Assembly: GCA_963762145.1 (NCBI GenBank)
Contig: CAVXJS010000010.1
Span: 160,001-224,000 of the forward strand
Direction: 5' to 3'
DNA: 64,000 nt
Source of the DNA: an uncultured Candidatus Rokubacteria bacterium
GTDB lineage: Bacteria > Methylomirabilota > Methylomirabilia > Rokubacteriales > CSP1-6
Shown: positions 1-64,000 of the stretch, piece after piece
How the letters are laid out: the number at the start of each line of letters is the position of its first letter
Numbering within the stretch: the stretch's first letter is position 1
Position numbers and translations under genes: made by a program
Notes under the pieces: generated by a model
Told to the model about the DNA's origin: nothing
The model's input: the letters and a program-made list of their open reading frames with translations, nothing else
The model's database searches: none

Positions 1-469
1 TGCGGGGCGGCCACCGGCTCTCGGTAGACCTCCAGCACTTGCCCCCCGAGATTGAGGATCCAGTAGTCGGCGATCCCGGCCCGCGCATAGAGGCTGGCCT
101 TCTCCCTCCGGTCGAACTCCAGGCTCGAGTCGGCCACCTCGACGATGAGGACAGGGTGCGACGGATGGACGCGGCTGTGGTCTCGTCGGCTGCCCGGGCA
201 CGACCGCGATGTCGGGCTCCGGCTCGGAATCCTCGTCGAGCGCGATGGGACTGTGTGTCACTGAACCGTCCAGCCGGCGCCAAAGGCCTGGCGCAGCGCG
301 TCCTCGGTGAGGCCGACAGCGGTGAATGGGGACCACCTTGAGGTTCGCGGACGAGCAGGGCGCCACCGACCAGCTCGAGGCGTTCGCCGGGACGGAAGGC
401 GCCCAGGTCAATCAGCCGTTCGTACTCGAGCCGGGTCCAGTGTTTGGTGCGTACCGAGGAAACCGCCAT
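1..469 (-). CDS. Uma2 (DUF820) family putative restriction endonuclease; 3'-truncated by the window edge and frameshifted
   Basis: Manual minus-strand translation gives MAVSSVRTKHWTRLEYERLIDLGAFRPGERLELVGG...SEPEPDIAVV...VLIVEVADSSLEFDRREKASLYARAGIADYWILNL, the typical Uma2 motifs. The frame breaks near 190-325, so it is absent from the ORF track. Confidence 0.8.
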   Translation of the reverse strand, partial: MAVSSVRTKHWTRLEYERLIDLGAFRPGERLELVGGALLVREPQGGPHSPLSASPRTRCARPLAPAGRFSDTQSHRARRGFRAGARHRGRARAADETTAASIRRTLSSSSRWPTRAWSSTGGRRPASMRGPGSPTTGSSISGGKCWRSTESRWPPR

Positions 470-501
470 GCCCTCCAAGCTAGCCCTGCGGTGTCCACCC
501 C

Positions 502-520
502 GTCAACGTCCACCCGGCGA
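502..520. repeat. 19-bp direct repeat, copy 1 (GTCAACGTCCACCCGGCGA)
   Basis: Exact match to 1283-1301. On the minus strand it ends in TTGAC, a -35-like hexamer upstream of Uma2. Confidence 0.9.
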
Positions 521-556
521 TACGCCAGGTCGACGGATGCATGTATTGTCGGCGGC

Positions 557-979
557 TCAGCTCGGCAGTGAGGCCAATGGCAGCACGTGTTGACGAAGGG
601 GGCCTGACACGAGGGCCTCGAAGCGGCGATCTCCGGTGACGAGCTGGCAGCCCGAGAGAATCGCGAGGCTTAGGTAGCAGCCGTCGTAGACCGTACAGTC
701 GAGCTGGAGTGCCAGCTCCAGAGCTGAGGACGCCAGCTCTCGGGTCGGGTAGGTCGTGAACGGAGCGCTCACGATTCCGTCCAGGGCTGCCCGAGCCTCG
801 CTCATCGTGATCTGACGACGCCGAAGCTTCTGCCACAGTGCGTTGCCGGCTTCCAAGTAGACGAGATCTGGCACGATAAAGCGATGGTCGCTTTCCAGGA
901 GGCGTACCGCCTGAGGGGTGAGGTCCTCCGGAACAAACCACTTGATCGGGACGTTCGCGTCGAGGACGTAGCGGCTCAT
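557..979 (-). CDS. vapC: PIN-domain toxin (VapC/FitB family)
   Basis: MSRYVLDANV..E..NAL..YDGCYLSLA..LVTGD carries the PIN acidic residues; 4-bp overlap with the antitoxin stop. Confidence 0.9.
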   Translation of the reverse strand: MSRYVLDANVPIKWFVPEDLTPQAVRLLESDHRFIVPDLVYLEAGNALWQKLRRRQITMSEARAALDGIVSAPFTTYPTRELASSALELALQLDCTVYDGCYLSLAILSGCQLVTGDRRFEALVSGPLRQHVLPLASLPS

Positions 980-1209
980 CGCGAGCGGCGATCGGACGCG
1001 ATGAGCTCTGCACTGTCCGAGTGCGTACGCCTGGCCAGACTTTTCCGTAGTTTCGCGGCCAAGGTGCGGGTACCCGACCAATCGGTGTTCGCAGCTTCCT
1101 CCAGGATGCTCTTGAGCTCGGCCTGTAGGCTACGGTCGTTGCGACGGGCCCGGGCCCTGAGCCTCTCGAGGGTCGCCTGGGATAGATCCCGGATATGGAT
1201 GGCGGGCAT
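976..1209 (-). CDS. FitA-like ribbon-helix-helix antitoxin
   Basis: MPAIHIRDLSQATLERLRARARRNDRSLQAELKSILEEAA...DSAELIASDR; lies directly upstream of the PIN toxin. Confidence 0.88.
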   Translation of the reverse strand: MPAIHIRDLSQATLERLRARARRNDRSLQAELKSILEEAANTDWSGTRTLAAKLRKSLARRTHSDSAELIASDRRSR

Positions 1210-1282
1210 GATTCGACGCGCCTCCTGGTTCGTGTGGTATCGAAATGCTACCACACAAGAGTGTGCCACGTGCACTCATCCT

Positions 1283-1301
1283 GTCAACGTCCACCCGGCG
1301 A
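1283..1301. repeat. 19-bp direct repeat, copy 2; overlaps the recombinase stop codon and a TTGACA -35 box of the TA operon
   Basis: Exact match to 502-520. Confidence 0.9.
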
Positions 1302-2198
1302 GACACCCAGCAGCTCTACCGCCTCTCGCTGCCGCTCCGGGCTCACGTGCGTGTAGATCTCGGTGGTCGCCAGCGACTCGTGCCCCAGCAGCTTCTGGAT
1401 CACGCGGAGGTCGGCCCGGCGGTTCAGTAGCTCGGTGGCGAACGTGTGACGGAAGAGGTGCGGGTGCAGGCGCCGGCCGATGCGGCGGCTCACGCGCTTG
1501 CAGAGCAGCACCATCACCTGCTTGGTGATGCGCCCGCGCCAGCTCACGAAGAGCGGATGCTGGGGGCCGAGGCCGGGCCGGGAGGCCAGGTAGGCGTCGA
1601 GGGCGGCCTGGGCGGTGGGGTGCAGCGGCACCACGCGGTCCTTGTTGCCCTTGCCGTGCACCATCAGGCTGGGGGCCTCGCGCGAGTAGTCGCCGACGTC
1701 GGCGGCCATCACCTCGCCGCGGCGCAGGCCGCCGTAGGCCAGCAGGGCCAGGATGGCGCGGTCGCGCGGCTTGCGCTCGCCGGCCACGATCTGCTCGACC
1801 TGGCTCCAGTCGAGAACGCGGGGCAGGCGGCGCTCGCGGCGAGGCACGGAGACGCCGATCATCGGGCTGCGCTGGAGATGGCGGCGCTCCACCAGCCAGC
1901 CGGCGAAGCGGTTCAGCTCGACGAGGCGGCGGCGCACCGTGTTGACGCTCCAGCGGCGGGTGGCCATGTGGGCCTGGTAGTCGCGGATGAGCGTGGTGGT
2001 GAAGGTGCGGAGGGTGGGGGCGCGCCGCCCCTCACCCTGCCCTCTCCCCAGAGGGGAGAGGGTTCTGGAGCGGCGGCGACGGGCGAACTCCAGGAAGAGG
2101 CCGAAGTCGCTGCGGTAGGACTTGATGGTCATCGGGCGGAGCCGCTTCTCCACCGCGCAGTGCTGAAGGAAGCGCGCGTGCAGGGCGGCCAGCGTCAT
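1284..2198 (-). CDS. XerC/XerD-like tyrosine recombinase
   Basis: Catalytic motifs GLRRGE, GKGNKDR, HLFRH, LLGH and TEIYTH are present with an N-terminal SAM-like domain. It contains an in-frame repeat-derived peptide TLSPLGRGQGEG. Confidence 0.93.
   Translation of the reverse strand: MTLAALHARFLQHCAVEKRLRPMTIKSYRSDFGLFLEFARRRRSRTLSPLGRGQGEGRRAPTLRTFTTTLIRDYQAHMATRRWSVNTVRRRLVELNRFAGWLVERRHLQRSPMIGVSVPRRERRLPRVLDWSQVEQIVAGERKPRDRAILALLAYGGLRRGEVMAADVGDYSREAPSLMVHGKGNKDRVVPLHPTAQAALDAYLASRPGLGPQHPLFVSWRGRITKQVMVLLCKRVSRRIGRRLHPHLFRHTFATELLNRRADLRVIQKLLGHESLATTEIYTHVSPERQREAVELLGVSPGGR
2028..2062 (+). repeat. 35-bp palindromic element CCCCTCACCC-TG-CCCTCTCCCC-N3-GGGGAGAGGG (boxC-like), intragenic copy
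   Basis: Matches the consensus of about 15 copies in the window. Confidence 0.95.
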
Positions 2199-2218
2199 GA
2201 CGTGGCCGGAGCCTAGGG

Positions 2219-3386
2219 TGTCCAGACCCGGAATGGTGTAGACACCTTGGCCACCCCAGAGTGCGACATGCGGTCAGGCCCGAGCGGCGCCCCAGAAGAG
2301 CGCGGCGGGGGTGCGGCCACGGACCCGGTAGCCTTGATGGGGCCGCTCGTGATTGTAGGACTGCATGAACCCATCGAGGCTTCGTTGGAGCGCCGTTCGA
2401 CTCGTGAAGTAGCGCCGACGGAAGGCCACGCGCCAATGCTCCTGCAAGATCGTGCCTTGCAGCCGCTCGACGAACCCGTTCGTCCACGCGTGCCGCGGCT
2501 TCGTTCGGGTGTGGCGGAGGCCGAGCGTCCGGCAGGCGTCATCGAACGCCCCCTTGAACTCGGGGCCGCCGTCGGTGAGCAGGCGGCGCAGCCGCCAGCC
2601 CGCCCGGCGATACAGGGGCACCAAGATGCGACGCACGAAGTGAGCGGCCGCCTCGGCGTTGTGGGCTGGCAGCAACCACGCGACGCCGTAGGAGCACGCG
2701 GCGTCGCAGGCCGTGATCTGCCAGACCTTGCCCACGCCTTTGAGCTGCCCAATGTAGAAGGTGTCCACGCACACCAGCTCGCCGGGCTCGCGGGCGGCGA
2801 CGTGACGCGGCTGGCCGTGCTGCGCCTGCCACAGGGTGCTGCGCGTCCGCTCGGTCAGCAACCCCGCCGTCTGCAGGGCGCGGTGCTCGAGCACGGTCAG
2901 CCGCTGCCGGCGGGTCGCCAGCCCGGCCCGCCGCAGGGCACGCTGCACCGTGCTGGGTGCCACGCGCAGCTGCCAGCGATGGCGCAGGTAAGCGGCGATC
3001 CGACTCGCGCCCCACGTCGCCGCGCTGACCGCCACGCTCAGCAGCAGCCGCTCCGTCTCCGGGGCCAGCTGCACCGGTCGGCCGGGGCGGGCCCGATGCC
3101 GCCGCGGATGCACCCCGTCCTGGCCGTAGCGCTCCAACCGCTGACGCCAGCGGTAGAACAGGGCGCGGGAGATCCCCGCCTCCCGGCAGGCCCGACTGAC
3201 ATTGCCCAACTCCTCCGCCCGCTGGATGACATGCAGCCGCAGTCCGTGTACTTTCTCCTCGAGGGTCATCGGTCGATCCTCCCAAAGTGGTTCCCCTGGC
3301 AGGGGGTGGTTCACTCTGGGAACGATAGGCCAGATGGCCCTCACTGTTTCTGGTCACAAGTGTCAACACTAATCCGGCTCAGGACA
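2219..3386 (-). mobile_element. IS481-family insertion sequence
   Basis: TGT...ACA ends. 27-bp imperfect TIRs TGTCCAGACCCGGAATGGTGTAGACAC and TGTCCTGAGCCGGATTAGTGTTGACAC (22/27 match). 8-bp direct repeat GCCTAGGG at 2211-2218 and 3387-3394 contains the CTAG core typical of IS481 targets. Confidence 0.92.
2274..3269 (-). CDS. IS481-family DDE transposase
   Basis: N-terminal HTH (NVSRACREAGISRALFYRW) and rve core (VCVDTF, LTDGGPEF, TNGFVERL, YNHERPHQG). Confidence 0.93.
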   Translation of the reverse strand: MTLEEKVHGLRLHVIQRAEELGNVSRACREAGISRALFYRWRQRLERYGQDGVHPRRHRARPGRPVQLAPETERLLLSVAVSAATWGASRIAAYLRHRWQLRVAPSTVQRALRRAGLATRRQRLTVLEHRALQTAGLLTERTRSTLWQAQHGQPRHVAAREPGELVCVDTFYIGQLKGVGKVWQITACDAACSYGVAWLLPAHNAEAAAHFVRRILVPLYRRAGWRLRRLLTDGGPEFKGAFDDACRTLGLRHTRTKPRHAWTNGFVERLQGTILQEHWRVAFRRRYFTSRTALQRSLDGFMQSYNHERPHQGYRVRGRTPAALFWGAARA

Positions 3387-3414
3387 GCCTAGGGCGCGGC
3401 CGGCGGCCCGTCAA
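3386..3414 (-). promoter_or_regulatory. sigma70-like promoter TTGACG-N17-TAGGCT, probably the original recombinase promoter
   Basis: Near-consensus hexamers with a 17-bp spacer; the -10 lies in the IS target duplication. Confidence 0.6.
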
Positions 3415-3532
3415 TGTCCCGAAACGGAGACGGGGTCCGCCGCGGGTTCGCCCGCGCAACGGGGCGGATCGGGGTATGATCCGCGCCAGACTGAGCTCGG
3501 ATGATCGCGGTTCTCCAGAGGAGGAGACTCCC

Positions 3533-3925
3533 ATGGCGAAGATCACTCAGATCACCGTCACCGCTCAATCCCGGCCGGGTGTGCTGGCCAAGGTGGCGCG
3601 AGCCCTGGCCGACGCGGGCGTGAACATCACCGCCATGTGCGCCTCGGAGTCGACGGGGCGCGCCAAGCTCCGGCTGGTGGTCAGCGATCCGGAGCGGGCC
3701 AAGCAGGCCCTGGCGGCCGCCCGGATCCGGTGCGGGGAAGAACCGGCGCTGCTCCTCTCGGTCGAGGACCGCCCCGGCACCCTGGCCACCCTCGCCTCGC
3801 GGCTGGCGGCGGCCAAGATCAATATCAAGTGCGCGTACGCGACGACCGTGATTGCCGGCGGGGGGCCATGCCACGTCGTGGTGGCGGTGGCCAACGCCGA
3901 CAAGGCCGAGAAGGCGCTGAGGTAG
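3533..3925 (+). CDS. Tandem ACT-domain protein
   Basis: SRPGVLAKVARALADAGVNI and DRPGTLATLASRLAAAKINI ACT repeats; GGAGGAG RBS. Confidence 0.88.
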   Translation: MAKITQITVTAQSRPGVLAKVARALADAGVNITAMCASESTGRAKLRLVVSDPERAKQALAAARIRCGEEPALLLSVEDRPGTLATLASRLAAAKINIKCAYATTVIAGGGPCHVVVAVANADKAEKALR

Positions 3926-3931
3926 CCCCGG

Positions 3932-5182
3932 GTGAAGACCCTCGTGCTCGGCGGCGGCGTGGTGGGCGTGACCACCGCCTATTTCCTGGCCCGGGCCGGC
4001 GACGAGGTGACGATCGTCGAGGCGAACGACGCGCTCGGTCTCGAGGCGAGTGCCGGCAACGCCGGGATCATCGCGCCCGGGCATTCCTTCGCGTGGGCCT
4101 CGCCGCGCGCGCCCGCGATGCTGCTGCGCTCGCTGCGGGGCGACGAGACCGCGATCCGGCTGCGGCTCACGCCGGACCCGCATCTCTACACGTGGGGGCT
4201 ACGGTTCCTCCGCGAGTGCGTCCCCGCGCGGGCCCGGCGCAACACGCTCGTCAAGCTGCGCCTCTGCCAGTACAGCCAGCGCGTGATGAACGAGCTGGTG
4301 CAGGCGGAGCGGCTCGAGTACCACGCGGTGGCGAGGGGCGCGCTCTACCTCTATCGCGACCCGGCCGAGCTCGAGGCCGGGATCAAGAAGATGAAGCTGC
4401 TCGCCGAGCACGGCCAGAAGCAGGAGATCCTCGAGGCGAGCCGGGTGGCCGGTCTCGATCCGGCCTTCGCGCCGGTCCAGGGGAAGATCGCCGGGGCGAT
4501 CCGGGATCTCGGCGACTCGAGCGGTGATTCGCGCCTGTTCACCGAGGGCCTGGGCGCGCTCTGCCGCGCCCGGCTCGGGGTGACCGTCAAGCTCGGCTCG
4601 CGCGTCACCGCGCTCCGGGCCAGCGCCGACCGGATCGAGGGCGTCGTCACCGGCGACGGCGTCTTGACCGCCGATCGCTACGTGCTGGCGCTCGGCGTCG
4701 GGAGCCCGCTGGTGGCGCGCACCGCGGGGGTGAGCCTGCCGATCTATCCCGCCAAGGGCTATTCCTCGACGTTTCCGCTGAAGGCGGGCGGCCTGGCCCC
4801 CACCATTCCCGGCGTGGACGAGCAGTGGCTGGTCGGCTGGTCGCGGCTCGGCGATCGGCTGCGGTTGACCTCCACCGCCGAGTTCGCGGGCTACGACTGG
4901 GGCTGGACCCCCCGCGACTTCGGCAACATCCTGCGCTTCACCCGCGACATCTTTCCCGACGCGGCGGACTACGGCCGCGGGGAGTACCGTGCGTGCCTGC
5001 GGCCGATGACGCCCGACGGTCCGCCCATCCTGGGCCTCGGGCGTCATCGCAACCTGTTCTTCAATTGCGGCCACGGGCATATGGGGTGGACGATGGCGTG
5101 CGGCACCGCGCGCATCGTCGCCGATCTGATGAGCGGGCGCATGCCCGAGGTGGATCTGGAGGGGCTCGGCGCGCGACGGTGA
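3932..5182 (+). CDS. dadA: D-amino acid dehydrogenase (FAD-dependent)
   Basis: GGGVVG FAD motif, ASAGNAG, PAKGYS, LRPMTPDG, GHGHMGWTMACG. Confidence 0.85.
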   Translation: MKTLVLGGGVVGVTTAYFLARAGDEVTIVEANDALGLEASAGNAGIIAPGHSFAWASPRAPAMLLRSLRGDETAIRLRLTPDPHLYTWGLRFLRECVPARARRNTLVKLRLCQYSQRVMNELVQAERLEYHAVARGALYLYRDPAELEAGIKKMKLLAEHGQKQEILEASRVAGLDPAFAPVQGKIAGAIRDLGDSSGDSRLFTEGLGALCRARLGVTVKLGSRVTALRASADRIEGVVTGDGVLTADRYVLALGVGSPLVARTAGVSLPIYPAKGYSSTFPLKAGGLAPTIPGVDEQWLVGWSRLGDRLRLTSTAEFAGYDWGWTPRDFGNILRFTRDIFPDAADYGRGEYRACLRPMTPDGPPILGLGRHRNLFFNCGHGHMGWTMACGTARIVADLMSGRMPEVDLEGLGARR

Positions 5183-5196
5183 GCGAGCGGGCTGGG

Positions 5197-5231
5197 CCCC
5201 TCACCCTGCCCTCTCCCCGGAGGGGAGAGGG
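5197..5231 (+). repeat. 35-bp palindromic element
   Basis: Consensus match, intergenic. Confidence 0.95.
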
Positions 5232-5311
5232 TGGTCGGGGGGTCGGGTTCGCCATCGGTGAGCCGCCGGCCCAACCTTGTCCGGATGCCTCTGGCCGAGT
5301 ACGCTCCACCC

Positions 5312-6751
5312 ATGACGGTGGACCTGGTGATCCGGAACGGCCGGGTGGTCACGCCGGCGGGCGTGATCGGTGGCGGCGTCGCCATCGACGGCGAGCGCAT
5401 CGTGGCCGTCGGCGCCGACGCCACGCTGCCGCCGGCCCGCCGGACGATCGACGCGCGCGAGCAGTACGTGCTCCCCGGCCTCATCGATGCCCACGTCCAC
5501 ATGGGCAGCGAGGAGGACGCGTCCATCGCGGAGGGGCTGGCCCAGAACATGCCCGGGGAGACGGATGGCGCCCTGCACGGCGGGGTGACCACCTTCGCGC
5601 ACTTCGTCGGCCAGCGGAACGAGCCGCTGGTGCCGAACATCGAGACGACCATCCGCGAGGGTAATCGGTGGTCGCACACGGACTACTTCTTCCACGCCAT
5701 CGTGTCGACGGAAGCGCACTACGCCGAGCTGCCGGCCGTGTGGGATCGGGGTGTCACCTCGTTCAAGCACTTCTTCAACGCGTACAAGCCGCGGCCGACC
5801 GAGGGGCTGTCCTGGCTCGGGGGGCCATCCGACGCCGGGATGGTGCTGCGCTCGTTGCGGTTCTGCGCGGAGCGTGGGGCGCCGGGCATCTGCATCGTCC
5901 ACTGCGAGGACATCGACATCATCGACGTGCTCGAGACGGAGCTGACGGGGAGCGGGCGCGCCGACCTGGGAGCCTGGAGCGACGCGCGGCCCAACGTGGC
6001 CGAGTACTCGCGCATCGCCCAGGCCATCGACCTCGCCCGATCGGCGGGCGCGCCCATCTACATCGCGCACATGTCGACGCGGGAAGGGGCAGACCGGGTT
6101 GCCGCCGCTCGCCGTGAGGGCTGGCCGGTCTGGGCCGAGGTGACCCCGCATCACCTCACGCACACCGGGTCGATGGAGGAGGAAGTGGGCTGCTGGGGCA
6201 AGGTGAACCCACCGCTCCGCGCGGCGGCCGATGTCGAACGGCTCTGGCGGGCCTTTCACGACGGCGGTATCACGTGCCTCGGGTCCGATCACGGCACGGG
6301 CGGGCGCACGCACGCCACCAAGGCCAAGGGCGGGCCGAAGCACGGCAACATCTGGAGGGCGCGCTCGGGCAACCGGGGCGGGCTCGAGCACTTCCTGCCC
6401 GTGCTGACGACGTTCGGGGTCCACGCCGGCCGCATTTCCATCGAGGACGTCGCCCGCGTGGGCGCCCTGAACACGGCCAAGGTATTCGGCTTGTATCCCC
6501 GGAAAGGCGCGCTCATCCCCGGCGCCGACGCCGACGTGATCATCGTCGATCTCGATCGCGAGGCCGTCGTCGACGAGCACTTCTACCACTGCCTGGCCGA
6601 GACGAGCGTCTACCACGGACACCGGTTCCGCGGCATGGCCCGCACGTCCGTCGTGCGGGGCCGCGTGATGATGGACGAGTGCGAGACCGTCGGGAAGCCG
6701 GGGTGGGGCCGTTACCTTCCGCGCGGCGGCGCGGCCGGACGGAGATCGTGA
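5312..6751 (+). CDS. Cyclic amidohydrolase (dihydropyrimidinase/hydantoinase/allantoinase family)
   Basis: PGLIDAHVH, SFKHF, VHCED, AHMST, KVNPPLR, GSDH, GADADVII. Confidence 0.88.
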   Translation: MTVDLVIRNGRVVTPAGVIGGGVAIDGERIVAVGADATLPPARRTIDAREQYVLPGLIDAHVHMGSEEDASIAEGLAQNMPGETDGALHGGVTTFAHFVGQRNEPLVPNIETTIREGNRWSHTDYFFHAIVSTEAHYAELPAVWDRGVTSFKHFFNAYKPRPTEGLSWLGGPSDAGMVLRSLRFCAERGAPGICIVHCEDIDIIDVLETELTGSGRADLGAWSDARPNVAEYSRIAQAIDLARSAGAPIYIAHMSTREGADRVAAARREGWPVWAEVTPHHLTHTGSMEEEVGCWGKVNPPLRAAADVERLWRAFHDGGITCLGSDHGTGGRTHATKAKGGPKHGNIWRARSGNRGGLEHFLPVLTTFGVHAGRISIEDVARVGALNTAKVFGLYPRKGALIPGADADVIIVDLDREAVVDEHFYHCLAETSVYHGHRFRGMARTSVVRGRVMMDECETVGKPGWGRYLPRGGAAGRRS

Positions 6752-7761
6752 TGCGAATCGGATTCGGGGTCAACTTCATGCCCAGCGCGCCCGTGCTCGA
6801 GGTGGTGGAATGGGCGAAGGCGGTCGAGCGGCACGGCTACGACCTGCTCGGCATCGCCGACTCGCAATCGATCAGCCGTGACGTGTACGTGACGCTCGGC
6901 CACTGCGCGACCGCCACCGAGCGCATCCGGTTCGGCTCGCGGGTGATCACCCCGGTGACGCGCCATCCGGCGGTCGCGGCGTCGGCGGCGGCGACGCTCG
7001 AGGAGCTGGCGCCGGGGCGCACGATGATCGGCATCGGCTCGGGGGACAGCGCCGCCTACAACATCGGCGCCAAGGCGGCGTCCCTCGCGGAGCTCCGGGA
7101 GTATGCGCTGGCGATCCGCGGCCTGATGACCACGGGGCGGGCGGAGTACCACGGGCGCACCGCGACCCTGACGTGGTCGCGCGCGCGGGTGCCCATCTAT
7201 CTCGCCGCGTCGGGTCCGAAGACGCTCCGACTGGCCGGCCAGATCGCCGACGGGGCGGTGGTCCGCACCGGGCTCACCCCGGAGATCGTGCGCGACTCGA
7301 TCGCCCAGGTGAAGGCCGGGGCGGAGGAGGCCGGGCGCGACCCCGCCGAGATCGATCTCTGGTGGTGGCCGGACGTCAACGTGGGGGAGAGCTATACGGA
7401 GGCGGTGGAGGAGATCAAGACCTCGCTCGCCATGGCGGGCAACCACCTGACGCGATTCACGGCCGAGGGCAAGCACGTGCCGCCGGACCTCCTGCCGAAG
7501 ATGAAGATCCTGGCCGAGCGCTACGTGTTCGGCGAGCACGCCCGGCCGGGCAGCGCCAACTGCCGCCTCATCACCGAGCTCGGGCTGGTCGACTACCTCG
7601 CCGACCGCTTCGCCATCGTGGGGACCCCGGCCGAGTGCGTGAAGAAGCTGGAGCGCGCGATCGAGGCGGGGGCGCGGCAGTTCTGGATGAGCATTCACTT
7701 CGACGACAAGTTCCGGCTGCTCCGGGACTTCGCCGAGCGGGTCATGCCCGCGTTCCGCTGA
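6751..7761 (+). CDS. LLM-class flavin/F420-dependent oxidoreductase (Mer-like)
   Basis: VTRHPAVAAS, IGIGSGDS, LAASGPKTLRLAGQIADG. Confidence 0.88.
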   Translation: MRIGFGVNFMPSAPVLEVVEWAKAVERHGYDLLGIADSQSISRDVYVTLGHCATATERIRFGSRVITPVTRHPAVAASAAATLEELAPGRTMIGIGSGDSAAYNIGAKAASLAELREYALAIRGLMTTGRAEYHGRTATLTWSRARVPIYLAASGPKTLRLAGQIADGAVVRTGLTPEIVRDSIAQVKAGAEEAGRDPAEIDLWWWPDVNVGESYTEAVEEIKTSLAMAGNHLTRFTAEGKHVPPDLLPKMKILAERYVFGEHARPGSANCRLITELGLVDYLADRFAIVGTPAECVKKLERAIEAGARQFWMSIHFDDKFRLLRDFAERVMPAFR

Positions 7762-7777
7762 AAGGGGAGACAACGCC

Positions 7778-8674
7778 ATGGTTCGGATCGCAGGGGTGCA
7801 GTTCGTCGGGCACGCCGACAAGGCCGTCAACATCGAGATCGCCGAGCGGATGGTGCGCCAGGCGGCCGCGCGGGGCGCCAGGATCGCGTGTCTGCCCGAG
7901 CTCTTCAACACGATGTACTTCTGCGTGGAGACGAAACCGGAGTACTTCGACTGGGCGGAGCCGGTGCCCGGCCCGACCACCGAGCGCATGGGCGCGCTGG
8001 CGCGGGAGCTGGGCATCGTCCTGATCGCGCCGGTGTTCGAGCGGGCGCCCGACGGGCGCTACTTCAACACCGCGGCGGTGCTGGGACCCGACGGCCGGAT
8101 GATCGGCAAGTACCGGAAGTCGAGCATTCCCTTCATGGACGCGGCGCAGAGCTCGGAGCCGCGCGGCAACGAGAAGTTCTACTTCACGCCGGGAGATCTC
8201 GGCTTCCCCACCTTCGACACGCCGTTCGCCCGCATCGGCATCCTCATCTGCTACGACCGCCACTTCCCCGAGGCGGCGCGGGTGCTGGGCCTCGGCGGAG
8301 CGGAGATCCTGTTCGTGCCCACCGCCACCACGCGCATGACCCGATACCTCTGGGACGTGGAGCTCCGGGCCCACGCCATCGCCAACGTCTTCTACGTCTG
8401 CGGGGTCAACAAGGTCGGCGTGGACGTCGGCGGCTCCCGGCGCGATCACCACGGCAACAGCATGATCCTGAGCCCGAAGGGCGAGGTGATGGCCGAGGCC
8501 AGCGCCACCGAGGACGACATCGCGCTGGCCGACGTGGACCTGAAGGCGCTGCCGTCGCTGCGCAAGCTCTGGGGCTACTACCGGGATCGCCGCCCCGACA
8601 AGTACGCGCCCGTCGTCGAGGAGCCGTCGGGCACCATCGACCCGGCCGCGGCGCACCCGGTCGCAACCCGCTGA
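7778..8674 (+). CDS. Nitrilase-family carbon-nitrogen hydrolase (beta-ureidopropionase/N-carbamoylase-like)
   Basis: E-K-C triad: PELF, KYRK, ICYDRHFPE. Confidence 0.9.
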   Translation: MVRIAGVQFVGHADKAVNIEIAERMVRQAAARGARIACLPELFNTMYFCVETKPEYFDWAEPVPGPTTERMGALARELGIVLIAPVFERAPDGRYFNTAAVLGPDGRMIGKYRKSSIPFMDAAQSSEPRGNEKFYFTPGDLGFPTFDTPFARIGILICYDRHFPEAARVLGLGGAEILFVPTATTRMTRYLWDVELRAHAIANVFYVCGVNKVGVDVGGSRRDHHGNSMILSPKGEVMAEASATEDDIALADVDLKALPSLRKLWGYYRDRRPDKYAPVVEEPSGTIDPAAAHPVATR

Positions 8675-8682
8675 GCGATTCT

Positions 8683-8782
8683 CCCTCTCCCCTCTGGGGA
8701 GAGGGCAGGGTGAGGGGCGGGCGCCCGCGACGGGACCTTGAACCTCCCCCTCACCCCGACCCTCTCCCCAGAGGGGAGAGGG
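8683..8782. repeat. Two palindromic elements in opposite orientation (8683-8717 minus, 8747-8782 plus) between convergent operons
   Basis: Both match the consensus. Confidence 0.93.
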
Positions 8783-8807
8783 AGTGTGGCGAAGCCGCGC
8801 GCTCGCC

Positions 8808-9812
8808 TCAGCGGCGGGTCTGGGGGCTCAGGAGGGGATAGAGGAGGTCGACGGCGATGTTGATGGTGACGTACACCGCCGTCGTGACGAGCGTGAAGGC
8901 CAGGAGCGCCGGGTAGTCCTGGTTCTCCACCGCGGTCACCGCGTAGAGGCCGAGCCCCGGCCAGGAGAAGATCGTCTCGGTCACCACCACGCCGCCGATG
9001 AGCTGGCCGAGCTGGAGCCCGACGATGGTCAGGATGGGGACGGAGGCGTTGCGCAGCGCGTGCTTGAGCACGACGCGCGCCTCGCCGATCCCCTTGGCCC
9101 GCGCGGTGCGCAGGTAGTCCTCGTGGAGCACGTCGAGGAGGGCCGCCCGGGTCACGCGCGTGATCATGGCCAGCGAGATCACGCTGAGGATGACCGAGGG
9201 CAGGATCAGGTGGCGCAGAGCGTCGGCGAGGACGCGCCACTGGCCCGCGACGGCCGCGTCGACGACGAGCATGCCCGTCACCACGGGGGGCGGCGTCAGG
9301 CCGACGGTGAGGCGTCCGCCCGCGGGCAGGAGGTCGAGCTGCCGGTAGAAGACGAACACCGCCATCAGGCCGAGCCAGAACACCGGCATGGAGCCGAGGA
9401 ACACCGAGGCGGGCGTGATGAGCCGGTCCGGCCAGCGGCCGGCCCACGCCGCCGAGACCACGCCGAGCGGGATGCCGACGAGGGCGCTGATCGCGATGGC
9501 GGCCAGCGCCAGCTCCATCGACGCGGGCCAGTACTTCTTGAGGTCGTCGATGACGGGCCGCCGGTTCACGATGGAGTTGCCGAAGTCACCGCCGGCGACG
9601 GCGCGCATGTAGTAGAGGTAGCGGACCCACAGCGGCCGGTCGAGGCCGAGGCGCGCGCGGGCGGCGGCCACCATCTCCGGGGTCGCGTCTCCGCCCCCGG
9701 CGGCCACGAACGCCGGGTCGCCGGGCAGGTACTGGGTGAGCGCGAACACCGACGCCGAGATGGCGGCGAGCAGCACCACCAGGAGCGGCAGGCGCCGGAG
9801 GACGAGCAGCAC
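8808..9812 (-). CDS. Peptide/nickel ABC permease (DppB/OppB family)
   Basis: LPGDPA, RTARAKG, ETIFSWPGLG. Confidence 0.92.
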   Translation of the reverse strand: MLLVLRRLPLLVVLLAAISASVFALTQYLPGDPAFVAAGGGDATPEMVAAARARLGLDRPLWVRYLYYMRAVAGGDFGNSIVNRRPVIDDLKKYWPASMELALAAIAISALVGIPLGVVSAAWAGRWPDRLITPASVFLGSMPVFWLGLMAVFVFYRQLDLLPAGGRLTVGLTPPPVVTGMLVVDAAVAGQWRVLADALRHLILPSVILSVISLAMITRVTRAALLDVLHEDYLRTARAKGIGEARVVLKHALRNASVPILTIVGLQLGQLIGGVVVTETIFSWPGLGLYAVTAVENQDYPALLAFTLVTTAVYVTINIAVDLLYPLLSPQTRR

Positions 9813-9813
9813 G

Positions 9814-10653
9814 TCAGGGCCTCCCGCCCACGCGGCTCTGCGGATCGAGCACGTCGCGCACGCGCTCGCCCAGCACGTTGAAGGCCAGCACGGTGATGAA
9901 GATGGCGAGACCGGGGAACGTCGCGTACCAGGGATAGTCGAGCAGGTACTTGCGGCCGAGCGTCACCATGGCGCCCCACTCGGGCAGCGGCGGCTGCGCG
10001 CCCACTCCCAGGAAGGACAGCGCGGCGAGGAGCAGGATGGCGAGGCTCACGTCGATGGTGGCCTTGACGAGCACCGGCGACAGGCAGTTCGGCAGCAGGT
10101 GGAAGAGCAGGATGCGCCACTGCCGCTGGCCCAGCGCCCGGGCGGTGAGGATGAACTCCTTCTCGCGCTGCACGAGGACCTGGCCGCGCATGAGCCGCGC
10201 GTACTGCGCCCACCAGGTGATGACGAGGGCGATGGCGCAGTTGACCATCCCGCGGCCCATCACGGTGGCGAAGGCCAGCGCCCAGACGATCTGGGGAAAC
10301 GCCAGGAAGAACTCGGTCACCCGCATCAGCCACTCGTCGGCGCCCCGGCCCGCCGCGCCGATCAGGAGCCCCGCGAGGCTTCCGATCGCGGCGGCGGTCG
10401 CGACGAGCAGGACCGCGGCGGCCAGGGTCGGACGCGCGCCGTGGACCACCCGCGCCCAGAGGTCGCGCCCGTTCTCGTCGGTGCCGAAGGGGTGGGCGAG
10501 GCTCGGGGGCTTGAGCCGGGCGAGAAAGTCGATCGCGTTGGGATCCCGCCGGGTGAACGCGCTCGGGACGGCCATCATGGCCGCGAGGACGAGCAGGACC
10601 ACGACCGAGCCGGCGGCGAACGGGCCGCCGCGAAGGACACGGGGCAGGCGCAT
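9814..10653 (-). CDS. Peptide/nickel ABC permease (DppC/OppC family)
   Basis: HPFGTDENGRD, HLLPN, LSFLGVG...PEWG. Confidence 0.92.
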   Translation of the reverse strand: MRLPRVLRGGPFAAGSVVVLLVLAAMMAVPSAFTRRDPNAIDFLARLKPPSLAHPFGTDENGRDLWARVVHGARPTLAAAVLLVATAAAIGSLAGLLIGAAGRGADEWLMRVTEFFLAFPQIVWALAFATVMGRGMVNCAIALVITWWAQYARLMRGQVLVQREKEFILTARALGQRQWRILLFHLLPNCLSPVLVKATIDVSLAILLLAALSFLGVGAQPPLPEWGAMVTLGRKYLLDYPWYATFPGLAIFITVLAFNVLGERVRDVLDPQSRVGGRP

Positions 10654-10659
10654 GGATGT

Positions 10660-10690
10660 GGGCGGCGCCCCCGGCGGGGAGGCGCCGCCC
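10660..10690. other. GC-rich stem-loop between the SBP and permease genes (possible mRNA stabiliser)
   Basis: GGGCGGCGCC...GGCGCCGCCC, a perfect 10-bp inverted repeat. Confidence 0.55.
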
Positions 10691-10699
10691 CGACGCGGC

Positions 10700-12267
10700 T
10701 CAGCGCTCGCGGAACATGTCCCAGTAGCGGTACGAGATGCGGTCGCCCTCGTAGACGAAGCCCTTCACGTCCTTCCGGGTGATGATCTTGTCGACGATGC
10801 GGCCGTTGACCACCACCGCGGCGTCCTTCCAGAGGAGCTCCGCGGCCTGGCGGAGCTGCCGCTGCTCGCGGGCCTGATCGAGGGACACCATCGAGTCGTT
10901 GACGAGCCGGTCGTACTCGGGGTTCGCGTAGTAGGTGAAGTTCCGGCCGCCCTTCGTGGGAAACGCATCGGAGTGGTACATGGAGAACAGGAAGTCGTAG
11001 GGCGTGGGGATGAACATCGGCCGGAAGTAGCCGAACATGTGCACGGCGGTGCCGGGGTCGCGGGCGGCGCCCCAGTCGGTGGCGCGCTTGACCAGAGCCG
11101 GCCACGTGTCGTCGAAGAGCTCGAGCCCGATGTTGAGCTTGGACAGCTCCGCCTGGAAGATCTCGAAGATGGCGCGCTTGTCGGCGTCGCCCTTCTGCGA
11201 CTGGTACCGGAGCTGGAAGCCCCCGTTGGGGAAGCCCGCCTCGGCGAGGAGCTGCTTGGCCCGCGCGGGGTCGTACGGGTAGGGGTTCTCCATCTTCCAG
11301 TCCTCCCGAGCAGCGGGGTGTAGAGCGGGCCGGGGTTGGCCGCGTTGCCCGTGATGGCGTTGAACGCCTCCTGGTTCCAGAGGTGATGCAGGGCCTGGCG
11401 CACGCGGAGGTCCTTCGTGGGGCCGGCCTGCGTGTTGAGGAACGTCACCATCTGCGTCGTGCCGGCCTTCTCGTGCACGGTGAGGGCGGCGTTGCGCTTG
11501 AGCGCGGGCAGCGCGTCCTTGGTCACGTTCTCCGCGATGTCGAGCTCGCCCTTCTCGATCATCAGCCGCTGGGTCTCCGGCTCGTAGATGTGCCGGAGGT
11601 TCAGGGTGGCGAACTTGTTCGCCGGCCAGCCCCGCCAGTACTGGGGGTTTCTCTTCGCCACGTGGATGATGTTGGGCTCCCACCGCTCGAGCGTGTACGG
11701 GCCCGTGCCCGCGGTGTGGTCGCGCAGCCAGTTCTCGGCGTTGTCCCCGCCCTTGTCGTTGCCGCGCACGGCGGTGGGGCTGACGATCAGCAAGAAGCGC
11801 AGGCCCGCGAGGAAGGCGTTGTTGGGCTTGTCCAGGTGGAACACGATCGTCGTCGGCTTCGGCGTCTCCACCTTGACGATCGGCTTGACGTAGAGCGAGG
11901 CGGCCTTCTTGAAGGCCTGGGCCCGCTCCACCGAGAACTTGACCGCGGCCGCGTCGAACGGGGTCCCGTCGTTGAACTTCACCCCGCTGCGCAGCGTGAA
12001 CGTCCAGGTCTTGCCGTCGGGCGACATCTGCCACGCGGTCGCCAGCACCGGGCGGAGCCCGTTGATGTCGTCGTTCAGGTCGACGAGCGACTCGTAGAAG
12101 TTGTTGAGGGTCCACCACAGGCTGTCGAGCCCGCCCGCGTGAGGATCGTAGGTGCCGAGCGCGCTGAACTTGCCGACGTTCAGCGTGTTGTCCTGGGCCG
12201 GCGCCGGTGCCGGGAGGACGGCGGAGATGACGGCGACGGCGAGCAGCGCGAGCAGCCGGAGAGTCAT
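10700..12267 (-). CDS. Family-5 ABC substrate-binding protein; apparent frameshift near 11310
   Basis: Signal peptide MTLRLLALLAVAV...AQ, TWTFTLRSGVKFNDG and GTGPY; the C-terminal half (YDPARAKQLLAEAG) is in another frame. Confidence 0.85.
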
Positions 12268-12302
12268 GACAGCTCCTCCTGGGTGCGGGGTGGCGGTTCG
12301 GG

Positions 12303-12356
12303 CGGCCATCAGGGGGACGCCGGCCATCAGCGGAACGCCGGCCATCAGCGGAACGC
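12303..12356. repeat. 18-bp tandem repeat x3 (CGGCCATCAGCGGAACGC)
   Basis: Two identical units and one diverged unit; they duplicate the LLM stop-codon region. Confidence 0.9.
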
Positions 12357-13350
12357 CGGAATGATCTCGCGGCCGTACGTCTCGAGGGTCGAGAAGTGCC
12401 GGTCGGGCTCCACGATCGACAGGTAGAGGCACACCTGCGTCACGCCCGCCGCCTCGAGCTTCTTGATCTTGTCGCGCACCTCGGCGGCCGTCCCGATCAG
12501 GGTGAGCCGCTCGGCCATCGCGTCGGTGACGGTGCGGACGTGGGGCGCATCGGGCTGCCCGTGCTGCTGGTAGTCGTACCCGGCGACTGCCTCCATGCCC
12601 TCCACGAGCTCGGCGGGCAGCTCCGAGGGCGCGTGATGGCGCAGCAGGTCCCGGACGTGGTTCGACACCGTGGCGGGGAAGCCGCGCACCCGCGAGAGGG
12701 CGTGCTCGCGATCGTCGGAGACGTACGTCGGCGCGCCCGCGAGCACCTCGAAGCCCGCCCAGGGCAGGCCGGCCTGCTCGCGCCCGCGCCTCACGTGGGC
12801 CACCGACCACTCGACGACACTAGGCGAGGCGAGCTGGAGGATGACGCCGTCCCCTTCGGCGCCGGCGAGCTCGAGCACCCGGGGGCCGTAGGCGGCCACC
12901 CAGACCGGGACCTTGTGGGTGAGCCACGGAAAGTGGATGCGCGGTGCCCCCGTAGTCCACCTCGTCGCCGCGGCAGAGCGCGCGGATCGTCCGCAGGGTC
13001 TCGCGGAACTGCTTGACGGGCATCGGCGGCAGGCCGAGGGTGCGCACCGCGCTGTCGCCGCGGCCCACGCCCAGGACGGCGCGGCCCTCGTAGAGCTGCG
13101 CGATGGTCGCGATCATGCTGGCCATCACCGTCGGGTGGCGAGTCACTGGATTGGAGACGAGCGGCCCGACGGTCAGGCGGCGGCTGCCCGCCGCGGCGGC
13201 GGCCAGGTAGGGGCTGACCTCCTGCCAGATGAGGTGCGAGTCGCCGAACCACATGAACTCGAACCCCGCGTCCTCCGCCACCCGCATGGTGGTGAGCATG
13301 TGCGAGAACGGGAAGTGGCCGGGGCGCAGCATGACGCCGAACTTGAGCAT
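12345..13350 (-). CDS. LLM-class F420-dependent oxidoreductase (TIGR03842-like); frameshift near 12935
   Basis: WFGDSHLIWQE, SNPVTRHPTV and GVGRGDSAVR in one frame; AAYGPRVLELAG...EIIPAFR in the next. Confidence 0.82.
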
Positions 13351-13354
13351 GGCC

Positions 13355-14716
13355 CTAGCTTCGAGCGAGATAGCGGCCGCGGGCGCCGTCGGAGACGACC
13401 TCTCCCGCGTCGTAGGCGACGCGGCCACCCGCGATGGTCGTGGCCGCCCAGCCCCGCGCCACGTATCCCTCGTACGGGCTGAAGTCGACCGCGGAGTTGA
13501 GCGCGGGGAGATCCACCTTGACCTCGCGATCGGTGTCGACGATGACGAGGTCGGCGTCCGACCCCGCCTCGAGCGCGCCCTTCCTCGGATAGAGCCCGAA
13601 GAGCCGCGCCGCGTTGAACGAGGTGAGGCGCACGACGTCCGGCATGGTGAGCCGCCCGCGGTTGACCCCCTCGGTCAGCAGCACCGGGAGGATCATGGCG
13701 CTCCCCGCGGTGATCCCGGCGCGCGCCGCCCAGAGCTCGTCGCCCTTCACCGCCTTCGTGTAAGGACAGTGATCCGAGCCCATCACGTCGACGGTCCCGT
13801 CGGTGAGGCGCTGCCAGAGCGCGTCGATGTGATCGCGCCCGCGGAGCGGCGGGTTCACCTTGCCCTGCACCCCGCGGTCGGTCTCCTTGTCGAAGGCCAG
13901 GTAGTGCGGACAGCTCTCGGTGGCCACGCGGCCGGGCCCCCACGCCTTCTGGCGCAGGAACTCCGAGCCGAGGCCGACGCCCATGTGGGGGATCAGGAGC
14001 TGGACGGCGGCGGCCTCGGCGAACTGGCACATGCGCCGGATCGCCTCGAGCTCGCCCCACGCCGGCCGGCCGTCGGACCAGGCCGCGGTGTCCTGCCGCC
14101 CGGCGGCCATGAACGGCTTCTGGTGCAGCTCGATGATCTCCATGTTCTCGCAGTGCACGATGGCCACGCCGCCGGGCACGTCCTTCACGCGCTGGAACAT
14201 CGAGAAGATCTGGTCGTCGCCCATGCCCTGGATCCCGCTCGGCGAGATCTCGCGCCCCTTGTAGGCCATGAACGCCTTGAAGGAGCGCACGCCGAACTCC
14301 GAGGCCATGCGCGGGATCTCGTCGATCTGGGACTCGCGGATGATGATGGCGTGGAAGAGCATGTCGACCACGCTCTGCGAAGCCACCGCCCGCCGCATCT
14401 CGCCCAGCGCGTCCAGGTAGGAGCCCCGGGTGATCACGAAGGGCATCAGGGTGGTCACGCCGCCCGTGACGGCGTGCCGGCTCTCCGTCGCGCAGTCCGA
14501 GGCGAAGGCCTGGGCGGCGTTGCCGAGGTGCAGGTGCGTGTCGAGGAGCCCGGGGACGACGAAGCGCCCGCCCGCGTCGATGGTGCGGCGGGCGGTGACG
14601 GTCTCGCCGGGGCGGAGCACGGCCGCGATCGACCCGCCGCGGATGGCGAGCCCGCAGTCGACGACGCCGTCGGGCCTGACGACGCGACAGTCCTTGACGA
14701 ACAGGTCGGCGTCCAT
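13355..14716 (-). CDS. Cyclic amidohydrolase (dihydropyrimidinase/hydantoinase family)
   Basis: PGLLDTHLH, SFKAFMAYK, VHCEN, KVNPPLR, GSDHCPY, GSDADLVI. Confidence 0.9.
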   Translation of the reverse strand: MDADLFVKDCRVVRPDGVVDCGLAIRGGSIAAVLRPGETVTARRTIDAGGRFVVPGLLDTHLHLGNAAQAFASDCATESRHAVTGGVTTLMPFVITRGSYLDALGEMRRAVASQSVVDMLFHAIIIRESQIDEIPRMASEFGVRSFKAFMAYKGREISPSGIQGMGDDQIFSMFQRVKDVPGGVAIVHCENMEIIELHQKPFMAAGRQDTAAWSDGRPAWGELEAIRRMCQFAEAAAVQLLIPHMGVGLGSEFLRQKAWGPGRVATESCPHYLAFDKETDRGVQGKVNPPLRGRDHIDALWQRLTDGTVDVMGSDHCPYTKAVKGDELWAARAGITAGSAMILPVLLTEGVNRGRLTMPDVVRLTSFNAARLFGLYPRKGALEAGSDADLVIVDTDREVKVDLPALNSAVDFSPYEGYVARGWAATTIAGGRVAYDAGEVVSDGARGRYLARS

Positions 14717-14720
14717 CGGC

Positions 14721-15581
14721 TCAGCCCTGGACCACGTCCCCGTAGGCGTCCGGGCGCCGGAACTTCATGAACCCCCAGAGATCGCGCACGTCCTCGCACG
14801 TCTTGGGGTCGATGTCGGCGTAGAGGATCTCGTCCTCCTTGTCGCCCGCGCGGGCCATCACCCCGCCCTTCGGATCGATGAAGAGCGCCGAGCCGAAGTA
14901 GTGGCGATCGGGGGGCCCGCCGACGTCCTTGCCCACCTTGTTGACGCCGCCCACGTAGAACATGTTGGCGATGGCGTGACCGCGCAGCTCGACCTCCCAG
15001 ACGTCGCGGATCCACTCGCGATAGGTCGCGGTCGGCACCAGGAGCAGGTGCGCGCCCCGCAGGCCGAGCATCCGGGCCGCCTCCGGGAAGTGGCGGTCGT
15101 AGCAGATGAGGATGCCGATCTTGAGGCCGAACGGCGTATCGAACACCGGGAAGCCGAGGTTGCCGGGCTGAAAGAAGAAGCGCTCGTCGCCGGGCGTCTC
15201 GCCCGCCTTCACGGTGCGGAGGATCTGGGGGATGGACATCTTGCGGTACTTGCCGATGAGCTCGCCGTCGGGACCGATCACCACCGCCGTGTTGAACAGG
15301 ACGCCGCCGTCGTTCTCGTAGAGGGGGTAGACGATGACGGTCCCGGTCTCCTTGGCGACCCGGCGCAGGCGATCGACGGCGGGGCCGGGGACGGGTTCGG
15401 CGGTCTCGAACCACTTCTTGTCGCGGTCGAAGCAGAAGTAGATGGTGGTGCAGAGCTCCGGGAAGCACACCACCTTGGCCCCGTTTCCGGCGGCTTGCCG
15501 GGCAAGGCTCTCGGCCTTCTCGATATTGATGTTCTTGTCGATGTGTCCACTGAACTGGGCGAGTGCAACCCGTACGGTCAT
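14721..15581 (-). CDS. Nitrilase-family carbon-nitrogen hydrolase (beta-ureidopropionase-like)
   Basis: MTVRVALAQF, PELC, KYRK, ICYDRHFPE; RBS GAGGAG upstream. Confidence 0.9.
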   Translation of the reverse strand: MTVRVALAQFSGHIDKNINIEKAESLARQAAGNGAKVVCFPELCTTIYFCFDRDKKWFETAEPVPGPAVDRLRRVAKETGTVIVYPLYENDGGVLFNTAVVIGPDGELIGKYRKMSIPQILRTVKAGETPGDERFFFQPGNLGFPVFDTPFGLKIGILICYDRHFPEAARMLGLRGAHLLLVPTATYREWIRDVWEVELRGHAIANMFYVGGVNKVGKDVGGPPDRHYFGSALFIDPKGGVMARAGDKEDEILYADIDPKTCEDVRDLWGFMKFRRPDAYGDVVQG

Positions 15582-15657
15582 CGGATCGGATCCTCCTCTG
15601 GGATGGCAGGCCCAGCTTTTGTACCGCCGCGGGGCGCATTGCGCAAGAGGCACGTGC

Positions 15658-17013
15658 TTACGCGGGCGGTCCTTGATCGGCCGAGGCGCGGAGGCCGCAT
15701 GCGCGCTCGGGTCGATGACGAGGGAGCAGAGCGCGGCGGCCACCGCCAGCGAGAGACCGCCGATCACGACGACGGCGAGCCGGTTGTCGCCGCCCACCAG
15801 CTGGACGAGCTGACTCTCGTCGGTCAGGAGCCGCTCCAGGAGCGTGCCGAAGCCGAGCGCGGCCAGGATCTCCGGGATCACGATGAAGAAGTTGAAGATC
15901 CCCATGTAGATCCCGGTCTTCCCGGCGGGCAGGGCGTTGGCCAGGATGGAGTACGGCATCGCGAGCGTGCTGGCCCAGGCGATACCCACGCCCACCATCG
16001 GCAGGAGCAGCAGGTACTTGTCGTCGATGGCGGCGACCGAGGTCAGGCCGACGGCGCCGATCAGCAGGCAGAGCGCGTGGGTGAGCCGCCGGCCCAGCCG
16101 CGCGGCCAGGGCCGGCAGCGCGAACGAGAAGGCGAAGCAGACCGCGGAGTACATGGCGAAGCAGTTGCCGGCCCAGGCGATGCCCTGCGTCGTACTCCGG
16201 CGTACCCGGCGCACCGCCGAAGATGTTCCGGGCCACCGCGACCCCGAAGTACAGCCACATGCAGAAGAAGCCGAGCCAGGTGAAGATCTGCACCCACGCC
16301 AGGCGGCGCATGGTCTGGGGCATGGCGAGCGCGTCGTGGAAGATCTCGACGACCGCGGCGCGGACGCCGGTCTTCTCGGACTTCATCCGTCGGAACGCCT
16401 CCAGATCCTCCGGCGGGTGCTCGCGGGTGGTGAAGATGGTCCAGAGCACCGCGGCCAGGAAGACGACCGCGCCGATGTAGAAGGCCAGCCGAACCGCGGG
16501 CGGGATGGCATTCCCGGCGGCCGCGGCGGTCGAAAGGAGGTCGAACAGCAGCCAGGGCAGCACCGAGGCGATGACCGCCCCCAGCCCGATGAACAGCGCC
16601 TGCATCGCGTAGCCGCGCGTGCGCTGCTCCGGGGGCAAGAGATCGGCGACGAAGGCGCGGAAGGGCTCCATGCTGATGTTGATGGAGGCGTCCAGCACCC
16701 ACAGCAGCCCGGCCGCCATCCAGAGCGAGCTGGAGTGGGGCATCGCGATGAGCGCGCATGAGGCCAGCAGCGCGCCGACAAGGAAGTACGGCCGGCGCCG
16801 GCCGAGGCGGTTCCACGTGCGGTCGCTCATGTGGCCGATGATGGGCTGGACCAGCAGCCCGGTGAGGGGCGCGGCGAGCCACAGGATGGGGATCTGGTGC
16901 GCGTCCGCACCGAGGTACTCGTAGATCGCGCTCATGTTGGCCATCTGGAGCGCCCAGCCGAACTGGATGCCCAGGAAGCCGAAGCACATGTTCCAGATCC
17001 GCCAGAAGCTCAT
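15658..17013 (-). CDS. MFS sugar transporter (MalT/sucrose-type, GPH family); frameshift near 16190, 3' end uncertain
   Basis: SFWRIWNMCFGFLGIQFG, SDRTWNRLGRRRPY and NISMEPFRAFVAD; GIYMGIFNFFIVIP in the second frame. Confidence 0.85.
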   Translation of the reverse strand: MSFWRIWNMCFGFLGIQFGWALQMANMSAIYEYLGADAHQIPILWLAAPLTGLLVQPIIGHMSDRTWNRLGRRRPYFLVGALLASCALIAMPHSSSLWMAAGLLWVLDASINISMEPFRAFVADLLPPEQRTRGYAMQALFIGLGAVIASVLPWLLFDLLSTAAAAGNAIPPAVRLAFYIGAVVFLAAVLWTIFTTREHPPEDLEAFRRMKSEKTGVRAAVVEIFHDALAMPQTMRRLAWVQIFTWLGFFCMWLYFGVAVARNIFGGAPGTPEYDAGHRLGRQLLRHVLRGLLRLLVRAAGPGRAAGPAAHPRALPADRRRRPDLGRRHRRQVPAAPADGGRGYRLGQHARDAVLHPGQRPARREDRDLHGDLQLLHRDPGDPGRARLRHAPGAAPDRRESARPAGGRRQPARRRRDRRSLAGGGRRALLPRHRPERACGLRASADQGPPA

Positions 17014-17032
17014 TGGCAGAAGCTCATGGATC

Positions 17033-19231
17033 TCACTTGATCAACAAGACTTGCCCCTCGTGTGGGCCGAGGGTGAGGGACAAGCGCCGCGCCGCGCCCA
17101 GCTTGCCGAGCGCCTTCTCCGCGAGAAGGTCGGTGACGGTCCCGCCGGCCGGCGCGGTCTTGATGGTCACGCCCTCCCGCACGGCCGCGCGGCCGAAGTT
17201 GACCGCGGTGACCTGCAGGCCCGCGCCGTCGGGAAGACGGTGGACCATGACGACCAGGCCGCGCGCCCGCACCGAAGGCAGCTCGACCTGCTCGCTCTCG
17301 TGGATGCGGTATTGTGCGCGCACGCGCAGCATCCGGCCGAGCTCGGAGGCGAACGAGTCCGGTCGCGCGAGCTGCTCGGGCAGCGGCCCGTAGAGGGCCT
17401 GGGCGCGCGGCAGCTCGCTGCTCGAGTTGGTCACCCTCGGGTGCCTGCCCAGCAGGTCGTAGGCGCCGCGGTTGATCCAGCGCGTGTCGCCCTCGGCGAT
17501 GAGGTCCTTCACGGATTCGGCCGGCACGGTCAGGGCGCCCACCAGGTCCCAGCCGGACAGCGCGAAGACGCCCGGCTGCATGGCGTTGAACAGCGCCAGG
17601 AGCAGGTGCGCGCGCTGGATGTCGCGCCGCTGCGCCTCGGTGACGTTCCGGAGGTCGGGGATGCCGAGCGCGGCCGCGGCCACGGTGGCGGTGGTGCACG
17701 AGATGCCGTTGGCGGCCTTCAGATTGTAGGGCGCGGCGAGGCCCATCAGGCGGTCGTGCATCTCGGCCCGGATGGTGTCGCGCAGCGGGCCGCCCTTCAC
17801 CGGCTTGCCGCGGAAGGTGAACGTCGTGTCCTTGTGCCGGGTCCAGAAGGGCACCAGCTCGAGCGTGAGCTCGTCGTGGTTCTGGAGCGCGTGGATGAGG
17901 CTCGCGGGATCCACCTGGAAGGCCCGCTGCATATCGAGCATGAGTCGCAGGAACGAGGCGTCGCCGGTGACGAGAGCGTGGTGGTAGGCCGGGCGGGTGA
18001 CGAAGTCGTAGGAGAGATCGGCGCCCCCTTGCGACATCGCGGTCAGGTCCTCGAGGGTCAGGTTCAGCTCCTGGAACGTGAAGCCGCCGAGCTTGCGCAC
18101 CAGCCCGGCGATGAGCTGGTTGGCGGTGACCGAGAGCGGGTGCCCCTCGGACCAGGCGGCGCCGTTCTTCGGGCCCACCTCGATGCCGAGGAAGCCGTTG
18201 GCGTCCAGACGTACCATGCGCTCGCCCAGGGTGGCCAGCGAGTGAATGGCGTCGCCCGCGACCAGCCGCGGCGCCGCGAAGGTGGGGTCGAGCCAGTTGA
18301 AGGTGGGCTGCCCTTCCTTGAAGTAGTGCAGGTACACCCAGCGGCGGCTCGTGCCGTCGACGCCCACGACGGCGTCGGTGGCCGACCAGTCGGTCTCCTT
18401 GACGCCCGGCTCGTAGAAGATGGTGCGCGGGAGCTGGCCGACGATGTAGCCGCGCGCCCTGAGGGCGTCCACCGCCGCCGGCCCGAGGTTGACCGAGTCC
18501 TTGCCGGCGGGGACCGCGGGGAGCAGGCTCCAGTCCGCCGGGCCGATCTCCACCATGTGGTAGAGCCCCGGATAGTCGCCGTGGCGCCGCTCGGCCAGGC
18601 GGAAGTCGGCGCCCTTGCCGCTGTGGCCCGGGATGATGTCGCCGATGATCACCGCGCCGTTCTCGCCCGCGTGGCGGACCAGGGCCTGGTACTGCGTCTC
18701 GGTGCCGAAGGCCGGGTCGATCTCGTTGCTGATGCGGTCGAAGTTGCCGTCCACGGTGGGCGTGTACTCGCGCCCGCGGATGCCGCCGGCGCGCTTCATC
18801 GGCCCGGTGTGCATGCCGCCGATGCCGATCTCGCGGAAGACGCGCCAGAGCCCCGGATCGCCCAGGCTCTCCAGCACCGATTCGCCCGGTCCGGTGATCT
18901 GCGATGGCGGGTACGCGGTGAACCACACCGAGGCCAGCGCCGAGGCGGCGCGCGGCTGCGGCACCGCGTAGGGATGCCGCCAGAGCTCGCCCTGGCCCGA
19001 GTAGCGGCGCGCGGCCCGCTCGGCCTGGTGGAGCATCGAGCGCTCCACCAGCCAGCGGATGTACGCCTCGCCGGCGATCGGGTCCGGCGCCGCGGCGGGA
19101 GCCGGCGCGACGCTCGGAGCCGGGTCGGGCCGGACCGGGGGCGCCGGCTGGCACGCCGGGCCGAGCGCGCCGACGATCGCGGCCAGGGCGAGCAGGACGC
19201 CGCGCAGGCGGGTCGTGGGCTCGGATGCCAT
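17033..19231 (-). CDS. treS: Trehalose synthase / maltose alpha-D-glucosyltransferase (Pseudomonas-type TreS, GH13) with an N-terminal lipoprotein-like signal
   Basis: [68 protein letters not shown]. Confidence 0.88.
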
Positions 19232-19294
19232 CAGGGAGCACCACAACAGAAGCGCCCCGGGTTGGTCAAGGGCGCGCTGCGTGCGTCGCCAGCG

Positions 19295-19309
19295 GCAAGG
19301 AGCCCGCCG
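19295..19309 (-). promoter_or_regulatory. Putative sigma-54 promoter for treS (CGGCGG-N5-TTGC)
   Basis: GG-N10-GC spacing with TTGC; the -24 box is imperfect. Confidence 0.45.
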
Positions 19310-19395
19310 GTTAATTGTTCCCGGTCAAATTGTTCCCGATCCCCGCGCCGGCGGAGCGGGCCGGCGGAAAACGCTAGATTTCTGCCGTTTCCGCC

Positions 19396-19411
19396 CGGCA
19401 TGTCAGTTGCA
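19396..19411 (+). promoter_or_regulatory. sigma-54 promoter for the BON gene (CGGCAT-N5-TTGCA)
   Basis: Close match to YTGGCACG-N4-TTGCW. Confidence 0.65.
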
Positions 19412-19491
19412 ATTCAGGTCGGCGAAGGGCCCAGTCTTAGCGAGTGGGCCGTGGAGGCGGAAGCCACGCGGCCCGGATACGGAGAGACACC

Positions 19492-20343
19492 ATGCATGCA
19501 ATGGCCAAGGTAACCGCGACGGCGACGCTGATCGCGCTGGCATTCGCCGGTACGACCGGGGCGAGTGCCGCGGACAAGAAATCCACGACCGAGTCGATGA
19601 AGACGACGGTCAGCGACTCGTGGATCACCTCCAAGACCAAGATCGCCCTGTTCGCGGACAGCCGCGCGCCCGGCAACGCGGTCAACGTGGAGACGAAGAA
19701 CGGGATGGTGTCTCTCCGCGGCAAGGTGGAGAACGCGACCGAGAAGCAGGCGGCCGAGGAGGTCGCGCGAGGTATCGAGGGCGTGCAGGGCGTCCGGAAC
19801 GAGCTCCAGGTGGTGCCGGGGACCGCGAAGAAGCTGGTCGACGTGAAGGACGACGAGATCACCAAGCAGGTCAAGAGCCGTCTCGAGAAGGACGCGAAGC
19901 TGAAGAGCGTCGACGTGCGGACCGACAACGGGGTGGTGACGCTCCAGGGGCGGCTGCCGAACATCACGGACAGCGCGCGGGCCTCGCAGATGGCGCGGGA
20001 GGTCCCGGGTGTCCGCGCGGTTCGCAATGACACGACCTATGACAACCCGAAGGTGAGTCTCGAGCGCGATCGCCCGGCACGGGCGCGCCCGGTGAGCATG
20101 ACGGGGCCGCAGCACACTGCGCCGCTGGTCGCCGCCCGGACGGACGCCGATGTGCGAATGGTGCAGGAGAAGCTGAAGGACAAGGGCTTCGACCCGGGTC
20201 CGGTGGACGGGGTCTGGGGCCCGCGCACCGCGTCCGCGCTGGCCGAGTACCAGCGGAAGGAGAACCTGACGGTGACGAAGCGCCTGGACCGCGAGACGCT
20301 GGACAAGCTCGCGGTCACTCCGTCGAAGCCGCAGAATCCGTAG
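19492..20343 (+). CDS. OsmY-like protein with two BON domains and a C-terminal peptidoglycan-binding domain
   Basis: Signal peptide, SDSWITSKTK, VNVETKNGMVSL, DDEITKQVK, GPVDGVWGPRTASALAEYQ. Confidence 0.9.
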   Translation: MHAMAKVTATATLIALAFAGTTGASAADKKSTTESMKTTVSDSWITSKTKIALFADSRAPGNAVNVETKNGMVSLRGKVENATEKQAAEEVARGIEGVQGVRNELQVVPGTAKKLVDVKDDEITKQVKSRLEKDAKLKSVDVRTDNGVVTLQGRLPNITDSARASQMAREVPGVRAVRNDTTYDNPKVSLERDRPARARPVSMTGPQHTAPLVAARTDADVRMVQEKLKDKGFDPGPVDGVWGPRTASALAEYQRKENLTVTKRLDRETLDKLAVTPSKPQNP

Positions 20344-20345
20344 CC

Positions 20346-20516
20346 ATGTCATTCGGGCTCTACATCTTCGGGTACGTCGTCCTGATCATCGGCCTGGCGC
20401 TGGGCGCCCATCTGGCGCACGTCCCGCAGAAGTGGATCGGGGTCGGCGTCCTTTGCCTGGTCGGGCTGGCGATCATTCACGGCGTGAAGGCGACCCGACA
20501 GAAGGATCCATCCTAG
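20346..20516 (+). CDS. Small two-helix membrane protein (56 aa)
   Basis: MSFGLYIFGYVVLIIGLALGAHLAHVPQKWIGVGVLCLVGLAIIHGVKATRQKDPS; starts 2 bp after the BON stop; below the ORF-track length cutoff. Confidence 0.75.
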   Translation: MSFGLYIFGYVVLIIGLALGAHLAHVPQKWIGVGVLCLVGLAIIHGVKATRQKDPS

Positions 20517-20537
20517 CGAAGCTCGCCAAGGCGTCGG

Positions 20538-20569
20538 GCGGGTGATCGGGAATCCTACCGATCACCCGC
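20538..20569. terminator. Perfect 12-bp hairpin after the BON operon
   Basis: GCGGGTGATCGG-N8-CCGATCACCCGC; no U-tract. Confidence 0.5.
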
Positions 20570-20679
20570 TGCGCTGCCAGCGCGTCCTTTTCAGGCTCAC
20601 CGAGGCGTTGGTCTCCTGGCCTCAGCCGGAGCGAGTCGGCCCGGTTGACCTCTCGGCCCCGTGAGCATAGGCTCGGCGC

Positions 20680-20883
20680 ATGACGATACGGAGTGCGGCG
20701 TCGCTGGCCCTGATCGGCGCGGTCCTGGTGATGATCGTGCTGGTGATCGGATTCGTCCTCGACCTGCTGAATGTGGTTCGCGGCCTGATCCCAGCGCTGC
20801 GACTGGTCACGTCCTTCATCTACGCGTTCGCGAGCGTGGCGGCGGTCGTGTTCCTGGCTGTCTTTCGCAAAGCCCAGCCGTGA
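20680..20883 (+). CDS. Small hypothetical membrane protein
   Basis: Two hydrophobic helices; TTGACC-N17-TAGGCT just upstream. Confidence 0.6.
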   Translation: MTIRSAASLALIGAVLVMIVLVIGFVLDLLNVVRGLIPALRLVTSFIYAFASVAAVVFLAVFRKAQP

Positions 20884-20892
20884 GGGAGCGCC

Positions 20893-21102
20893 GTGAGGGA
20901 CACCGGGCTCCTCGGCGTGGGGGTGGTCATCGGCTGGCTGGCGAGCAAGACCTGGAGCGACCCCGGCTGCCAGCTGGGTCTGGTCGTCTTCCTGATCGCC
21001 GCGGCCGTCATGACCCTGGGCTTCCTGGTCGCGATAGTCGGTCACCGGCGGGATCCCGTCGCGGACGATCCCGATGATGAGGACGAGCACCATCAGCCCT
21101 GA
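20893..21102 (+). CDS. Small hypothetical membrane protein with an acidic tail
   Basis: GGGAG RBS and GTG start; packed between its neighbours. Confidence 0.5.
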   Translation: MRDTGLLGVGVVIGWLASKTWSDPGCQLGLVVFLIAAAVMTLGFLVAIVGHRRDPVADDPDDEDEHHQP

Positions 21103-21104
21103 CC

Positions 21105-23192
21105 ATGCCTCCTGACGCCCCGACGCAGACCAAGCTCGTCGGGGTCGATGTCGGCGGGACCTTCACCGATCTGGTCCTCGTCGACGAGGCCACCGGCCTG
21201 GTCCGGGTGGCCAAGGTCCCGACGACCGTGGCCAACCAGGCCGGCGGCGTGCAAGGCGCGCTGGCGGGCGCCGCGGCAAGCGCGGCCGAGGTGGCGGTGA
21301 TCGTCCACGGCACGACCACCGCGACCAACGCGCTGCTCGAGCGCAAGGGCGCCCGCACCGGACTCATCACCACGCGTGGCTTCCGCGACGTGCTCGAGCT
21401 GGGGCGGCGCACGCGCCCCACGCCCTACGGGCTCAAGGGCACGTTCGAGGCGCTGATCCCGCGCGATCTCCGCCTCGAGGTGGACGAGCGGATGGACGCC
21501 GAGGGCCTGGTGGTCACGCCGCTGGCCCCGGACCAGGTGCGCGAGGCGGTCCTGCGCCTCCGCGGGCAGGGTGTCGAGGCCCTGGTGATCCACTTCATGC
21601 ACTCGTATCTCAACGACACGCACGAGCGCCAGGCGCGCGAGATCGCGGCCACGCTGTGGCCCAACGCCTACATCACGGTCGGATCCGAGCTGCTGCCCGA
21701 GTACCGCGAGTTCGAGCGCGGCACGACCGCGGCCATCAACGGGTTCGTGCAGCCGATCATCGACCGCTACCTCCGCACGCTGGCCGGCGACCTGGCGCGC
21801 CAGGGTTATCGTCGCGAGCTGCTGATCATGCAGGGCAACGGCGGCACCATGTCGGTGGACCTGGCCGCGCGCCACGCGGTGAGCACGCTCATGTCGGGCC
21901 CCGCGGCGGGCGTGAAGGCGGCCGCCTATACCGCGCTGGCGGCCGGGCACCGCAACATCATCACCTGCGACATGGGCGGGACCAGCTTCGACGTCGGCGT
22001 CATCCGCGACGGCAGGCCCGCGCTCACCGCGGACAAGGAGATGGGCTACGGCCTGCCGGTCCGCGTACCGATGATCGACATTCACACCATCGGCGCCGGG
22101 GGCGGCTCCATCGCCCGCGTGAACTCGGCCGGCATCCTGCAGGTCGGGCCCGAGAGCGCCGGGGCCGATCCCGGGTCCATCTGCTACGGGCGCGGCGGCG
22201 AGGAGCCCACCATCACCGACGCCAACCTGCTGCTCGGGCGCCTCAACCCGGCCGGGCTGCTGGGCGTCGATCGGGCCGCGCAGCTCGACCGCATCCGCGA
22301 GATCTTCGACAAGAAGATCGGCGCGCATCTGGGGCTGGGGCCCGACGAGGTGGCCAGCGCGATCGTGCGGGTGGCCAACGACAAGATGGCCGGGGCGATC
22401 CGCCTGGTGTCGCTCCAGCGCGGCCACGACCCCCGCGACTTCGTGCTCTTCGCCTTCGGCGGCGCCGGCCCGCTCCACGCCGTCGCGCTCGCCCGCGAGC
22501 TGGCGATCCCGCGGGTGCTGGTGCCGGCCCGGCCCGGGATCACCTCGGCGCTCGGCTGCCTGGTGGCCGACGTGCGCCACGACTTCGTGAAGACGGTCAA
22601 CCAGGGCGTGCTGCGCCTGGACCTGGCCGAGGCGCATCGCATCCTGGCATCCCAGGTCGACGAGGGGCGTCGCATGCTGGCCTCCGAAGGGGTGGAGGTC
22701 GAGACCGTGAGCGTCCAGCACGAGGCGGACATGCAGTTCGTCGGGCAGACCCACGTGCTGACGGTGCCCATCGCGCGGGCCGCCTTCGAGCGCGAGGACC
22801 TGATGCGCGCCTTCGAGACCGCGTACTGGGAGCGCTTCGAGGTGGAGCTGCGCGAGATGCGCGCCCAGGTCGTGAGCCTGCGCACCGCGGTGATCGGCCG
22901 GCGCCGCCCGGTGTCGCTCGAGGGGCTCATCACCCTCGAGCGGGCGGCCGCGGGCGGGACGGTGCCGACCGCGCGCCGGCGCGCCTGGTTCGACGGCGAG
23001 TGGCGCGACACGCCGGTGTACCGCCGGGAGCAGCTCGGCGTCGGCGCGGAGCTCGTGGGGCCCGCCATCGTCGAGCAGCTCGATTCCACCACCGTGATCG
23101 AGCCGGGGGACCGGGTGCGCGTGGATCCGCTCGGCAACCTCGAGATCACCGTCCGCGGCCTCGATGCCGTGACGCCACCGGAGACCCGTTAA
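21105..23192 (+). CDS. hyuA: Hydantoinase A / 5-oxoprolinase family ATP-dependent subunit
   Basis: GVDVGGTFTD, HGTTTATNALL, SGPAAG, DMGGTSFD, GAGGGSIA, FGGAGPLH. Confidence 0.92.
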   Translation: MPPDAPTQTKLVGVDVGGTFTDLVLVDEATGLVRVAKVPTTVANQAGGVQGALAGAAASAAEVAVIVHGTTTATNALLERKGARTGLITTRGFRDVLELGRRTRPTPYGLKGTFEALIPRDLRLEVDERMDAEGLVVTPLAPDQVREAVLRLRGQGVEALVIHFMHSYLNDTHERQAREIAATLWPNAYITVGSELLPEYREFERGTTAAINGFVQPIIDRYLRTLAGDLARQGYRRELLIMQGNGGTMSVDLAARHAVSTLMSGPAAGVKAAAYTALAAGHRNIITCDMGGTSFDVGVIRDGRPALTADKEMGYGLPVRVPMIDIHTIGAGGGSIARVNSAGILQVGPESAGADPGSICYGRGGEEPTITDANLLLGRLNPAGLLGVDRAAQLDRIREIFDKKIGAHLGLGPDEVASAIVRVANDKMAGAIRLVSLQRGHDPRDFVLFAFGGAGPLHAVALARELAIPRVLVPARPGITSALGCLVADVRHDFVKTVNQGVLRLDLAEAHRILASQVDEGRRMLASEGVEVETVSVQHEADMQFVGQTHVLTVPIARAAFEREDLMRAFETAYWERFEVELREMRAQVVSLRTAVIGRRRPVSLEGLITLERAAAGGTVPTARRRAWFDGEWRDTPVYRREQLGVGAELVGPAIVEQLDSTTVIEPGDRVRVDPLGNLEITVRGLDAVTPPETR

Positions 23193-23194
23193 CC

Positions 23195-23728
23195 ATGGCC
23201 CAGACCCCCGTGATCAAGAACGATGAAGCGCAGCTCAGCCCGCAGCTCGTGCTCGACGAGATGAAGAAGAACGGGGTGACCCACGTGGTGTGGCTCCCCG
23301 ACAGCGAGACCAACTTCCTCTACCAGCTCATGCAGGCCGATCCGTCGCTGCAGCTGGTGCCGGTCAGCCGGGAGGGGTTGGCGTTCTCGATCGCCTCCGG
23401 CCTCTCGACGGCGGGGCAGACGCCGATCATCCTGATCCAGAACACGGGCCTCATGGAGTCGGGCGACTCACTCCGGGGCTGGGCGATCGGGATGCAGATC
23501 CCGGTGGTGATGATGGTGGGCTACCGTGGGTGGACCCGCCACGGGGTGAACACGGACACCGCGGCCACCTACACCGAGCGCTTCCTCAACGCCTTCGGCA
23601 TCACGTACTACCTCGTCGAGACCTCGGCCGACGCCCCGCGTATCTCCATCGCGTTCGAGGAGGCACGCCGCACCCAGCGGCCGGTGGCGGTGCTGATGGC
23701 CGACGAGTATCACGGGTTCAACCGCTAG
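23195..23728 (+). CDS. ThDP-dependent decarboxylase alpha subunit (PYR domain; sulfopyruvate/phosphonopyruvate decarboxylase-like)
   Basis: VVWLPDS, VSREG, IQNTG, IPVVMMVGYRG. Confidence 0.8.
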   Translation: MAQTPVIKNDEAQLSPQLVLDEMKKNGVTHVVWLPDSETNFLYQLMQADPSLQLVPVSREGLAFSIASGLSTAGQTPIILIQNTGLMESGDSLRGWAIGMQIPVVMMVGYRGWTRHGVNTDTAATYTERFLNAFGITYYLVETSADAPRISIAFEEARRTQRPVAVLMADEYHGFNR

Positions 23729-23738
23729 GAGGGCGCCC

Positions 23739-24326
23739 TTGTTCCAGACCGCCGACATGCTCCGGATCTTCAACGCCCACCGCGGCGACGCCATCGTGGT
23801 GCCGGGCCGCGGCGCCCGGCACTGGCAGCAGATCAGCACGCGGCCGACCCGCGACGTGCCGGTCGGCGACCCCGCGATGGGCGGGCACGCCGGCTTCGCG
23901 CTCGGCCTGGCCCTTGCTCGCCCGGCCGACCGCGTCGTGCTCTTCGACTCCGAGGGCGACTTGCTGATGAGCCTCGGCATCCTGCCCACCGTCGCCGAGC
24001 TGGCGCCCGCCAACTTCTACCACTTCATGCTCGACAACGAGTGCTACGCCACCACTGGCGGGCAGCCGGTGCCCAACGCGAAGAACGTGGCGTACGACGT
24101 GATTGCGCGCGGGGCGGGCTATCCGCGGGCGTTCGCCTTCGACAAGCTCGAGGACTTCGAGGGGAGCATCGCGTCCATCCTGGCCCAGCCGGGCCCGGTG
24201 TTCGTGGCGCTCAAGGTGGTGCCGGAGGTCGAGAACGTCCCGATCGGCCAGCGGGTGCGCTGGCAGACGCGCACGCGCGACCGCGTGCTGGCCGACCTGC
24301 GCGCCGAGCTGGGCGTTGCGCGGTAA
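23739..24326 (+). CDS. ThDP-dependent decarboxylase beta subunit (PP domain)
   Basis: AMG...LGLALARP, SEGDLLMSLG...DNECYATTGGQ, a variant of GDG-X-NN. Confidence 0.8.
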   Translation: MFQTADMLRIFNAHRGDAIVVPGRGARHWQQISTRPTRDVPVGDPAMGGHAGFALGLALARPADRVVLFDSEGDLLMSLGILPTVAELAPANFYHFMLDNECYATTGGQPVPNAKNVAYDVIARGAGYPRAFAFDKLEDFEGSIASILAQPGPVFVALKVVPEVENVPIGQRVRWQTRTRDRVLADLRAELGVAR

Positions 24327-24333
24327 TTCCCCC

Positions 24334-26100
24334 ATGGATGCGACGGACGCGATCGATCCGGTCACGCTGGTCGTCGTGCAGAACGGCCTGCAGCAGGTGG
24401 CGAGCGAGATGGACCTCACCTTCGAGCGGGCCGCCTTCTCGCCGGTCATCTCCGAGGGGTTCGACCGCTCGGACGGCATCTACTCGCGCGAGAACGGCGA
24501 GGTCATCGCCCAGGGCGAGCTGGGGCTGCCCATCTTCGTGGGCGTCATGCAGTTCACGACCCGCGCGGTGATCGACCACGTGAAGGCGGCGGCGGAGCCG
24601 CTCAAGCCCGGCGACATCTTCATCGTCAACGATCCCTACTGCGGCGGCACCCATCTGATGGACGTCAAGATGGTGAAGCCCTACTTCTACCGCGGGGAGC
24701 TCTGGGCCTATCTCTCGAACACCGGCCACTGGCCCGACACCGGCGGCTCGGTGCCCGGCGGGTTCTCCACGCGGGCCACCGAGGTCCAGCAGGAGGGCCT
24801 GCGGCTGCCCCCGGTGAAGCTCTTCCGCGAAGGCGTGATGCAGCCCGACATCCTGAGCATCATCCTGGCCAACATCCGGGTCCCGGAAGAGCGCATCGGC
24901 GACATCAAGGCCCAGGTGGCCGCGCTCACCGTGGGCGAGAAGCGCCTCACCGCGCTGCTCGACCGCTACGGCGAGGCCACCGTGACCGCGTGCATCGCCG
25001 AGCTGCGCCGCCGCTCGGACCTGATGATGCGGGCGCACATCGCCAAGATCCCGGACGGCGCCTACGCGGGCGAGGCCTTCGTGGACTCGGACGGCGTGGA
25101 CCCCGACCCGCTGAGGATCAGCCTCCGGTTACGGAAAGACGGCACGGATCTGCACTTCGACTTCTCGGAGTCGAGCGGGCCGTGCCGCGGGCCGCTGAAC
25201 AGCGTGATCGCCACCACCAAGGCCGCGGTGTACCTGGCCATCAAGCACGTCTTCCCGGACGTGCCGATCAACGCGGGCTGCTTCGAGCCCCTGCACATCG
25301 CCGATCCGCACGGGACCTTCCTCTACGCCCGCTACCCGCGGCCGGTCTCGGGCTGCGCCGCCGAGGTGAGCTCGCGCATCGCGGAGTCGGTGTTCACCAC
25401 GCTGGCCCAGGCCATCCCCGACGACCTCTTCGCCGCCCCCGCCGGCACGAGCGGCAACCTGACGCTGGGGGGTCACGACCCGCTGAAGGAGCGGCACTAC
25501 ATCATGTACGTCTTCAGCGGCGGCGGGTACGGAGGCAGCGCCGACGGCGACGGGCTCACCAACGGCTGCTCGACCATCGGCATCTCCAAGACGCAGCCCA
25601 CCGAGGTGCTCGAGCAGCACTACCCGATCCTGTTCGAGCGCTACGCGCTCCGCGAGGGCTCGGGCGGGGCGGGGAAGACGCGCGGCGGCTTCGGCGTCGA
25701 CTACAAGATCCGGATCCGCCGCGGCGAGGCCCTGCTGTCGTTTCTCATGGACCACGGCCGCTTCGGGCCGCCCGGCCTCTTCGGGGGCCGCGACGGCGCG
25801 CCCAACCAGGTAGTCGTGACCCGCCAGGGGGGTGACTACGTCTCCCCGCATCTGTCGAAGGACGAGGACATCCGCGTGGTGGCCGGCGACGCCATCTCGG
25901 TGGGCACGCCGGGCGGCGGGGGCTACGGCGATCCCTGGCAGCGGGATCCCGCGCTGGTCGCGCGCGACGTGGCGCGCGGCTACTTCACGGCCGCCGATGC
26001 CGCGCGTGACTACGGCGTGGTCGTGACCGCCGCCGATCCGCCCGTCCTCGACGCCCGCGCCACCGAGGAGCTCCGTCGAGGAGGTCGTCCGAAGACGTAA
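24334..26100 (+). CDS. hyuB: Hydantoinase B / oxoprolinase family subunit
   Basis: DPVTL, FSPVI, NDPYCGGTHLMD, HWPDTGG, GSGGAGKTRGG, TPGGGGYGDP. Confidence 0.92.
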   Translation: MDATDAIDPVTLVVVQNGLQQVASEMDLTFERAAFSPVISEGFDRSDGIYSRENGEVIAQGELGLPIFVGVMQFTTRAVIDHVKAAAEPLKPGDIFIVNDPYCGGTHLMDVKMVKPYFYRGELWAYLSNTGHWPDTGGSVPGGFSTRATEVQQEGLRLPPVKLFREGVMQPDILSIILANIRVPEERIGDIKAQVAALTVGEKRLTALLDRYGEATVTACIAELRRRSDLMMRAHIAKIPDGAYAGEAFVDSDGVDPDPLRISLRLRKDGTDLHFDFSESSGPCRGPLNSVIATTKAAVYLAIKHVFPDVPINAGCFEPLHIADPHGTFLYARYPRPVSGCAAEVSSRIAESVFTTLAQAIPDDLFAAPAGTSGNLTLGGHDPLKERHYIMYVFSGGGYGGSADGDGLTNGCSTIGISKTQPTEVLEQHYPILFERYALREGSGGAGKTRGGFGVDYKIRIRRGEALLSFLMDHGRFGPPGLFGGRDGAPNQVVVTRQGGDYVSPHLSKDEDIRVVAGDAISVGTPGGGGYGDPWQRDPALVARDVARGYFTAADAARDYGVVVTAADPPVLDARATEELRRGGRPKT

Positions 26101-26153
26101 GGTGGACGCCTAGCCTGCTCTATTCAAGAACGCGTGTTCCGCGTCCGATGCGC

Positions 26154-26191
26154 CCCCTCACCCTGTCCCTCTCCCCCTCCGGGGGCGAGGG
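26154..26191 (+). repeat. Palindromic element, slightly diverged
   Basis: CCCCTCACCC-TGT-CCCTCTCCCCC-TCC-GGGGGCGAGGG. Confidence 0.9.
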
Positions 26192-26202
26192 GATCGAAGA
26201 GG

Positions 26203-26979
26203 CTAGTGCATGACGAGGCCGCCATCGACGCTGATGGCCTGGCCCGTCATGTAGGCGGCCTTGCTCCCGGCGAGGAAGCCGATCACGTTCGCCACGTCCT
26301 CCGCCCGCTCCATCCGGCCCAGGGGCACGGTGGCCAGGCGCCGGCGCGTGAACTCCTCGGCCGGAACGCCGGACAGCGCGCCCAGCTCGGCGGAGACGGT
26401 CGTCCACATGTCGGTCTCGACGAAGCCCGGGCAGACGCAGTTCACCCGGATGCCGTCGGCGGCGTGGGCCAGGGCGAGGCTCTTGGTGATGCTGATCACG
26501 GCCGCCTTGCTCGCGTTGTAGGGGAGGTTGCTGGCGCTGCCGACCTTGCCCGCCATCGAGGCCAGATTGATGATGGCGCCGCGCTTCTGCGCGATCATGG
26601 TCGGCAGCGCGGCCTGGCTGGCGAAGAAGACCGCCCTGGCGTTGATGGTCAGCACCGCGTCCCAGTGATCCTCCGTGATCTGGAGCGTCGAGGCGGCGCG
26701 GTAGATCCCGGCGTTGTTCACGAGGATGTCGACGCGACCGAATGCCGCGCGGGTCCGCTCGACCATGGCGGTGAGGTCGGCTCGGCGGGTGACGTCGGTC
26801 GGCAGGGCGAGCGCGCGGCGGCCGAGCGCGGTCACCTCGCCGGCGGTGCGCTCGGCGCCCGGCTTGTCGAGCTCGGCGACGACGACGTCGGCGCCCAGCC
26901 GGGCCAGCTCGAGGGCGGTGGCGCGGCCGATGCCTCGGCCGGCGCCGGTGACGATCGCGATCTGGCCTTGCAGGTCCAT
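26203..26979 (-). CDS. SDR-family oxidoreductase
   Basis: TGAGRGIG, NNAG, YNASK. Confidence 0.92.
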   Translation of the reverse strand: MDLQGQIAIVTGAGRGIGRATALELARLGADVVVAELDKPGAERTAGEVTALGRRALALPTDVTRRADLTAMVERTRAAFGRVDILVNNAGIYRAASTLQITEDHWDAVLTINARAVFFASQAALPTMIAQKRGAIINLASMAGKVGSASNLPYNASKAAVISITKSLALAHAADGIRVNCVCPGFVETDMWTTVSAELGALSGVPAEEFTRRRLATVPLGRMERAEDVANVIGFLAGSKAAYMTGQAISVDGGLVMH

Positions 26980-26988
26980 GGGTGACCA

Positions 26989-27023
26989 CCCCTCACCCTG
27001 CCCTCTCCCCTGAGGGGAGAGGG
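26989..27023 (+). repeat. 35-bp palindromic element
   Basis: Consensus match, inside an operon, 9 bp upstream of the SDR start. Confidence 0.95.
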
Positions 27024-27035
27024 TGGGTTGGTGTT

Positions 27036-28061
27036 TTAGGTTTCGGCTTCGATTAGCTCGCGGGGGTCCTGGGACGGCTTGTAGCCCATGTGGGTCGGGA
27101 ACTCGTCGCTCAGCGGCCACGGCTTCGGGAACTTGAGCCAGAGGCGCAGCATGTGGCGCTTCTGGTCGGGCGCCGGGCCGTCGATGAAGCCGGTGCGCGA
27201 GTGGAGGATCGTGTAGTTGTTGATGAACTGGATGTCGCCCGGCTCCAGGTCCATGTCCAGGCGCAGGTCCGCCCGCCGGGTCTGCTCGTCGAGGAAGTCG
27301 AGCGCCGCGCGCTCGAAGGTGGTGAGCGGCACCTCGCGCTTCACGGCCCCCGCGTTGATCTGGTTGCGGATGTAGCGGCAGCTCACGACGCCGTCCTGGT
27401 GGCCGAACACCGGGATCGGGCGCTCGGAGACGCCGCGTTCGGTCAGGGCCGCCTCCCGGCGGATGTAGTAGTAGCCGTTGTAGAGGAGGCCGAGGTACTC
27501 GGGATGCTGGGCCAGGATCTCGTTGTGCACGGTCGTCGAGCTCACGATGCTGCTGAGGCCGCCTTCGAGGCCCCGGCGCAGGCAGAGCAGCCCCACCATG
27601 TCGCCCGCGTCGGTGTGGTACGGCAGGTAGGCGTTGGTCTCGTAGCCGCGCACGTCGATGTTGCCGTAGGTCCGCCCGTGGTCGTAGACGTGGCCGAGCA
27701 GCTCGCCCTGGGGGTTCTGGTAGAGCGGCCCTCCCATGTAGCGGCCGAAGCCCCAGAAGATCAGGCCGACGTCGTCGTCGCTGTACCGGCGGACGGGCAG
27801 GCCGCGGAGCACGACGAACCCGCGGCCGTCATACATCTCGGTCACCGCCTCCGCGAGCCGGCTCCGCATCACGGTGAGCGGGAAGTGCTCGCGCTGGATC
27901 CCCTCGAGCGTCACGCCCGAGGCCTTCGCGGTGGTCAGCGCGCGGTCGATGTCCGCGATCTCGGCCTCGGTGAGCGTGACGATCCAGGAGGCCTCGCGCG
28001 CGAGCGTCTCGCCGCGCCAGGCCTTGGGGTTGGTGATCGGGGTCATGCGGATGTCGCTCAC
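27036..28061 (-). CDS. TauD/TfdA-family Fe(II)/2-oxoglutarate dioxygenase
   Basis: YHTD facial triad, NNYTILHSR, RHMLRLWL. Confidence 0.9.
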   Translation of the reverse strand: MSDIRMTPITNPKAWRGETLAREASWIVTLTEAEIADIDRALTTAKASGVTLEGIQREHFPLTVMRSRLAEAVTEMYDGRGFVVLRGLPVRRYSDDDVGLIFWGFGRYMGGPLYQNPQGELLGHVYDHGRTYGNIDVRGYETNAYLPYHTDAGDMVGLLCLRRGLEGGLSSIVSSTTVHNEILAQHPEYLGLLYNGYYYIRREAALTERGVSERPIPVFGHQDGVVSCRYIRNQINAGAVKREVPLTTFERAALDFLDEQTRRADLRLDMDLEPGDIQFINNYTILHSRTGFIDGPAPDQKRHMLRLWLKFPKPWPLSDEFPTHMGYKPSQDPRELIEAET

Positions 28062-28083
28062 GAAGGTCTCCTTCTGGCGATGG

Positions 28084-28965
28084 CTACGACTGGTGTCGCG
28101 GATCGAGCGCGTCGCGCAGGCCGTCGCCCAGCACGTTCAGAGCCATGACGATCCCGAAGATCATCAGGCCCGGATAGAGCGCCATCCAGGGCGCCTGCGA
28201 GAGATAGCGCTGGGCCGCGTTGAGCATGCTGCCCCACGACGGCGCGGGCGGCTGCTGGCCCAGCCCCAGGAACGAGAGGCTCGCCTCGGCGATGATGGCC
28301 GCGGCCACCGTGAGGCTCACCTGGATGAAGAGCGGCGGCAGCGTGTTGGGCAGGATGTGGCGGAGCGCGACGCGGCGCCGCGAGCAGCCCAGGGCCTGCG
28401 CCGCCTCCACGTATTCCTCCGTCTTGATCGCGAGCACGGTGCCGCGCACGAGCCGGACGAAGGTCGGCAGGGCCGCGATCCCGATCGCGATCATGGCGTT
28501 GCGGAGGCCCGGACCGAGAAAGGCGGCCAGCGCGATGGCCACGATGAGGAACGGGATCGAGAGCATGGCGTCGTTGATGCGCATTATAAGCCCATCCACC
28601 CAGCCCCCGAGGTAGCCGGAGAGGAGGCCGAGCGGCACGCTGAGCGCCACCGCGATGGTGACCGGGATGATGCCGGCGAGCAGCGAGGCGCGCGCGCCCC
28701 AGAGCAGGCGCGACAGCACGTCACGGCCGACCTCGTCGGTGCCGAGCGGGTGGACCGCGGACGGGGCCTTGCGTATCGCGCGGTAGTCGATCGCGGTCGG
28801 GTCGAACGGCGCCAGCTGCGGCGCCGCGAGCGCCACCACGACGAACCCGAGGACGACAGCGAGCGCGGCGATTGCCGCCGGCCGGCGCGCCAATTGCCGC
28901 ACGGCCTTGTAGCGCCGGCGGGGGGCCATCGTGGGCGCGACGAGCACGGCCGAGGCGTCACTCAC
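28084..28965 (-). CDS. Peptide ABC permease (DppC family)
   Basis: HPLGTDEVGRD, EASLSFLGLG, GDGLRDALDP; GTGA overlap with the upstream gene. Confidence 0.92.
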   Translation of the reverse strand: MSDASAVLVAPTMAPRRRYKAVRQLARRPAAIAALAVVLGFVVVALAAPQLAPFDPTAIDYRAIRKAPSAVHPLGTDEVGRDVLSRLLWGARASLLAGIIPVTIAVALSVPLGLLSGYLGGWVDGLIMRINDAMLSIPFLIVAIALAAFLGPGLRNAMIAIGIAALPTFVRLVRGTVLAIKTEEYVEAAQALGCSRRRVALRHILPNTLPPLFIQVSLTVAAAIIAEASLSFLGLGQQPPAPSWGSMLNAAQRYLSQAPWMALYPGLMIFGIVMALNVLGDGLRDALDPRHQS

Positions 28966-29915
28966 GCGGAGCCCCGGAGGCGCGGGTTGGCGAGGAAGTA
29001 GAGCACGTCGGCGCCCAGGTTCAGGAGCACGTACAGGCCCGCCGAGACCAGGACCACCGCCTGCACGACCGCGTAGTCGCGGTTGAACACGCCGTCGACC
29101 AGCAGCTTGCCGAAGCCGGGAATGGCGAAGACCTGCTCGGTGAGCACCGCGCCCGACAGGAGTCGCCCGAACTCGATCGCACCCAGGGTGATGATCGGGA
29201 TCAGCGCGTTGCGGAGCGCGTGCTTCAGCACCACCAGCCGCTCGGGCACGCTCTTGGACCGCGCGGTGCGCACGTAGTCGGCGCCGAGGGTCTGGAGCAT
29301 GGCGCTGCGGGTGTGGCGCATCATGACGCCGGCCACCCCGGTGCCGAGCACGAACGAGGGGAGCAGGATGGTGGTCAGGTTCCGGCGGAGATCCTCCCAC
29401 GGCGGCACGTAGCCCGAGGCGGGCAGCCAGCCCAGGTGCACCGCGAAGAGCAGGATCAGCATGATGCCGAGCCAGAAGTGCGGCACCGAGAGCCCCGACA
29501 GCGCGAGGAGATTGGCCGCGACATCCACCATGGTGCCTTTCCGGACCGCCGAAATGATGCCGGCCGGGATGCCGATCAGGAGCGCGATGGCCATCGAGCA
29601 GAGCGCCAGCTCGATGGTGACCGGCAGCTTCGAGGCGAGCAGCTCGCGCACCGGGATACGGCTGCGCAGCGACTCGCCGAAGTCGCCGCGCAGCACCCGC
29701 CCGAGCCAGATGCCGTACTGCACCGGGATCGGCCGGTCGAGGTGGTACCGGGCGCGGATGGCCGCGACCGCCACCGGGTCGTGCTCCTCGCCCGCCAGCG
29801 CCACCGCCGCGTCGCCCGGCAGGAGCTGCTGGAGCGAGAAGATCAGGATCGAGACGAAGAAGAGCGTCGGCACCAGGACCGCGAGGCGCCGCGCGATGTA
29901 GAGCCAGAGCGCCAA
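28962..29915 (-). CDS. Peptide ABC permease (DppB family)
   Basis: LPGDAA, DYVRTARSK, EQVFAIPGFG. Confidence 0.92.
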   Translation of the reverse strand: MALWLYIARRLAVLVPTLFFVSILIFSLQQLLPGDAAVALAGEEHDPVAVAAIRARYHLDRPIPVQYGIWLGRVLRGDFGESLRSRIPVRELLASKLPVTIELALCSMAIALLIGIPAGIISAVRKGTMVDVAANLLALSGLSVPHFWLGIMLILLFAVHLGWLPASGYVPPWEDLRRNLTTILLPSFVLGTGVAGVMMRHTRSAMLQTLGADYVRTARSKSVPERLVVLKHALRNALIPIITLGAIEFGRLLSGAVLTEQVFAIPGFGKLLVDGVFNRDYAVVQAVVLVSAGLYVLLNLGADVLYFLANPRLRGSA

Positions 29916-29928
29916 TGCGGTCGGCGCC

Positions 29929-31428
29929 TCAGTTCAGCTTGAGGCCACGGAAGCGGATGATCCCGTCGGGGTACGGCGTGAAGCCCTGGACCCGGGCGCT
30001 GAAACCGGTGAACACGCGGCGGTGCCACAGGATGAGCCGCGGCACGTCCTTGGCGATCAGCTCGGTGGCCTGGTCGTAGAGCTTCTTGCGCTCGGCCGGA
30101 TCCGCGACCTGGCGGGCCTTCGTGAGCAGCGCGTCCACGTCGGCGTTGCAGTAGTGCTGGTCGTTCTGCGCGCCCTTGCACGTCATGAACGAGTAGACGT
30201 TGCCGTCGGGGTCGGGCCGGCCGCTCCAGAAGGTGAAGTAGGCCTCGAAGTCGCCCTTGCGCCCCGACTGCAGCATCGTGACGTTCTCCTGGGTCTGGAG
30301 ATTCGCCGTGATGCCCGCCTCCGCCCACATGGCCTGTAGAATGAGCGCCGCCTCCTGCCGGTCGCGCTCCGGGGGCACCACCAGGGTGAAGGTGAGGTTC
30401 GGCTGGCCGGCGTCCTTCAGGAGCTGCCTGGCCTTCGCCACGTCGCGCTTGCCCACCGGGACCTTCTGGTCGTAGTACGGATTCGCCGGGCTGATGAACT
30501 GGTTGCCCGCGATGTACTCGCCGTTGAACACCGTCTTGACCAGGGTTTCACGATCGATCGCCAGGTCGAGGGCCTGGCGTAGCCGCACGTCGGCGAGCGC
30601 CTTGCTCTTCGGGCCGTTGGCGACGTTCAGCGGGATCATCTGGTAGCCGAGCTCGGGCACCCCGACGACCTTCAGCTTGGCGTCGCCGCGGATCTCGGCC
30701 AGGTCGGTGGGCGACACGCGCTCGATCATGTGCAGATCGCCCGAGCGCAGGCTGGCCAGGCGCGAGGTCGAGTCGGTGATGGGCACGAACTCGATGCGGT
30801 CGACGGTGAAGGCGCCCTTGTCCCAGTAGTCGGCCACGCGCTCCACCACGATCTTGCCCTGGGCCACGCGGTGGACGAACTTGTAGGGGCCGGCGCACAC
30901 CGGCTGGGTGCCCAGCTTGTCGCCGAGCGCCTTCGCCGCCTTGGGCGAGACCATCATGCCCGCGCGGTCGGTCAGGGTGGCCAGCAGGGGCACGAGCGGC
31001 TGCGAGAGGTTGAATCGCACCGTGAGGTCGTTCACCACGTCCACGCTGACGATCTCGCCGATCTCCGTCTTGCGGAACGAGCCCGGGGTGTTCTGGTGCC
31101 GCTCGATGTTGAACTTCACCGCCTCCGCGTTGAACGGCTCGCCGTCCTGGAAGCGGACGCCGGGCCGCAGCTTGATCACGATCGACTTGCGGTCCGCCGC
31201 CCACTCGTGGCCGGTGGCCAGCTGGGGCACGATCTTGAGATCGGGCGTGACGTCGAAGAGCTTGTCGCAGAGCGCGGCGAAGACCAGGCGGCCGGTGTAG
31301 GCGCGGCTGATGGTCGGGTCGAGCGCGTCCGGGTCGTCGTTGAGCCCGATGCGGAGCACGCTCTGGGCTTGGGCTGCGCACGGCAGGAGCAGCAGGATCG
31401 CGGTCAGGGCGGTCAGGATGGGTCGCAA
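29929..31428 (-). CDS. Family-5 ABC substrate-binding protein
   Basis: TTG start after a GGAGG RBS; signal peptide; DPDALDP, LRPGVRFQDG, CAGPYKF. Confidence 0.92.
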   Translation of the reverse strand: MRPILTALTAILLLLPCAAQAQSVLRIGLNDDPDALDPTISRAYTGRLVFAALCDKLFDVTPDLKIVPQLATGHEWAADRKSIVIKLRPGVRFQDGEPFNAEAVKFNIERHQNTPGSFRKTEIGEIVSVDVVNDLTVRFNLSQPLVPLLATLTDRAGMMVSPKAAKALGDKLGTQPVCAGPYKFVHRVAQGKIVVERVADYWDKGAFTVDRIEFVPITDSTSRLASLRSGDLHMIERVSPTDLAEIRGDAKLKVVGVPELGYQMIPLNVANGPKSKALADVRLRQALDLAIDRETLVKTVFNGEYIAGNQFISPANPYYDQKVPVGKRDVAKARQLLKDAGQPNLTFTLVVPPERDRQEAALILQAMWAEAGITANLQTQENVTMLQSGRKGDFEAYFTFWSGRPDPDGNVYSFMTCKGAQNDQHYCNADVDALLTKARQVADPAERKKLYDQATELIAKDVPRLILWHRRVFTGFSARVQGFTPYPDGIIRFRGLKLN

Positions 31429-31484
31429 ATGGGCCTCCTGCGACCGGATACTGCGATGCGAGCGGGGTACTGTCAAGACGCCCG

Positions 31485-31503
31485 TGATCGCGGTACTGTA
31501 TGC
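31485..31503. repeat. 19-bp direct repeat, copy 1 (TGATCGCGGTACTGTATGC)
   Basis: Exact match to 32722-32740. Confidence 0.9.
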
Positions 31504-31559
31504 AGCGAGTGAGCCAGCAGCCGGCAGCCAACTTCTCCTAACCCACAGGAGGTGCGTCC

Positions 31560-31781
31560 ATGCCCGTCAAGGTGACCATCCGGCCCAACGGCCCGTATCT
31601 GGTGGAAGGCGAGATCGAGGTGGTAGACGTCGACGGCAACAAGGTCGACACGAGCGCCCGGGGCGCGCGGATCGCGCTGTGCCGGTGTGGGGCCTCGGTC
31701 ACCAAGCCCTTCTGCGACGGGACCCACAGCAAGATCGGCTTCCAGGCCGCGGAAGCGGCTGTCGCCCAGGAAAAGAAGTAG
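31560..31781 (+). CDS. CDGSH iron-sulfur domain protein
   Basis: NGPY...LCRCGASVTKPFCDGTH; AGGAGG RBS. Confidence 0.92.
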   Translation: MPVKVTIRPNGPYLVEGEIEVVDVDGNKVDTSARGARIALCRCGASVTKPFCDGTHSKIGFQAAEAAVAQEKK

Positions 31782-31804
31782 GGCCGCCAGCCGTCCGGGA
31801 GCAC

Positions 31805-32716
31805 ATGAACGAAGCCGCCTGGCCCAGCCTGCCGCTCGCGGAATGGCAGGCGACCCACGACACGCTGCACATGTGGATGCAGGTCGTGGGCAAGACGCGG
31901 CTGGCGCTCGCGCCCCGGCAGAACCACTGGTGGCACGTCCCGTTCTACCTGACGTCCCGGGGGCTGACGACGACCCCGATGCCGTACGGGCTGCGAACGC
32001 TTACCGTCGAGTTCGACTTCGTCGACCACCGGCTCGTGCTCGAGACGAGCGACGGCGCGAGCCGGGCGGCGCCGCTGCGGCCCCAGGCGGTCGCGGAGTT
32101 CTACCGGGAGTACCAGGGCCTGCTGGGCGAGCTCGGGGTCACCGTGAGGCTCTGGCCCGTGCCCGTCGAGGTGGAGCAGCCGATTCCGTTTCTCGAGGAC
32201 CGGACTCACGCCTCGTACGAGCCCGGGCAGGCCCAGCGGTTCTTCCGGATGCTGTCGCACGCCGATCGGATCCTCAAGCGCTTCGCCGGGCGCTTCCTGG
32301 GCAAGTCGAGCCCCGTGCACTTCTTCTGGGGTGCCTTCGATCTCGCGCTCACGCGGTTCTCCGGCCGGCGCGCGCCCGAGCACGATGCGAGCGAGTGGTG
32401 GGTGCTCCGGGAGGCGAACTCCCACGAGGAGATCAGCCTCGGGTTCTGGCCCGGAAGCGGCGCGGTGCCGGAGCCGGCGTTCTACGCGTACGCGCGCCCC
32501 GAGCCGCCGGGCCTGGCCGATGCCGCCATCTCGCCCGTCGGGGCGTACTACCAGCGCCAGCTCGCCGATTTCATCCTGCCGTACGAAGCCGTGCGCGGAG
32601 CCGCGTCGCCGGACGCGGCGGTGCTGGAGTTCTACCAGAGCGCGTACGACCGGGCCGCCACCCTGGCGCGGTGGGATCGCGCGGCGCTGGACCGGCCACC
32701 GGCCGAATGGCCCTGA
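31805..32716 (+). CDS. DUF5996-family protein
   Basis: WPSLP..W..T.DTLHMW.Q.VGK.RL, NHWWH, GKSSPVHFFWGAFDLA.TRFSGR, GFWPG. Confidence 0.8.
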   Translation: MNEAAWPSLPLAEWQATHDTLHMWMQVVGKTRLALAPRQNHWWHVPFYLTSRGLTTTPMPYGLRTLTVEFDFVDHRLVLETSDGASRAAPLRPQAVAEFYREYQGLLGELGVTVRLWPVPVEVEQPIPFLEDRTHASYEPGQAQRFFRMLSHADRILKRFAGRFLGKSSPVHFFWGAFDLALTRFSGRRAPEHDASEWWVLREANSHEEISLGFWPGSGAVPEPAFYAYARPEPPGLADAAISPVGAYYQRQLADFILPYEAVRGAASPDAAVLEFYQSAYDRAATLARWDRAALDRPPAEWP

Positions 32717-32721
32717 TCGGC

Positions 32722-32740
32722 TGATCGCGGTACTGTATGC
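32722..32740. repeat. 19-bp direct repeat, copy 2
   Basis: Exact match to 31485-31503. Confidence 0.9.
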
Positions 32741-32797
32741 GGCGCGCGGCCCCCTGAGCGGGCCCGCGACACGGGCCAGACCACGAGGAGCGATCGC

Positions 32798-33685
32798 ATG
32801 CCACGGATCATCGACATGGAGTGCAGCGTGCCGTACGGAGCGAACGCGGCGGCGAAGGCCGCGGCACCGGAGCCGGCCGCGGCGGGGGCCACGGCGCAGC
32901 CCGGGTACGGCATGGCCAACTACGGCCGGATCTTCCGCTCCCGCCGCGAAGGCGCCGATCATCGGCCGGAGGGCGATCTGGACGCCTATATGAAGCACAT
33001 TGCCACGCTCGGCATCGTGCGCTCGGTGCCGTTCGGTCTGCCCAACTCGGAGACGACGGAGCTCATGCGGCGGTTCCCCGGCCGCTTCATCGGGCTGGCC
33101 CGCATCAGCGTCATCGAGCACAAGGGCATGAGCGGGGTGCGGGAGCTCGAGCGCCTGGTGCGCGAGGAGGGCTTCAGCGCCCTCGGCATCTCCGCGCTGG
33201 TCGACTGCCTCCCGGCGAGCGACCGGCGCTACTACCCGCTCTACACCAAGGCGGCCGAGCTCGACATCCCGGTGCGCATCTACTCCTCGATGAACTACGC
33301 CAACGACCGGCCCTACGACCTCGGCCATCCGCGCAATCTCGACCAGGTCGCGATGGACTTCCCCGAGCTCAAGATCATCGGCGGGCTCGGCGGCTGGCCC
33401 TGGGTGAACGAGATGGTCGCGCTGGTGCGGCGGCATCCGAACCTGCACCTCGATACCTCCGCGCATCGCGCGCGGTACCTCGGCCAGCCGGGCTCGGGCT
33501 GGGAGATGCTGATCCAGTTCGGCAACACCCTGATCCAGGACAAGGTGATGGTCGGTCTGTCGGCCGGGCTGGTCGGGCAGCCGTACGAGACGCTGATCCA
33601 GGAATATCTCGGGCTGCCGCTGAAGGACGCGGTCAAGGAGAAGTGGCTCTACGGCAACGCGGCCCGCGTCTTCGGGCTGGCGTGA
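32798..33685 (+). CDS. Amidohydrolase_2-family protein
   Basis: YYPLYTKAAELDIPV, DFPELKII..GGWPW, LDTSA, LYGNAARVF; canonical metal-binding His residues appear to be replaced. Confidence 0.8.
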   Translation: MPRIIDMECSVPYGANAAAKAAAPEPAAAGATAQPGYGMANYGRIFRSRREGADHRPEGDLDAYMKHIATLGIVRSVPFGLPNSETTELMRRFPGRFIGLARISVIEHKGMSGVRELERLVREEGFSALGISALVDCLPASDRRYYPLYTKAAELDIPVRIYSSMNYANDRPYDLGHPRNLDQVAMDFPELKIIGGLGGWPWVNEMVALVRRHPNLHLDTSAHRARYLGQPGSGWEMLIQFGNTLIQDKVMVGLSAGLVGQPYETLIQEYLGLPLKDAVKEKWLYGNAARVFGLA

Positions 33686-33692
33686 GGCGGCC

Positions 33693-36044
33693 ATGACGGA
33701 CGCGGTCACGCTGCCGGACGCCGGGCGCGGCGGCGCGCTCGCCGGGCTCGTCGTCGTCGAGCTGGGGCACACGCCGGCCGGCGAGCTGGCGGGTGGGCTG
33801 CTCGCCGATCTCGGGGCCACCGTCATCAAGATCGAGCCGTCCGGCGGCTCGCCCATGCGACAGCGCGGCCCCGGGCTCCCCGGGGAGGACGCGCTCGCCT
33901 TCCAGTCGGAGAATCGCGGCAAGTACTCGGTGCGGGCCGAGCTGGGCGTGCTCGCCTCCGAGCCCTGGCTCGCGCGGCTCCTGGCGACCGCCGACGCGCT
34001 GATCGAGGACCTGGGGCCGGGGCAGCTCGAGGCGGCCGGGCTCTCGCCGGCGGAGCTCGAGCGCCGCAACCCGCGGCTCGTCACCCTGCGCATCTCGCCC
34101 TTCGGCCAGACCGGGCCGCTGGCGGCCGAGCGCGGCGACGACCGCATCGCCCAGGCCTTCTCCGGCGTGCAGTTCGTGACCGGGTTCCCGGATCGCGCGC
34201 CGCTGCCGGTCACGGTGCCGCTGGCCGAGAGCTGGACCGCCATCCACGGCGCGAGCGGGCTCCTGATGGCGGTCTTCCACGCCCGACGCAGCGGGCACGG
34301 GCAGGTCGTGGATCTCGGCCTCTACCAGACCGCGCTGCGGATGCAGGAGGAGGTCGTCGTCCGCCACGATCGGAGCGGGGCGGTGGCCGAGCGCCTCGGC
34401 ACCGAGTCGCCCATCGTGGTCCCGGCGAACGTGTACCGGACGCGCGACGGCGGATGGATCGCGGTCTCCGGCGCGGGCGACCAGCCCTTCGCCCGCCTCT
34501 GCGAGGCGATCGACGCGCCCGACGCGCCCAAGGATCCGCGCTTTGCCACTCCCGCCGCGCGGCTCTAGAACCGGCCGGCCTCCGACGAGCTGGTGGGTTC
34601 CTGGATCGCCCGGCACGACCACGCCGACGTCGAGGCCCGCTTCGCGAAGGTCGGCGTGGCGGGCACCGCGGTCCGCTCTGCCGACGACATCATCGCGGAC
34701 CCGCACGTGAAGGCGCGCGAGGCCATCCTGCGCCTCACGTCTGCGACCGGCCAGGAGTTCCTCGCTCCCGCGCCCGTGCCGATGCTCACCCGGACGCCGG
34801 TCTCGAGCCCGCGACGCGCCCCGAAGCTCGGCGAGCACACCGAGGCCGTGCGGTCGGCGATCGAGCGGATCGAGGCCCGGGCGCGAGTCGAGGCGCCGGA
34901 ACCGGCGGCATCCGAGGCGGCCTCCGAGTGGGGCCCCCTGCGCGGGCTCCGCGTGCTCGACCTCTCGCAGTGGCTGGCGGGCCCGGCCGCCGCCGCCCTG
35001 CTCGGCGACTTCGGCGCCGACGTGATCATGGTCGAGCTGCCGAGCGTCGCCGCGGACGCGCAGGGCCGCAAGAGCCCGGGCTTCGTGGTCACCAACCGCA
35101 ACAAGCGCAGCATCACGCTCGACGTGCGCGCCCCCGGCGGCCGCGAGGCGTTCCTCGCCCTGGCCGCGGCGAGCGACGTGATCGTGGAGAACTTCCGGCC
35201 CGGCACGCTCGAGCGCTGGAACCTCGCGCCCGCCACGCTCCTGGCGGTCAACCCGCGCCTCGTGCTCCTGCGCTCCTCCGGGTTCGGGCAGACCGGGCCG
35301 TACACCGCGCGCGCCGCGTTCAACCCGGTCGGTCTGGCCTTCGGCGGGCTCACCTACCTGAACGGCTGGCCGGACCGGCCGCCGCTCCGCGACGGGGTCA
35401 TGGCCGGCGACTACACGACGGCGCTCTTCAACGTGCTGGGCATGATGGCGGCGCTGCTGCGGCGCGACGTGGACGGTCAGGGGCAGGTGGTGGACACCGC
35501 CATGTTCCAGGCCGCGCTCCGGCTGACCGGTGATCTCCTGGCGGTGCGCAGCGCGCTCGGCCTCCGTCGCGAGCGCGCCGGCGGCGCGTCGCCGCTCTAT
35601 CCCGTCGGGATCACCGTCGAGGCCGCCGACGGCCGCTTCGTGGCGATATCGGCCCCGGCCTGGCCCGACGTCTCGGACGCGCTCGCGCGCCTGGGCCGGC
35701 GGCCGCCCCCGGATCGCGACGGTGTCCTGGAGGACGTGGCCAAGCTGGTCGGCACGCTGCCCGGTGCCGAAGCGGTGTCCACGCTGCGCGGAGCCGGCCT
35801 CGCCGCGAGCGCGGTCAACTCGGTGGCCGACCTCGTCCGCGAGCCGCATTGCTGGAGCCGCGGCGATCTGCTGCGGCTCGCCCATCCGGAGATGGGCGAG
35901 ATCGTCACCCAGGGGATCGTGCCGTCGCTCTCGCGCACCCCGGGCCGGGTGGCCGGCTGGTCGCGACAGCCGGGATCCGACAACGACGCCGTCCTCGGAG
36001 GGCTCCTGGGTTACACGACGGCGCGGATACTGGAGCTCGGATGA
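33693..36044 (+). CDS. Tandem-domain class III CoA-transferase (CaiB/BaiF) interrupted by one in-frame TAG at 34566-34568
   Basis: Two CaiB repeats (LAGLVVVEL..ADLGATVIKIE and LRGLRVLDL..NRNKRSITLD..ENFRPG); both ORFs are in the same frame. Confidence 0.82.
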
Positions 36045-36077
36045 CGTCCTGACCGCTGCGGCGGCTCCGCGACCAGG

Positions 36078-37244
36078 TCAGCGGCCCAGGGGGACGTCGC
36101 GCAGCCGGAGCGTGAACGGTGCGGCCACCGCGCAGAGCAGGGCCATCACCAGGAACGCCTCCGCGCCCAGCCTTGCGTAGAGCCCGCCCGACGCCAGCGT
36201 GAGCAGCCCCGTGGTCACCGCCGCCCCGAGCGCGTACGTCGCCTGGGCCGTCGCGGCCAGATGTCGGGGCACGATCGCCGCGATGAGGCGCATGCAGGCG
36301 AGATGGAGCGCCGCGAACGTGAGCCCGTGGAGAGGCTGCGCGAGCGCGAGGACCACGAGCTCGGTGGTCAGCGCCATGGCCACCCAGCGCAGCACGCCGG
36401 CGCCGGCGGCGAGCGCGATGACGCCGGCCGGGCTCAGACGCGCCACGAGCCAGGGCCCGATCGCGAAGAACACGACGACCTCGGCGGCCACCGATTCCGA
36501 CCACAGCACGCTGGCCATGGACGGAGTGACGCCCGCCGCCCGCCAGCGGATGACCGCGAACGCGTCGTGCATCGCGTGGCTGCCGAGCACGAGTGCTGAG
36601 ACCAGCATCACGTAGCGGAACGGACGCAGACCGAGGAGCTCGCGCACGCCGCCCGGAGGAGGGTGCGCGGGCGCCGCGGTCGGGCGCTCTGGGCGGGCGA
36701 GGTCGGGCAGCCGCATGCCCGCGCCGGCCGCGCCGAGGAGCAGCGCCGCGTGCAAGACGACGATCGAGGGGAGCCCCCAGGCGCCGACCACCTGTCCACT
36801 GAGCAGCGTGCCCACGATGAACGCCGCCGAGCCCGTTCCGCGGGCCCACCCGTACTCGAACCGGGCCGCCGAGCCGCGGGGCCGGGCGACGGCCAGCGCG
36901 ATGGCATCGGCGAGCGTCGTGATGGGCGCCAGCGCAGCCGCGTGGAACGCGTTGATCGTCAACAGCAGCCAGAAGCCCGACGCCGGCAGCAGGCCGAGCG
37001 CGACCAGCGCGGCCAGCGCCGTGCAGATCACGAGGACGGCGCGCAGCGCCTGCGTGAGGTCCGCGAGCCGTCCGCACAGGGGTCCGGAGACCAGGCGGAC
37101 CGCGGTGCCGGCGGCGAACAGGATCCCGAGCTGCTCGGGCCCGAGACCGCGCCCCTCGAGGAACGCCGGCATGAACGGCGACGAGACCCCGAAGGCCGCG
37201 TACATCAGCGCGTACAGAGCGATGACCCGAGCGGGTGCGCTCAT
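36078..37244 (-). CDS. MFS transporter (HcaT/MFS_1-like)
   Basis: 12-TM pattern; YGWARGTGS, QPLHGLTFAALH. Confidence 0.85.
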   Translation of the reverse strand: MSAPARVIALYALMYAAFGVSSPFMPAFLEGRGLGPEQLGILFAAGTAVRLVSGPLCGRLADLTQALRAVLVICTALAALVALGLLPASGFWLLLTINAFHAAALAPITTLADAIALAVARPRGSAARFEYGWARGTGSAAFIVGTLLSGQVVGAWGLPSIVVLHAALLLGAAGAGMRLPDLARPERPTAAPAHPPPGGVRELLGLRPFRYVMLVSALVLGSHAMHDAFAVIRWRAAGVTPSMASVLWSESVAAEVVVFFAIGPWLVARLSPAGVIALAAGAGVLRWVAMALTTELVVLALAQPLHGLTFAALHLACMRLIAAIVPRHLAATAQATYALGAAVTTGLLTLASGGLYARLGAEAFLVMALLCAVAAPFTLRLRDVPLGR

Positions 37245-37269
37245 CTACCGAGATGGTATCGCCGCGAGC

Positions 37270-37285
37270 TGGCACCGCGGTTGCT
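37270..37285 (+). promoter_or_regulatory. sigma-54 promoter (TGGCAC-CGCGG-TTGCT)
   Basis: Near-perfect -24/-12 consensus about 50 bp upstream of the 37333 ATG. Confidence 0.75.
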
Positions 37286-37332
37286 TTCCCGAGGGGCGTG
37301 GTGTCAATGCGATCCCAGGGAAGGAGACGGAC

Positions 37333-37833
37333 ATGATGCCGGAGAAGGCCACGGTGGAGCGAGCCGAGGAGGACAAGCGCGAGGGGAAGGCCCCGTCGAC
37401 GCAGGCGGGTGAGTTCGTGCGCGAGGAGATGCACCACGTCCGCGAGGGCAAGCACGGGGTGCGGTCCCCCGAGCAGGCGATCGCGATCGGCCTCTCGAAG
37501 GCGCGACGGGCCGGAGTGAATCTCCGGGCGCCGAAGAAGGGGAAGGCGTCGGCGAAGACGCGCCGCGATGCGAAACAGGCGCTGAAGCGTGGGCGGAAGG
37601 GGAAGAAGCCGTCGCCGGCGCGTTCGCGCGCGGCTCACGCGGCGCTGGAGCGCGAGGGACGCTCGGCCGCCTCGAGCGCGGCGGTGGGCCGCCACGCCCG
37701 TGCTGCCGCGCGCCGGCGCGGCCCCCGCGCCCGCGCGGCGGCGGCCGACAAGGCGGTCCGGACCAAGGGCCCGCGTCGCCGCTCCGCGGCGGCACGGAAG
37801 GCGGCGCGGACGCGCGCCCGCTCGGGGCGCTGA
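37333..37833 (+). CDS. Basic K/R/A-rich putative DNA-binding protein (DUF6496-like)
   Basis: STQAGEFVREE...QAIAIGLSKARRAG followed by a histone-like tail; AAGGAG RBS. Confidence 0.8.
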   Translation: MMPEKATVERAEEDKREGKAPSTQAGEFVREEMHHVREGKHGVRSPEQAIAIGLSKARRAGVNLRAPKKGKASAKTRRDAKQALKRGRKGKKPSPARSRAAHAALEREGRSAASSAAVGRHARAAARRRGPRARAAAADKAVRTKGPRRRSAAARKAARTRARSGR

Positions 37834-37936
37834 GGGACGGCGCCGAGTACGTTCTTACCCGGTAGGATCGCGCCGGTGGGTTTTCTTGCCGACCGCCGGC
37901 GCGACACCACTTCGTCAAAGAGAACAGGAGGTCCGC

Positions 37937-38089
37937 ATGATCCGCCAGCTCCCTTCCGGTGAGTACCGGCTCTATTCCCGCAAGAAGAATCCGCGCACGG
38001 GACGCCGCCGCAACCTGGGCACGTTCAAGACGCGCGCGGCCGCCCTGCGTCACGAGCGGGCGGTGCAGTTCTTCAAGCGCGCGGGCTGA
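37937..38089 (+). CDS. Small basic hypothetical protein (50 aa)
   Basis: MIRQLPSGEYRLYSRKKNPRTGRRRNLGTF...ERAVQFFKR; AGGAGG RBS. Confidence 0.75.
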   Translation: MIRQLPSGEYRLYSRKKNPRTGRRRNLGTFKTRAAALRHERAVQFFKRAG

Positions 38090-38095
38090 GGGCGC

Positions 38096-38896
38096 TCAGC
38101 CCCGGCCGGACTTCTCCACCGCGCCGCGATCTTGTAGATAGCGGGCGACGAGCCAGCAGATCAGCGCCCAGACCAGGCCGGCGCACCAGCCGGCCAGGAC
38201 GTCGGTCGGGTAGTGGACGCCCAGATAGACGCGGCTGCTCCCGATCAGGAACGTGGTGAGCAGGGCCACGGTGAGGACGTACACCTTGGTCCGGCGCCGC
38301 GCCGCGAAGCGAGCGAGCAGGGCGCCCAGGGTGAGGTACAGGATCGCGCCCAGCATGGAATGCCCGCTCGGGAAGCTCGGGGAGCTCACGGCGACCAGGT
38401 GCGGGACGACGTCGGGCCGGCCGCGGGCGAAGAGCTCCTTCATGAGCGTGCTGAGCAATCCGCCGCCCCCCACCGCCACCGTCACGAACACCGCGGCGCC
38501 GTGCTTCCGCTCCAGGACGAGGTATCCGAGCGCGAACAGCGTCACGGCCACCAGGATCGAGCGGCCACCGAGGGCCGTGATGTCGTGCGCCGCCTCCGCG
38601 ACCCACGCCGGGCCGATGGGCACGTGCGGCTGACCGGGGATCCGGAGCAGGCCGAGGAGCCACTCGTCGAGATCGCCCAGCTCGCCCGCGGCGAGCTCCT
38701 CCGCGATCTTGAAGAAGGCGAACAGCGCCAGCAGCACGCCCAGCACCGCCACGAGCACGGAGGCTTCCTGACGGAGGAGCCAGCGCACCCCGGTCTCGAC
38801 GCCGTGACGAACGGCGCGCACGGTCTGCCGCGCGCCGTGGACGTGCCGGCGGCGCCGCTCCTGGTGACCGCTGGTCGGGCTAGCGCTCGATTTCAC
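38096..38896 (-). CDS. PAP2-family membrane phosphatase
   Basis: K..F.R.RP, SFPSGH, SRVYLGVHYPTDV. Confidence 0.92.
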   Translation of the reverse strand: MKSSASPTSGHQERRRRHVHGARQTVRAVRHGVETGVRWLLRQEASVLVAVLGVLLALFAFFKIAEELAAGELGDLDEWLLGLLRIPGQPHVPIGPAWVAEAAHDITALGGRSILVAVTLFALGYLVLERKHGAAVFVTVAVGGGGLLSTLMKELFARGRPDVVPHLVAVSSPSFPSGHSMLGAILYLTLGALLARFAARRRTKVYVLTVALLTTFLIGSSRVYLGVHYPTDVLAGWCAGLVWALICWLVARYLQDRGAVEKSGRG

Positions 38897-39073
38897 GTGG
38901 TCCCGCCCTTCGCCCCATCGTAAATGATGCCGTCGCGGATGCTAGCCGGAGCGCCGGCTCGAGGGCGCAGGTTACCTGGGTGCGAGTAAGTCTTACCGGT
39001 TGCACCCCGACTGCCTCCGCGAGCGCTCGCTGAAAGTGTTCGACTTTGTGAGGCTCGGGCTGCCACGGCATCG

Positions 39074-39088
39074 TGGCACAGTGATTGC
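39074..39088 (+). promoter_or_regulatory. sigma-54 promoter (TGGCAC-AGTGA-TTGC)
   Basis: Consensus match upstream of the lipoprotein gene. Confidence 0.75.
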
Positions 39089-39113
39089 CTGCCAGAGCGG
39101 CGAGGAGGCGTCC

Positions 39114-39665
39114 GTGCACAATTCGCTGCTGCGGGGAGCGCTCGTGGGCCTTCTGCTGATCCCGGTTCTGGCCGGGTGCGTCATCCCTTCCTCGACCACG
39201 CCGCCCACGGCTGAAGTGTTTGCCGCCGATGCCCGCGCGCTCGCCTACGGCCGGACGGCCAAGGAAGTCCTGGAGAATCCCCAGCTCCAGGACAAGCTGC
39301 GCGCGCTGTTCGCCGCCGACTGGAACCCGCCCACCCCGGGAGGGGTCGGCAAGCTGACGCTGGCCGCCCCGCAGTACTTCGAGACGGGCGGGCCCCTGCG
39401 CATGGTCCGCGTCGGGTCTGCCAACTACATCGCCATCACCGGGTGCGCGACGCAGTCCTGCCCGAGCCGCCGCGGGCTCCTGCTGATCCGCGAGGACGGC
39501 GAGGAGCTGCTGGCGCGGCTCGACGACGGCGGCTTCTCGCATCACCATGCCTACGGCGTCGGCGCGGTCGGCGGCGCGGCGGCGTCCATGGCGGCGCTGG
39601 ATAGCGCCCTGGGAGCGCTCACGCGCGCCTCCGACGGGAATCCGTACCCACGCCCTGCGCCGTGA
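39114..39665 (+). CDS. Hypothetical lipoprotein
   Basis: GAGGAGG RBS, GTG start, lipobox LAGC. Confidence 0.7.
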   Translation: MHNSLLRGALVGLLLIPVLAGCVIPSSTTPPTAEVFAADARALAYGRTAKEVLENPQLQDKLRALFAADWNPPTPGGVGKLTLAAPQYFETGGPLRMVRVGSANYIAITGCATQSCPSRRGLLLIREDGEELLARLDDGGFSHHHAYGVGAVGGAAASMAALDSALGALTRASDGNPYPRPAP

Positions 39666-39714
39666 GAGTCCGGCCGGGCGTGTTCACCGCCCGATAGTCA
39701 CAGGAGGGCCGGCA

Positions 39715-40164
39715 ATGAGGAAGCTACGCGAGATCATGCGGGCCGGGTTTCTCTTCATGGTGCAGCGCGATGCCACCGTGCGGGAGGCGGTGCAGGTGAT
39801 GACCGACAACAACGTCGGCATCGTGCTGGTGCTCGAGGGCGAGCGCCTGGTCGGCGTCTTCTCCGAGCGCGACGTGGTGCGGCGCGTGGTGGATCGCGGG
39901 CTCGATCCCGACCGCACGCCGGTGGGGGACGTCATGACCACCGAGATCGTCGTCGGCGATCCGGACGAGGACTACCAGTCCGCGATGCGCAAGATGGATC
40001 AGGCGAGCATCCGGCACCTGCTGGTGGTGAAGGGCGCGGAGATGCTCTCGATGATCTCGATCCGCGACCTGATCCGGGTCGACATGCAGGACAAGGGGGA
40101 GGAGATCCGGTTCTTGCGGGAGTATTTGTATCAGGTGCCGCAGGCCCCTGCGCAGATGAGCTAG
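39715..40164 (+). CDS. CBS-domain protein
   Basis: LVGVFSERD, VGDVMT, IRHL, ISIRDL. Confidence 0.9.
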   Translation: MRKLREIMRAGFLFMVQRDATVREAVQVMTDNNVGIVLVLEGERLVGVFSERDVVRRVVDRGLDPDRTPVGDVMTTEIVVGDPDEDYQSAMRKMDQASIRHLLVVKGAEMLSMISIRDLIRVDMQDKGEEIRFLREYLYQVPQAPAQMS

Positions 40165-40196
40165 CCGCCACCCCTGCGCCCCCTCAGCGTGCAACC

Positions 40197-40232
40197 CCCC
40201 TCACCCTGCCCTCTCCCCGGAGGGGAAAAGGG
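40197..40232 (+). repeat. Palindromic element with a degenerate right arm
   Basis: CCCCTCACCCTGCCCTCTCCCC-GGA-GGGGAAAAGGG. Confidence 0.88.
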
Positions 40233-40242
40233 TTTAGGGGGG

Positions 40243-41013
40243 TCAGGCGTCCATTGCGGCTCGGTTGAGGGTGCGGCGGGGGGCCAGGGTGCTGCCGTGG
40301 TAGCGGGCGGTGAGCTGGGCGCGGCCGCGGAGCGCGAGCTTCTGGAAGATGTGGGTGAGGTGGGCCTTCACCGTGGCCTCGGTGATGCCGAGGCGATGGG
40401 CGGCCTCCTGATTGCTGAGCCCGCCCACGATGAGGTGGACGATCTCCTGCTCGCGGGGGCTCAGTCGCTCCCGGAACGCCAGCTTGCCCACAGGGGGTTT
40501 GACCGACCGGGCGGCCAGCTCCTCGACGGTCAGGGCGAGCACCCGCTTGCTGGCCCACACCTCGCCCTGGTGCACGACGCGGATCGCCTTGATCAGGCTC
40601 TCGACCGAGGCGCTCTTGGCGAGGATTCCGCGGGCCCCCGTCTTGAGGGCCTCGACGGCCCACCGCTCATCCCGGTCGGCGGCGGCCAGGATCACCCAGG
40701 GTCGCACCCCGTTCAGGCGAAGCTCGCGGCAGATGTCGAGGGCGCCGTCGGTCTGCGCGTCCACGAGCAGGATGTGCGGGAGGCTGCTGCGCAGCGGGTC
40801 TCGCATCGGCGGCGCGGTCAGCTCGGCGACGATCACCAGCGTCGGATCGCTCGCCAGGAGCCGATGCAGGCCGGAACGGAACAGGGAGCTATCGCTCAGG
40901 AGAGCGACGCGGACCGGTGTCGGCGCGACGATCGTCGGCGCCTTCACGAGCGAGTCACCGGCCCTAGCCACTGAGGGTTGCCCGTTGCGACGGATCATCA
41001 TTATCGGACCCAC
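40243..41013 (-). CDS. NarL/LuxR-family response regulator (start uncertain)
   Basis: Degenerate REC domain plus LSPREQEIV...SNQEAAHRLGITEATVKAHLTHIFQKL. Confidence 0.88.
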   Translation of the reverse strand: MGPIMMIRRNGQPSVARAGDSLVKAPTIVAPTPVRVALLSDSSLFRSGLHRLLASDPTLVIVAELTAPPMRDPLRSSLPHILLVDAQTDGALDICRELRLNGVRPWVILAAADRDERWAVEALKTGARGILAKSASVESLIKAIRVVHQGEVWASKRVLALTVEELAARSVKPPVGKLAFRERLSPREQEIVHLIVGGLSNQEAAHRLGITEATVKAHLTHIFQKLALRGRAQLTARYHGSTLAPRRTLNRAAMDA

Positions 41014-41044
41014 GGCTCGCCGGCGCGGCGGTCGATCGCGGTGA

Positions 41045-41311
41045 TCATCGGAGCTCCTTCCTGATGCGTTGGATACCGAGTCGTTCCATCGTCTCCTCGT
41101 CCAGCTCCGAGAGGATCCGTCGGTGGATCGCCTCGACCTCCATGTCGGTCATGTCCTGAACCGCCCGGGTCTTTCCCCTGACGCAGGCGAGATGGGCGTA
41201 GATGCGGTTGTCCGTCGTCCGCGCCGTATCTCGGTTCGTGACCACATACTCCTGTTGGTCCAGGTCCACGAGTTCGTGGCATTCCGGACAGAGAAGGACT
41301 TCGGGAGCCAT
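41045..41311 (-). CDS. Small hypothetical protein with CxxC...HxxC
   Basis: CPEC...HLAC; lies between the TPR gene and the regulator on the same strand. Confidence 0.55.
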   Translation of the reverse strand: MAPEVLLCPECHELVDLDQQEYVVTNRDTARTTDNRIYAHLACVRGKTRAVQDMTDMEVEAIHRRILSELDEETMERLGIQRIRKELR

Positions 41312-41324
41312 GGCTGGGTCGGGT

Positions 41325-44069
<2,745 letters not shown>

Positions 44070-44095
44070 CGTCTTCCCTCTGCGACTAGAGCGCT

Positions 44096-44350
44096 TCAGA
44101 GCCGTACGATGGCAACACCGTGCACAGCCAGCCACTCCGACACCTTGTTCCAGCCGGCCGGGTCATCCGTTTTCCATCTCGCGATGGCGGAACCGGGAAC
44201 GACGACCCAGGGGAGCCTCGTCTGGGTCACGCGCTCAACCAACTGGATCAAGTCGTGATTAGGTCCGAGCTCCGAGCGCAAGCTGTCTACCTGGCTGGCA
44301 GCGAGGCTGCGAAGATCTTGTTGTTCAGAGGACTGAGACACTTCAGCCAC
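44096..44350 (-). CDS. Hypothetical protein
   Basis: AAGGAG RBS and GTG start; downstream of a sigma-54 box. Confidence 0.6.
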   Translation of the reverse strand: MAEVSQSSEQQDLRSLAASQVDSLRSELGPNHDLIQLVERVTQTRLPWVVVPGSAIARWKTDDPAGWNKVSEWLAVHGVAIVRL

Positions 44351-44389
44351 GATGGAAAGCTCCTTTTTCGAGTAGTGGCAGGCGGAAAA

Positions 44390-44404
44390 GCAACGCGCGT
44401 GCCA
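44390..44404 (-). promoter_or_regulatory. sigma-54 promoter (TGGCACG-CGCG-TTGCT)
   Basis: Perfect consensus on the minus strand. Confidence 0.78.
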
Positions 44405-44536
44405 GGATACGATCGCACGAACTCCGGCATTGTCACATGCTTGCAGATATGACCCACGACTCCTCCGGTATTAAGTTCCGGACGAAGTCAGAATAAACTT
44501 CCGCAGAGCGTAAACTTTACCGTTGCGGTTACGGCG

Positions 44537-44800
44537 TCACGTCATCAGGAACGCTACGAGTGCCACGAGGCGCGGCGCATTCTTCTCGATCCATTCGCGC
44601 GCGCGGCTCACCTCGAAGTTCTCGGCTTCCGCCTCGGTGGCGAAGCGGGTCTCGGAGATGGGCAGATCGATGTTGCGCTCGCCGGTCGGGGTGGCCTGCT
44701 GGATGGTGGTCACGGCCGACCACTTGCCGTCCTTCATGCGCTCGGACGCGATGGCGATGCTGTAGTCCCCCGGAGCCTCGAACCGCTTTCTCTGCACCAT
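44537..44800 (-). CDS. Hypothetical protein
   Basis: GAGG RBS; host-like codon usage; globular-looking sequence. Confidence 0.65.
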   Translation of the reverse strand: MVQRKRFEAPGDYSIAIASERMKDGKWSAVTTIQQATPTGERNIDLPISETRFATEAEAENFEVSRAREWIEKNAPRLVALVAFLMT

Positions 44801-44804
44801 CAAG

Positions 44805-45065
44805 TCACCTCGCTGATTGTGAAGTTCGCGGGAACGCTTCCTCGGGCCAGAGCCCGGGGACCACGGTCTGGCACGTGTAACGGCAGTGCGCGCACTCGAG
44901 CAATGCCACACTGGGGTGACCGTACTGGGTCACCGTGTGGATGGCTTTGAGGGGCCGGCTACATCGAGGGCACGGTCCGTCGGGGGAGCCTGAGCCCAAT
45001 CCCAATCCCACTGCGCCGCCGTTTAGTCGTCCCATGAGCGTGGCCTCCATTCCGACCGCCACCAT
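44805..45065 (-). CDS. Hypothetical zinc-ribbon protein
   Basis: CPRC...CAHC; downstream of a sigma-54 box. Confidence 0.55.
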   Translation of the reverse strand: MVAVGMEATLMGRLNGGAVGLGLGSGSPDGPCPRCSRPLKAIHTVTQYGHPSVALLECAHCRYTCQTVVPGLWPEEAFPRTSQSAR

Positions 45066-45081
45066 TCTAGCCTCTTGCTGG

Positions 45082-45096
45082 GCAACGGGCATGCCG
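45082..45096 (-). promoter_or_regulatory. sigma-54 promoter (CGGCAT-GCCCG-TTGC)
   Basis: GG-N10-GC with TTGC. Confidence 0.62.
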
Positions 45097-45192
45097 GATG
45101 CAGAAGTGCGGAGTGGCGCGATGATATGAGGCGGTGTCCGCCGATAGCCGGTAAGAACGCCGTGTAATTTCTACAGCAAGAAGGAGAGAGCG

Positions 45193-45668
45193 ATGCGGAA
45201 GCGTGTGACCAGCCCGTCGCCGCCCGAGGCGGCCATGCAGGACCCCGAGTGGCTCGATCTGGAGCAGGTCGCTCAGGTCGAGGTGACGTCGGAGGACCCC
45301 GCGTACCCGATCGAAGCCGCGCTGGTGCCCGGCGTCGACTCCGGGTGGCGGGCCGCGCAGCCCGGCGAGCAGACGATCCGGCTGATCTTCGATCGGCCGC
45401 AGCGCGTGAGTCGCATGTGGCTGCTCTTCATCGAGTCGGATACGCTCCGCACGCACGAGTTCGTGCTGCGCTGGTCGCCGGACGGCGGGCGGTCGTTCCG
45501 CGAGGTCCTCCGCCAGCAGTGGAACTTCGGGCCGCCGGAGACGATCCGCGAGGCGGAGGACTATCGCGTCGAGCTCGCCGGAGTCACGGTGCTGGAGCTG
45601 GCGATCACCCCCGACAAGAGCGGGGAGAGGCACGGGCGTCGCTCGCGCAGTGGCGACTGGCCGGCTAG
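45193..45668 (+). CDS. Conserved hypothetical protein (discoidin/carbohydrate-binding-like); frameshift near 45625
   Basis: WLDLEQVAQVEVTSED..PIE.AL, GWRAAQPGEQTIRLIFD, RQQWNF; the natural C-terminus ARASLAQWRLAG is in another frame. Confidence 0.7.
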
Positions 45669-45702
45669 CTGCGCGTCGCCGACGCCCGCCCCGGCTCAGC
45701 TG

Positions 45703-46038
45703 CTACTTGGGAAGGGTCGGCGCGCCCGGGACCGGCGGCCCGCAGGCGGTGCTCCCCGGCTGCCGGACCTGGCCGGGACCGCAGGGGAAGGTCGGCGAGG
45801 TACGGCCCGGGTCGCTGATGCTGGGCGGTACCGTGGTGCCTGGGGTGCCGGGCACGCCCGGGGTGCCTGGCGTGGTGCTGCTCGGCGGGCGCGGTGTTGG
45901 TGCCGGCGTCGGCGCGGGCGGAGCTCCGGGCGTCGGGAGGCCCGGGCTGCTCGGGGCAGTGCCTGGCGTCTGGGCCGCTGCCGTCCCGGTCAGGATCAGG
46001 GTCGTCGCCACGATGGTCAGGGAGGATTTCCAGGTCAT
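45703..46038 (-). CDS. Pro/Thr-rich exported protein with a Cys pair
   Basis: AAGGAG RBS; signal peptide MTWKSSLTIVATTLILTGTAAAQ. Confidence 0.7.
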   Translation of the reverse strand: MTWKSSLTIVATTLILTGTAAAQTPGTAPSSPGLPTPGAPPAPTPAPTPRPPSSTTPGTPGVPGTPGTTVPPSISDPGRTSPTFPCGPGQVRQPGSTACGPPVPGAPTLPK

Positions 46039-46065
46039 GGGTGGCTCCTTTCCTGACGTCAGTTC

Positions 46066-46080
46066 GCAAGGCGTGTGCCG
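46066..46080 (-). promoter_or_regulatory. sigma-54 promoter (CGGCAC-ACGCC-TTGC)
   Basis: Consensus match about 30 bp upstream of the ATG. Confidence 0.7.
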
Positions 46081-46191
46081 GGATACCGAAGCTCGCATCG
46101 GGGGCGGGAGTCGGGGAAAGGCGTAAGTGCTGGGCGCGGTCGGGAAGAGTGTGCTGGGTGGAGCTTACCGACTGGCCTTGGGTCGCTCGGC

Positions 46192-46226
46192 CCCCTCACC
46201 CTGCCCTCTCCCCGGAGGGGAGAGGG
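46192..46226 (+). repeat. 35-bp palindromic element
   Basis: Consensus match. Confidence 0.95.
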
Positions 46227-46235
46227 GGAGATCGG

Positions 46236-46604
46236 TTACTGGAGGAGGCGGCGGATGGCGCGACGGAGCGCTGTGATCTTGAAGGGCTTGGGGAGCAGGG
46301 GGGCGTGGATGACCTTCAGGAAGCCTTCGAAGGCGGCGTTGTTGGCCAGCGGCGAGACGAAGACGAAGTGTGGGGGGTTGCTCGGCCAGCGACTCCGCAC
46401 CGCGGAGTAGAGGCTCGGGCCGTCCACCTCGGGCATCATCAGGTCGGAGACGATCAGGTCGTAGCACTTCCGGCCGAGCAGGCGCAGGGCTTCGAAGCCG
46501 TTGCCGCTGGCGTCCACCTCATGGCCGTCTGCCCGGAGGCTCGAGACGATGAGGTCCCGGGCGCCCTGGTCGTCCTCGACCACGAGAATGCGGCCGGTGG
46601 TCAT
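46236..46604 (-). CDS. Single-domain response regulator (REC)
   Basis: ILVVEDD, SDLMMPEVDG, KPF. Confidence 0.88.
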   Translation of the reverse strand: MTTGRILVVEDDQGARDLIVSSLRADGHEVDASGNGFEALRLLGRKCYDLIVSDLMMPEVDGPSLYSAVRSRWPSNPPHFVFVSPLANNAAFEGFLKVIHAPLLPKPFKITALRRAIRRLLQ

Positions 46605-46645
46605 CTGAGTGCTCCCCTGGAGTCCCATGACGGCTCCTGTATGGT

Positions 46646-46660
46646 GCATCGCCAGTGCCA
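46646..46660 (-). promoter_or_regulatory. sigma-54 promoter (TGGCAC-TGGCG-ATGCA)
   Basis: GG-N10-GC consensus. Confidence 0.65.
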
Positions 46661-46743
46661 CGCGGAAAGCGACATGACAGCGGTACCTTACGAGCCAGGC
46701 GCCGCGAGGATGTTCGGCGCCTGACGCTTGTGGTCTGTAGGAA

Positions 46744-49101
46744 CTACCTGGGGCCGCCCGCTGAGCGCATGGCCTGCCACACGCGCTCGGGACTCACGGG
46801 CATGTCGAGGTGGCGGACGCCCAGGGGAGCCAGGGCGTCGTTGACCGCGTTCATCAGGGCGGGCAGGGCGCCCACCGTGCCGGCCTCACCCACGCCCTTG
46901 GCTCCCAGCGGGTTCACCCGGGTGGGCACCTCGTGGGCGTCCACGTCGAAGAGCGGCACCTCGTCGGCCCGCGGCATCGCGTAGTCCATGAACGACCCCG
47001 TGAGCACCTGGCCCGTCTCGTCGTAGGTCAGCTCCTCGGCGAGCGCCTGGCCCAGGCCCTGGACGGCGCCCCCGTGGATCTGCCCCTTCACCAGCAGCGG
47101 GTTGATCATGCGGCCGACGTCGTCCACCACGGTGTAGCGCAGCACGCGCACCACGCCGGTCTCGGCGTCCACCTCGACCTCGCAGACGTGGCACCCGTTC
47201 GGGAAGGTGACCGCGGGCGGCGTGAACGCGGCGGTATCGCTCCAGCCGGGCTCGAGGCCAGGCGGCAGCGCGCGCGGCTGATACGCGGTGCGGGCCACGC
47301 GGCTCCACGCGACGTCGCGGTCGGTGCCGGCGACGACGAACTTCCCGTCGCGGAGCGCCACGTCCTCCGGCGCCGCCTCCAGCAAGTGCGCGGCGATGCG
47401 GCGGCCGCGCTCGATCGTCTTCTCGGTGGCGCGCAGCACCGCCGAGCCGCCGACCGAGATGGCGCCGGAGCCGCCGTTGCCGCGGCCCGCGTCGAGCGCG
47501 TCGCTGTCGCCCGAGAAGACCTGGATGCGGTCGGGCGTCAGGCCGAGCCGGTCGCTCACGATCTGGGTGAACGCGGTCTCGTTGCCCTGGCCCATGGAGG
47601 TCGAGCCCGCGAAGAGCGAGACCGAGCCGTCGGGGTTGACGCGCACCTCCGCGGTGTCGGGGTTGACCGCGGTGTAGGGGCCGCCCGCGACCTCGATCGG
47701 GTTGGCGATGCCGAGGCCCAGGAGCTTGCCGTGCGCGCGGGCCTCGGCCCGCCGCCGCTCGAAGCCCGCGCGGTCGGACTGGGTCAGCGCCATCGTCATG
47801 CTGCGCTCGAAGTCGCCGCAGTCGTAGGTGAAGACGAGGCCGGTCTTGAACGGCATCGCGGAGGGCGGGATCAGGTTGCGGCGGCGCAGATCGACCGGGT
47901 CGATGCCGAGCTCGCGCGCGGCCACGTCGATCACGCGCTCGATCGCGTAGGTCGCCTCGGGGCGGCCGGCGCCGCGGTACGGCCCGGTGGGCGTGGTGTT
48001 GGTGAACACGCCGGTGCTCTCGATGTGGATCGCGGGCGTGGTGTAGACGCCGGCGAGGCCGCCCACGTTGTTGGTGGCGGGGCCCGCGCTGCGCGGGGTC
48101 AGGTACGCGCCGATGTCCACCTTCAGCGCGACGCGCAGGCCGAGGAAGCGGCCGCCCGCGTCGAGCGCCAGCTCCGCGGTGGTCACGTTGTCGCGGCCGT
48201 GCTCGTCGCTCAGGAAGCCCTCGCGGCGGCTCGACGTCCACTTCACCGGCCGGCCGAGGCGCTTGGCGGCCCAGAGGACCAGCACCAGCTCCGGATAGAT
48301 GCCGCTGCGCATGCCGAAGCTGCCGCCGACCTCGCTCGTGACCACGCGCACCTGGCCGTGGGGCACGCGGAAGATCTGCTCGGCGAGGATGGACCGGAGC
48401 CCGTGCGGGCCCTGGATGCCGGTGTGCAGCGTGTAGCGGCCGGTGCGGCGGTCGAACTCGCCGACCGCGGCGCGCGGCTCCATCGGCGCGGCGGCCACGC
48501 GCGTCACCACGAAGTCGAGCCGCGTGACGTGCGCGGCGCTCGCGAAGGCGCGCGCCACCGCGTCGCGCGAGCCGGCCTCCCAGACGAAGGCCACGTTGTC
48601 GGGCGCCTCGTCCCAGACCGCGGGCGCGGCGCCGCTCGTGGCGCGCGCGGCGCCCGTCACCGGGGGCAGGGGCGCGTAGTCGAGGGCCACCAGCTCCGCG
48701 GCGTCGGCGGCCGCTTCCGGGGTCGTGGCCACCACGAGCGCGATGGGATCACCCACGTGGCGGACGCGCTCGCGGATCAGCGCGGGGCGCGGGGTGGGGA
48801 ACGCGGGCGCGCCGTCGCGGCGCTTGCGCGACCCATCGGTCGGCAGGTGGCCGAGGCCGTCGGCCGCGAGGTCGGCGCCGGTGAGCACCGCGAGCACGCC
48901 GGGCGCGCGGAGCGCCGCCGCGGGGTCGATGCCGCGGATGCGGGCGTGCGCGTGGGGCGAGCGCAGCACCACCGCGTAGGCCTGGCGCGGCAGGCTCACG
49001 TCGTCGGAGTAGCGGCCGAGCCCCTGGACCAGGCGCGGGTCTTCGAGGCGCGAGACGGACTGGCCCATCGCGAATTTCTGGACGGTGATCGGCTCGCTCA
49101 T
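46744..49101 (-). CDS. Xanthine-dehydrogenase-family molybdopterin-binding subunit (form II CoxL-like)
   Basis: RLEDPRLVQG, VGGSFG, YRGAGRPE, GQGNET, GAKGVGEAG. Confidence 0.92.
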   Translation of the reverse strand: MSEPITVQKFAMGQSVSRLEDPRLVQGLGRYSDDVSLPRQAYAVVLRSPHAHARIRGIDPAAALRAPGVLAVLTGADLAADGLGHLPTDGSRKRRDGAPAFPTPRPALIRERVRHVGDPIALVVATTPEAAADAAELVALDYAPLPPVTGAARATSGAAPAVWDEAPDNVAFVWEAGSRDAVARAFASAAHVTRLDFVVTRVAAAPMEPRAAVGEFDRRTGRYTLHTGIQGPHGLRSILAEQIFRVPHGQVRVVTSEVGGSFGMRSGIYPELVLVLWAAKRLGRPVKWTSSRREGFLSDEHGRDNVTTAELALDAGGRFLGLRVALKVDIGAYLTPRSAGPATNNVGGLAGVYTTPAIHIESTGVFTNTTPTGPYRGAGRPEATYAIERVIDVAARELGIDPVDLRRRNLIPPSAMPFKTGLVFTYDCGDFERSMTMALTQSDRAGFERRRAEARAHGKLLGLGIANPIEVAGGPYTAVNPDTAEVRVNPDGSVSLFAGSTSMGQGNETAFTQIVSDRLGLTPDRIQVFSGDSDALDAGRGNGGSGAISVGGSAVLRATEKTIERGRRIAAHLLEAAPEDVALRDGKFVVAGTDRDVAWSRVARTAYQPRALPPGLEPGWSDTAAFTPPAVTFPNGCHVCEVEVDAETGVVRVLRYTVVDDVGRMINPLLVKGQIHGGAVQGLGQALAEELTYDETGQVLTGSFMDYAMPRADEVPLFDVDAHEVPTRVNPLGAKGVGEAGTVGALPALMNAVNDALAPLGVRHLDMPVSPERVWQAMRSAGGPR

Positions 49102-49158
49102 GGGGGCGGGCCGCTACTATGCCACGCGGGCGGGAGACGGGCAAACCACCCCTCAGAA

Positions 49159-49385
49159 CCCTCTCCCCGCTGGGGAGAGGGCAGGGTGAGGGGCGGGGAG
49201 GTGAGGGGCGGGAGGTGAGAGGGGCGGGGAGGTGAGGGGCGAGGTCGGCCGACGTATTACCGAGGCGCGCGTCCGCTTCGAAAGGTCGTCCTCAAGGCCC
49301 GAACCACGGACCCCTCACCCTACCCTCTCCCCCGAGGGGAGAGGGTGTGTTTGGACGGACCCCTCACCCTGCCCTCTCCCGAGGG
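49159..49385. repeat. Element cluster: minus copy 49159-49193 with tandem tail copies to about 49243; plus copy 49311-49345; internally deleted tandem copy 49360-49385
   Basis: Directly visible in the sequence. Confidence 0.92.
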
Positions 49386-49402
49386 TGTGTTTGGGGTGTT
49401 GG

Positions 49403-50998
49403 CTAGCGGCGGGCGAGGCGGGCGAAGGCGGGGAGATAGGGCCGGACGACGCCGAGGCCGGTGCGATCGGCCAGCGCGCGGACCAGCTCGCGGACGTTGC
49501 CGCGGGCGCCCGGGTCGTGCAGCCGGAGCGACAGCATCGCGGAGGCCAGACGGCCCACCGCGGAGAGCAGGAAGAGCACGTGCAGGTTGCTCCACGCCTC
49601 GCCGGCGAGATCGAAGTGCGTCGGGATGAGCGCGGCGAGCTGGCCGGCGAGGATCGAGGCCAGGCCGAAGCCCAGGCCGCCCGCGGTGGCGAACGTGGCC
49701 AGGTAGAACGGCCGCGACGCGCGCGGGGCCAGGCCGATGGTCAGGTCGAAGGCGGCGATGTTGTGCCCCGACCACAGGAAGGCGGCGAAGATCGCGTCCA
49801 GCGCGATCGGCCACAGGCGATCCGGCGTGACGAAGAACCACGTCAGCGGCACGGCCGCGATCCCGAAGGAGCAGAAGACCACCACGGGCCCGGCGCCGAT
49901 GCGGTCCACCGCGTGGCCCCAGAACCGGGCGGAGGCCATGCGCACCACGGCCACCCCGACGCCGTGGGCGGCCACCACCAGGAAGCCGGTGTGGAGGTTC
50001 GTCAGCATGTGGTACGCGAAGAAGCTGGCCGAGATGCCCACCGCCGCGTTCCAGGCGAAGAGGTAGCCGAGGAAAGGCCGCACGCGCCGGTCGCGCAGCG
50101 TGAGCCGGAGCGCCTGCCAGGCCGAGACGTCCGCCTCCACGGCCAGCGGGGGCTCGTGCTGGCGGAGCATCAGCACCACGCTCACCACGCCGGCCAGGAA
50201 GGCGGCGCCGGTGAGGATCGAGAGCGCGGCGCCGGTCCAGCCGATCGGCGCGAGCCGGTCCAGCAGGATCGCGGCCGCGAGCGAGGTCAGGGTGCCCGCG
50301 AGGCTCAGGAAGACCGTGCGACGCCCGAAGAAGCGCCCGCGCAGGCGGTCGGGCACGAGGTCGCCCATCCAGGCCACCCAGGCGCTGTTGCCGATCACGC
50401 TCGCCACCGTGCTGATCGCGACGATGCCGAGGAAGAGATCGAGCTTCGTCTCCGGCCCCGCGTCGAGCGTCGGAAGCGCGAGGAGCGGGAGAAACGTCAG
50501 GCGCGAGATGCCGACGGCCCAGAGGGCCACCGTCTTGCGGCTGCGCGCGTTCGTGAACCAGGCGGCGGGCAGGCTCGCCACCTGGGCGCCGAGCGGGAGC
50601 GCGCCGAGGAAGCCGATGATCGCGGCGCTCGCGCCCAGGTAGAGCGCCCAGCCGGTGATGACGGCGCCGGTGGCGCACGCGGCAAAAATTTCCGCGAAGG
50701 CGCCCTCCGCCACCGCGGCGTTCAGCGAGCGGCGCAGCCGGCCTCCGGCGGCCGGAGTCTGGCCGGGCGCGCGGTCCGACCCGGGGGCCCCGGTCAGCGC
50801 GGGGCTCGAGGCGGGAACAGATTCGGCCTGCGGGATCGAGAAGGCGGAGGCGATGCGGGCGAGCGAGGCCAGCACGGCGGAGGCACGAATCGTCTTCAAG
50901 GCAGCATTCGCAATTGCACGTCGCGGGCCATCACGCGTCGCTTGATTTGACGCGGGTTCGCGTAGTTGCGGGATCCGCGCGGGCCGGGGCAGCGACAT
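49403..50998 (-). CDS. MFS transporter (true start probably further downstream)
   Basis: WVAWMGDLVPDRLRGRFFGRR; multiple TM helices. Confidence 0.85.
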   Translation of the reverse strand: MSLPRPARIPQLREPASNQATRDGPRRAIANAALKTIRASAVLASLARIASAFSIPQAESVPASSPALTGAPGSDRAPGQTPAAGGRLRRSLNAAVAEGAFAEIFAACATGAVITGWALYLGASAAIIGFLGALPLGAQVASLPAAWFTNARSRKTVALWAVGISRLTFLPLLALPTLDAGPETKLDLFLGIVAISTVASVIGNSAWVAWMGDLVPDRLRGRFFGRRTVFLSLAGTLTSLAAAILLDRLAPIGWTGAALSILTGAAFLAGVVSVVLMLRQHEPPLAVEADVSAWQALRLTLRDRRVRPFLGYLFAWNAAVGISASFFAYHMLTNLHTGFLVVAAHGVGVAVVRMASARFWGHAVDRIGAGPVVVFCSFGIAAVPLTWFFVTPDRLWPIALDAIFAAFLWSGHNIAAFDLTIGLAPRASRPFYLATFATAGGLGFGLASILAGQLAALIPTHFDLAGEAWSNLHVLFLLSAVGRLASAMLSLRLHDPGARGNVRELVRALADRTGLGVVRPYLPAFARLARR

Positions 50999-51056
50999 CC
51001 GGCGTCAGCGGACTGACACGCTTCGGCCAGGCTTCGGATGAGGTAGACTCCCGCCA

Positions 51057-52007
51057 ATGCGAATCGGCGTGCTCATTCCCACGCGCGGCGCGGTGATGGA
51101 GTCGGCGCGGCGGCCTCCCGTCGAGACCTGCTGGACCATGGCCCGCCGGGCCGACCAGGCCGGTTACGACGCGGTCTGGGTAGGCGACAGCATCGTGGCC
51201 AAGCCGCGGCTCGACGCCGTGACGACCCTGGCCTACCTGGCCGGGATCACCACGCGGGTGCGCCTGGGCACCGCGGTCCTGCTCCCGGCGCTCCGTCACC
51301 CGGTGGTGCTGGCCCAGCAGCTCGCCAACATCGACCAGATCTCCCAGGGTCGCCTGGTGCTGGGGCTGGGCGTGGGCTGGAGCCTGCCCAGCGCCGAGCG
51401 CGAGTGGGCGGCGTGCGGGGCCAATCACAAGGCGCGCGTGCGCCGGCTCGAGGAGCACATCGCGATCTGGCGCAAGCTCTGGACCGGGGACCCGGTGACC
51501 CATCAGGGGGAGGACCTCGACCTGGTGGACCACACCATCGGGCCGCTGCCCTGGCGCAGCGAGGGGCCGCCGGTGCTCATCACCGCGGGCAACCGCGGGG
51601 AGCTGCTGCCCGCGCAGTTCGAGCGCTTCGGGCGGCTGGGCGACGGCATCATCACGACCTACGTGCACTTCGAGGAGATCCCGGTGATCCGCGAGCGCGC
51701 GCTCGAGGCGCTGGCCCGGCACGGCCGGCCGCGCGCGGAGCTTCCCCTCTGCGTGTACACCACCGTGCGGCTCGACGACGACGTGGCGACCGCCCAGCGC
51801 GTCACGAGCGAGTTTCTCGCGACCTACTATGGCGGCGGCGTGCACGAGCGGGGCGCGATGGGCCTGGGGCCGGCGTCGGTGGTGATCGAGACGGTCAGGC
51901 GCTACGCGGCGGCCGGGGCCACCGATCTGTGCATCCGGTTCGTCGGGAACGATCAGGCGGCGCAGCTCGATCGGTTCACGGCGGAGGTGTTGCCCGCGGT
52001 GCGGTAG
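51057..52007 (+). CDS. LLM-class flavin-dependent oxidoreductase
   Basis: GYDAVWVGD, RVRLGTAVL..LRHPV.LA, GRLVLGLGVGW. Confidence 0.9.
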   Translation: MRIGVLIPTRGAVMESARRPPVETCWTMARRADQAGYDAVWVGDSIVAKPRLDAVTTLAYLAGITTRVRLGTAVLLPALRHPVVLAQQLANIDQISQGRLVLGLGVGWSLPSAEREWAACGANHKARVRRLEEHIAIWRKLWTGDPVTHQGEDLDLVDHTIGPLPWRSEGPPVLITAGNRGELLPAQFERFGRLGDGIITTYVHFEEIPVIRERALEALARHGRPRAELPLCVYTTVRLDDDVATAQRVTSEFLATYYGGGVHERGAMGLGPASVVIETVRRYAAAGATDLCIRFVGNDQAAQLDRFTAEVLPAVR

Positions 52008-52027
52008 CCCTTCACCCCTCGAGGCCA

Positions 52028-52062
52028 CCCCTCACCCTGCCCTCTCCCCTGAGGGGAGAGGG
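52028..52062 (+). repeat. 35-bp palindromic element
   Basis: Consensus match. Confidence 0.95.
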
Positions 52063-52075
52063 TCATGGAGGAGAT

Positions 52076-52519
52076 ATGAGCGAGTTTCCGAAGCTGACTT
52101 ACGAGGCGCTGACGGTCGGGGAGGAGTTCGTGTCGGATACGCACCTGGTGACGCCGGAGGACATCGAGGCGTACGCCTTCGCGGTGGACGATCATCATCC
52201 GTGGTTCGAGGGGCCGTCGCCGTTCGGGGGGTCGGTCGCGCATCCGACCCTGATGGCGAATCAGGCCCTGCACCTGCGGCACAGCAAGTACATCGTGCAC
52301 GCGGGGCTCCACGCCAAGATGGAGTTCAACTTCCTCGAGCCGGTGCGGCCGGGCATGCGCGTGCAGACGCGCGGGCAGGTCATCGACAAGTACGAGCGCC
52401 GCGGACGGCAGTACATGGTCACCGAGTACGTCACGCGAGACGAGCAGGGGACGCCGCTCGTCCGCGGGCAGTTCACCCAGATGCTGATCCCGGAGGGCAC
52501 GCGCCATGTCGGTCGCTGA
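52076..52519 (+). CDS. MaoC/hot-dog dehydratase subunit
   Basis: YAFAVDD.HPW, AHPT, FNFLEPVRPG. Confidence 0.82.
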   Translation: MSEFPKLTYEALTVGEEFVSDTHLVTPEDIEAYAFAVDDHHPWFEGPSPFGGSVAHPTLMANQALHLRHSKYIVHAGLHAKMEFNFLEPVRPGMRVQTRGQVIDKYERRGRQYMVTEYVTRDEQGTPLVRGQFTQMLIPEGTRHVGR

Positions 52520-52922
52520 GGCGGTCGCGGTCGGGGCGGAGCTTCCCGCGCTCACGAAGGAGATGACGCAGCGGCGGATCGACGTCTACTCGGGCGTGAA
52601 GCCGCGCTCGATCCACACCGACGAGGCGTGGGCGCACCAGAAGGGGTTCCGCACCACGCTGGCGCAGGGGATGATGTCGACCGCCTACGTCTCGGAGATG
52701 ATGACGCGGCTCCTCGGCGCGGGCTTCGTCAAGGGTGGCACGCTGTCCATGGCGTTCATCAAGCCGGTCTACGCGGGGGACCGGCTCACCGTGCACGGGG
52801 TCGTGAAGGAGACGCGGCCCGAGGGCCGCGGCACCCGCGTGGTCGTCGAGGTGTGGTGCCAGAACCAGCACGGCGAGAAGACCGCGGTGGGGACGGCGAG
52901 CGGGCTCCGGACGGAGGCCTGA
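52506..52922 (+). CDS. MaoC-family dehydratase
   Basis: IHTDEAWA..GF....AQGM, FIKPVYAGD. Confidence 0.85.
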   Translation: MSVAEAVAVGAELPALTKEMTQRRIDVYSGVKPRSIHTDEAWAHQKGFRTTLAQGMMSTAYVSEMMTRLLGAGFVKGGTLSMAFIKPVYAGDRLTVHGVVKETRPEGRGTRVVVEVWCQNQHGEKTAVGTASGLRTEA

Positions 52923-52938
52923 TGAGGGAGCTTCACCC

Positions 52939-53028
52939 GAGAGCCTGCTGACCCGGGCCGGCTTCAAGCAGATCCCCGCCGACACGCCGAAGCGGGTGGA
53001 GCACCTGCAGACGGTGGCCCCGCACCGG
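52939..53028 (+). pseudogene. Possible gene remnant (ESLLTRAGFKQIPADTPKRVEHLQTVAPHR)
   Basis: Host-like codon usage with no start or stop of its own; recalled resemblance to a conserved hypothetical lipoprotein motif is unverified. Confidence 0.35.
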
Positions 53029-53029
53029 G

Positions 53030-54355
53030 CTAGCTGGCGGGCGTGACGAGGTCGGCCTTCGTGGCCGGCACCGAGTAGGTCGCGTCCGGGTGCTTCGGCA
53101 GCGCGTCGTCCCAGGCGCGGTAGCGCGCGCGCATGGCCGCGAGGCGCCCCGGGTCGCGGCGCGCGTGATTGGCGCGCTCGCGCTCATCGCCGGCCAGGTT
53201 GAACAGGAACTCGTCGCCCTCGACCGACAGGTACTTCCAGTCGCCGTCGCGCAGCGCCTGCTGGTTGCGGTAGAGCATCTTCCAGTAGAGCTCGCGCGCG
53301 AAGGTCTTCGAGGGATTCCGGAGCACCGGGAGCAGGCTCACGCCGTCGAGGGGATAGTCCGGGTGCGGCGCGACCCCGGCGGCCTCCAGGAACGTCGCCA
53401 CCCAGTCCATGGTGATCGCGGGCTGCGCGGTGACGCGGCCCGGGCGCACCTTCGTGGGCCAGCGCACGATGTAGGGAACGCGGATGCCGCCCTCGAGCAG
53501 GTCCATCTTCTTGCCGACCAGCGGCCAGGTGTCGGAGAAGCGCTCGCCGCCGTTGTCGCTGGTGAACACGACCAGCGTGTCGCGCTCCGCGCGCGCCTTC
53601 GCGAGGGCCCTGAGGATGCGCCCGATGCCCTCGTCCATCTGGCGGATCATGGTGAGGTAGGTCGCGAGCGAGCCGCCGTCGAAGTGGTAGAGCTTCTCGA
53701 TCCGCCGGGCCTCGGCCTCGTCCTCGCGCGTGAGCCACGGCCAGTGCGGGGCGTTGTAGTGCACCGACAGGAAGAACGGGGCGTCGCGCTGGCGCCCGAC
53801 GAACTCGACGGCCCGGTCGGAGATCAGATCGGTGAGGTAGCCCGTCCGGTGCGACTCGGTCTCGCCGTCGTACAGGTCGTGGTGGCCCGCGGAATCGCGG
53901 TGCGTGAAGTAGTCCATGCCGCCCGAGAGCGATCCGAAGAACTCCTGGTAGCCGCTGCGGAGCGGCCCGAAGTGCGGCGGGTAGCCGAGGTGCCACTTGC
54001 CGACGAGCGCGGTGGCGTAGCCGGCGTCGCGCAGCAGCGACGGGAGCGTCGGGTGCGCCGGGGGCAGGCCGAGGGTCGCGTCGCCGCGGGTGTTGCTGCG
54101 GATGGGCTCGTCGGCGCCGCCCCGCAGGCGATGCTGCCAGCGGCCGGTCATCAGCGCGAAGCGGGTGGGCGAGCAGACGCACGAGTTGGCGTAGCCGTGC
54201 GTGAACCGCAGCCCCTCGCGGGCCAGGCGGTCGAGCGAGGGCGAGCAGGAGGCGAAGGACGCGCCGCCCGCGGCGGGCCGACCCCCGTAGCACCCCAGGT
54301 CGGCGTAGCCGAGATCGTCCGCCATGATGAACAGGAAGTTCGGGCGCCGAGCCAT
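53030..54355 (-). CDS. Arylsulfatase-family sulfatase (Cys-type, FGly-dependent)
   Basis: PNFLFIMADDLG, CSPTR, GKWHLG, SDNGG. Confidence 0.93.
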   Translation of the reverse strand: MARRPNFLFIMADDLGYADLGCYGGRPAAGGASFASCSPSLDRLAREGLRFTHGYANSCVCSPTRFALMTGRWQHRLRGGADEPIRSNTRGDATLGLPPAHPTLPSLLRDAGYATALVGKWHLGYPPHFGPLRSGYQEFFGSLSGGMDYFTHRDSAGHHDLYDGETESHRTGYLTDLISDRAVEFVGRQRDAPFFLSVHYNAPHWPWLTREDEAEARRIEKLYHFDGGSLATYLTMIRQMDEGIGRILRALAKARAERDTLVVFTSDNGGERFSDTWPLVGKKMDLLEGGIRVPYIVRWPTKVRPGRVTAQPAITMDWVATFLEAAGVAPHPDYPLDGVSLLPVLRNPSKTFARELYWKMLYRNQQALRDGDWKYLSVEGDEFLFNLAGDERERANHARRDPGRLAAMRARYRAWDDALPKHPDATYSVPATKADLVTPAS

Positions 54356-54391
54356 GCCCGGCGAGCCTAACCCACTTCTCGGTGGCGTGCA

Positions 54392-54426
54392 CCCTCTCCC
54401 CTCTGGGGAGAGGGCAGGGTGAGGGG
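54392..54426 (-). repeat. 35-bp palindromic element (minus orientation)
   Basis: Consensus match. Confidence 0.95.
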
Positions 54427-54430
54427 TCTT

Positions 54431-55450
54431 CTAGATCGCGAGCACGTTGCGTCCGAGCGGCCGCCCCTCGCGGAGCGCGGTGAAGGCCTCCTCGATCTCC
54501 GCCAGCGGGATCACCCGGTCCACGATCGGCTTGATCCGTCCCTGGGCCACCAGCTCCATCGTCTCCGCGAGCTCCTGCTTGGTGTTGGCGCGCGAGCCCA
54601 CGATCTCGAGCTCGCTCCGCACCAGCTCGCGCGGCAGGACCGAGAGCGGCACCTCCGGCGTGTAGCCGACGAAGACCAGCCGGCCCGCGCGCCGGAGGCT
54701 CTGTACGCTCGACGGCAGCGTCTGCGCGCTCGCCACGAACTCCAGCACCACGTCCACGCCCAGGCCGCCGGTCAGCTTGCGCACGGCCTCGTGGAAGGGC
54801 CCGCGGCGGGCGTCCACCACCGCGTCGGCGCCCAGGCTCCGGGCCAGCTCGAGCCGCGCGTCGTTGACGTCCACCGCGATCACCCAGCCGCCGGCCAGCC
54901 GCGCCATCTGGAGCGCGTGGAGCCCGACGCCGCCCACGCCGATCAGCGCGAGCGTGGTGCCGGGGCGCACCTGCGCGCGCTTGGTGATCGCGTGATAGGA
55001 CGTCGCCACCGCGTCGCCCAGGATGCACGCGGCCTCGAGCGACACGTGGTCCGGCACCTTGCAGAGGTTGACGCCCGGGGTCTTCACGTACTCCGCGAAG
55101 CCGCCGTCGATGCTGAAGCCGTGCTGGCGCACCTCCGCGCAGAGCGTGTCGCGTCCCACGCGGCAGGCGGGGCAGCGGCCGCAGGTGATGTAGAAGTTCA
55201 CGATGACGCGGTCGCCCGGGGCGACGCCGCGGACGTCGCGGCCGACCTCGGCCACCTCGCCCGCGATCTCGTGGCCCATGATGAGCGGGATCACGCCCAG
55301 GCCCATGCGGTCGGCGCGGATCTTCACGTCGGTGCCGCAGACGCCCACGTTGCGCACGCGCACCAGCGCCTCGTGCGGCGCGATGGCCGGCGTCGGCACG
55401 TCCTTGGCGACGAACGGCCCGTTGAACTTCTCGAGGACGAGAGCGCGCAT
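54431..55450 (-). CDS. Zn-dependent alcohol dehydrogenase (MDR family)
   Basis: GVCGTD, GHEIAG, C..C..C.......C, GVGGVG. Confidence 0.92.
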   Translation of the reverse strand: MRALVLEKFNGPFVAKDVPTPAIAPHEALVRVRNVGVCGTDVKIRADRMGLGVIPLIMGHEIAGEVAEVGRDVRGVAPGDRVIVNFYITCGRCPACRVGRDTLCAEVRQHGFSIDGGFAEYVKTPGVNLCKVPDHVSLEAACILGDAVATSYHAITKRAQVRPGTTLALIGVGGVGLHALQMARLAGGWVIAVDVNDARLELARSLGADAVVDARRGPFHEAVRKLTGGLGVDVVLEFVASAQTLPSSVQSLRRAGRLVFVGYTPEVPLSVLPRELVRSELEIVGSRANTKQELAETMELVAQGRIKPIVDRVIPLAEIEEAFTALREGRPLGRNVLAI

Positions 55451-55460
55451 GGATCCGCCG

Positions 55461-56749
55461 CTACACCTGCTGGAGCACCCGGGGCCGCGGCGCGGCCGGG
55501 GTCAGGAGCGTGCGCCAGTCGGTCGCGCGGGGCACCACCGCTTCCGCCGGGTGCAGCGGGTAGTAGGTCGGCGCGACGCCCGGCGGGATGCCGCCGGCCT
55601 CGACGGTCCGGGTGGCCTGCAGGAGCAGCCGGCGCGCCTGGATCACCGCCCGGTCGGCGGGCCCCAGGTGCTCGCGGGTGCGATCGACGATCGGCCCCAT
55701 GCTCTCCTGCACCGCGCGGTCCTGGGCGTTGATGCCGTCGATCCCGGTGAAGGTCTCGGTCTTCTGCACGCGGCGATCGAGCAGGTAGCCGTTCTCCCGG
55801 TTGCGCTTCGCGCGGAAGGTGGTCTGGTCGACGTCGAGCGGGCCGTTGCCGAGCCGGCGCTCGAGGCGATCCTCGTCGGTCAGGGGCTCGGTCGTGCTGT
55901 GCTCCCAGTTGTAGACCATGGTGGTCTCGTCATCCATCGGGACCCAGATGTGGCCGGCCGCGCCGGAGAAGCCGCGGGCGGAGCCGCCGGTGCGGGCGGG
56001 CCGGATCTGGTGGAAGGGCAGGATGAAGTGATACGCGCGCACGTGGAGATCGCCGCTCTCGAGCGGCCGCAGCCCCGGCGTAGCGGTAGCCGTAGTCGGT
56101 GACGTCCAGCTCGAGCACCGGCGCCTTGCCGCGCACGAAGGGATCCGTCGGCTTGAAGCCCGGCCGCGAGGAGTCGGGGTCGAGGACCCGGTGCAGGATC
56201 GGCGCGTGGGAGGTGTCGATCCCGCCCTCGAGGCCCTGCAGCCAGTTGCTCTCCTGGATGACCTTCGAGACGTGGCGATGGCTGGCCGGCGCCTGGGTCC
56301 AGGCGAAGTGCGGCGGCGGCGGGCTGCCGCTCCGCGGGGCCCAGGTAGGCCCAGATGAGGCCGCCCGCTTCCACGGTGGGGTAGGCGGTGGTCCGGATCT
56401 TGTGCGCGAAGCTCAGCGCCTCGGGCTCGTTCATCATGTCCACGCACTCGCCGGTCACGTCGAACTTCCAGCCGTGGTAGACGCAGCGCAGGCCGCACTC
56501 CTCGTTCCTGCCGAGGAAGAGGGACGCCTGCCGGTGCGGGCAGCGCTCGGCGAGCAGGCCGACGCGGCCCTGCGTGTCGCGGAAGGCCACCAGCTCCTCG
56601 CCCAGCAGCCTGACGCGGACCGGCGGGCCATCGGGCTCGGGCAGCTCCCACGCCAGGAGCGCGGGGATCCAGTAGCGGCGCATCGTGGTACCCATGGGGG
56701 TGCCGGGGCCGACGCGGGTGACGCGTTCGTTCTCGTCGTGTGCCAGCAT
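55461..56749 (-). CDS. Rieske oxygenase alpha subunit (phthalate 4,5-dioxygenase/LigX-like); frameshifts near 56070 and 56320
   Basis: CPHR...CVYHGWKFD Rieske motif; NWLQ.LEGGIDTSH in the middle frame; QDRAVQESMG near the C-terminus. Confidence 0.85.
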
Positions 56750-56831
56750 TGCGGGCCTCCTTGCTGGAGCGGGCGCGAGATGGGCCGAGGATGGACCCGA
56801 TGGAGTGCGTGGTCAAGCGCGGGGCACGGAC

Positions 56832-56974
56832 CCCCTCACCACCCGTAGCCCCTCACCCTGTAGCCCCTCACCCTGTAGCCCCTCACCCTGCCCTCTCCCC
56901 AGGGGGAGAGGGAGAGGCGCGCGCGGTCTCACCCTCTCACCCTCTCCCCTCTGGGGAGAGGGCAGGGTGAGGGG
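56832..56974. repeat. Element cluster: tandem 15-bp tails (GTAGCCCCTCACCCT) leading into plus copy 56879-56912, then minus copy 56940-56974
   Basis: Directly visible in the sequence. Confidence 0.93.
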
Positions 56975-56995
56975 CGGAGGGAGTAGGGTTGGGGT

Positions 56996-59900
56996 ATGGA
57001 GCTGGCGAAGCGGGCGGTGGAGGTGGCGGAGGCGCTCCTGCGCGAGGCGCGGGCGGGGCAGACCGCGGAGGAGCGCGCGCGGGCGGAGCGGCTCGCGCGG
57101 CTCATGGAAGACCCGCGGGGCAAGGAGCTCACGATCGCGCTCACCGATCAGTGCTTTCGCAGCCGGCGGCCCGAGCGGATCGCGGATCAGCTCCACTACC
57201 TGCTCGAGCGCTACGGCGCGCCGCGCTTCATGGAATGGTGGGAGCGGATCGGCCTCACGCTCGGCGCGGTCCTGGGGCACTACCTGCCGAGCCTGGTGGT
57301 GCCGCCGATCGTGGCCCGCCTGCGCCAGGAGACCGAGTCGCTGATCCTGCCCGGCGAGGACGCGGATCTCCGCCGCTACCTGGCCGAGCGGCGCGCGGCC
57401 GGCATCCGGCTCAATCTGAACCAGCTCGGGGAGGCGATCCTGGGCGAGGAGGAGGCCGCGCGCCGCCTCGAGGCCTACCTGGCCCTCCTGGCCCGCGAGG
57501 ACGTCGAGTACATCTCGGTCAAGGTCTCCTCGGTGTCGAGCCAGCTCGAGCTGAGCGCGTTCCGCCACACCGTGGAGGTCGTGAAGGAGCGCCTCCGCGC
57601 CCTCTACCGCCAGGCGCTGCGCCACCACTACCGGCATCCGGACGGGCGCGTCACGCCCAAGTTCGTCAACCTGGACATGGAGGAGTACCGCGACCTCGAC
57701 CTCACCGTCGCCGCCTTCCAGGAGGTGCTGGACGAGGACGAGTTCATGGCGCTGCCCGCCGGCATCGTGCTGCAGGCGTATCTGCCCGAGTCGCATCGCG
57801 TGCAGCGCGGGCTCGTGGCCTGGGCCCTCGCGCGGCTCGAGCGCCACGGCGCGTGGATCAAGCTTCGAATCGTCAAGGGCGCCAACCTGGCGATGGAGCG
57901 CATCGAGGCCGATCTGCACGGCTGGCCCCAGGCCCCGTTCGCCCGCAAGGTCGAGGTGGACGCCAACTTCAAGCGCATGATCGAGTACGGCTGCCGCCCG
58001 GAGCACGCCCGCGCCGTGCGCCTGGGCGTCGCCAGCCACAACCTCTTCGACGTCGCCCACGGCCTGCTGCTGCGCGAGGAGCGGGGCGTGGAGGCCTGGG
58101 TCGAGTTCGAGATGCTCGAGGGCATGGCCAACCACCAGGCGCGGGTGGTGCAGGCGCGCGCGGGCGGGCTGCTGCTCTACGCGCCGGTGGTGCGCGCCGA
58201 GGACTTCCACAGCGCCATCGCCTACCTCGTCCGCCGGCTCGACGAGAACACCGCGCCGGACAACTTCCTGCGCCACGTGTTCGGCCTCGAGCCCGGCTCG
58301 CCCGACTGGGACCTGGAGCGCGACCGCTTCCTCGGGGCTTTCGACCTGATCGATGCGCTCCCGGACCGCCCCCGCCGCGCCCAGGACCGCGCCGCCGAGG
58401 CCGCCGCCGCGCGTCCGGCCGCCGACCTCCAAGATGTTCAAGGAGGGGCCGCCCCGTTCGTGAACGAGCCCGACACGGACTGGGCGCTGGGCGCCAACCG
58501 GGAGTGGATCGACGGGGTCCGCGCCGCGTGGCGCGAGCGGGCGGTGGAGACGGTGCCGCTGCAGATCGCGGGCGAGCTGACCGCGGGGCGCGGTGACGGT
58601 CGAGGGGCGCGACCGCTCGCACCCGGCGCGCGTCGGCCTATCGCCACGCGCTCGCGGACCGCGGCCAGGTGGGCCGCGCCCTGGACGCCGCGCGCGCCGC
58701 GCAGCCGGGCTGGGCGGCGCGGCCGGCGGGGAACGGCGGCACCTGCTCGACGCCGCGGCCGGGGAGCTGGCCCGGCGCCGCGGCGACCTGATCGGGGCCA
58801 TGATCGTGGACGGCGCCAAGACGGTGACCGAGGCCGACCCGGAGGTCTCCGAGGCGGTGGACTTCGCGCGCTACTACGCGCGCGCGCTCGGCGCCGGCGA
58901 TGTCGTGGACGGCTGCCGGCTCGATCCGCTCGGCGTGGTCGTGGTGGCGCCGCCCTGGAATTTTCCGCTGTCGATCCCGGCGGGCGGCGTGCTGGCCGCG
59001 CTGGCCGCGGGCAACGCGGTGCTCCTCAAGCCCGCGCTCGAGGCCGTGCTGGTCGGCTGGCACCTGGTCCAGTCACTCTGGTCGGCGGGGATCCCGCGAG
59101 ACATCCTCCAGTTCGTCCCGTGCCCGGACGACGAGGTGGGCCGCGGGCTGATCTCCGATCCGCGCGTGGACGCGGTGATCCTGACCGGCTCGGTGGAGAC
59201 GGCGCGGCGGTTCCTCGAGTGGCGCCCGGATTTGCAGACTCTTCGCCGAGACAAGCGGGAAGAATGCGATCGTTGTGACCTCGCTGGCCGACCGCGACCA
59301 GGCGGTGCGCGACCTCGTGCGCTCGGCCTTCGGCCACAACGGGCAGAAGTGCTCGGCGGCGAGCCTGGCGATCTGCGAGGCCGAGGTGTACGACGACCCG
59401 GTGTTCCGCCGCCAGCTCCGCGACGCGGCGGCGAGCCTCGCGGTGGGCAGCGCCTGGGAGCCCGCGAGCCGCGTGACGCCGCTGACGCAGCCGCCCGGTG
59501 CCGCGCTGCGGCGCGCGCTGACCGCGCTCGACCCGGGCGAGGAGTGGCTGCTCGAGCCGCGGCCGATCGGCCGCGAGGCGCCGCTCTGGTCGCCCGGCAT
59601 CAAGCTGGGCGTCGCGCCGGGCTCCTTCTTCCACCGAACGGAATGCTTCGGGCCGGTCCTGGGCCTCATGCGGGCGGCGCACCTGGACGAGGCGATCGAC
59701 CTGGCCAACGATCAGCCGTTCGGGCTCACCAGCGGGATCCAGTCGCTCGACGATCGCGAGATCGCCCGCTGGCTCGACCGGATCGAGGCCGGCAACCTCT
59801 ACGTCAACCGATCCATCACCGGGGCCATCGTGGGCCGCCAGCCTTTCGGCGGCTGGAAGGCCTCCTCGGTCGGAGGCGGCGCCAAGGCCGGCGGTCCCAA

Positions 59901-60438
59901 CTACGTGCTCCAGCTCTGCCGGGTGCGCGAGGCCGCCGGGCCCGCGGACGCCGCGGCCAGCTACGAGCGGGCCTGGCGCGAGCACTTCTCGCCGGCGCAC
60001 GTGCCGATCCCGCTGCTGGGCGAGCGCAACGTGTTCCGCTACCGTCCGTGCGCGCGCGTCCTCGTCCGGGCCGAGACCGCGACCGACGCCGGACGGGAGG
60101 CGCTCGATCGGGTGCTCCTCGCCGCCCGCCTGTGCGGCGTGCCCGCGGCGGTGAGCCTGGCGGGCGGCGAGTCGCCCCGGGACATCGAGGCCGTGGGCGA
60201 GGACGAGGACGCGCTGGCCGCGCGGCTGGCGGGCATCGGCTGCGAGCGGTTGCGCGCGCTCGTCCCGGTGTCGGCGCCGCTGCGACGGGCGGCGCACGCG
60301 GCGGGAATCGGGGTGGTGGACGCGCCGGTCTCCGCCGCGGGCCGATTCGAGCTGCGCCACTACCTGCGCGAGCAGGCCGTCTCGCGCGTCGTGCATCGGT
60401 ACGGATCCGTGATGCAGGCCGAAGGAGGAGCCCCATGA
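56996..60438 (+). CDS. putA: Bifunctional proline dehydrogenase / P5C dehydrogenase; several frameshifts (about 58590-58735 and 59240)
   Basis: NLDMEEY, VLQAYL, RIVKGAN, SHNLFD, RRLDEN; PWNFP, SAFGHNGQKCSA, ECFGPVL, QPFGGWK. Confidence 0.88.
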
Positions 60439-60821
60439 CCATTCGACTGGACCACACCATCGTGCCCGCGAAGGACAAGCGGGCCGCCGCCCTGCTCTTC
60501 GCCGAGCTCTTCGGCCTGACCGCGGAGCCGCGGCCGGGCTACTTCGCGCAGGTGCGGATCAACGAGAGCCTCACGTTCGACTTCGCCGACGCCGCCGAGT
60601 TCGAGGATCCCACCGCGCACCACTACGCCTTCCACGTGAGCGACGAGGAGTTCGACGGGATCTGGAGCCGGGTTAAGGCGAAGGGGATCGGCTGGGGCAA
60701 TGCGCCGGACAACCCCGCCAACGGCCGGCTCTACCACCGGCGCGGCGGGCGGGGCTTCTACTTCCAGAGCCCCGACGGCCACCTGCTCGAGGTCATGACC
60801 GTCCCGGAGACGGGAAGCTAG
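60435..60821 (+). CDS. VOC/glyoxalase-family protein
   Basis: LDHTIV, HYAFHVS, GRGFYF..PDGHLLE. Confidence 0.9.
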   Translation: MTIRLDHTIVPAKDKRAAALLFAELFGLTAEPRPGYFAQVRINESLTFDFADAAEFEDPTAHHYAFHVSDEEFDGIWSRVKAKGIGWGNAPDNPANGRLYHRRGGRGFYFQSPDGHLLEVMTVPETGS

Positions 60822-60836
60822 GAGCCGTCACCGCGC

Positions 60837-61574
60837 TCACCATGGCTCGGGGGGAGGGAAAGAGGGAAGAGAAGGGGGAGAAAGGGGAGGAACCTTCACG
60901 AGCTCGGCGGCGGGCGTGTCGGGGCGCGCCGCGGCCGGACGCGGGAGCTCCTGGCCAACCCGCTCGCGCAGGCGCTCGAGCAGCTCGGGATAGGACGAGA
61001 CGCGCAGGACGCGGTTGAACTGGGCGCGGTAGTTGTTGACGAGGCTGATCCCGTCGATCGTGACGTCCCGCACCAGCCAGCGCCGGTCGAGGTAGACCAT
61101 CTCGTGATCGAGGAGGACCTGGCGGCCGCCGCGCCGGCCGATGGCGGTGTGCACCATCGTGTGATCGCGCGCGGGGGCCTCCCCGAGATAGCTGACGGTG
61201 ATGCCCCCCTTGCTGCCGTCCACCTCGGCGACCGAGGCCAGCCAGTACACGAACCCGCGCTGCACGAAGCTCGCGAAGATGGAGCGGAAGTCCGTCCGCT
61301 CGGTCGCGGTCCGAGCGCTCCACTGGACGGCCCCCAGCGCCTGCTCGGCGGCTCCCGAGAAGTCGAAGGCGCGACCGATGAGCTGACGGACCGCGGTGAG
61401 GCGGTCGGCCGGCCGCTCGGCTGTCGCCGGATCGGTGATGATCTGGTTGGCCTCTGCGAACGTCGCGCGCAGCGAGTCGGTCGCAGTGGGAGCGTCGGCC
61501 TCGGCTCCGCCATGGGCGATGAGGACCAGCCAGGCGAGCGCAACCAGGGACACGAGGGCTGATCGGGTATGCAT
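60837..61574 (-). CDS. MlaC/Ttg2D-family periplasmic lipid-binding protein
   Basis: Signal peptide, FDF...A..ALG..W, W.V.DV.IDGISLVNNYRAQF. Confidence 0.85.
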   Translation of the reverse strand: MHTRSALVSLVALAWLVLIAHGGAEADAPTATDSLRATFAEANQIITDPATAERPADRLTAVRQLIGRAFDFSGAAEQALGAVQWSARTATERTDFRSIFASFVQRGFVYWLASVAEVDGSKGGITVSYLGEAPARDHTMVHTAIGRRGGRQVLLDHEMVYLDRRWLVRDVTIDGISLVNNYRAQFNRVLRVSSYPELLERLRERVGQELPRPAAARPDTPAAELVKVPPLSPPSLPSFPPPEPW

Positions 61575-61592
61575 GGGGGACAGGTCAACGCA

Positions 61593-61607
61593 GCATCGTC
61601 CGTGCCA
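61593..61607 (-). promoter_or_regulatory. sigma-54 promoter (TGGCACG-GACG-ATGCT)
   Basis: GG-N10-GC consensus about 20 bp upstream of the ATG. Confidence 0.65.
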
Positions 61608-61715
61608 CGCGGGACGTGCGCTATACCGCCCACCGGAGCCCGATCGCCGACCCGGTCGGCGCGCGGCGCCGTCTAACGGAAGCTGTTACCGAGCAGAAAT
61701 TCCACCCCGTCGTGC

Positions 61716-62477
61716 CTAGATGACCAGCTCCCGCGCGACGCCGCGCATGTCCATCTCGTAGTCGAGGCCCTGGATCGGCGGGCGGCTCGGGTACCAGTGC
61801 ACGCCGTGGATGGCGGCCGGACCCGCGGGCCCGAGGACCTCGTCGAGCACGAGGGCGTGGATGGGCTGGGCGGTGTAGATGTCGATCGCGGTGACGCGGC
61901 GGAAGTCGCCGCCCAGCGTGCGCAGCCGATCCTGCATGATCGCCATCACGAAGCGCGCCTTCTCGCGCATGCCGTCGGGCGACGTGTCGCCGTGGCGCAC
62001 GATACCCTCCGGGCCCTGGGCGCGGTCCCGGAGCTCGCCCGCGCCCGCGACAATGAAGGTAGGCCCGGGAAAGGCGGGCGCGGGGGTGGCGCCGGGCTGC
62101 GTGTAGGAGAAGGCGTAGAGCGCCGGCTCCGAGGGGGCGGCCGCGACCGGGGCCACGTTGGTCCGCGGGATCGGGTTGTCCTCGCCGACCAGGATGTCCC
62201 ACTCGGCCAGGAGCTTGCGGTAGCCCTCGTTGAAGCCGGCGAAGCCGTCGAAGGTGAAGGGGGCGGGGCTCCGGAGCTCGATGCCGCAGAGCGCGGTCCT
62301 CGGGCGCTTCACCTCGCGCAGGTGCCGCTCGATGCGCGCGAAGCCGTCGCGCCAGGGCTGAGGCGCAGCGAGCGTCACGTGCACGATCTCGTGGCCCGGC
62401 CGGGCCACCGTCCCGCAGGAGAAGGCGCTGATGCCGGGCATGTAACGATAGTCGCCGGTCGGATGGTCACGGAGCAT
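61716..62477 (-). CDS. CnbZ-like (2-amino-5-chloromuconate deaminase) / RidA-fold protein
   Basis: G.YR..PG...FS.G, LCGIELRSPAPFTF.GF..FN, NPIPRTNVAP, RPPI.GLDYEMD.RG. Confidence 0.75.
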   Translation of the reverse strand: MLRDHPTGDYRYMPGISAFSCGTVARPGHEIVHVTLAAPQPWRDGFARIERHLREVKRPRTALCGIELRSPAPFTFDGFAGFNEGYRKLLAEWDILVGEDNPIPRTNVAPVAAAPSEPALYAFSYTQPGATPAPAFPGPTFIVAGAGELRDRAQGPEGIVRHGDTSPDGMREKARFVMAIMQDRLRTLGGDFRRVTAIDIYTAQPIHALVLDEVLGPAGPAAIHGVHWYPSRPPIQGLDYEMDMRGVARELVI

Positions 62478-63669
62478 GGGGTCGCCTCTCGATCAAGAAG
62501 TTGCCGGCCTCGAAGGAAACCGGCGGGGCCGCGGGGTCGAAGCTCACGCCGATCGGATCGCGGCCTTCGGCGAGGGCGTCGAGCTGCTGCCGGAGCTGGC
62601 GGCGCACCAGCGCCACCCCGCGGTCGCTCGACACCAGGTTCTCCTCGGAGTGCAGGGTGATCGGCCCCTGGCCGACCTGCGCCTCGTAGTCGCCGGGGAA
62701 GTCGCGGTGCTCGGCCGGGGTCAGCTCCTCCCAGAGCTTGCCGTTGAGCCGCGAGCGCACGCTCGTGATCTCGCCGGGCGTGCGCACGCGGCCCGCGGTG
62801 TAGATTCGGAAGCTCGTGTCGTCGAGCGGCAGCACCCAGCCGATGGTCTCCACGCGCGCGTACTGCGCCACGCGCGGGTTGGGGATGACGCGCAGGGTCG
62901 GCAGGACCGCCTCGCTGATCCGGTGCAGCACGGTGCCGTCGGGCAGGCGCCGGTCGGACGTCGCCTTCACGCCCCGGTCGGTCGGCTCCCAGGTCACCTC
63001 CGGCATCAGGCCCATCGGCGCGGTGAACTGCGGGCCGCTGAAGGAGCCGTGCAGGATCGGCACGTGGAGCGTGTCCATCAGGTTCTCGTAGTGCTGGAGC
63101 CAGTTGCAGGGGATGATCGCGGGCCCGCCGCCGCCCACGCTGCTGTCGTCGGCCTCGAGGCGCTCGCCCGGATCGAGCGCCTCGAGCACTTCGTAGCGCG
63201 GGAGCACCGGCTTGCGCGCGGGCGGGCCCATGTACGCGAAGATCAGGCCGTAGCGCTCCTGCACCGGGTACCAGGGCTGGCGCATGCGCTCGCGCTGCCG
63301 GCCGCCGTCGGGCTCGCACGGCTGCTCGAGGCAGTGGCCCTCCACGTCGAAGAGCCAGCCGTGGTAGCAGCAGCGGATGCCCCGCTCCTCCACGCGTCCG
63401 TAGTGGAGCGTGGTGCCGCGATGCGCGCAGCGCGCGGTCACGAGGCCCGGGCGGCCGCGCCGGTCGCGGAAGAGCACGAGATCCTCGCCCAGCACCCGCA
63501 GGGCCCGCGGCGTGTCGCCCGCGTCGCCGGTCAGGCCCACCGGGTGCCAGTAGCGGCGCAGCAGCTCGCCCATCGGCGTGCCCGCGCCGACCAGGGTCAG
63601 CTCGCGCAGGAAGCTCGGCCGGGGCCGTCCGTAGCCGGTGCCGGTATCCGGCTCGCCGGTCGCGCTCAC
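62467..63669 (-). CDS. Rieske oxygenase alpha subunit (phthalate dioxygenase-like)
   Basis: CAHR...CCYHGWLFD, NWLQHYEN.MD..HV..LH, D..AQ.GQG. Confidence 0.9.
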   Translation of the reverse strand: MSATGEPDTGTGYGRPRPSFLRELTLVGAGTPMGELLRRYWHPVGLTGDAGDTPRALRVLGEDLVLFRDRRGRPGLVTARCAHRGTTLHYGRVEERGIRCCYHGWLFDVEGHCLEQPCEPDGGRQRERMRQPWYPVQERYGLIFAYMGPPARKPVLPRYEVLEALDPGERLEADDSSVGGGGPAIIPCNWLQHYENLMDTLHVPILHGSFSGPQFTAPMGLMPEVTWEPTDRGVKATSDRRLPDGTVLHRISEAVLPTLRVIPNPRVAQYARVETIGWVLPLDDTSFRIYTAGRVRTPGEITSVRSRLNGKLWEELTPAEHRDFPGDYEAQVGQGPITLHSEENLVSSDRGVALVRRQLRQQLDALAEGRDPIGVSFDPAAPPVSFEAGNFLIERRPHAP

Positions 63670-64000
63670 GGAGATCCGCCGCCCCCGTCGGTCCCGTCCG
63701 CGGGCGCGCTCGAGCGCCGCAGATCCAGGGTGTCCACCCCGCTGGTGTCGAGGCCCTCGAGCGGGGTGAGCCGGGTGATGCGCGTCATGTGGCTGATCAT
63801 GTCCGCGATGCGCTGGACCGCGCGCTGCGTGTGCTCGAAGTGGCGGTCGAGCTCCGGGCGGACGCCGAGCTTGTCCGCGAGGAGCTGGACATTGCCGCGG
63901 ATCACGGTCAGCGGATTGTTGATCTCGTGCGCCGCCGCGTTGGCCACCTTGGTCACCGCCCGGAGGTTCTGGGCGTCGCGCTCGGCCGCCTCGCGGCGCT
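63666..64000 (-). CDS. Signal-transduction protein ending in a HisKA (DHp) domain; 5' part lies outside the window
   Basis: AAAHEINNPLTVI H-box; no HATPase domain before the stop. Confidence 0.75.
   Translation of the reverse strand, partial: RREAAERDAQNLRAVTKVANAAAHEINNPLTVIRGNVQLLADKLGVRPELDRHFEHTQRAVQRIADMISHMTRITRLTPLEGLDTSGVDTLDLRRSSAPADGTDGGGGSP

Follow-up and report, generated by a model that had tools for sequence, protein, structure and literature searches.

On a contig from an uncultured Candidatus Rokubacteria bacterium, three related short sites, each ending in a -35 box, flank the gene of a tyrosine recombinase and the small modules beside it, raising the question of whether these are recombination sites of an integron-like cassette array, as originally predicted, or signals of another kind. 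All three lie in the leftmost part of the window, by which we mean the whole 64,000-nucleotide stretch analysed. The predicted gene order held on the minus strand, running from site A through an insertion sequence (IS), the recombinase, site B, an antitoxin and VapC to site C and Uma2.

Layout of the sites and genes in the window

The features of the locus, from left to right, are as follows:

1-469, minus strand: 5' part of the Uma2a pseudogene, continuing beyond the left window edge
502-526, minus strand: site C, motif copy GTATCGCCGGGTGGACGTTGAC (502-523) plus a few bases; putative 25-nt stump of a deleted second recombinase gene
557-979, minus strand: PIN-domain VapC toxin, 140 aa (Pfam PF01850, 2.7e-13)
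976-1209, minus strand: FitA-like ribbon-helix-helix (RHH) antitoxin, 77 aa (Pfam PF22513, 2.5e-12)
1232-1256, minus strand: perfect 8-bp inverted repeat GTGTGGTA-N9-TACCACAC, directly past the -10 and also found in the toxin-antitoxin (TA) copies of G013 and L225
1283-1304, minus strand: site B, motif copy GTCTCGCCGGGTGGACGTTGAC, made up of the last 6 codons and stop of the recombinase; predicted -35/operator of the TA module
1284-2198, minus strand: accessory Xer-like tyrosine recombinase, 304 aa (Pfam Phage_integrase, 5.8e-31)
2213-3392 (approximate), minus strand: IS481-family element with transposase ORF 2274-3269 (or from 3344), Pfam rve/HTH matches and an NCBIfam IS481 score of 224.1 bits (cut-off 224)
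3410-3431, minus strand: site A, motif copy GTCTCCGTTTCGGGACATTGAC with -35 TTGACG, a 17-nt spacer and -10 TAGGCT (3386-3391); putative original promoter/operator of the recombinase

The minus strand has exact copies of the 19-mer TCGCCGGGTGGACGTTGAC at 502-520 and 1283-1301. With as many as 3 mismatches tolerated, the window contains 2 matches against 0.06 expected, a count reached in 0 of 100 shuffles. The repeat between B and C reaches 31 nt with 27/31 identity, its copies lying 781 nt apart, while GGACRTTGACRGG occurs three times in the window (sites C, B and A; 0.38 expected), and site A shares the layout of the other two as claimed. Also borne out are the overlap of site B with the recombinase stop (TGA at 1284-1286, within TTGAC) and the -10-like hexamers 16-18 nt beyond each -35: the spacers measure 17 nt at A, 16 nt at B (CACACT, 1260-1265) and 18 nt at C (TAGCTT, 477-482), where the ATG at 467-469 gives the predicted Uma2a promoter a leaderless layout. 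A generic sigma-70 scan of 1-3600 returned 0 promoters, because all three -10 hexamers agree with TATAAT at only 3/6 positions. These observations support the view that related -35-bearing sites precede every unit, and that site B would donate the -35 of the TA module in the source genome.

DNA folds of all three sites on the minus strand, and of B and C also on the plus strand, contained no hairpin common to them, with z from -1.63 to +0.17, and a repeat scan reported no inverted repeats at the sites. The dyad mentioned in the original prediction is indeed weak: only GTC...GAC is symmetric within the 22-mer, over 3-4 bp.

The antitoxin and VapC ORFs overlap by 4 nt, as in type II VapBC/FitAB modules, and the inverted repeat at 1232-1256 is probably the operator of the RHH antitoxin, judging by its position. 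VapC shares 84% identity with the copy in G013 and 97% with that at the near-identical metagenome locus L225, where the antitoxin is 100% identical. Uma2a differs from its G015 orthologue by three indels and an in-frame stop, and is followed beyond the left window edge by intact Uma2b, MNT and HEPN genes.

The recombinase aligns to XerD (1a0p) with an E-value of 1.9e-31 and keeps all catalytic residues, with an in-frame REP-like insertion at 2025-2062. It is neither a canonical XerC (209.6 against a cut-off of 335) nor a canonical XerD (186.2 against 329.6), and better candidates for these occur elsewhere in the source genome (an XerD at 348 bits and a paralogue at 300 bits). The predicted absence of IntI and of attC hairpins holds as well: no attC-like fold was present at the sites, and the recombinase falls far below the cut-offs of both IntI models (TIGR02249, 80.2 bits against 265 and covering residues 239-287 only; NF011946, 57 against 435).

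The IS is a member of the IS481 family by its DDE transposase, imperfect terminal inverted repeats of ~35 bp, CTAG target duplication and multiple copies (three in the source genome, at 99.7-100% identity). Its insertion point lies within the -10 region of the predicted recombinase promoter, which parts site A from the gene. An empty form joining 2209 to 3386 is found in one contig of run X9, and no IS is present in the orthologous recombinase promoters of G015, G005 and G013.

A putative promoter motif shared with recA, comM and Uma2 genes

The strict motif GTMTC-N7-GGACRTTGAC has 6 copies in the 6.3-Mb source genome against ~0.02 expected, 3 of them in the window and the others preceding recA, comM and another Uma2 gene; a far looser pattern adds only 1 match (6-7 copies in total). 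Across 41 genomes scanned, we find 48 strict matches in 23 genomes, with the motif in 21 of the 24 other genomes of the source family (f1), mostly before recA, comM or Uma2, and in 0/13 of family f4; a reversed-pattern control gave 0 matches in 41/41 genomes. Among 29 scanned ORFs downstream of the motif, 10 encode RecA, 9 Uma2 and 3 a ComM-type Mg-chelatase.

The motif-bearing genomes include some in which the window-type recombinase was not found, and the placement of the motif before recA, comM and Uma2 in these genomes too marks it as the predicted promoter/operator of a regulon. The three sites are copies of this putative lineage-specific promoter/operator, common to recA, comM and stand-alone Uma2 genes. 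The original prediction had set against itself the case of a common promoter/operator motif unlinked to the recombinase, and this is what we observe, with the motif in 21/24 family genomes and a recombinase orthologue (92-95% identity) in no more than 4 of the 20 other genomes searched within the genus.

An alignment of recA upstream regions (n = 11) reveals GTATC, GGACATTGACA and CACACT as invariant among variable sequence, with a second, proximal promoter also present, and motif variants precede recA in 10/11 further f1 loci of additional genera. Upstream of the -35, GTMTC and GGAC are invariant and the 7-nt spacer between them is variable; before orthologous genes across species, the motif is fixed relative to the -35 and -10, its flanks being unconstrained. 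We propose that a conserved GTMTC-N7-GGAC element runs straight into a perfect -35 (RTTGAC), with a weak -10 lying 16-18 nt beyond and the start codon usually 6-11 nt past the -10 in a presumably leaderless layout. The resulting regulon would be very small in the source family, with recA (through its distal promoter), comM and Uma2-family nucleases as its core; a regulator other than LexA may bind the upstream element, and the regulon may respond to DNA damage or recombination stress.

The motif is not a LexA/SOS box, since lexA promoters instead bear CTCAAC-N4-GTTGAS (23/24 anchored loci) and the strict motif has no match at lexA. A PafBC-type (WYL) regulon is likewise not indicated, as no WYL-domain protein (PF13280) was matched in the source genome, which is 88% complete. 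A standard strong housekeeping promoter of the lineage, devoid of regulatory meaning, would account for the sigma-70 consensus -35 and for a -10 that resembles TANNNT or CANNNT at canonical distance from it, but is very improbable given only 6-7 copies in 6.3 Mb even with the relaxed pattern, GTMTC and GGAC bases that stay invariant while the spacer varies, absence from lexA and recA-proximal promoters, and a narrow, recurrent gene set (recA, comM, Uma2).

The motif would represent a lineage-specific recA/comM signal, distinct from the LexA box, in the uncultured soil phylum Rokubacteria/Methylomirabilota, for which the portions of the literature available to us describe none of this kind. The grouping of Uma2 (DUF820) nucleases in one regulon with recA and comM across many genomes also offers a lead to the role of Uma2.

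Variable cargo and recombinase stumps

A comparison of orthologous recombinase loci, mostly from fragmented metagenome-assembled genomes, uncovered the variable cargo that the original prediction had expected. Just past the recombinase stop, 23 metagenome loci carry Uma2 paralogues, two TA (VapBC) types, MNT-HEPN or another module; G013 carries a TA and then a different Uma2, and G015 has no TA in the same backbone (recombinase-Uma2a-Uma2b-MNT). Orthologues of site A stand before every recombinase orthologue examined (G015, G005, G013, G011, L221, L226, L233, L234 and L236; TAGGCT-N11-ATG), and all recombinase orthologues have a site B-type 3' end.

At L225, B and C agree at 34/37 nt. Site C is there preceded by CTGCTGGGT; the locus retains 31 nt of the recombinase 3' end, and upstream of this stump lies a 27-nt exact piece of recombinase codons 217-226 (a match of at least 15 nt arose in 0/2000 shuffles). 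Collinear internal recombinase fragments also occur at L236 and L219, before a secondary site or after cargo. By locus, similarity to the recombinase 3' end extends over 19, 25, 26, 27, 31, 34, 43, 46, 52, 110, 143, 286 or 916 nt, with stumps ranging from 19 to 286 nt, and G002 keeps the last 40 codons. No internal fragment precedes the second site in L228, G013 or the window, where the stump reading draws on analogy or on the homology that links them to L225. In G013 the spacer of this site differs, and the site may be an independent Uma2 promoter.

We consider it probable that the locus consists of tandem recombinase-led units under a recA/comM-type promoter that are now decaying in the source genome. 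A genus-specific accessory island would have plugged into the regulon, each unit consisting of promoter A, the Xer-like recombinase, promoter B within its last six codons and stop, and cargo. Units would be stacked head to tail, here recombinase-VapBC followed by recombinase-Uma2a-Uma2b-MNT-HEPN, either by integration beside a resident copy or by duplication. The downstream recombinase would since have eroded to its last ~25 nt, which is site C, retained because it supplies the -35/operator of the Uma2a promoter. Since B and C would both be recombinase 3' ends, their shared 19-mer would be a common gene tail and not a pair of crossover products, and the notion of site C as a cassette-borne recombination site gives way to that of a predicted 3' stump of a second recombinase gene. 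Continuing decay would be visible in the IS481 element, which severs promoter A from the recombinase, and in the Uma2a pseudogene. As accessory DNA, the island itself is ordinary in content (Xer-like recombinase, VapBC, Uma2, MNT-HEPN, IS481). For mobile-element annotation, the case carries a caution: an exact short repeat near a tyrosine recombinase can pass for an att or cassette site, although here it is apparently what remains of a deleted gene copy, retained because it serves as a promoter.

The shortest stumps, 19-31 nt, belong to the four secondary sites that still have a recombinase gene ahead of them, an outcome that duplication of a fixed size could also yield.

Is the adjacent recombinase nevertheless active on these sites, inserting and excising promoter-completing cassettes such as TA, Uma2 and MNT-HEPN at 22-bp sites that include its own 3' end? 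Variable genes do start exactly past the recombinase TTGAC in relatives, TA-less forms (G015, L222) occur beside occupied ones, in four loci a short copy (19-31 nt) of the recombinase-3' site comes after the cargo, close TA relatives are found only beside this recombinase (window, G013, L225, L234), and its catalytic residues are all present. Moreover, the window and L225 are more alike in the TA module (few differences per 60 nt) than in the recombinase (90.5% identity over 421 nt), which suggests exchange near site B. We nonetheless regard such integron-like behaviour as quite unlikely. In genomes that yielded no such recombinase, the motif still precedes recA and comM, and the internal recombinase fragments at second sites in L225, L236 and L219 imply that each cargo formerly had its own recombinase. 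The repeats have no fixed length, forming a continuum, and the junctions no fixed position; G013 has its arrangement without duplication. The three sites share no hairpin (z -1.6 to +0.2) and have a dyad of only 3-4 bp, the IntI model reaches 80 bits against its cut-off of 265, and the recombinase is often truncated or frameshifted in relatives while the arrays persist. The variable loci were also retrieved with the recombinase 3' end as bait, which in part builds in their linkage to the recombinase. Of the original cassette system, then, the variable position after the recombinase stands, and its integron-like interpretation is countered by the recA/comM motif, the recombinase stumps and the variable repeat lengths and junctions. 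A related and similarly doubtful possibility is that the recombinase-plus-cargo units are miniature integrative elements that use the regulon promoter GTMTC-N7-GGACRTTGAC as their attachment site. The recombinase, induced together with recA and comM, would insert units side by side, and its last codons would pass the -35/operator downstream; if true, such a cassette system would be induced by damage, would target promoters and would have no relation to integrons.

Modules might instead be shuffled at promoter boundaries by no dedicated enzyme, the 22-37 nt repeats serving RecA-dependent or microhomology-mediated deletion, duplication and re-insertion, and the TA having come in through illegitimate recombination anchored by homology. 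Island variants often cease to be homologous at or near motif copies, the 34/37-nt agreement of B and C at L225 would suit such events, recA and comM are themselves regulon members, and other rearrangements end at scattered points. Recombinase deletions in G017, L220, L224 and L232 begin just past the -35 of site A, and L226 has precisely lost a Uma2 ORF. We judge this alternative unlikely: it explains the internal recombinase fragments no better than stacking and decay, its repeats barely reach, or fall short of, the length that RecA usually needs to recombine efficiently, and selection for kept expression would likewise leave breakpoints near promoters.

Comparison with known systems

In mycobacteria, PafBC acts at recA P1, beside the LexA-controlled P2. 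The likeness to the present case lies in two recA promoters, one with a lineage motif common to few repair/recombination genes and the other with a LexA-type element. The two systems differ in motif sequence and position, in that no WYL-domain protein was found in the source genome, and in the tiny size of the predicted regulon here, which takes in a recombinase and a TA module along with Uma2 nucleases. Separate motifs of the recA P1 and P2 promoters have been tested in a pafBC mutant (PMC5656591). The radiation/desiccation response regulon of Deinococcus (RDRM motif, DdrO repressor) is likewise independent of LexA, has recA among its members and was defined through a conserved upstream motif by comparative genomics (PMC1978522). 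The RDRM is a 17-bp palindrome before ~20 operons, its own regulator gene among them. The present motif, in contrast, is non-palindromic and merges with the -35, and it was not found before any regulator gene.

Acinetobacter pdif modules are Xer-dependent, flanked by 28-bp XerC/XerD sites and often carry TA pairs (PMC13141974, PMC6449649, PMC7399989), and so resemble this locus in combining an Xer-family recombinase with small shuffled modules. The pdif are dyad XerC-6-XerD sites for the housekeeping XerCD, whereas the present locus is chromosomal, has no dyad sites and encodes an accessory paralogue under the XerC/XerD cut-offs. A pdif-type site of ~28 bp, with two inverted 11-bp arms and a 6-8 bp spacer, does not fit the 22-mer, which is symmetric only in GTC...GAC.

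As in integrons, a tyrosine recombinase adjoins a position of varying small modules that include TA pairs and share one orientation. Unlike in integrons, the recombinase is not IntI, the sites lack an attC-like fold, every unit appears to have its own promoter with its own -10, the repeats would be stumps of extra recombinase genes, and the variation falls at the 3' end of the recombinase rather than upstream of its 5' end.

Tandem accretion and decay are a general phenomenon of integrase-led genomic islets, and the present locus resembles these in its head-to-tail units and in inner integrase copies cut to 3' remnants of varied length. No flanking att repeats were identified around the units, which are unusually small (one recombinase and 1-4 genes), and a further difference is that the retained stump would double as the promoter/operator of the next gene.

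Layout of the recombinase locus

Within the window, the original prediction described a 19-mer repeat, related sites (each a minus-strand copy of GTMTC-N7-GGACRTTGAC, termed A, B and C) and a recombinase–antitoxin–VapC–Uma2 gene order, all of which we confirmed:

Features of the locus (window coordinates)
3410-3431, minus strand: site A
~2213-3392, minus strand: IS481-family element
1284-2198, minus strand: Phage_integrase/Xer-like ORF, 304 aa
1283-1304, minus strand: site B
976-1209, minus strand: FitA-like RHH antitoxin
557-979, minus strand: PIN/VapC toxin
502-523, minus strand: site C
running off the window's left edge, minus strand: Uma2 gene after site C

The 19-mer common to sites B and C is exact at 502-520 and 1283-1301, within a repeat that reaches 27/31 identity at a spacing of 781 nt; allowing up to three mismatches gave 2 matches against 0.06 expected, and GGACRTTGACRGG occurs 3 times against 0.38 expected. 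Site B overlaps the recombinase gene, whose stop codon TGA lies within the site's TTGAC, and the Uma2 gene behind site C is a pseudogene: compared with the related genome G015, it carries three indels plus an in-frame stop. A generic scan of positions 1-3600 called 0 promoters and 0 terminators, the former because the -10 boxes of the sites match TATAAT at just 3/6 positions, and an Rfam scan of positions 1-4000 returned nothing at E ≤ 0.1.

The recombinase aligns to XerD (1a0p; E = 1.9e-31) with the catalytic R, K, H-x-x-R, H and Y positions conserved, and scores under the XerC, XerD and integron-integrase model cut-offs; elsewhere the same genome encodes an XerD (348 bits) and a paralogue (300 bits). 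It is an accessory gene: orthologues (92-95% identity) were found in 4/20 other genus genomes searched, two of them cut by contig ends and one frameshifted, while a fifth genome carries a 42% paralogue. A wider homologue search recovered just generic Xer homologues from other phyla (27-40% identity), with no useful context. We also observed a REP-like palindrome, CCCTCACCCTGCCCTCTCCCC-N-GAGGGGAGAGGG, at 2025-2062 and 5209-5246, which sits in frame within the recombinase N-terminal domain, in the orthologues as well, and has 70 strict or 342 loose copies in this genome; depth over this element in soil-run contigs is 10-60x that of its flanks.

As read from the window sequence, the terminal inverted repeats of the IS481-family element are imperfect and ~35 bp long, with a CTAG duplication; the genome holds three copies (99.7-100% identical). 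A contig from soil run X9 contains the joint 2209->3386 without the IS, and removing the element places site A directly 5' of the recombinase (TTGACG-N17-TAGGCT-N11-ATG), a layout found in four relatives (G015, G005, G013 and G011) and several metagenome loci. This IS-less layout points to site A as the recombinase's own predicted promoter, here separated from its gene by the IS. Directly upstream, a ~50-nt segment (3446-3495) ending in GGGGTATGATCC has 93-96% matches at unrelated positions in four other genus genomes and could represent a conserved small promoter or a repeat.

A motif shared with recA and comM

Across the 6.26-Mb genome (25 contigs; the window is C10:160001-224000), GTMTC-N7-GGACRTTGAC occurs 6 times against ~0.02 expected from base composition, and the three copies outside the window precede recA, a ComM/YifB-type gene and another Uma2 gene. 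The far looser GTNTN-N7-NGNCRTTGAC added one match only, which overlaps an ORF start. When 40 relatives were included, the strict motif gave 48 matches in 23/41 genomes, distributed by family as 21/24 genomes in f1 (the family of this genome), 1/1 in f5, 0/13 in f4 and 0/1 in each of f2 and f3; a reversed-pattern control gave 0 matches in 41/41 genomes. The unpublished genomes G055, G078 and G130 underlie none of the conclusions drawn here. We fetched 30 motif loci, one of which ended before its ORF, and scanned the remaining 29 downstream ORFs with Pfam, identifying RecA (10), Uma2 (9), ComM-type Mg-chelatase (3), LAGLIDADG (1) and a TauD below threshold (1); five matched no family. The motif also precedes recA in genomes where our search found no recombinase orthologue.

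Upstream of recA (n = 11 aligned loci), the blocks GTATC, GGACATTGACA and CACACT are invariant and the 7-nt spacer is free, with a second, proximal promoter (TTGACT...TATCAT) and then a conserved AACTTGTTGAR box. In other genera of the family, variants with at most 3 substitutions and TTGAC intact precede recA in 10/11 loci, with TAGAAT as the -10, while among f4 recA loci the motif was found in 0/16 and a CTCATCTTCTGTTGAC-like sequence lies over the -35 in 15/16. On this sequence basis, the motif is putatively both promoter and operator for a small recA/comM/Uma2 regulon that is separate from LexA. A search of this 88%-complete genome for a WYL protein (PafBC-type regulator) found none. The inducing signal would be DNA damage or recombination stress, judging from which genes belong to the set and by analogy with the P1/P2 promoters of mycobacterial recA (PMC5656591) and the Deinococcus RDR regulon (PMC1978522).

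We rejected a LexA-box identity for the motif: across the order, lexA promoters instead carry the palindrome CTCAAC-N4-GTTGAS (23/24 anchored loci), and the motif is absent there. This palindrome, a candidate LexA box of the lineage, follows a T-run and is located between the -35 and the -10 (e.g., C19:278230-278290, locus L004); the f4 recA element resembles it, whereas the f1 motif does not.

In this genome, the recA ORF (C9:537357-538292; L021:415-1350) is 312 aa long without a RecA_C match, which orthologues of 348-349 aa do have, and could reflect a C-terminal truncation or frameshift. Among recA loci of the order, the RecA match ends at profile position 172-203 in 21 genomes, and 19/21 of these have an open frame of 350-837 aa (mostly ~700 aa), as recA genes with an intein would be expected to have. 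In one case (L025) the motif precedes a LAGLIDADG-type ORF.

Variable cargo and the origin of site C

Left of the window, site C is followed by Uma2a (the pseudogene), Uma2b, MNT and HEPN. In G015 the recombinase is followed by one site and then Uma2a, Uma2b and MNT, with no toxin–antitoxin (TA) pair, while G013 has the recombinase, site B, a TA pair (80% DNA identity to the window's over the TA region), a site whose spacer differs, another Uma2 and MNT. In several genomes all that precedes Uma2a is a short fragment from the 3' end of the recombinase. Searching with the recombinase 3' end plus site returned the same five species genomes and 23 metagenome loci, whose cargo after the recombinase TTGAC was of Uma2 type in 16 (genes or promoters, in several classes), MNT alone or together with HEPN in 2, a further module containing an RHH-like ORF in 3, the window's TA type in L225 (antitoxin 100%, VapC 97%) and the G013 TA type in L234. 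The variable cargo predicted between relatives is thus real. Among species-representative genomes, VapC relatives were found in G013 only, and the 19-mer with 2 mismatches in 121 family genomes matched mostly unrelated GC-rich sequence, with Uma2 adjoining the site only in the already known G001, and the recombinase in none, of 29 such loci examined. Locus L234 (WNFD01014612.1, 833-2531) carries three motif copies in series in one orientation, ordered motif-Uma2, site A-recombinase, site B-TA, with a 37-codon Uma2 N-terminal fragment abutting site A.

Recombinase-3'-like stretches preceding such sites form a series of 19, 25 (site C of the window), 26, 27, 31, 34, 43, 46, 52, 110, 143 and 286 nt, up to the full 916 nt; G002 retains the last 40 codons. 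The DNA separating the VapC stop from site C in L225 includes 27 nt that match recombinase codons 217-226 exactly, followed directly by the gene's last 31 nt (an exact match of at least 15 nt arose in 0/2000 shuffles); the main difference of the window from L225 in this stretch is an additional deletion of ~25 nt. In L236 the secondary site is preceded by three fragments of the recombinase in collinear order (codons 78, 213 and 273), and L219 has a remnant of codons 264-289 behind its cargo; L228, G013 and the window retain no internal fragment before the second site. The stump series and these fragments argue that site C is what remains of a second recombinase gene, preserved for its predicted role as -35/operator in the Uma2a promoter. 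On this reading, the array would be two tandem recombinase-led units with the inner recombinase nearly gone, and the stacking could have arisen either by integration beside a resident copy or by duplication.

An alternative reading, in which tcgacctggc, the 10 nt to the left of site C, would be adjoining codons of the recombinase and the TA pair would have arrived in one illegitimate event, facilitated by homology and joined within a G013-type motif, was rejected: these bases align with the TA flank and second-recombinase remnant of L225.

The integron-like mechanism originally proposed for this array is mostly not supported. The sites share no hairpin (DNA-fold z-scores -1.63 to +0.17), their dyad is just 3-4 bp and the recombinase lacks IntI features; moreover, repeat length is not fixed, the G013 arrangement has no duplication, and at recA and comM the motif is predicted to act without the recombinase. 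Some exchange is nevertheless suggested by the shortest stumps being the four secondary sites behind a recombinase gene, by close relatives of this TA pair being found only adjoining this recombinase, and by the window and L225 being more alike in the TA pair than in the recombinase. Logan contigs from 4 soil runs (4 studies) contained neither a B-C joint nor a circle joint, although such contigs drop rare variants and are hence uninformative on excision. Instead of an integron-like array, the locus appears to be a small, decaying, recombinase-led accessory island that uses a predicted lineage-specific promoter of the recA/comM type.

Flanking regions

The ACT-domain and dadA-like genes at 3533-5182 have differing neighbourhoods in relatives, so that no island boundary or outer repeat was definable from this flank. 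In G001, G005 and G020, the DNA flanking dadA corresponds to contig C9 here, indicating either rearrangement or an assembly join of the MAG near 3.4-3.9 kb.

Beyond HEPN, directly left of the window, lies lower-GC DNA (C10:155000-159500, L139 ~7000-11500; GC 57-63%) with a frameshifted reverse-transcriptase-like ORF and DUF45-like and HsdR-like type I restriction fragments, as named from ORF translations. The family-scan match of the MNT-HEPN pair in this segment is weak and below cut-off, and the segment looks like a decaying defence island.

What the first reader, a model, noticed from the sequence alone, without database searches (positions are those of the whole stretch)
2028..56974. Strand-specific G/T-rich compositional halo around each palindromic element: possible localised mutagenesis
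Seen by eye, not quantified: the strand that reads CCCCTCACCC...GGGGAGAGGG is C-poor and G/T-rich for roughly 100-200 bp on both sides, even inside genes and whatever their direction. Examples: 27024-27060 TGGGTTGGTGTTTTAGGTTTCGG; the CBS 3' end at 40111-40140 TTCTTGCGGGAGTATTTGTATCAGGTG, where the host normally uses C-ending codons; 51950-52260 (GAT CAT CAT, GGG GGG TCG); 5070-5250; 46120-46310; 49346-49440. Around minus-oriented copies (8640-8680, 54360-54570) the plus strand looks C-rich instead. Inference: the element triggers a strand-biased mutational process such as persistent ssDNA with C deamination, nick-directed error-prone repair or fork stalling. The repeat would then act as a local mutator of gene ends and promoters. 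One apparent exception is the putA start, which follows the plus copy at 56879 rather than the nearer minus copy.
Basis: partly seen in the sequence, partly recalled or inferred. Interest (0 to 1): 0.8.

Follow-up and report, generated by a model that had tools for sequence, protein, structure and literature searches.

The report
Strand-skew halo around REP-like hairpins
Single copies of a small repeated DNA hairpin in a soil bacterium sit inside a zone of about 300 bases where the silent codon positions of the neighbouring genes favour G over C on one particular strand; the pattern is real and I found no description of it, but its cause is still open.

Summary
The repeat is a REP-like hairpin (10-bp stem CCCTCTCCCC/GGGGAGAGGG plus a C-rich 5' tail CCCCTCACCC). 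There are 261 oriented units in the genome, 14 in the window, and one RAYT gene. Around the 146 single units, the tail-bearing strand is G-rich and C-poor for about 150 bp on both sides (0 of 100,000 sign-flips reach it). The effect sits at synonymous sites. At four-fold sites the GC-skew excess is +0.34/+0.28 next to the element and falls to 0 by about 150-200 nt. It is independent of gene direction, gene ends and replication strand, and it recurs in a second species.

- T rises over A only at third positions, and AT content does not rise.
- C<->T changes are not enriched.
- Synonymous divergence near elements is not raised (ratio to controls 1.04 [0.94-1.15]).

So "deamination" and "local mutator" are disfavoured. 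The shift is a generic C->G swap and behaves like a fixation bias. It is absent around inverted doublets, whose tails pair with each other. Orthologous empty sites carry the same skew, but site turnover confounds that test.

My estimates: element-linked, strand-specific biased repair or conversion about 0.4; composition-dependent insertion about 0.2; selection or retention about 0.2.

The parts
2028..2062 (+). single REP-like unit (tail + hairpin)
   Evidence: Regex census. Flank skew on the + strand is +0.271 left and +0.179 right.
5197..5231 (+). single unit
   Evidence: It folds as a 10-bp stem with a 12-nt unpaired tail on either strand. Flanks +0.188 / +0.071.
8683..8717 (-). unit, member of a tail-to-tail '-+' pair
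8747..8782 (+). unit, member of a tail-to-tail '-+' pair
26154..26191 (+). single unit (stem variant GGGGGCGAGGG); the one window copy without a halo
   Evidence: Flanks -0.030 / -0.061.
26989..27023 (+). single unit
   Evidence: Flanks +0.097 / +0.178.
40197..40232 (+). single unit
   Evidence: Flanks +0.049 / +0.289.
46192..46228 (+). single unit
   Evidence: Flanks +0.271 / +0.457.
49159..49193 (-). unit of a '-+' cluster, with extra tail copies at 49199-49239
49311..49345 (+). unit of a '-+' cluster, followed by a truncated copy at 49360-49381
52028..52062 (+). single unit
   Evidence: Flanks +0.213 / +0.224.
54392..54426 (-). single unit in minus orientation
   Evidence: Flank skew on the + strand is -0.041 / -0.157, so these flanks are G-rich on the element's own strand.
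56832..56918 (+). unit with about 4 tandem tail copies (about 15-nt period); left half of a convergent doublet
56940..56974 (-). right half of the convergent doublet
   Evidence: The doublet 56879-56974 folds as one long hairpin with the tails paired (-48.6 kcal/mol, z -8.5).
1878..2212 (+). halo of unit 2028 (150 nt each side)
5047..5381 (+). halo of unit 5197
26839..27173 (+). halo of unit 26989
40047..40382 (+). halo of unit 40197
46042..46378 (+). halo of unit 46192
51878..52212 (+). halo of unit 52028
54242..54576 (-). halo of unit 54392 (G-rich on the minus strand)

Best explanation
Single copies of a REP-like hairpin have an unpaired tail that makes the two strands structurally different. 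On one strand the tail is a pyrimidine run. On the other, tail plus stem arm read GGGGAGAGGGCAGGGTGAGGGG, a G-quadruplex-type motif. I propose that these single copies impose a directional bias on about 150 bp of DNA on each side. C:G pairs are preferentially replaced by G:C pairs, so the tail-bearing strand becomes G-rich at synonymous sites.

The bias acts like a fixation bias: one direction of change is favoured and the other disfavoured. It does not act like extra mutation. The concrete mechanism I prefer is strand-specific processing of the asymmetric structure, either a nick by the RAYT nuclease or repair at a non-B structure. This would be followed by short-tract repair or gene conversion that resolves C/G mismatches unequally.

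Shown: the halo exists and follows the element's orientation. It reaches about 150 nt. It sits at synonymous sites. It is independent of gene direction and replication strand. It is absent at symmetric doublets. It is generic per base. Divergence is not raised.

Inferred: the element causes the skew rather than choosing skewed sites, and the mechanism is repair or conversion.
For: 1. The gradient at four-fold sites peaks at both edges of the element (+0.34 and +0.28) and decays over about 100-150 nt. Skew in 50-nt windows inside genes is hardly autocorrelated (r = 0.06-0.08), so a short recognition site cannot produce it.
2. The halo is present in all three common gene arrangements (44 same/opp, 29 same/same, 31 opp/opp loci) and on both large-scale strands.
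3. Control junctions (n=269) show no two-sided skew (mean 0.006, left-right r = -0.009). Element loci show left-right r = 0.19.
4. Divergence is not raised: 1.043 [0.938, 1.148] at four-fold sites. A symmetric bias predicts about 0.97.
5. The shift is seen in 29 of 32 neighbour contexts and is missing where C<->G would change the amino acid.
6. Word asymmetries fit one per-base parameter (residual sd 1.04-1.09), with no excess of tail-complementary words.
7. Convergent doublets have no halo: +0.028 [-0.037, 0.090] against +0.194 for single units. Their tails pair in one long hairpin.
8. Loci with 2 or more tail copies have a stronger halo (0.085-0.087 vs 0.054).
9. The halo replicates in 55 single units of a second species (+0.116 and +0.063; third positions +0.235 and +0.164).
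Against: - Causality is not shown. At 24 loci occupied in one species and empty in the other, the empty site carries nearly the same skew (+0.053 [0.021, 0.085] vs +0.063). At those loci, C<->G differences are not significantly polarised (129 vs 114).
- Perfect-consensus copies have as strong a halo as diverged ones.
- Simple addition of two single-unit halos predicts about +0.135 at doublets (my arithmetic), which is outside the observed interval. Any per-unit nick model therefore needs the extra assumption that pairing of the tails switches the process off.
- No nick, conversion tract or non-B structure has been observed. The RAYT gene is not flanked by these units.
- The two species share many loci by descent, so the replication is not independent.
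Confidence: 0.4

Rival explanations
1. Insertion or orientation preference. The skew is there first, and the element (mobilised as single-stranded DNA by a Y1 transposase) integrates its tail strand into the locally G-rich strand. That strand may be G-rich because it is more often single-stranded.
For: - Empty orthologous sites have the same oriented skew (24 loci).
- Perfect copies have a full halo.
- No extra divergence is seen.
- Symmetric doublets have none.
- The same intergenic sites are occupied patchily across the genus, which suggests preferred sites.
- IS200/IS605 relatives are known to be oriented relative to GC skew through their use of ssDNA (PMC3971601, passages read).
Against: - There is no replichore-scale orientation bias: the mean 50-kb skew on the element strand is 0.0011 +/- 0.0011, and 51% of units lie on the G-rich strand.
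- Control junctions show no pre-existing two-sided skew domains (r = -0.009, n=269).
- Background skew autocorrelation is about 0.07, so the sensor would have to read composition over at least 100 nt on each side.
- The 'empty' sites are probably former or recurrent sites: 7 of 7 examined are occupied in at least one other genome.
Confidence: 0.2
2. Selection on flank composition. This could act as a filter on which insertions survive, afterwards on synonymous sites, or both. A single unit leaves a free C-rich tail on one strand or transcript and a free G-rich, quadruplex-prone and Shine-Dalgarno-like tail on the other. Flanks of complementary composition would sequester that tail.
For: - The halo is absent when the tails pair with each other in doublets.
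- It is stronger with more tail copies.
- It behaves like a fixation bias.
- The logic is the same for transcripts of either strand, which fits independence from gene direction.
- G-runs of 4 or more number 236 against 121 C-runs in the halo; far flanks have 156 vs 137.
Against: - Words complementary to the tail are not enriched beyond the general G>C shift (six 5-mers, standardised residuals -1.86 to +1.82, mean about -0.4).
- The shift is spread over nearly all contexts.
- It requires weak selection on about 100 silent sites per locus.
- No per-locus relation exists between the element's own C excess and the halo (rho = 0.01).
Confidence: 0.2
3. The element keeps its strand single-stranded, cytosines deaminate there, and the repeat acts as a local mutator of gene ends and promoters.
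For: The direction of the asymmetry (G>C and T>A on the same strand at third positions, +0.122 and +0.120) is that of this genome's replication-type asymmetry (0.035-0.044 and 0.02-0.046).
Against: - AT content at third positions does not rise (-0.002 [-0.009, 0.006]).
- C<->T differences are not enriched near elements, and only about 12% as frequent as C<->G ones (81 vs 659). My two-path estimate from those counts gives a skew of about 0.002, not 0.12.
- Divergence is not raised.
Confidence: 0.05
4. Artefact or confound: decayed element fragments, paralogous flanks, gene-call errors or assembly errors.
For: - Gene calls are my own and cover only 81% of the genome.
- The first 10 nt 3' of the stem are C-poor as part of the element.
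- Degenerate partner units would add G on the arm side.
Against: - All element-like words and 12 nt 3' of each unit were masked.
- The raw skew needs no gene calls.
- The effect is three to four times larger at four-fold sites than at all sites, and it is absent where the swap is non-synonymous. That requires correct reading frames.
- Only 17 similar pairs were found among 292 flanks.
- The halo is seen in two separately assembled genomes.
Confidence: 0.05

Closest known systems
REP / REPIN elements with a REP-associated tyrosine transposase (RAYT)
   Same: - Short palindromic unit at high copy number: 261 units, 211 of them outside my gene calls.
- Depleted between divergent genes: 16 of 261.
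- 52 inverted doublets.
- A single RAYT-type gene scoring 86.8 bits against the NF047646 cut-off of 80.
- Family present in all 5 same-genus genomes searched by pattern.
- Units sit at orthologous sites in two species.
   Different: - No conserved GTAG-type tag next to the stem. A 10-nt C-rich tail is there instead.
- The RAYT gene is not flanked by units; the nearest is 1.4 kb away.
- My searches found no report of a compositional halo around REPs or REPINs. In one search the top REPIN/RAYT papers hold 'GC skew' 0 times. Searches found nothing relevant.
Replication-associated strand asymmetry (GC and TA skew)
   Same: The same pair of shifts, G>C and T>A on one strand at synonymous sites.
   Different: The scale is about 300 bp rather than a replichore. 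The amplitude is about 3 times larger at third positions (0.12 vs 0.035-0.044). The halo is independent of the large-scale strand.
Orientation bias of IS200/IS605-family elements relative to GC skew (ssDNA-dependent Y1 transposases)
   Same: The enzyme family is related, and element orientation is correlated with the sign of GC skew (PMC3971601, passages read).
   Different: There the skew is the pre-existing replichore-wide one. Here there is no replichore-scale bias (51%), and the skew is a local gradient centred on the element.
Biased gene conversion or strand-directed mismatch repair (recalled; not tested here)
   Same: It works like one. A directional fixation-type bias acts at silent sites without a rise in divergence, over a tract-like length of about 100 nt.
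   Different: The known bias favours GC over AT and has no strand polarity. Here C and G are exchanged, with a polarity set by a repeat element. No conversion tracts were observed.

Membership tests
REP/REPIN-RAYT system | Short imperfect palindrome, high copy number, mostly extragenic | tested here: met
   261 units, 211 of them outside my gene calls. 10-bp stem at -11.5 kcal/mol.
REP/REPIN-RAYT system | Inverted doublets (REPINs) that fold into one long hairpin | tested here: met
   52 '+-' doublets among 203 clusters. Window doublet at -48.6 kcal/mol, z -8.5.
REP/REPIN-RAYT system | Single-copy RAYT gene in the genome | tested here: met
   One PF01797 match. NF047646 scores 86.8 bits against a cut-off of 80.
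REP/REPIN-RAYT system | RAYT gene flanked by units of its own family | tested here: not met
   Only one unit within 4 kb, 1.4 kb upstream, and none downstream.
REP/REPIN-RAYT system | Conserved GTAG or CGTC tetranucleotide at one end of the palindrome | tested here: not met
   No conserved tetranucleotide at -4..-1 or +1..+4. GTAG occurs only between some tandem tails.
REP/REPIN-RAYT system | Cleavage or mobilisation of the unit by the RAYT | not testable with these tools
   Needs biochemistry or genetics.
Replication-associated skew | Sign follows the large-scale (replichore) strand | tested here: not met
   The halo is +0.08/+0.07 on the G-rich large-scale strand and +0.08/+0.04 on the C-rich one.
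Transcription-associated skew | Sign follows the coding strand of the gene | tested here: not met
   The sign is the same in same-strand and opposite-strand genes.
Cytosine-deamination signature | C->T excess and a rise of T/AT on the exposed strand | tested here: not met
   AT content is unchanged. C<->T is not enriched.
Local mutator (hypermutable flank) | Raised synonymous divergence near the element | tested here: not met
   1.007 [0.925, 1.099] and 1.043 [0.938, 1.148] relative to control junctions. A modest rise of up to about 10-15% is not excluded.
Target-site preference | The same skew at orthologous sites that never held the element | tested here: inconclusive
   Empty sites have the skew. 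However, 7 of 7 such loci are occupied in other genus members by alignment-length inference.

The most novel reading that the evidence does not exclude
Single REP units act as oriented starting points for short-tract, strand-specific biased repair or gene conversion. That process swaps C for G at silent sites of the neighbouring genes. It would be a local, repeat-driven evolutionary force, distinct from replication and transcription asymmetries, and it may depend on the RAYT nuclease or on a quadruplex- or triplex-prone unpaired tail.
Probability: 0.35. Interest if true: 0.85.

Novelty: new variant of a known kind. Interest (0 to 1): 0.7.

Why it matters
Strand compositional asymmetry in bacteria is normally ascribed to replication and, more weakly, to transcription. 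Here a 35-nt repeat marks a gradient of about 300 bp that is several times stronger than the replication asymmetry at silent sites. The gradient ignores gene and replication direction and vanishes when the repeat is symmetric.

If the element causes it, REPs and RAYTs would have a measurable, strand-specific effect on their neighbours' evolution. Their function and activity in cells have been debated for decades. The effect would also be a handle for testing strand-specific nicking, biased conversion or non-B DNA processing in bacteria. If the elements instead choose such sites, the halo reveals what a RAYT-type system senses.

In practice, the halo distorts codon-usage and skew statistics at gene ends.

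Tried and rejected
- **Replication-strand confound:** rejected. Element orientation is unrelated to 50-kb skew, and the halo is the same on both large-scale strands.
- **Coding-strand and gene-end effects:** rejected. The coding strand's overall skew is -0.003. 3,395 gene 3' ends and 3,470 5' ends without elements have |skew| of at most 0.019. Observed minus expected is unchanged.
- **Decayed element fragments or paralogous flanks:** rejected (masking).
- **Element 'age' from mismatches:** uninformative. Near-consensus copies sit at orthologous sites in two species whose flanking silent sites differ by about 26%.
- **Compensation of the element's own C excess:** no per-locus relation (rho 0.01).
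- **Additive superposition of per-unit halos at doublets:** rejected.
- **Polarity of gain and loss from further relatives:** only alignment lengths were available. Several states were ambiguous, and no tree could be built.
- **Population variants:** one search listed 20 soil or other metagenome runs, all held as contigs. No reads or contigs were laid, so there are no SNV data.
- **Generality in E. coli:** 100 kb of K-12 were fetched but not analysed. The sample would have been too small, so there is no result.
- **Rfam:** no family in the window.
- **Earlier notes of this scan:** nothing on this repeat.


Full report
**What the repeat is**

The palindromic element is a 35-40-nt unit. It has a 10-nt C-rich tail (CCCCTCACCC), 1-4 nt, a 10-nt pyrimidine arm (CCCTCTCCCC), a short loop and the purine arm (GGGGAGAGGG). 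Both 10-mers are over-represented in the window: 28 matches against 11.0 +/- 3.0 expected, and 35 against 13.7 +/- 3.9.

A pattern allowing up to 2 mismatches per piece finds 261 oriented units in the 6.26-Mb, 25-contig, 70%-GC genome (131 plus, 130 minus), 14 of them in the window. Of these, 211 lie outside my gene calls, and only 16 of 261 lie between divergent genes.

Grouped at 250 nt or less, they form 146 single units, 52 convergent '+-' doublets, 4 '-+' pairs and one triple. A single unit folds as a 10-bp stem with a 12-nt free tail on either strand. A doublet folds into one long hairpin in which the two tails are paired.

The genome has one Y1-transposase gene that passes NCBI's model for REP-associated tyrosine transposases. 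No unit flanks it closely. No Rfam family matches in the window. I therefore treat the family as REP/REPIN-like, with an unproven link to the RAYT.

**Checking the observation**

Copy 26154 does not.

Genome-wide I masked every element-like word and 12 nt 3' of each unit. The 146 single units then show GC skew on the tail-bearing strand of +0.06 to +0.08 over -150..0 and +0.11, +0.04 and +0.03 over 0..150. Beyond 200 nt it is about 0. Eighty per cent of loci are positive, and 0 of 100,000 sign-flip permutations reach the observed mean.

**Controls**

- I called genes myself with a codon-usage model (5,743 genes, 81% coding).
- The coding strand has no net GC skew (-0.003).
- Gene ends without elements have |skew| of at most 0.019.
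- Expected skew from strand and codon position is about 0, so observed minus expected is unchanged.
- The shift is a C-to-G swap at third positions, both in genes on the element strand (C 0.497->0.425, G 0.428->0.496 upstream) and in genes on the other strand.
- It is present in convergent, tandem-same and tandem-opposite arrangements.
- Orientation is unrelated to 50-kb skew, and the halo is the same on both large-scale strands.
- Flanks are not paralogous: 17 similar pairs among 292.

Skew minus expectation is +0.28, +0.20 and +0.14 on the tail side and +0.34, +0.16 and +0.04 on the arm side, for 0-50, 50-100 and 100-150 nt. It is +0.04 at -300..-150 and 0 elsewhere.

The shift appears in 29 of 32 neighbour contexts. 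It is missing where a C<->G swap would change the amino acid. T/A skew at all sites is unchanged. At third positions T>A shifts by +0.12 [0.05, 0.19] with no rise in AT content.

**A second species**

The family is present in all 5 same-genus genomes searched by pattern (54-253 matches). I read 2.76 Mb of one of them, G008. Its 55 single units show the same halo: +0.116 and +0.063 at all sites, and +0.235 and +0.164 at third positions. Many loci are shared by descent, so this is not an independent sample.

**What it is not**

Between the two species, third-position divergence is 0.256-0.272 within 150 nt of elements. It is 0.23-0.27 beyond 300 nt, and 0.266-0.300 at 122 control junctions. The near/far ratio relative to controls is 1.007 [0.925, 1.099] and, at four-fold sites within 100 nt of single units, 1.043 [0.938, 1.148].

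A one-directional rate increase large enough to give the skew predicts 1.20-1.24 before saturation. By my estimate it predicts about 1.12-1.16 after saturation. A symmetric bias predicts about 0.97. A strong local mutator is thus disfavoured, though a modest rise is not excluded.

Three quarters of third-position differences are direct C<->G swaps, and C<->T differences on the element strand are not enriched near elements. The deamination route is therefore too small to build the halo.

**Orthologous empty sites**

Of 203 clusters, 57 could be mapped by both flanks onto the G008 sequence. Of those, 23 sites are empty there. Among single units, 22 keep their orientation, 2 are flipped and 14 are empty. 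In the reverse direction, 44 of 60 mapped and 11 were empty.

At the 24 single-unit loci that are occupied in one genome and empty in the other, the empty site carries almost the same oriented skew: +0.053 [0.021, 0.085] against +0.063. At third positions the values are 0.083 against 0.108.

Only about 26% of third positions differ, so a relic would persist. I also looked up 7 such loci in the rest of the genus. All 7 appear occupied in at least one other genome, judged only from alignment lengths. In the closest relative, 4 are occupied, 2 are ambiguous and 1 is empty. Sequences of further relatives could not be read, so gains and losses could not be polarised.

**Further discriminating results**

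1. Control junctions show no two-sided skew domains (left-right r = -0.009, n=269). Element loci give r = 0.19.
2. Skew in 50-nt windows inside genes is barely autocorrelated (r = 0.06-0.08). A short recognition site therefore cannot explain a 100-nt gradient.
3. Doublets lack the halo: four-fold skew on their outer flanks is +0.028 [-0.037, 0.090], against +0.194 [0.150, 0.234] at single units. Adding two single-unit profiles would predict about +0.135. The effect therefore needs an asymmetric element with a free tail.
4. Loci with two or more tail copies have stronger halos (0.085-0.087 vs 0.054).
5. Word asymmetries in coding flanks fit one per-base parameter. Words complementary to the tail are not specially enriched. 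The shift is a generic compositional one.

**Explanation**

The data point to a directional, fixation-type C->G bias centred on asymmetric single units. I put about 0.4 on an element-linked, strand-specific repair or conversion process. It would start at a nick or at a non-B structure of the free tail and would be switched off when the tails pair.

I put about 0.2 on insertion preference for G-rich strands. I put about 0.2 on selection, including a filter on which insertions survive, for flanks that complement the free tail.

That the element causes the skew is inferred, not shown.

**Comparison with what is known**

The element resembles REP/REPIN-RAYT systems but lacks a GTAG-type tag, and units do not flank the RAYT gene.

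The halo has the same base signature as replication asymmetry. That asymmetry amounts to 0.035-0.044 in GC and 0.02-0.046 in TA at third positions in this genome. The halo is local, stronger and independent of it.

IS200/IS605 elements are known to be oriented relative to replichore-wide skew (PMC3971601, passages read). That bias is not seen here.

REP single strands forming G-tetraplexes have been reported (PMC4690160, abstract and passages read).

I found no paper linking REPs or REPINs to local skew:
- One search used the terms REPIN, RAYT and GC skew. The top REPIN/RAYT papers hold 'GC skew' 0 times; I saw listing and abstract starts only.
- Searches found nothing relevant.

The library lacks most subscription journals.

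**Limits**

- Gene calls are my own.
- The two genomes are draft assemblies of uncultured soil bacteria. One search lists 20 metagenome runs, most labelled soil, that hold the stretch or part of it.
- No population variant data were obtained.
- No test was made in an unrelated REP-bearing genome.

Noticed in passing
window 8696-8717 (+ strand), and the minus strand of every unit: The purine arm plus the complement of the tail read GGGGAGAGGGCAGGGTGAGGGG. That is four runs of at least 3 G with loops of 2-3 nt, a canonical intramolecular G-quadruplex motif on the strand opposite the tail. It can compete with the hairpin only when the tail is free, as in single units.
   Followed up: partly
window 5197-5231 and all units: The tail CCCCTCACCC matches the pyrimidine arm read backwards at 9 of 10 positions. 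After a 2-nt turn it would lie parallel to the purine arm. That is the geometry of a pyrimidine-motif intramolecular triplex (or H-DNA in the duplex). This is read from the sequence only and is untested; in C-rich low-complexity sequence it could be chance.
   Followed up: no
window 56832-56890; also 49199-49239: The tail occurs as 3-4 tandem copies with a period of about 15 nt (CCCCTCACCCTGTAG-like) upstream of some units. 39 of 146 single units have 2 or more tail copies.
   Followed up: partly
G000 vs G008 orthologous junctions: At shared sites the unit is near-consensus in both species. The few dozen intergenic bases around it are unalignable, and the number of tail copies differs. The unit is therefore far better conserved than its surroundings, or it is repeatedly renewed at the same sites.
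   Followed up: partly
whole window: The window holds 14 of the genome's 261 units in 64 kb, about five times the genome average density.
   Followed up: no
G008 contigs C4 and C5: In the relative, units are strongly co-oriented within some contigs (C4: 15 plus, 3 minus). The sign tends to oppose the contig's overall GC skew, but the trend is not significant (mean -0.0032 +/- 0.0024, n=44).
   Followed up: partly
positions +1 to +10 after each unit, e.g. window 5232-5241, 27024-27033: The 10 nt 3' of the purine arm are C-depleted (7% C at +1 and +2, about 20% at +3 to +9). Position +1 is A/T and +2 is G/T, so the conserved element extends beyond the stem.
   Followed up: yes
L171 1456-2382 (G000 contig C14): The only RAYT-type gene encodes 308 aa: an N-terminal Y1 transposase domain plus a C-terminal helix-turn-helix region (weak HTH_38 and HTH_23 matches). 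That seems longer than the roughly 150-aa RAYT core that the NCBIfam profile (146 positions) covers.
   Followed up: partly
window 1284-2198 (minus strand): My gene call runs through the unit at 2028-2062. An ATG at about 2132 (minus strand) suggests that the real gene starts downstream of the unit, which would then lie in its 5' region.
   Followed up: no
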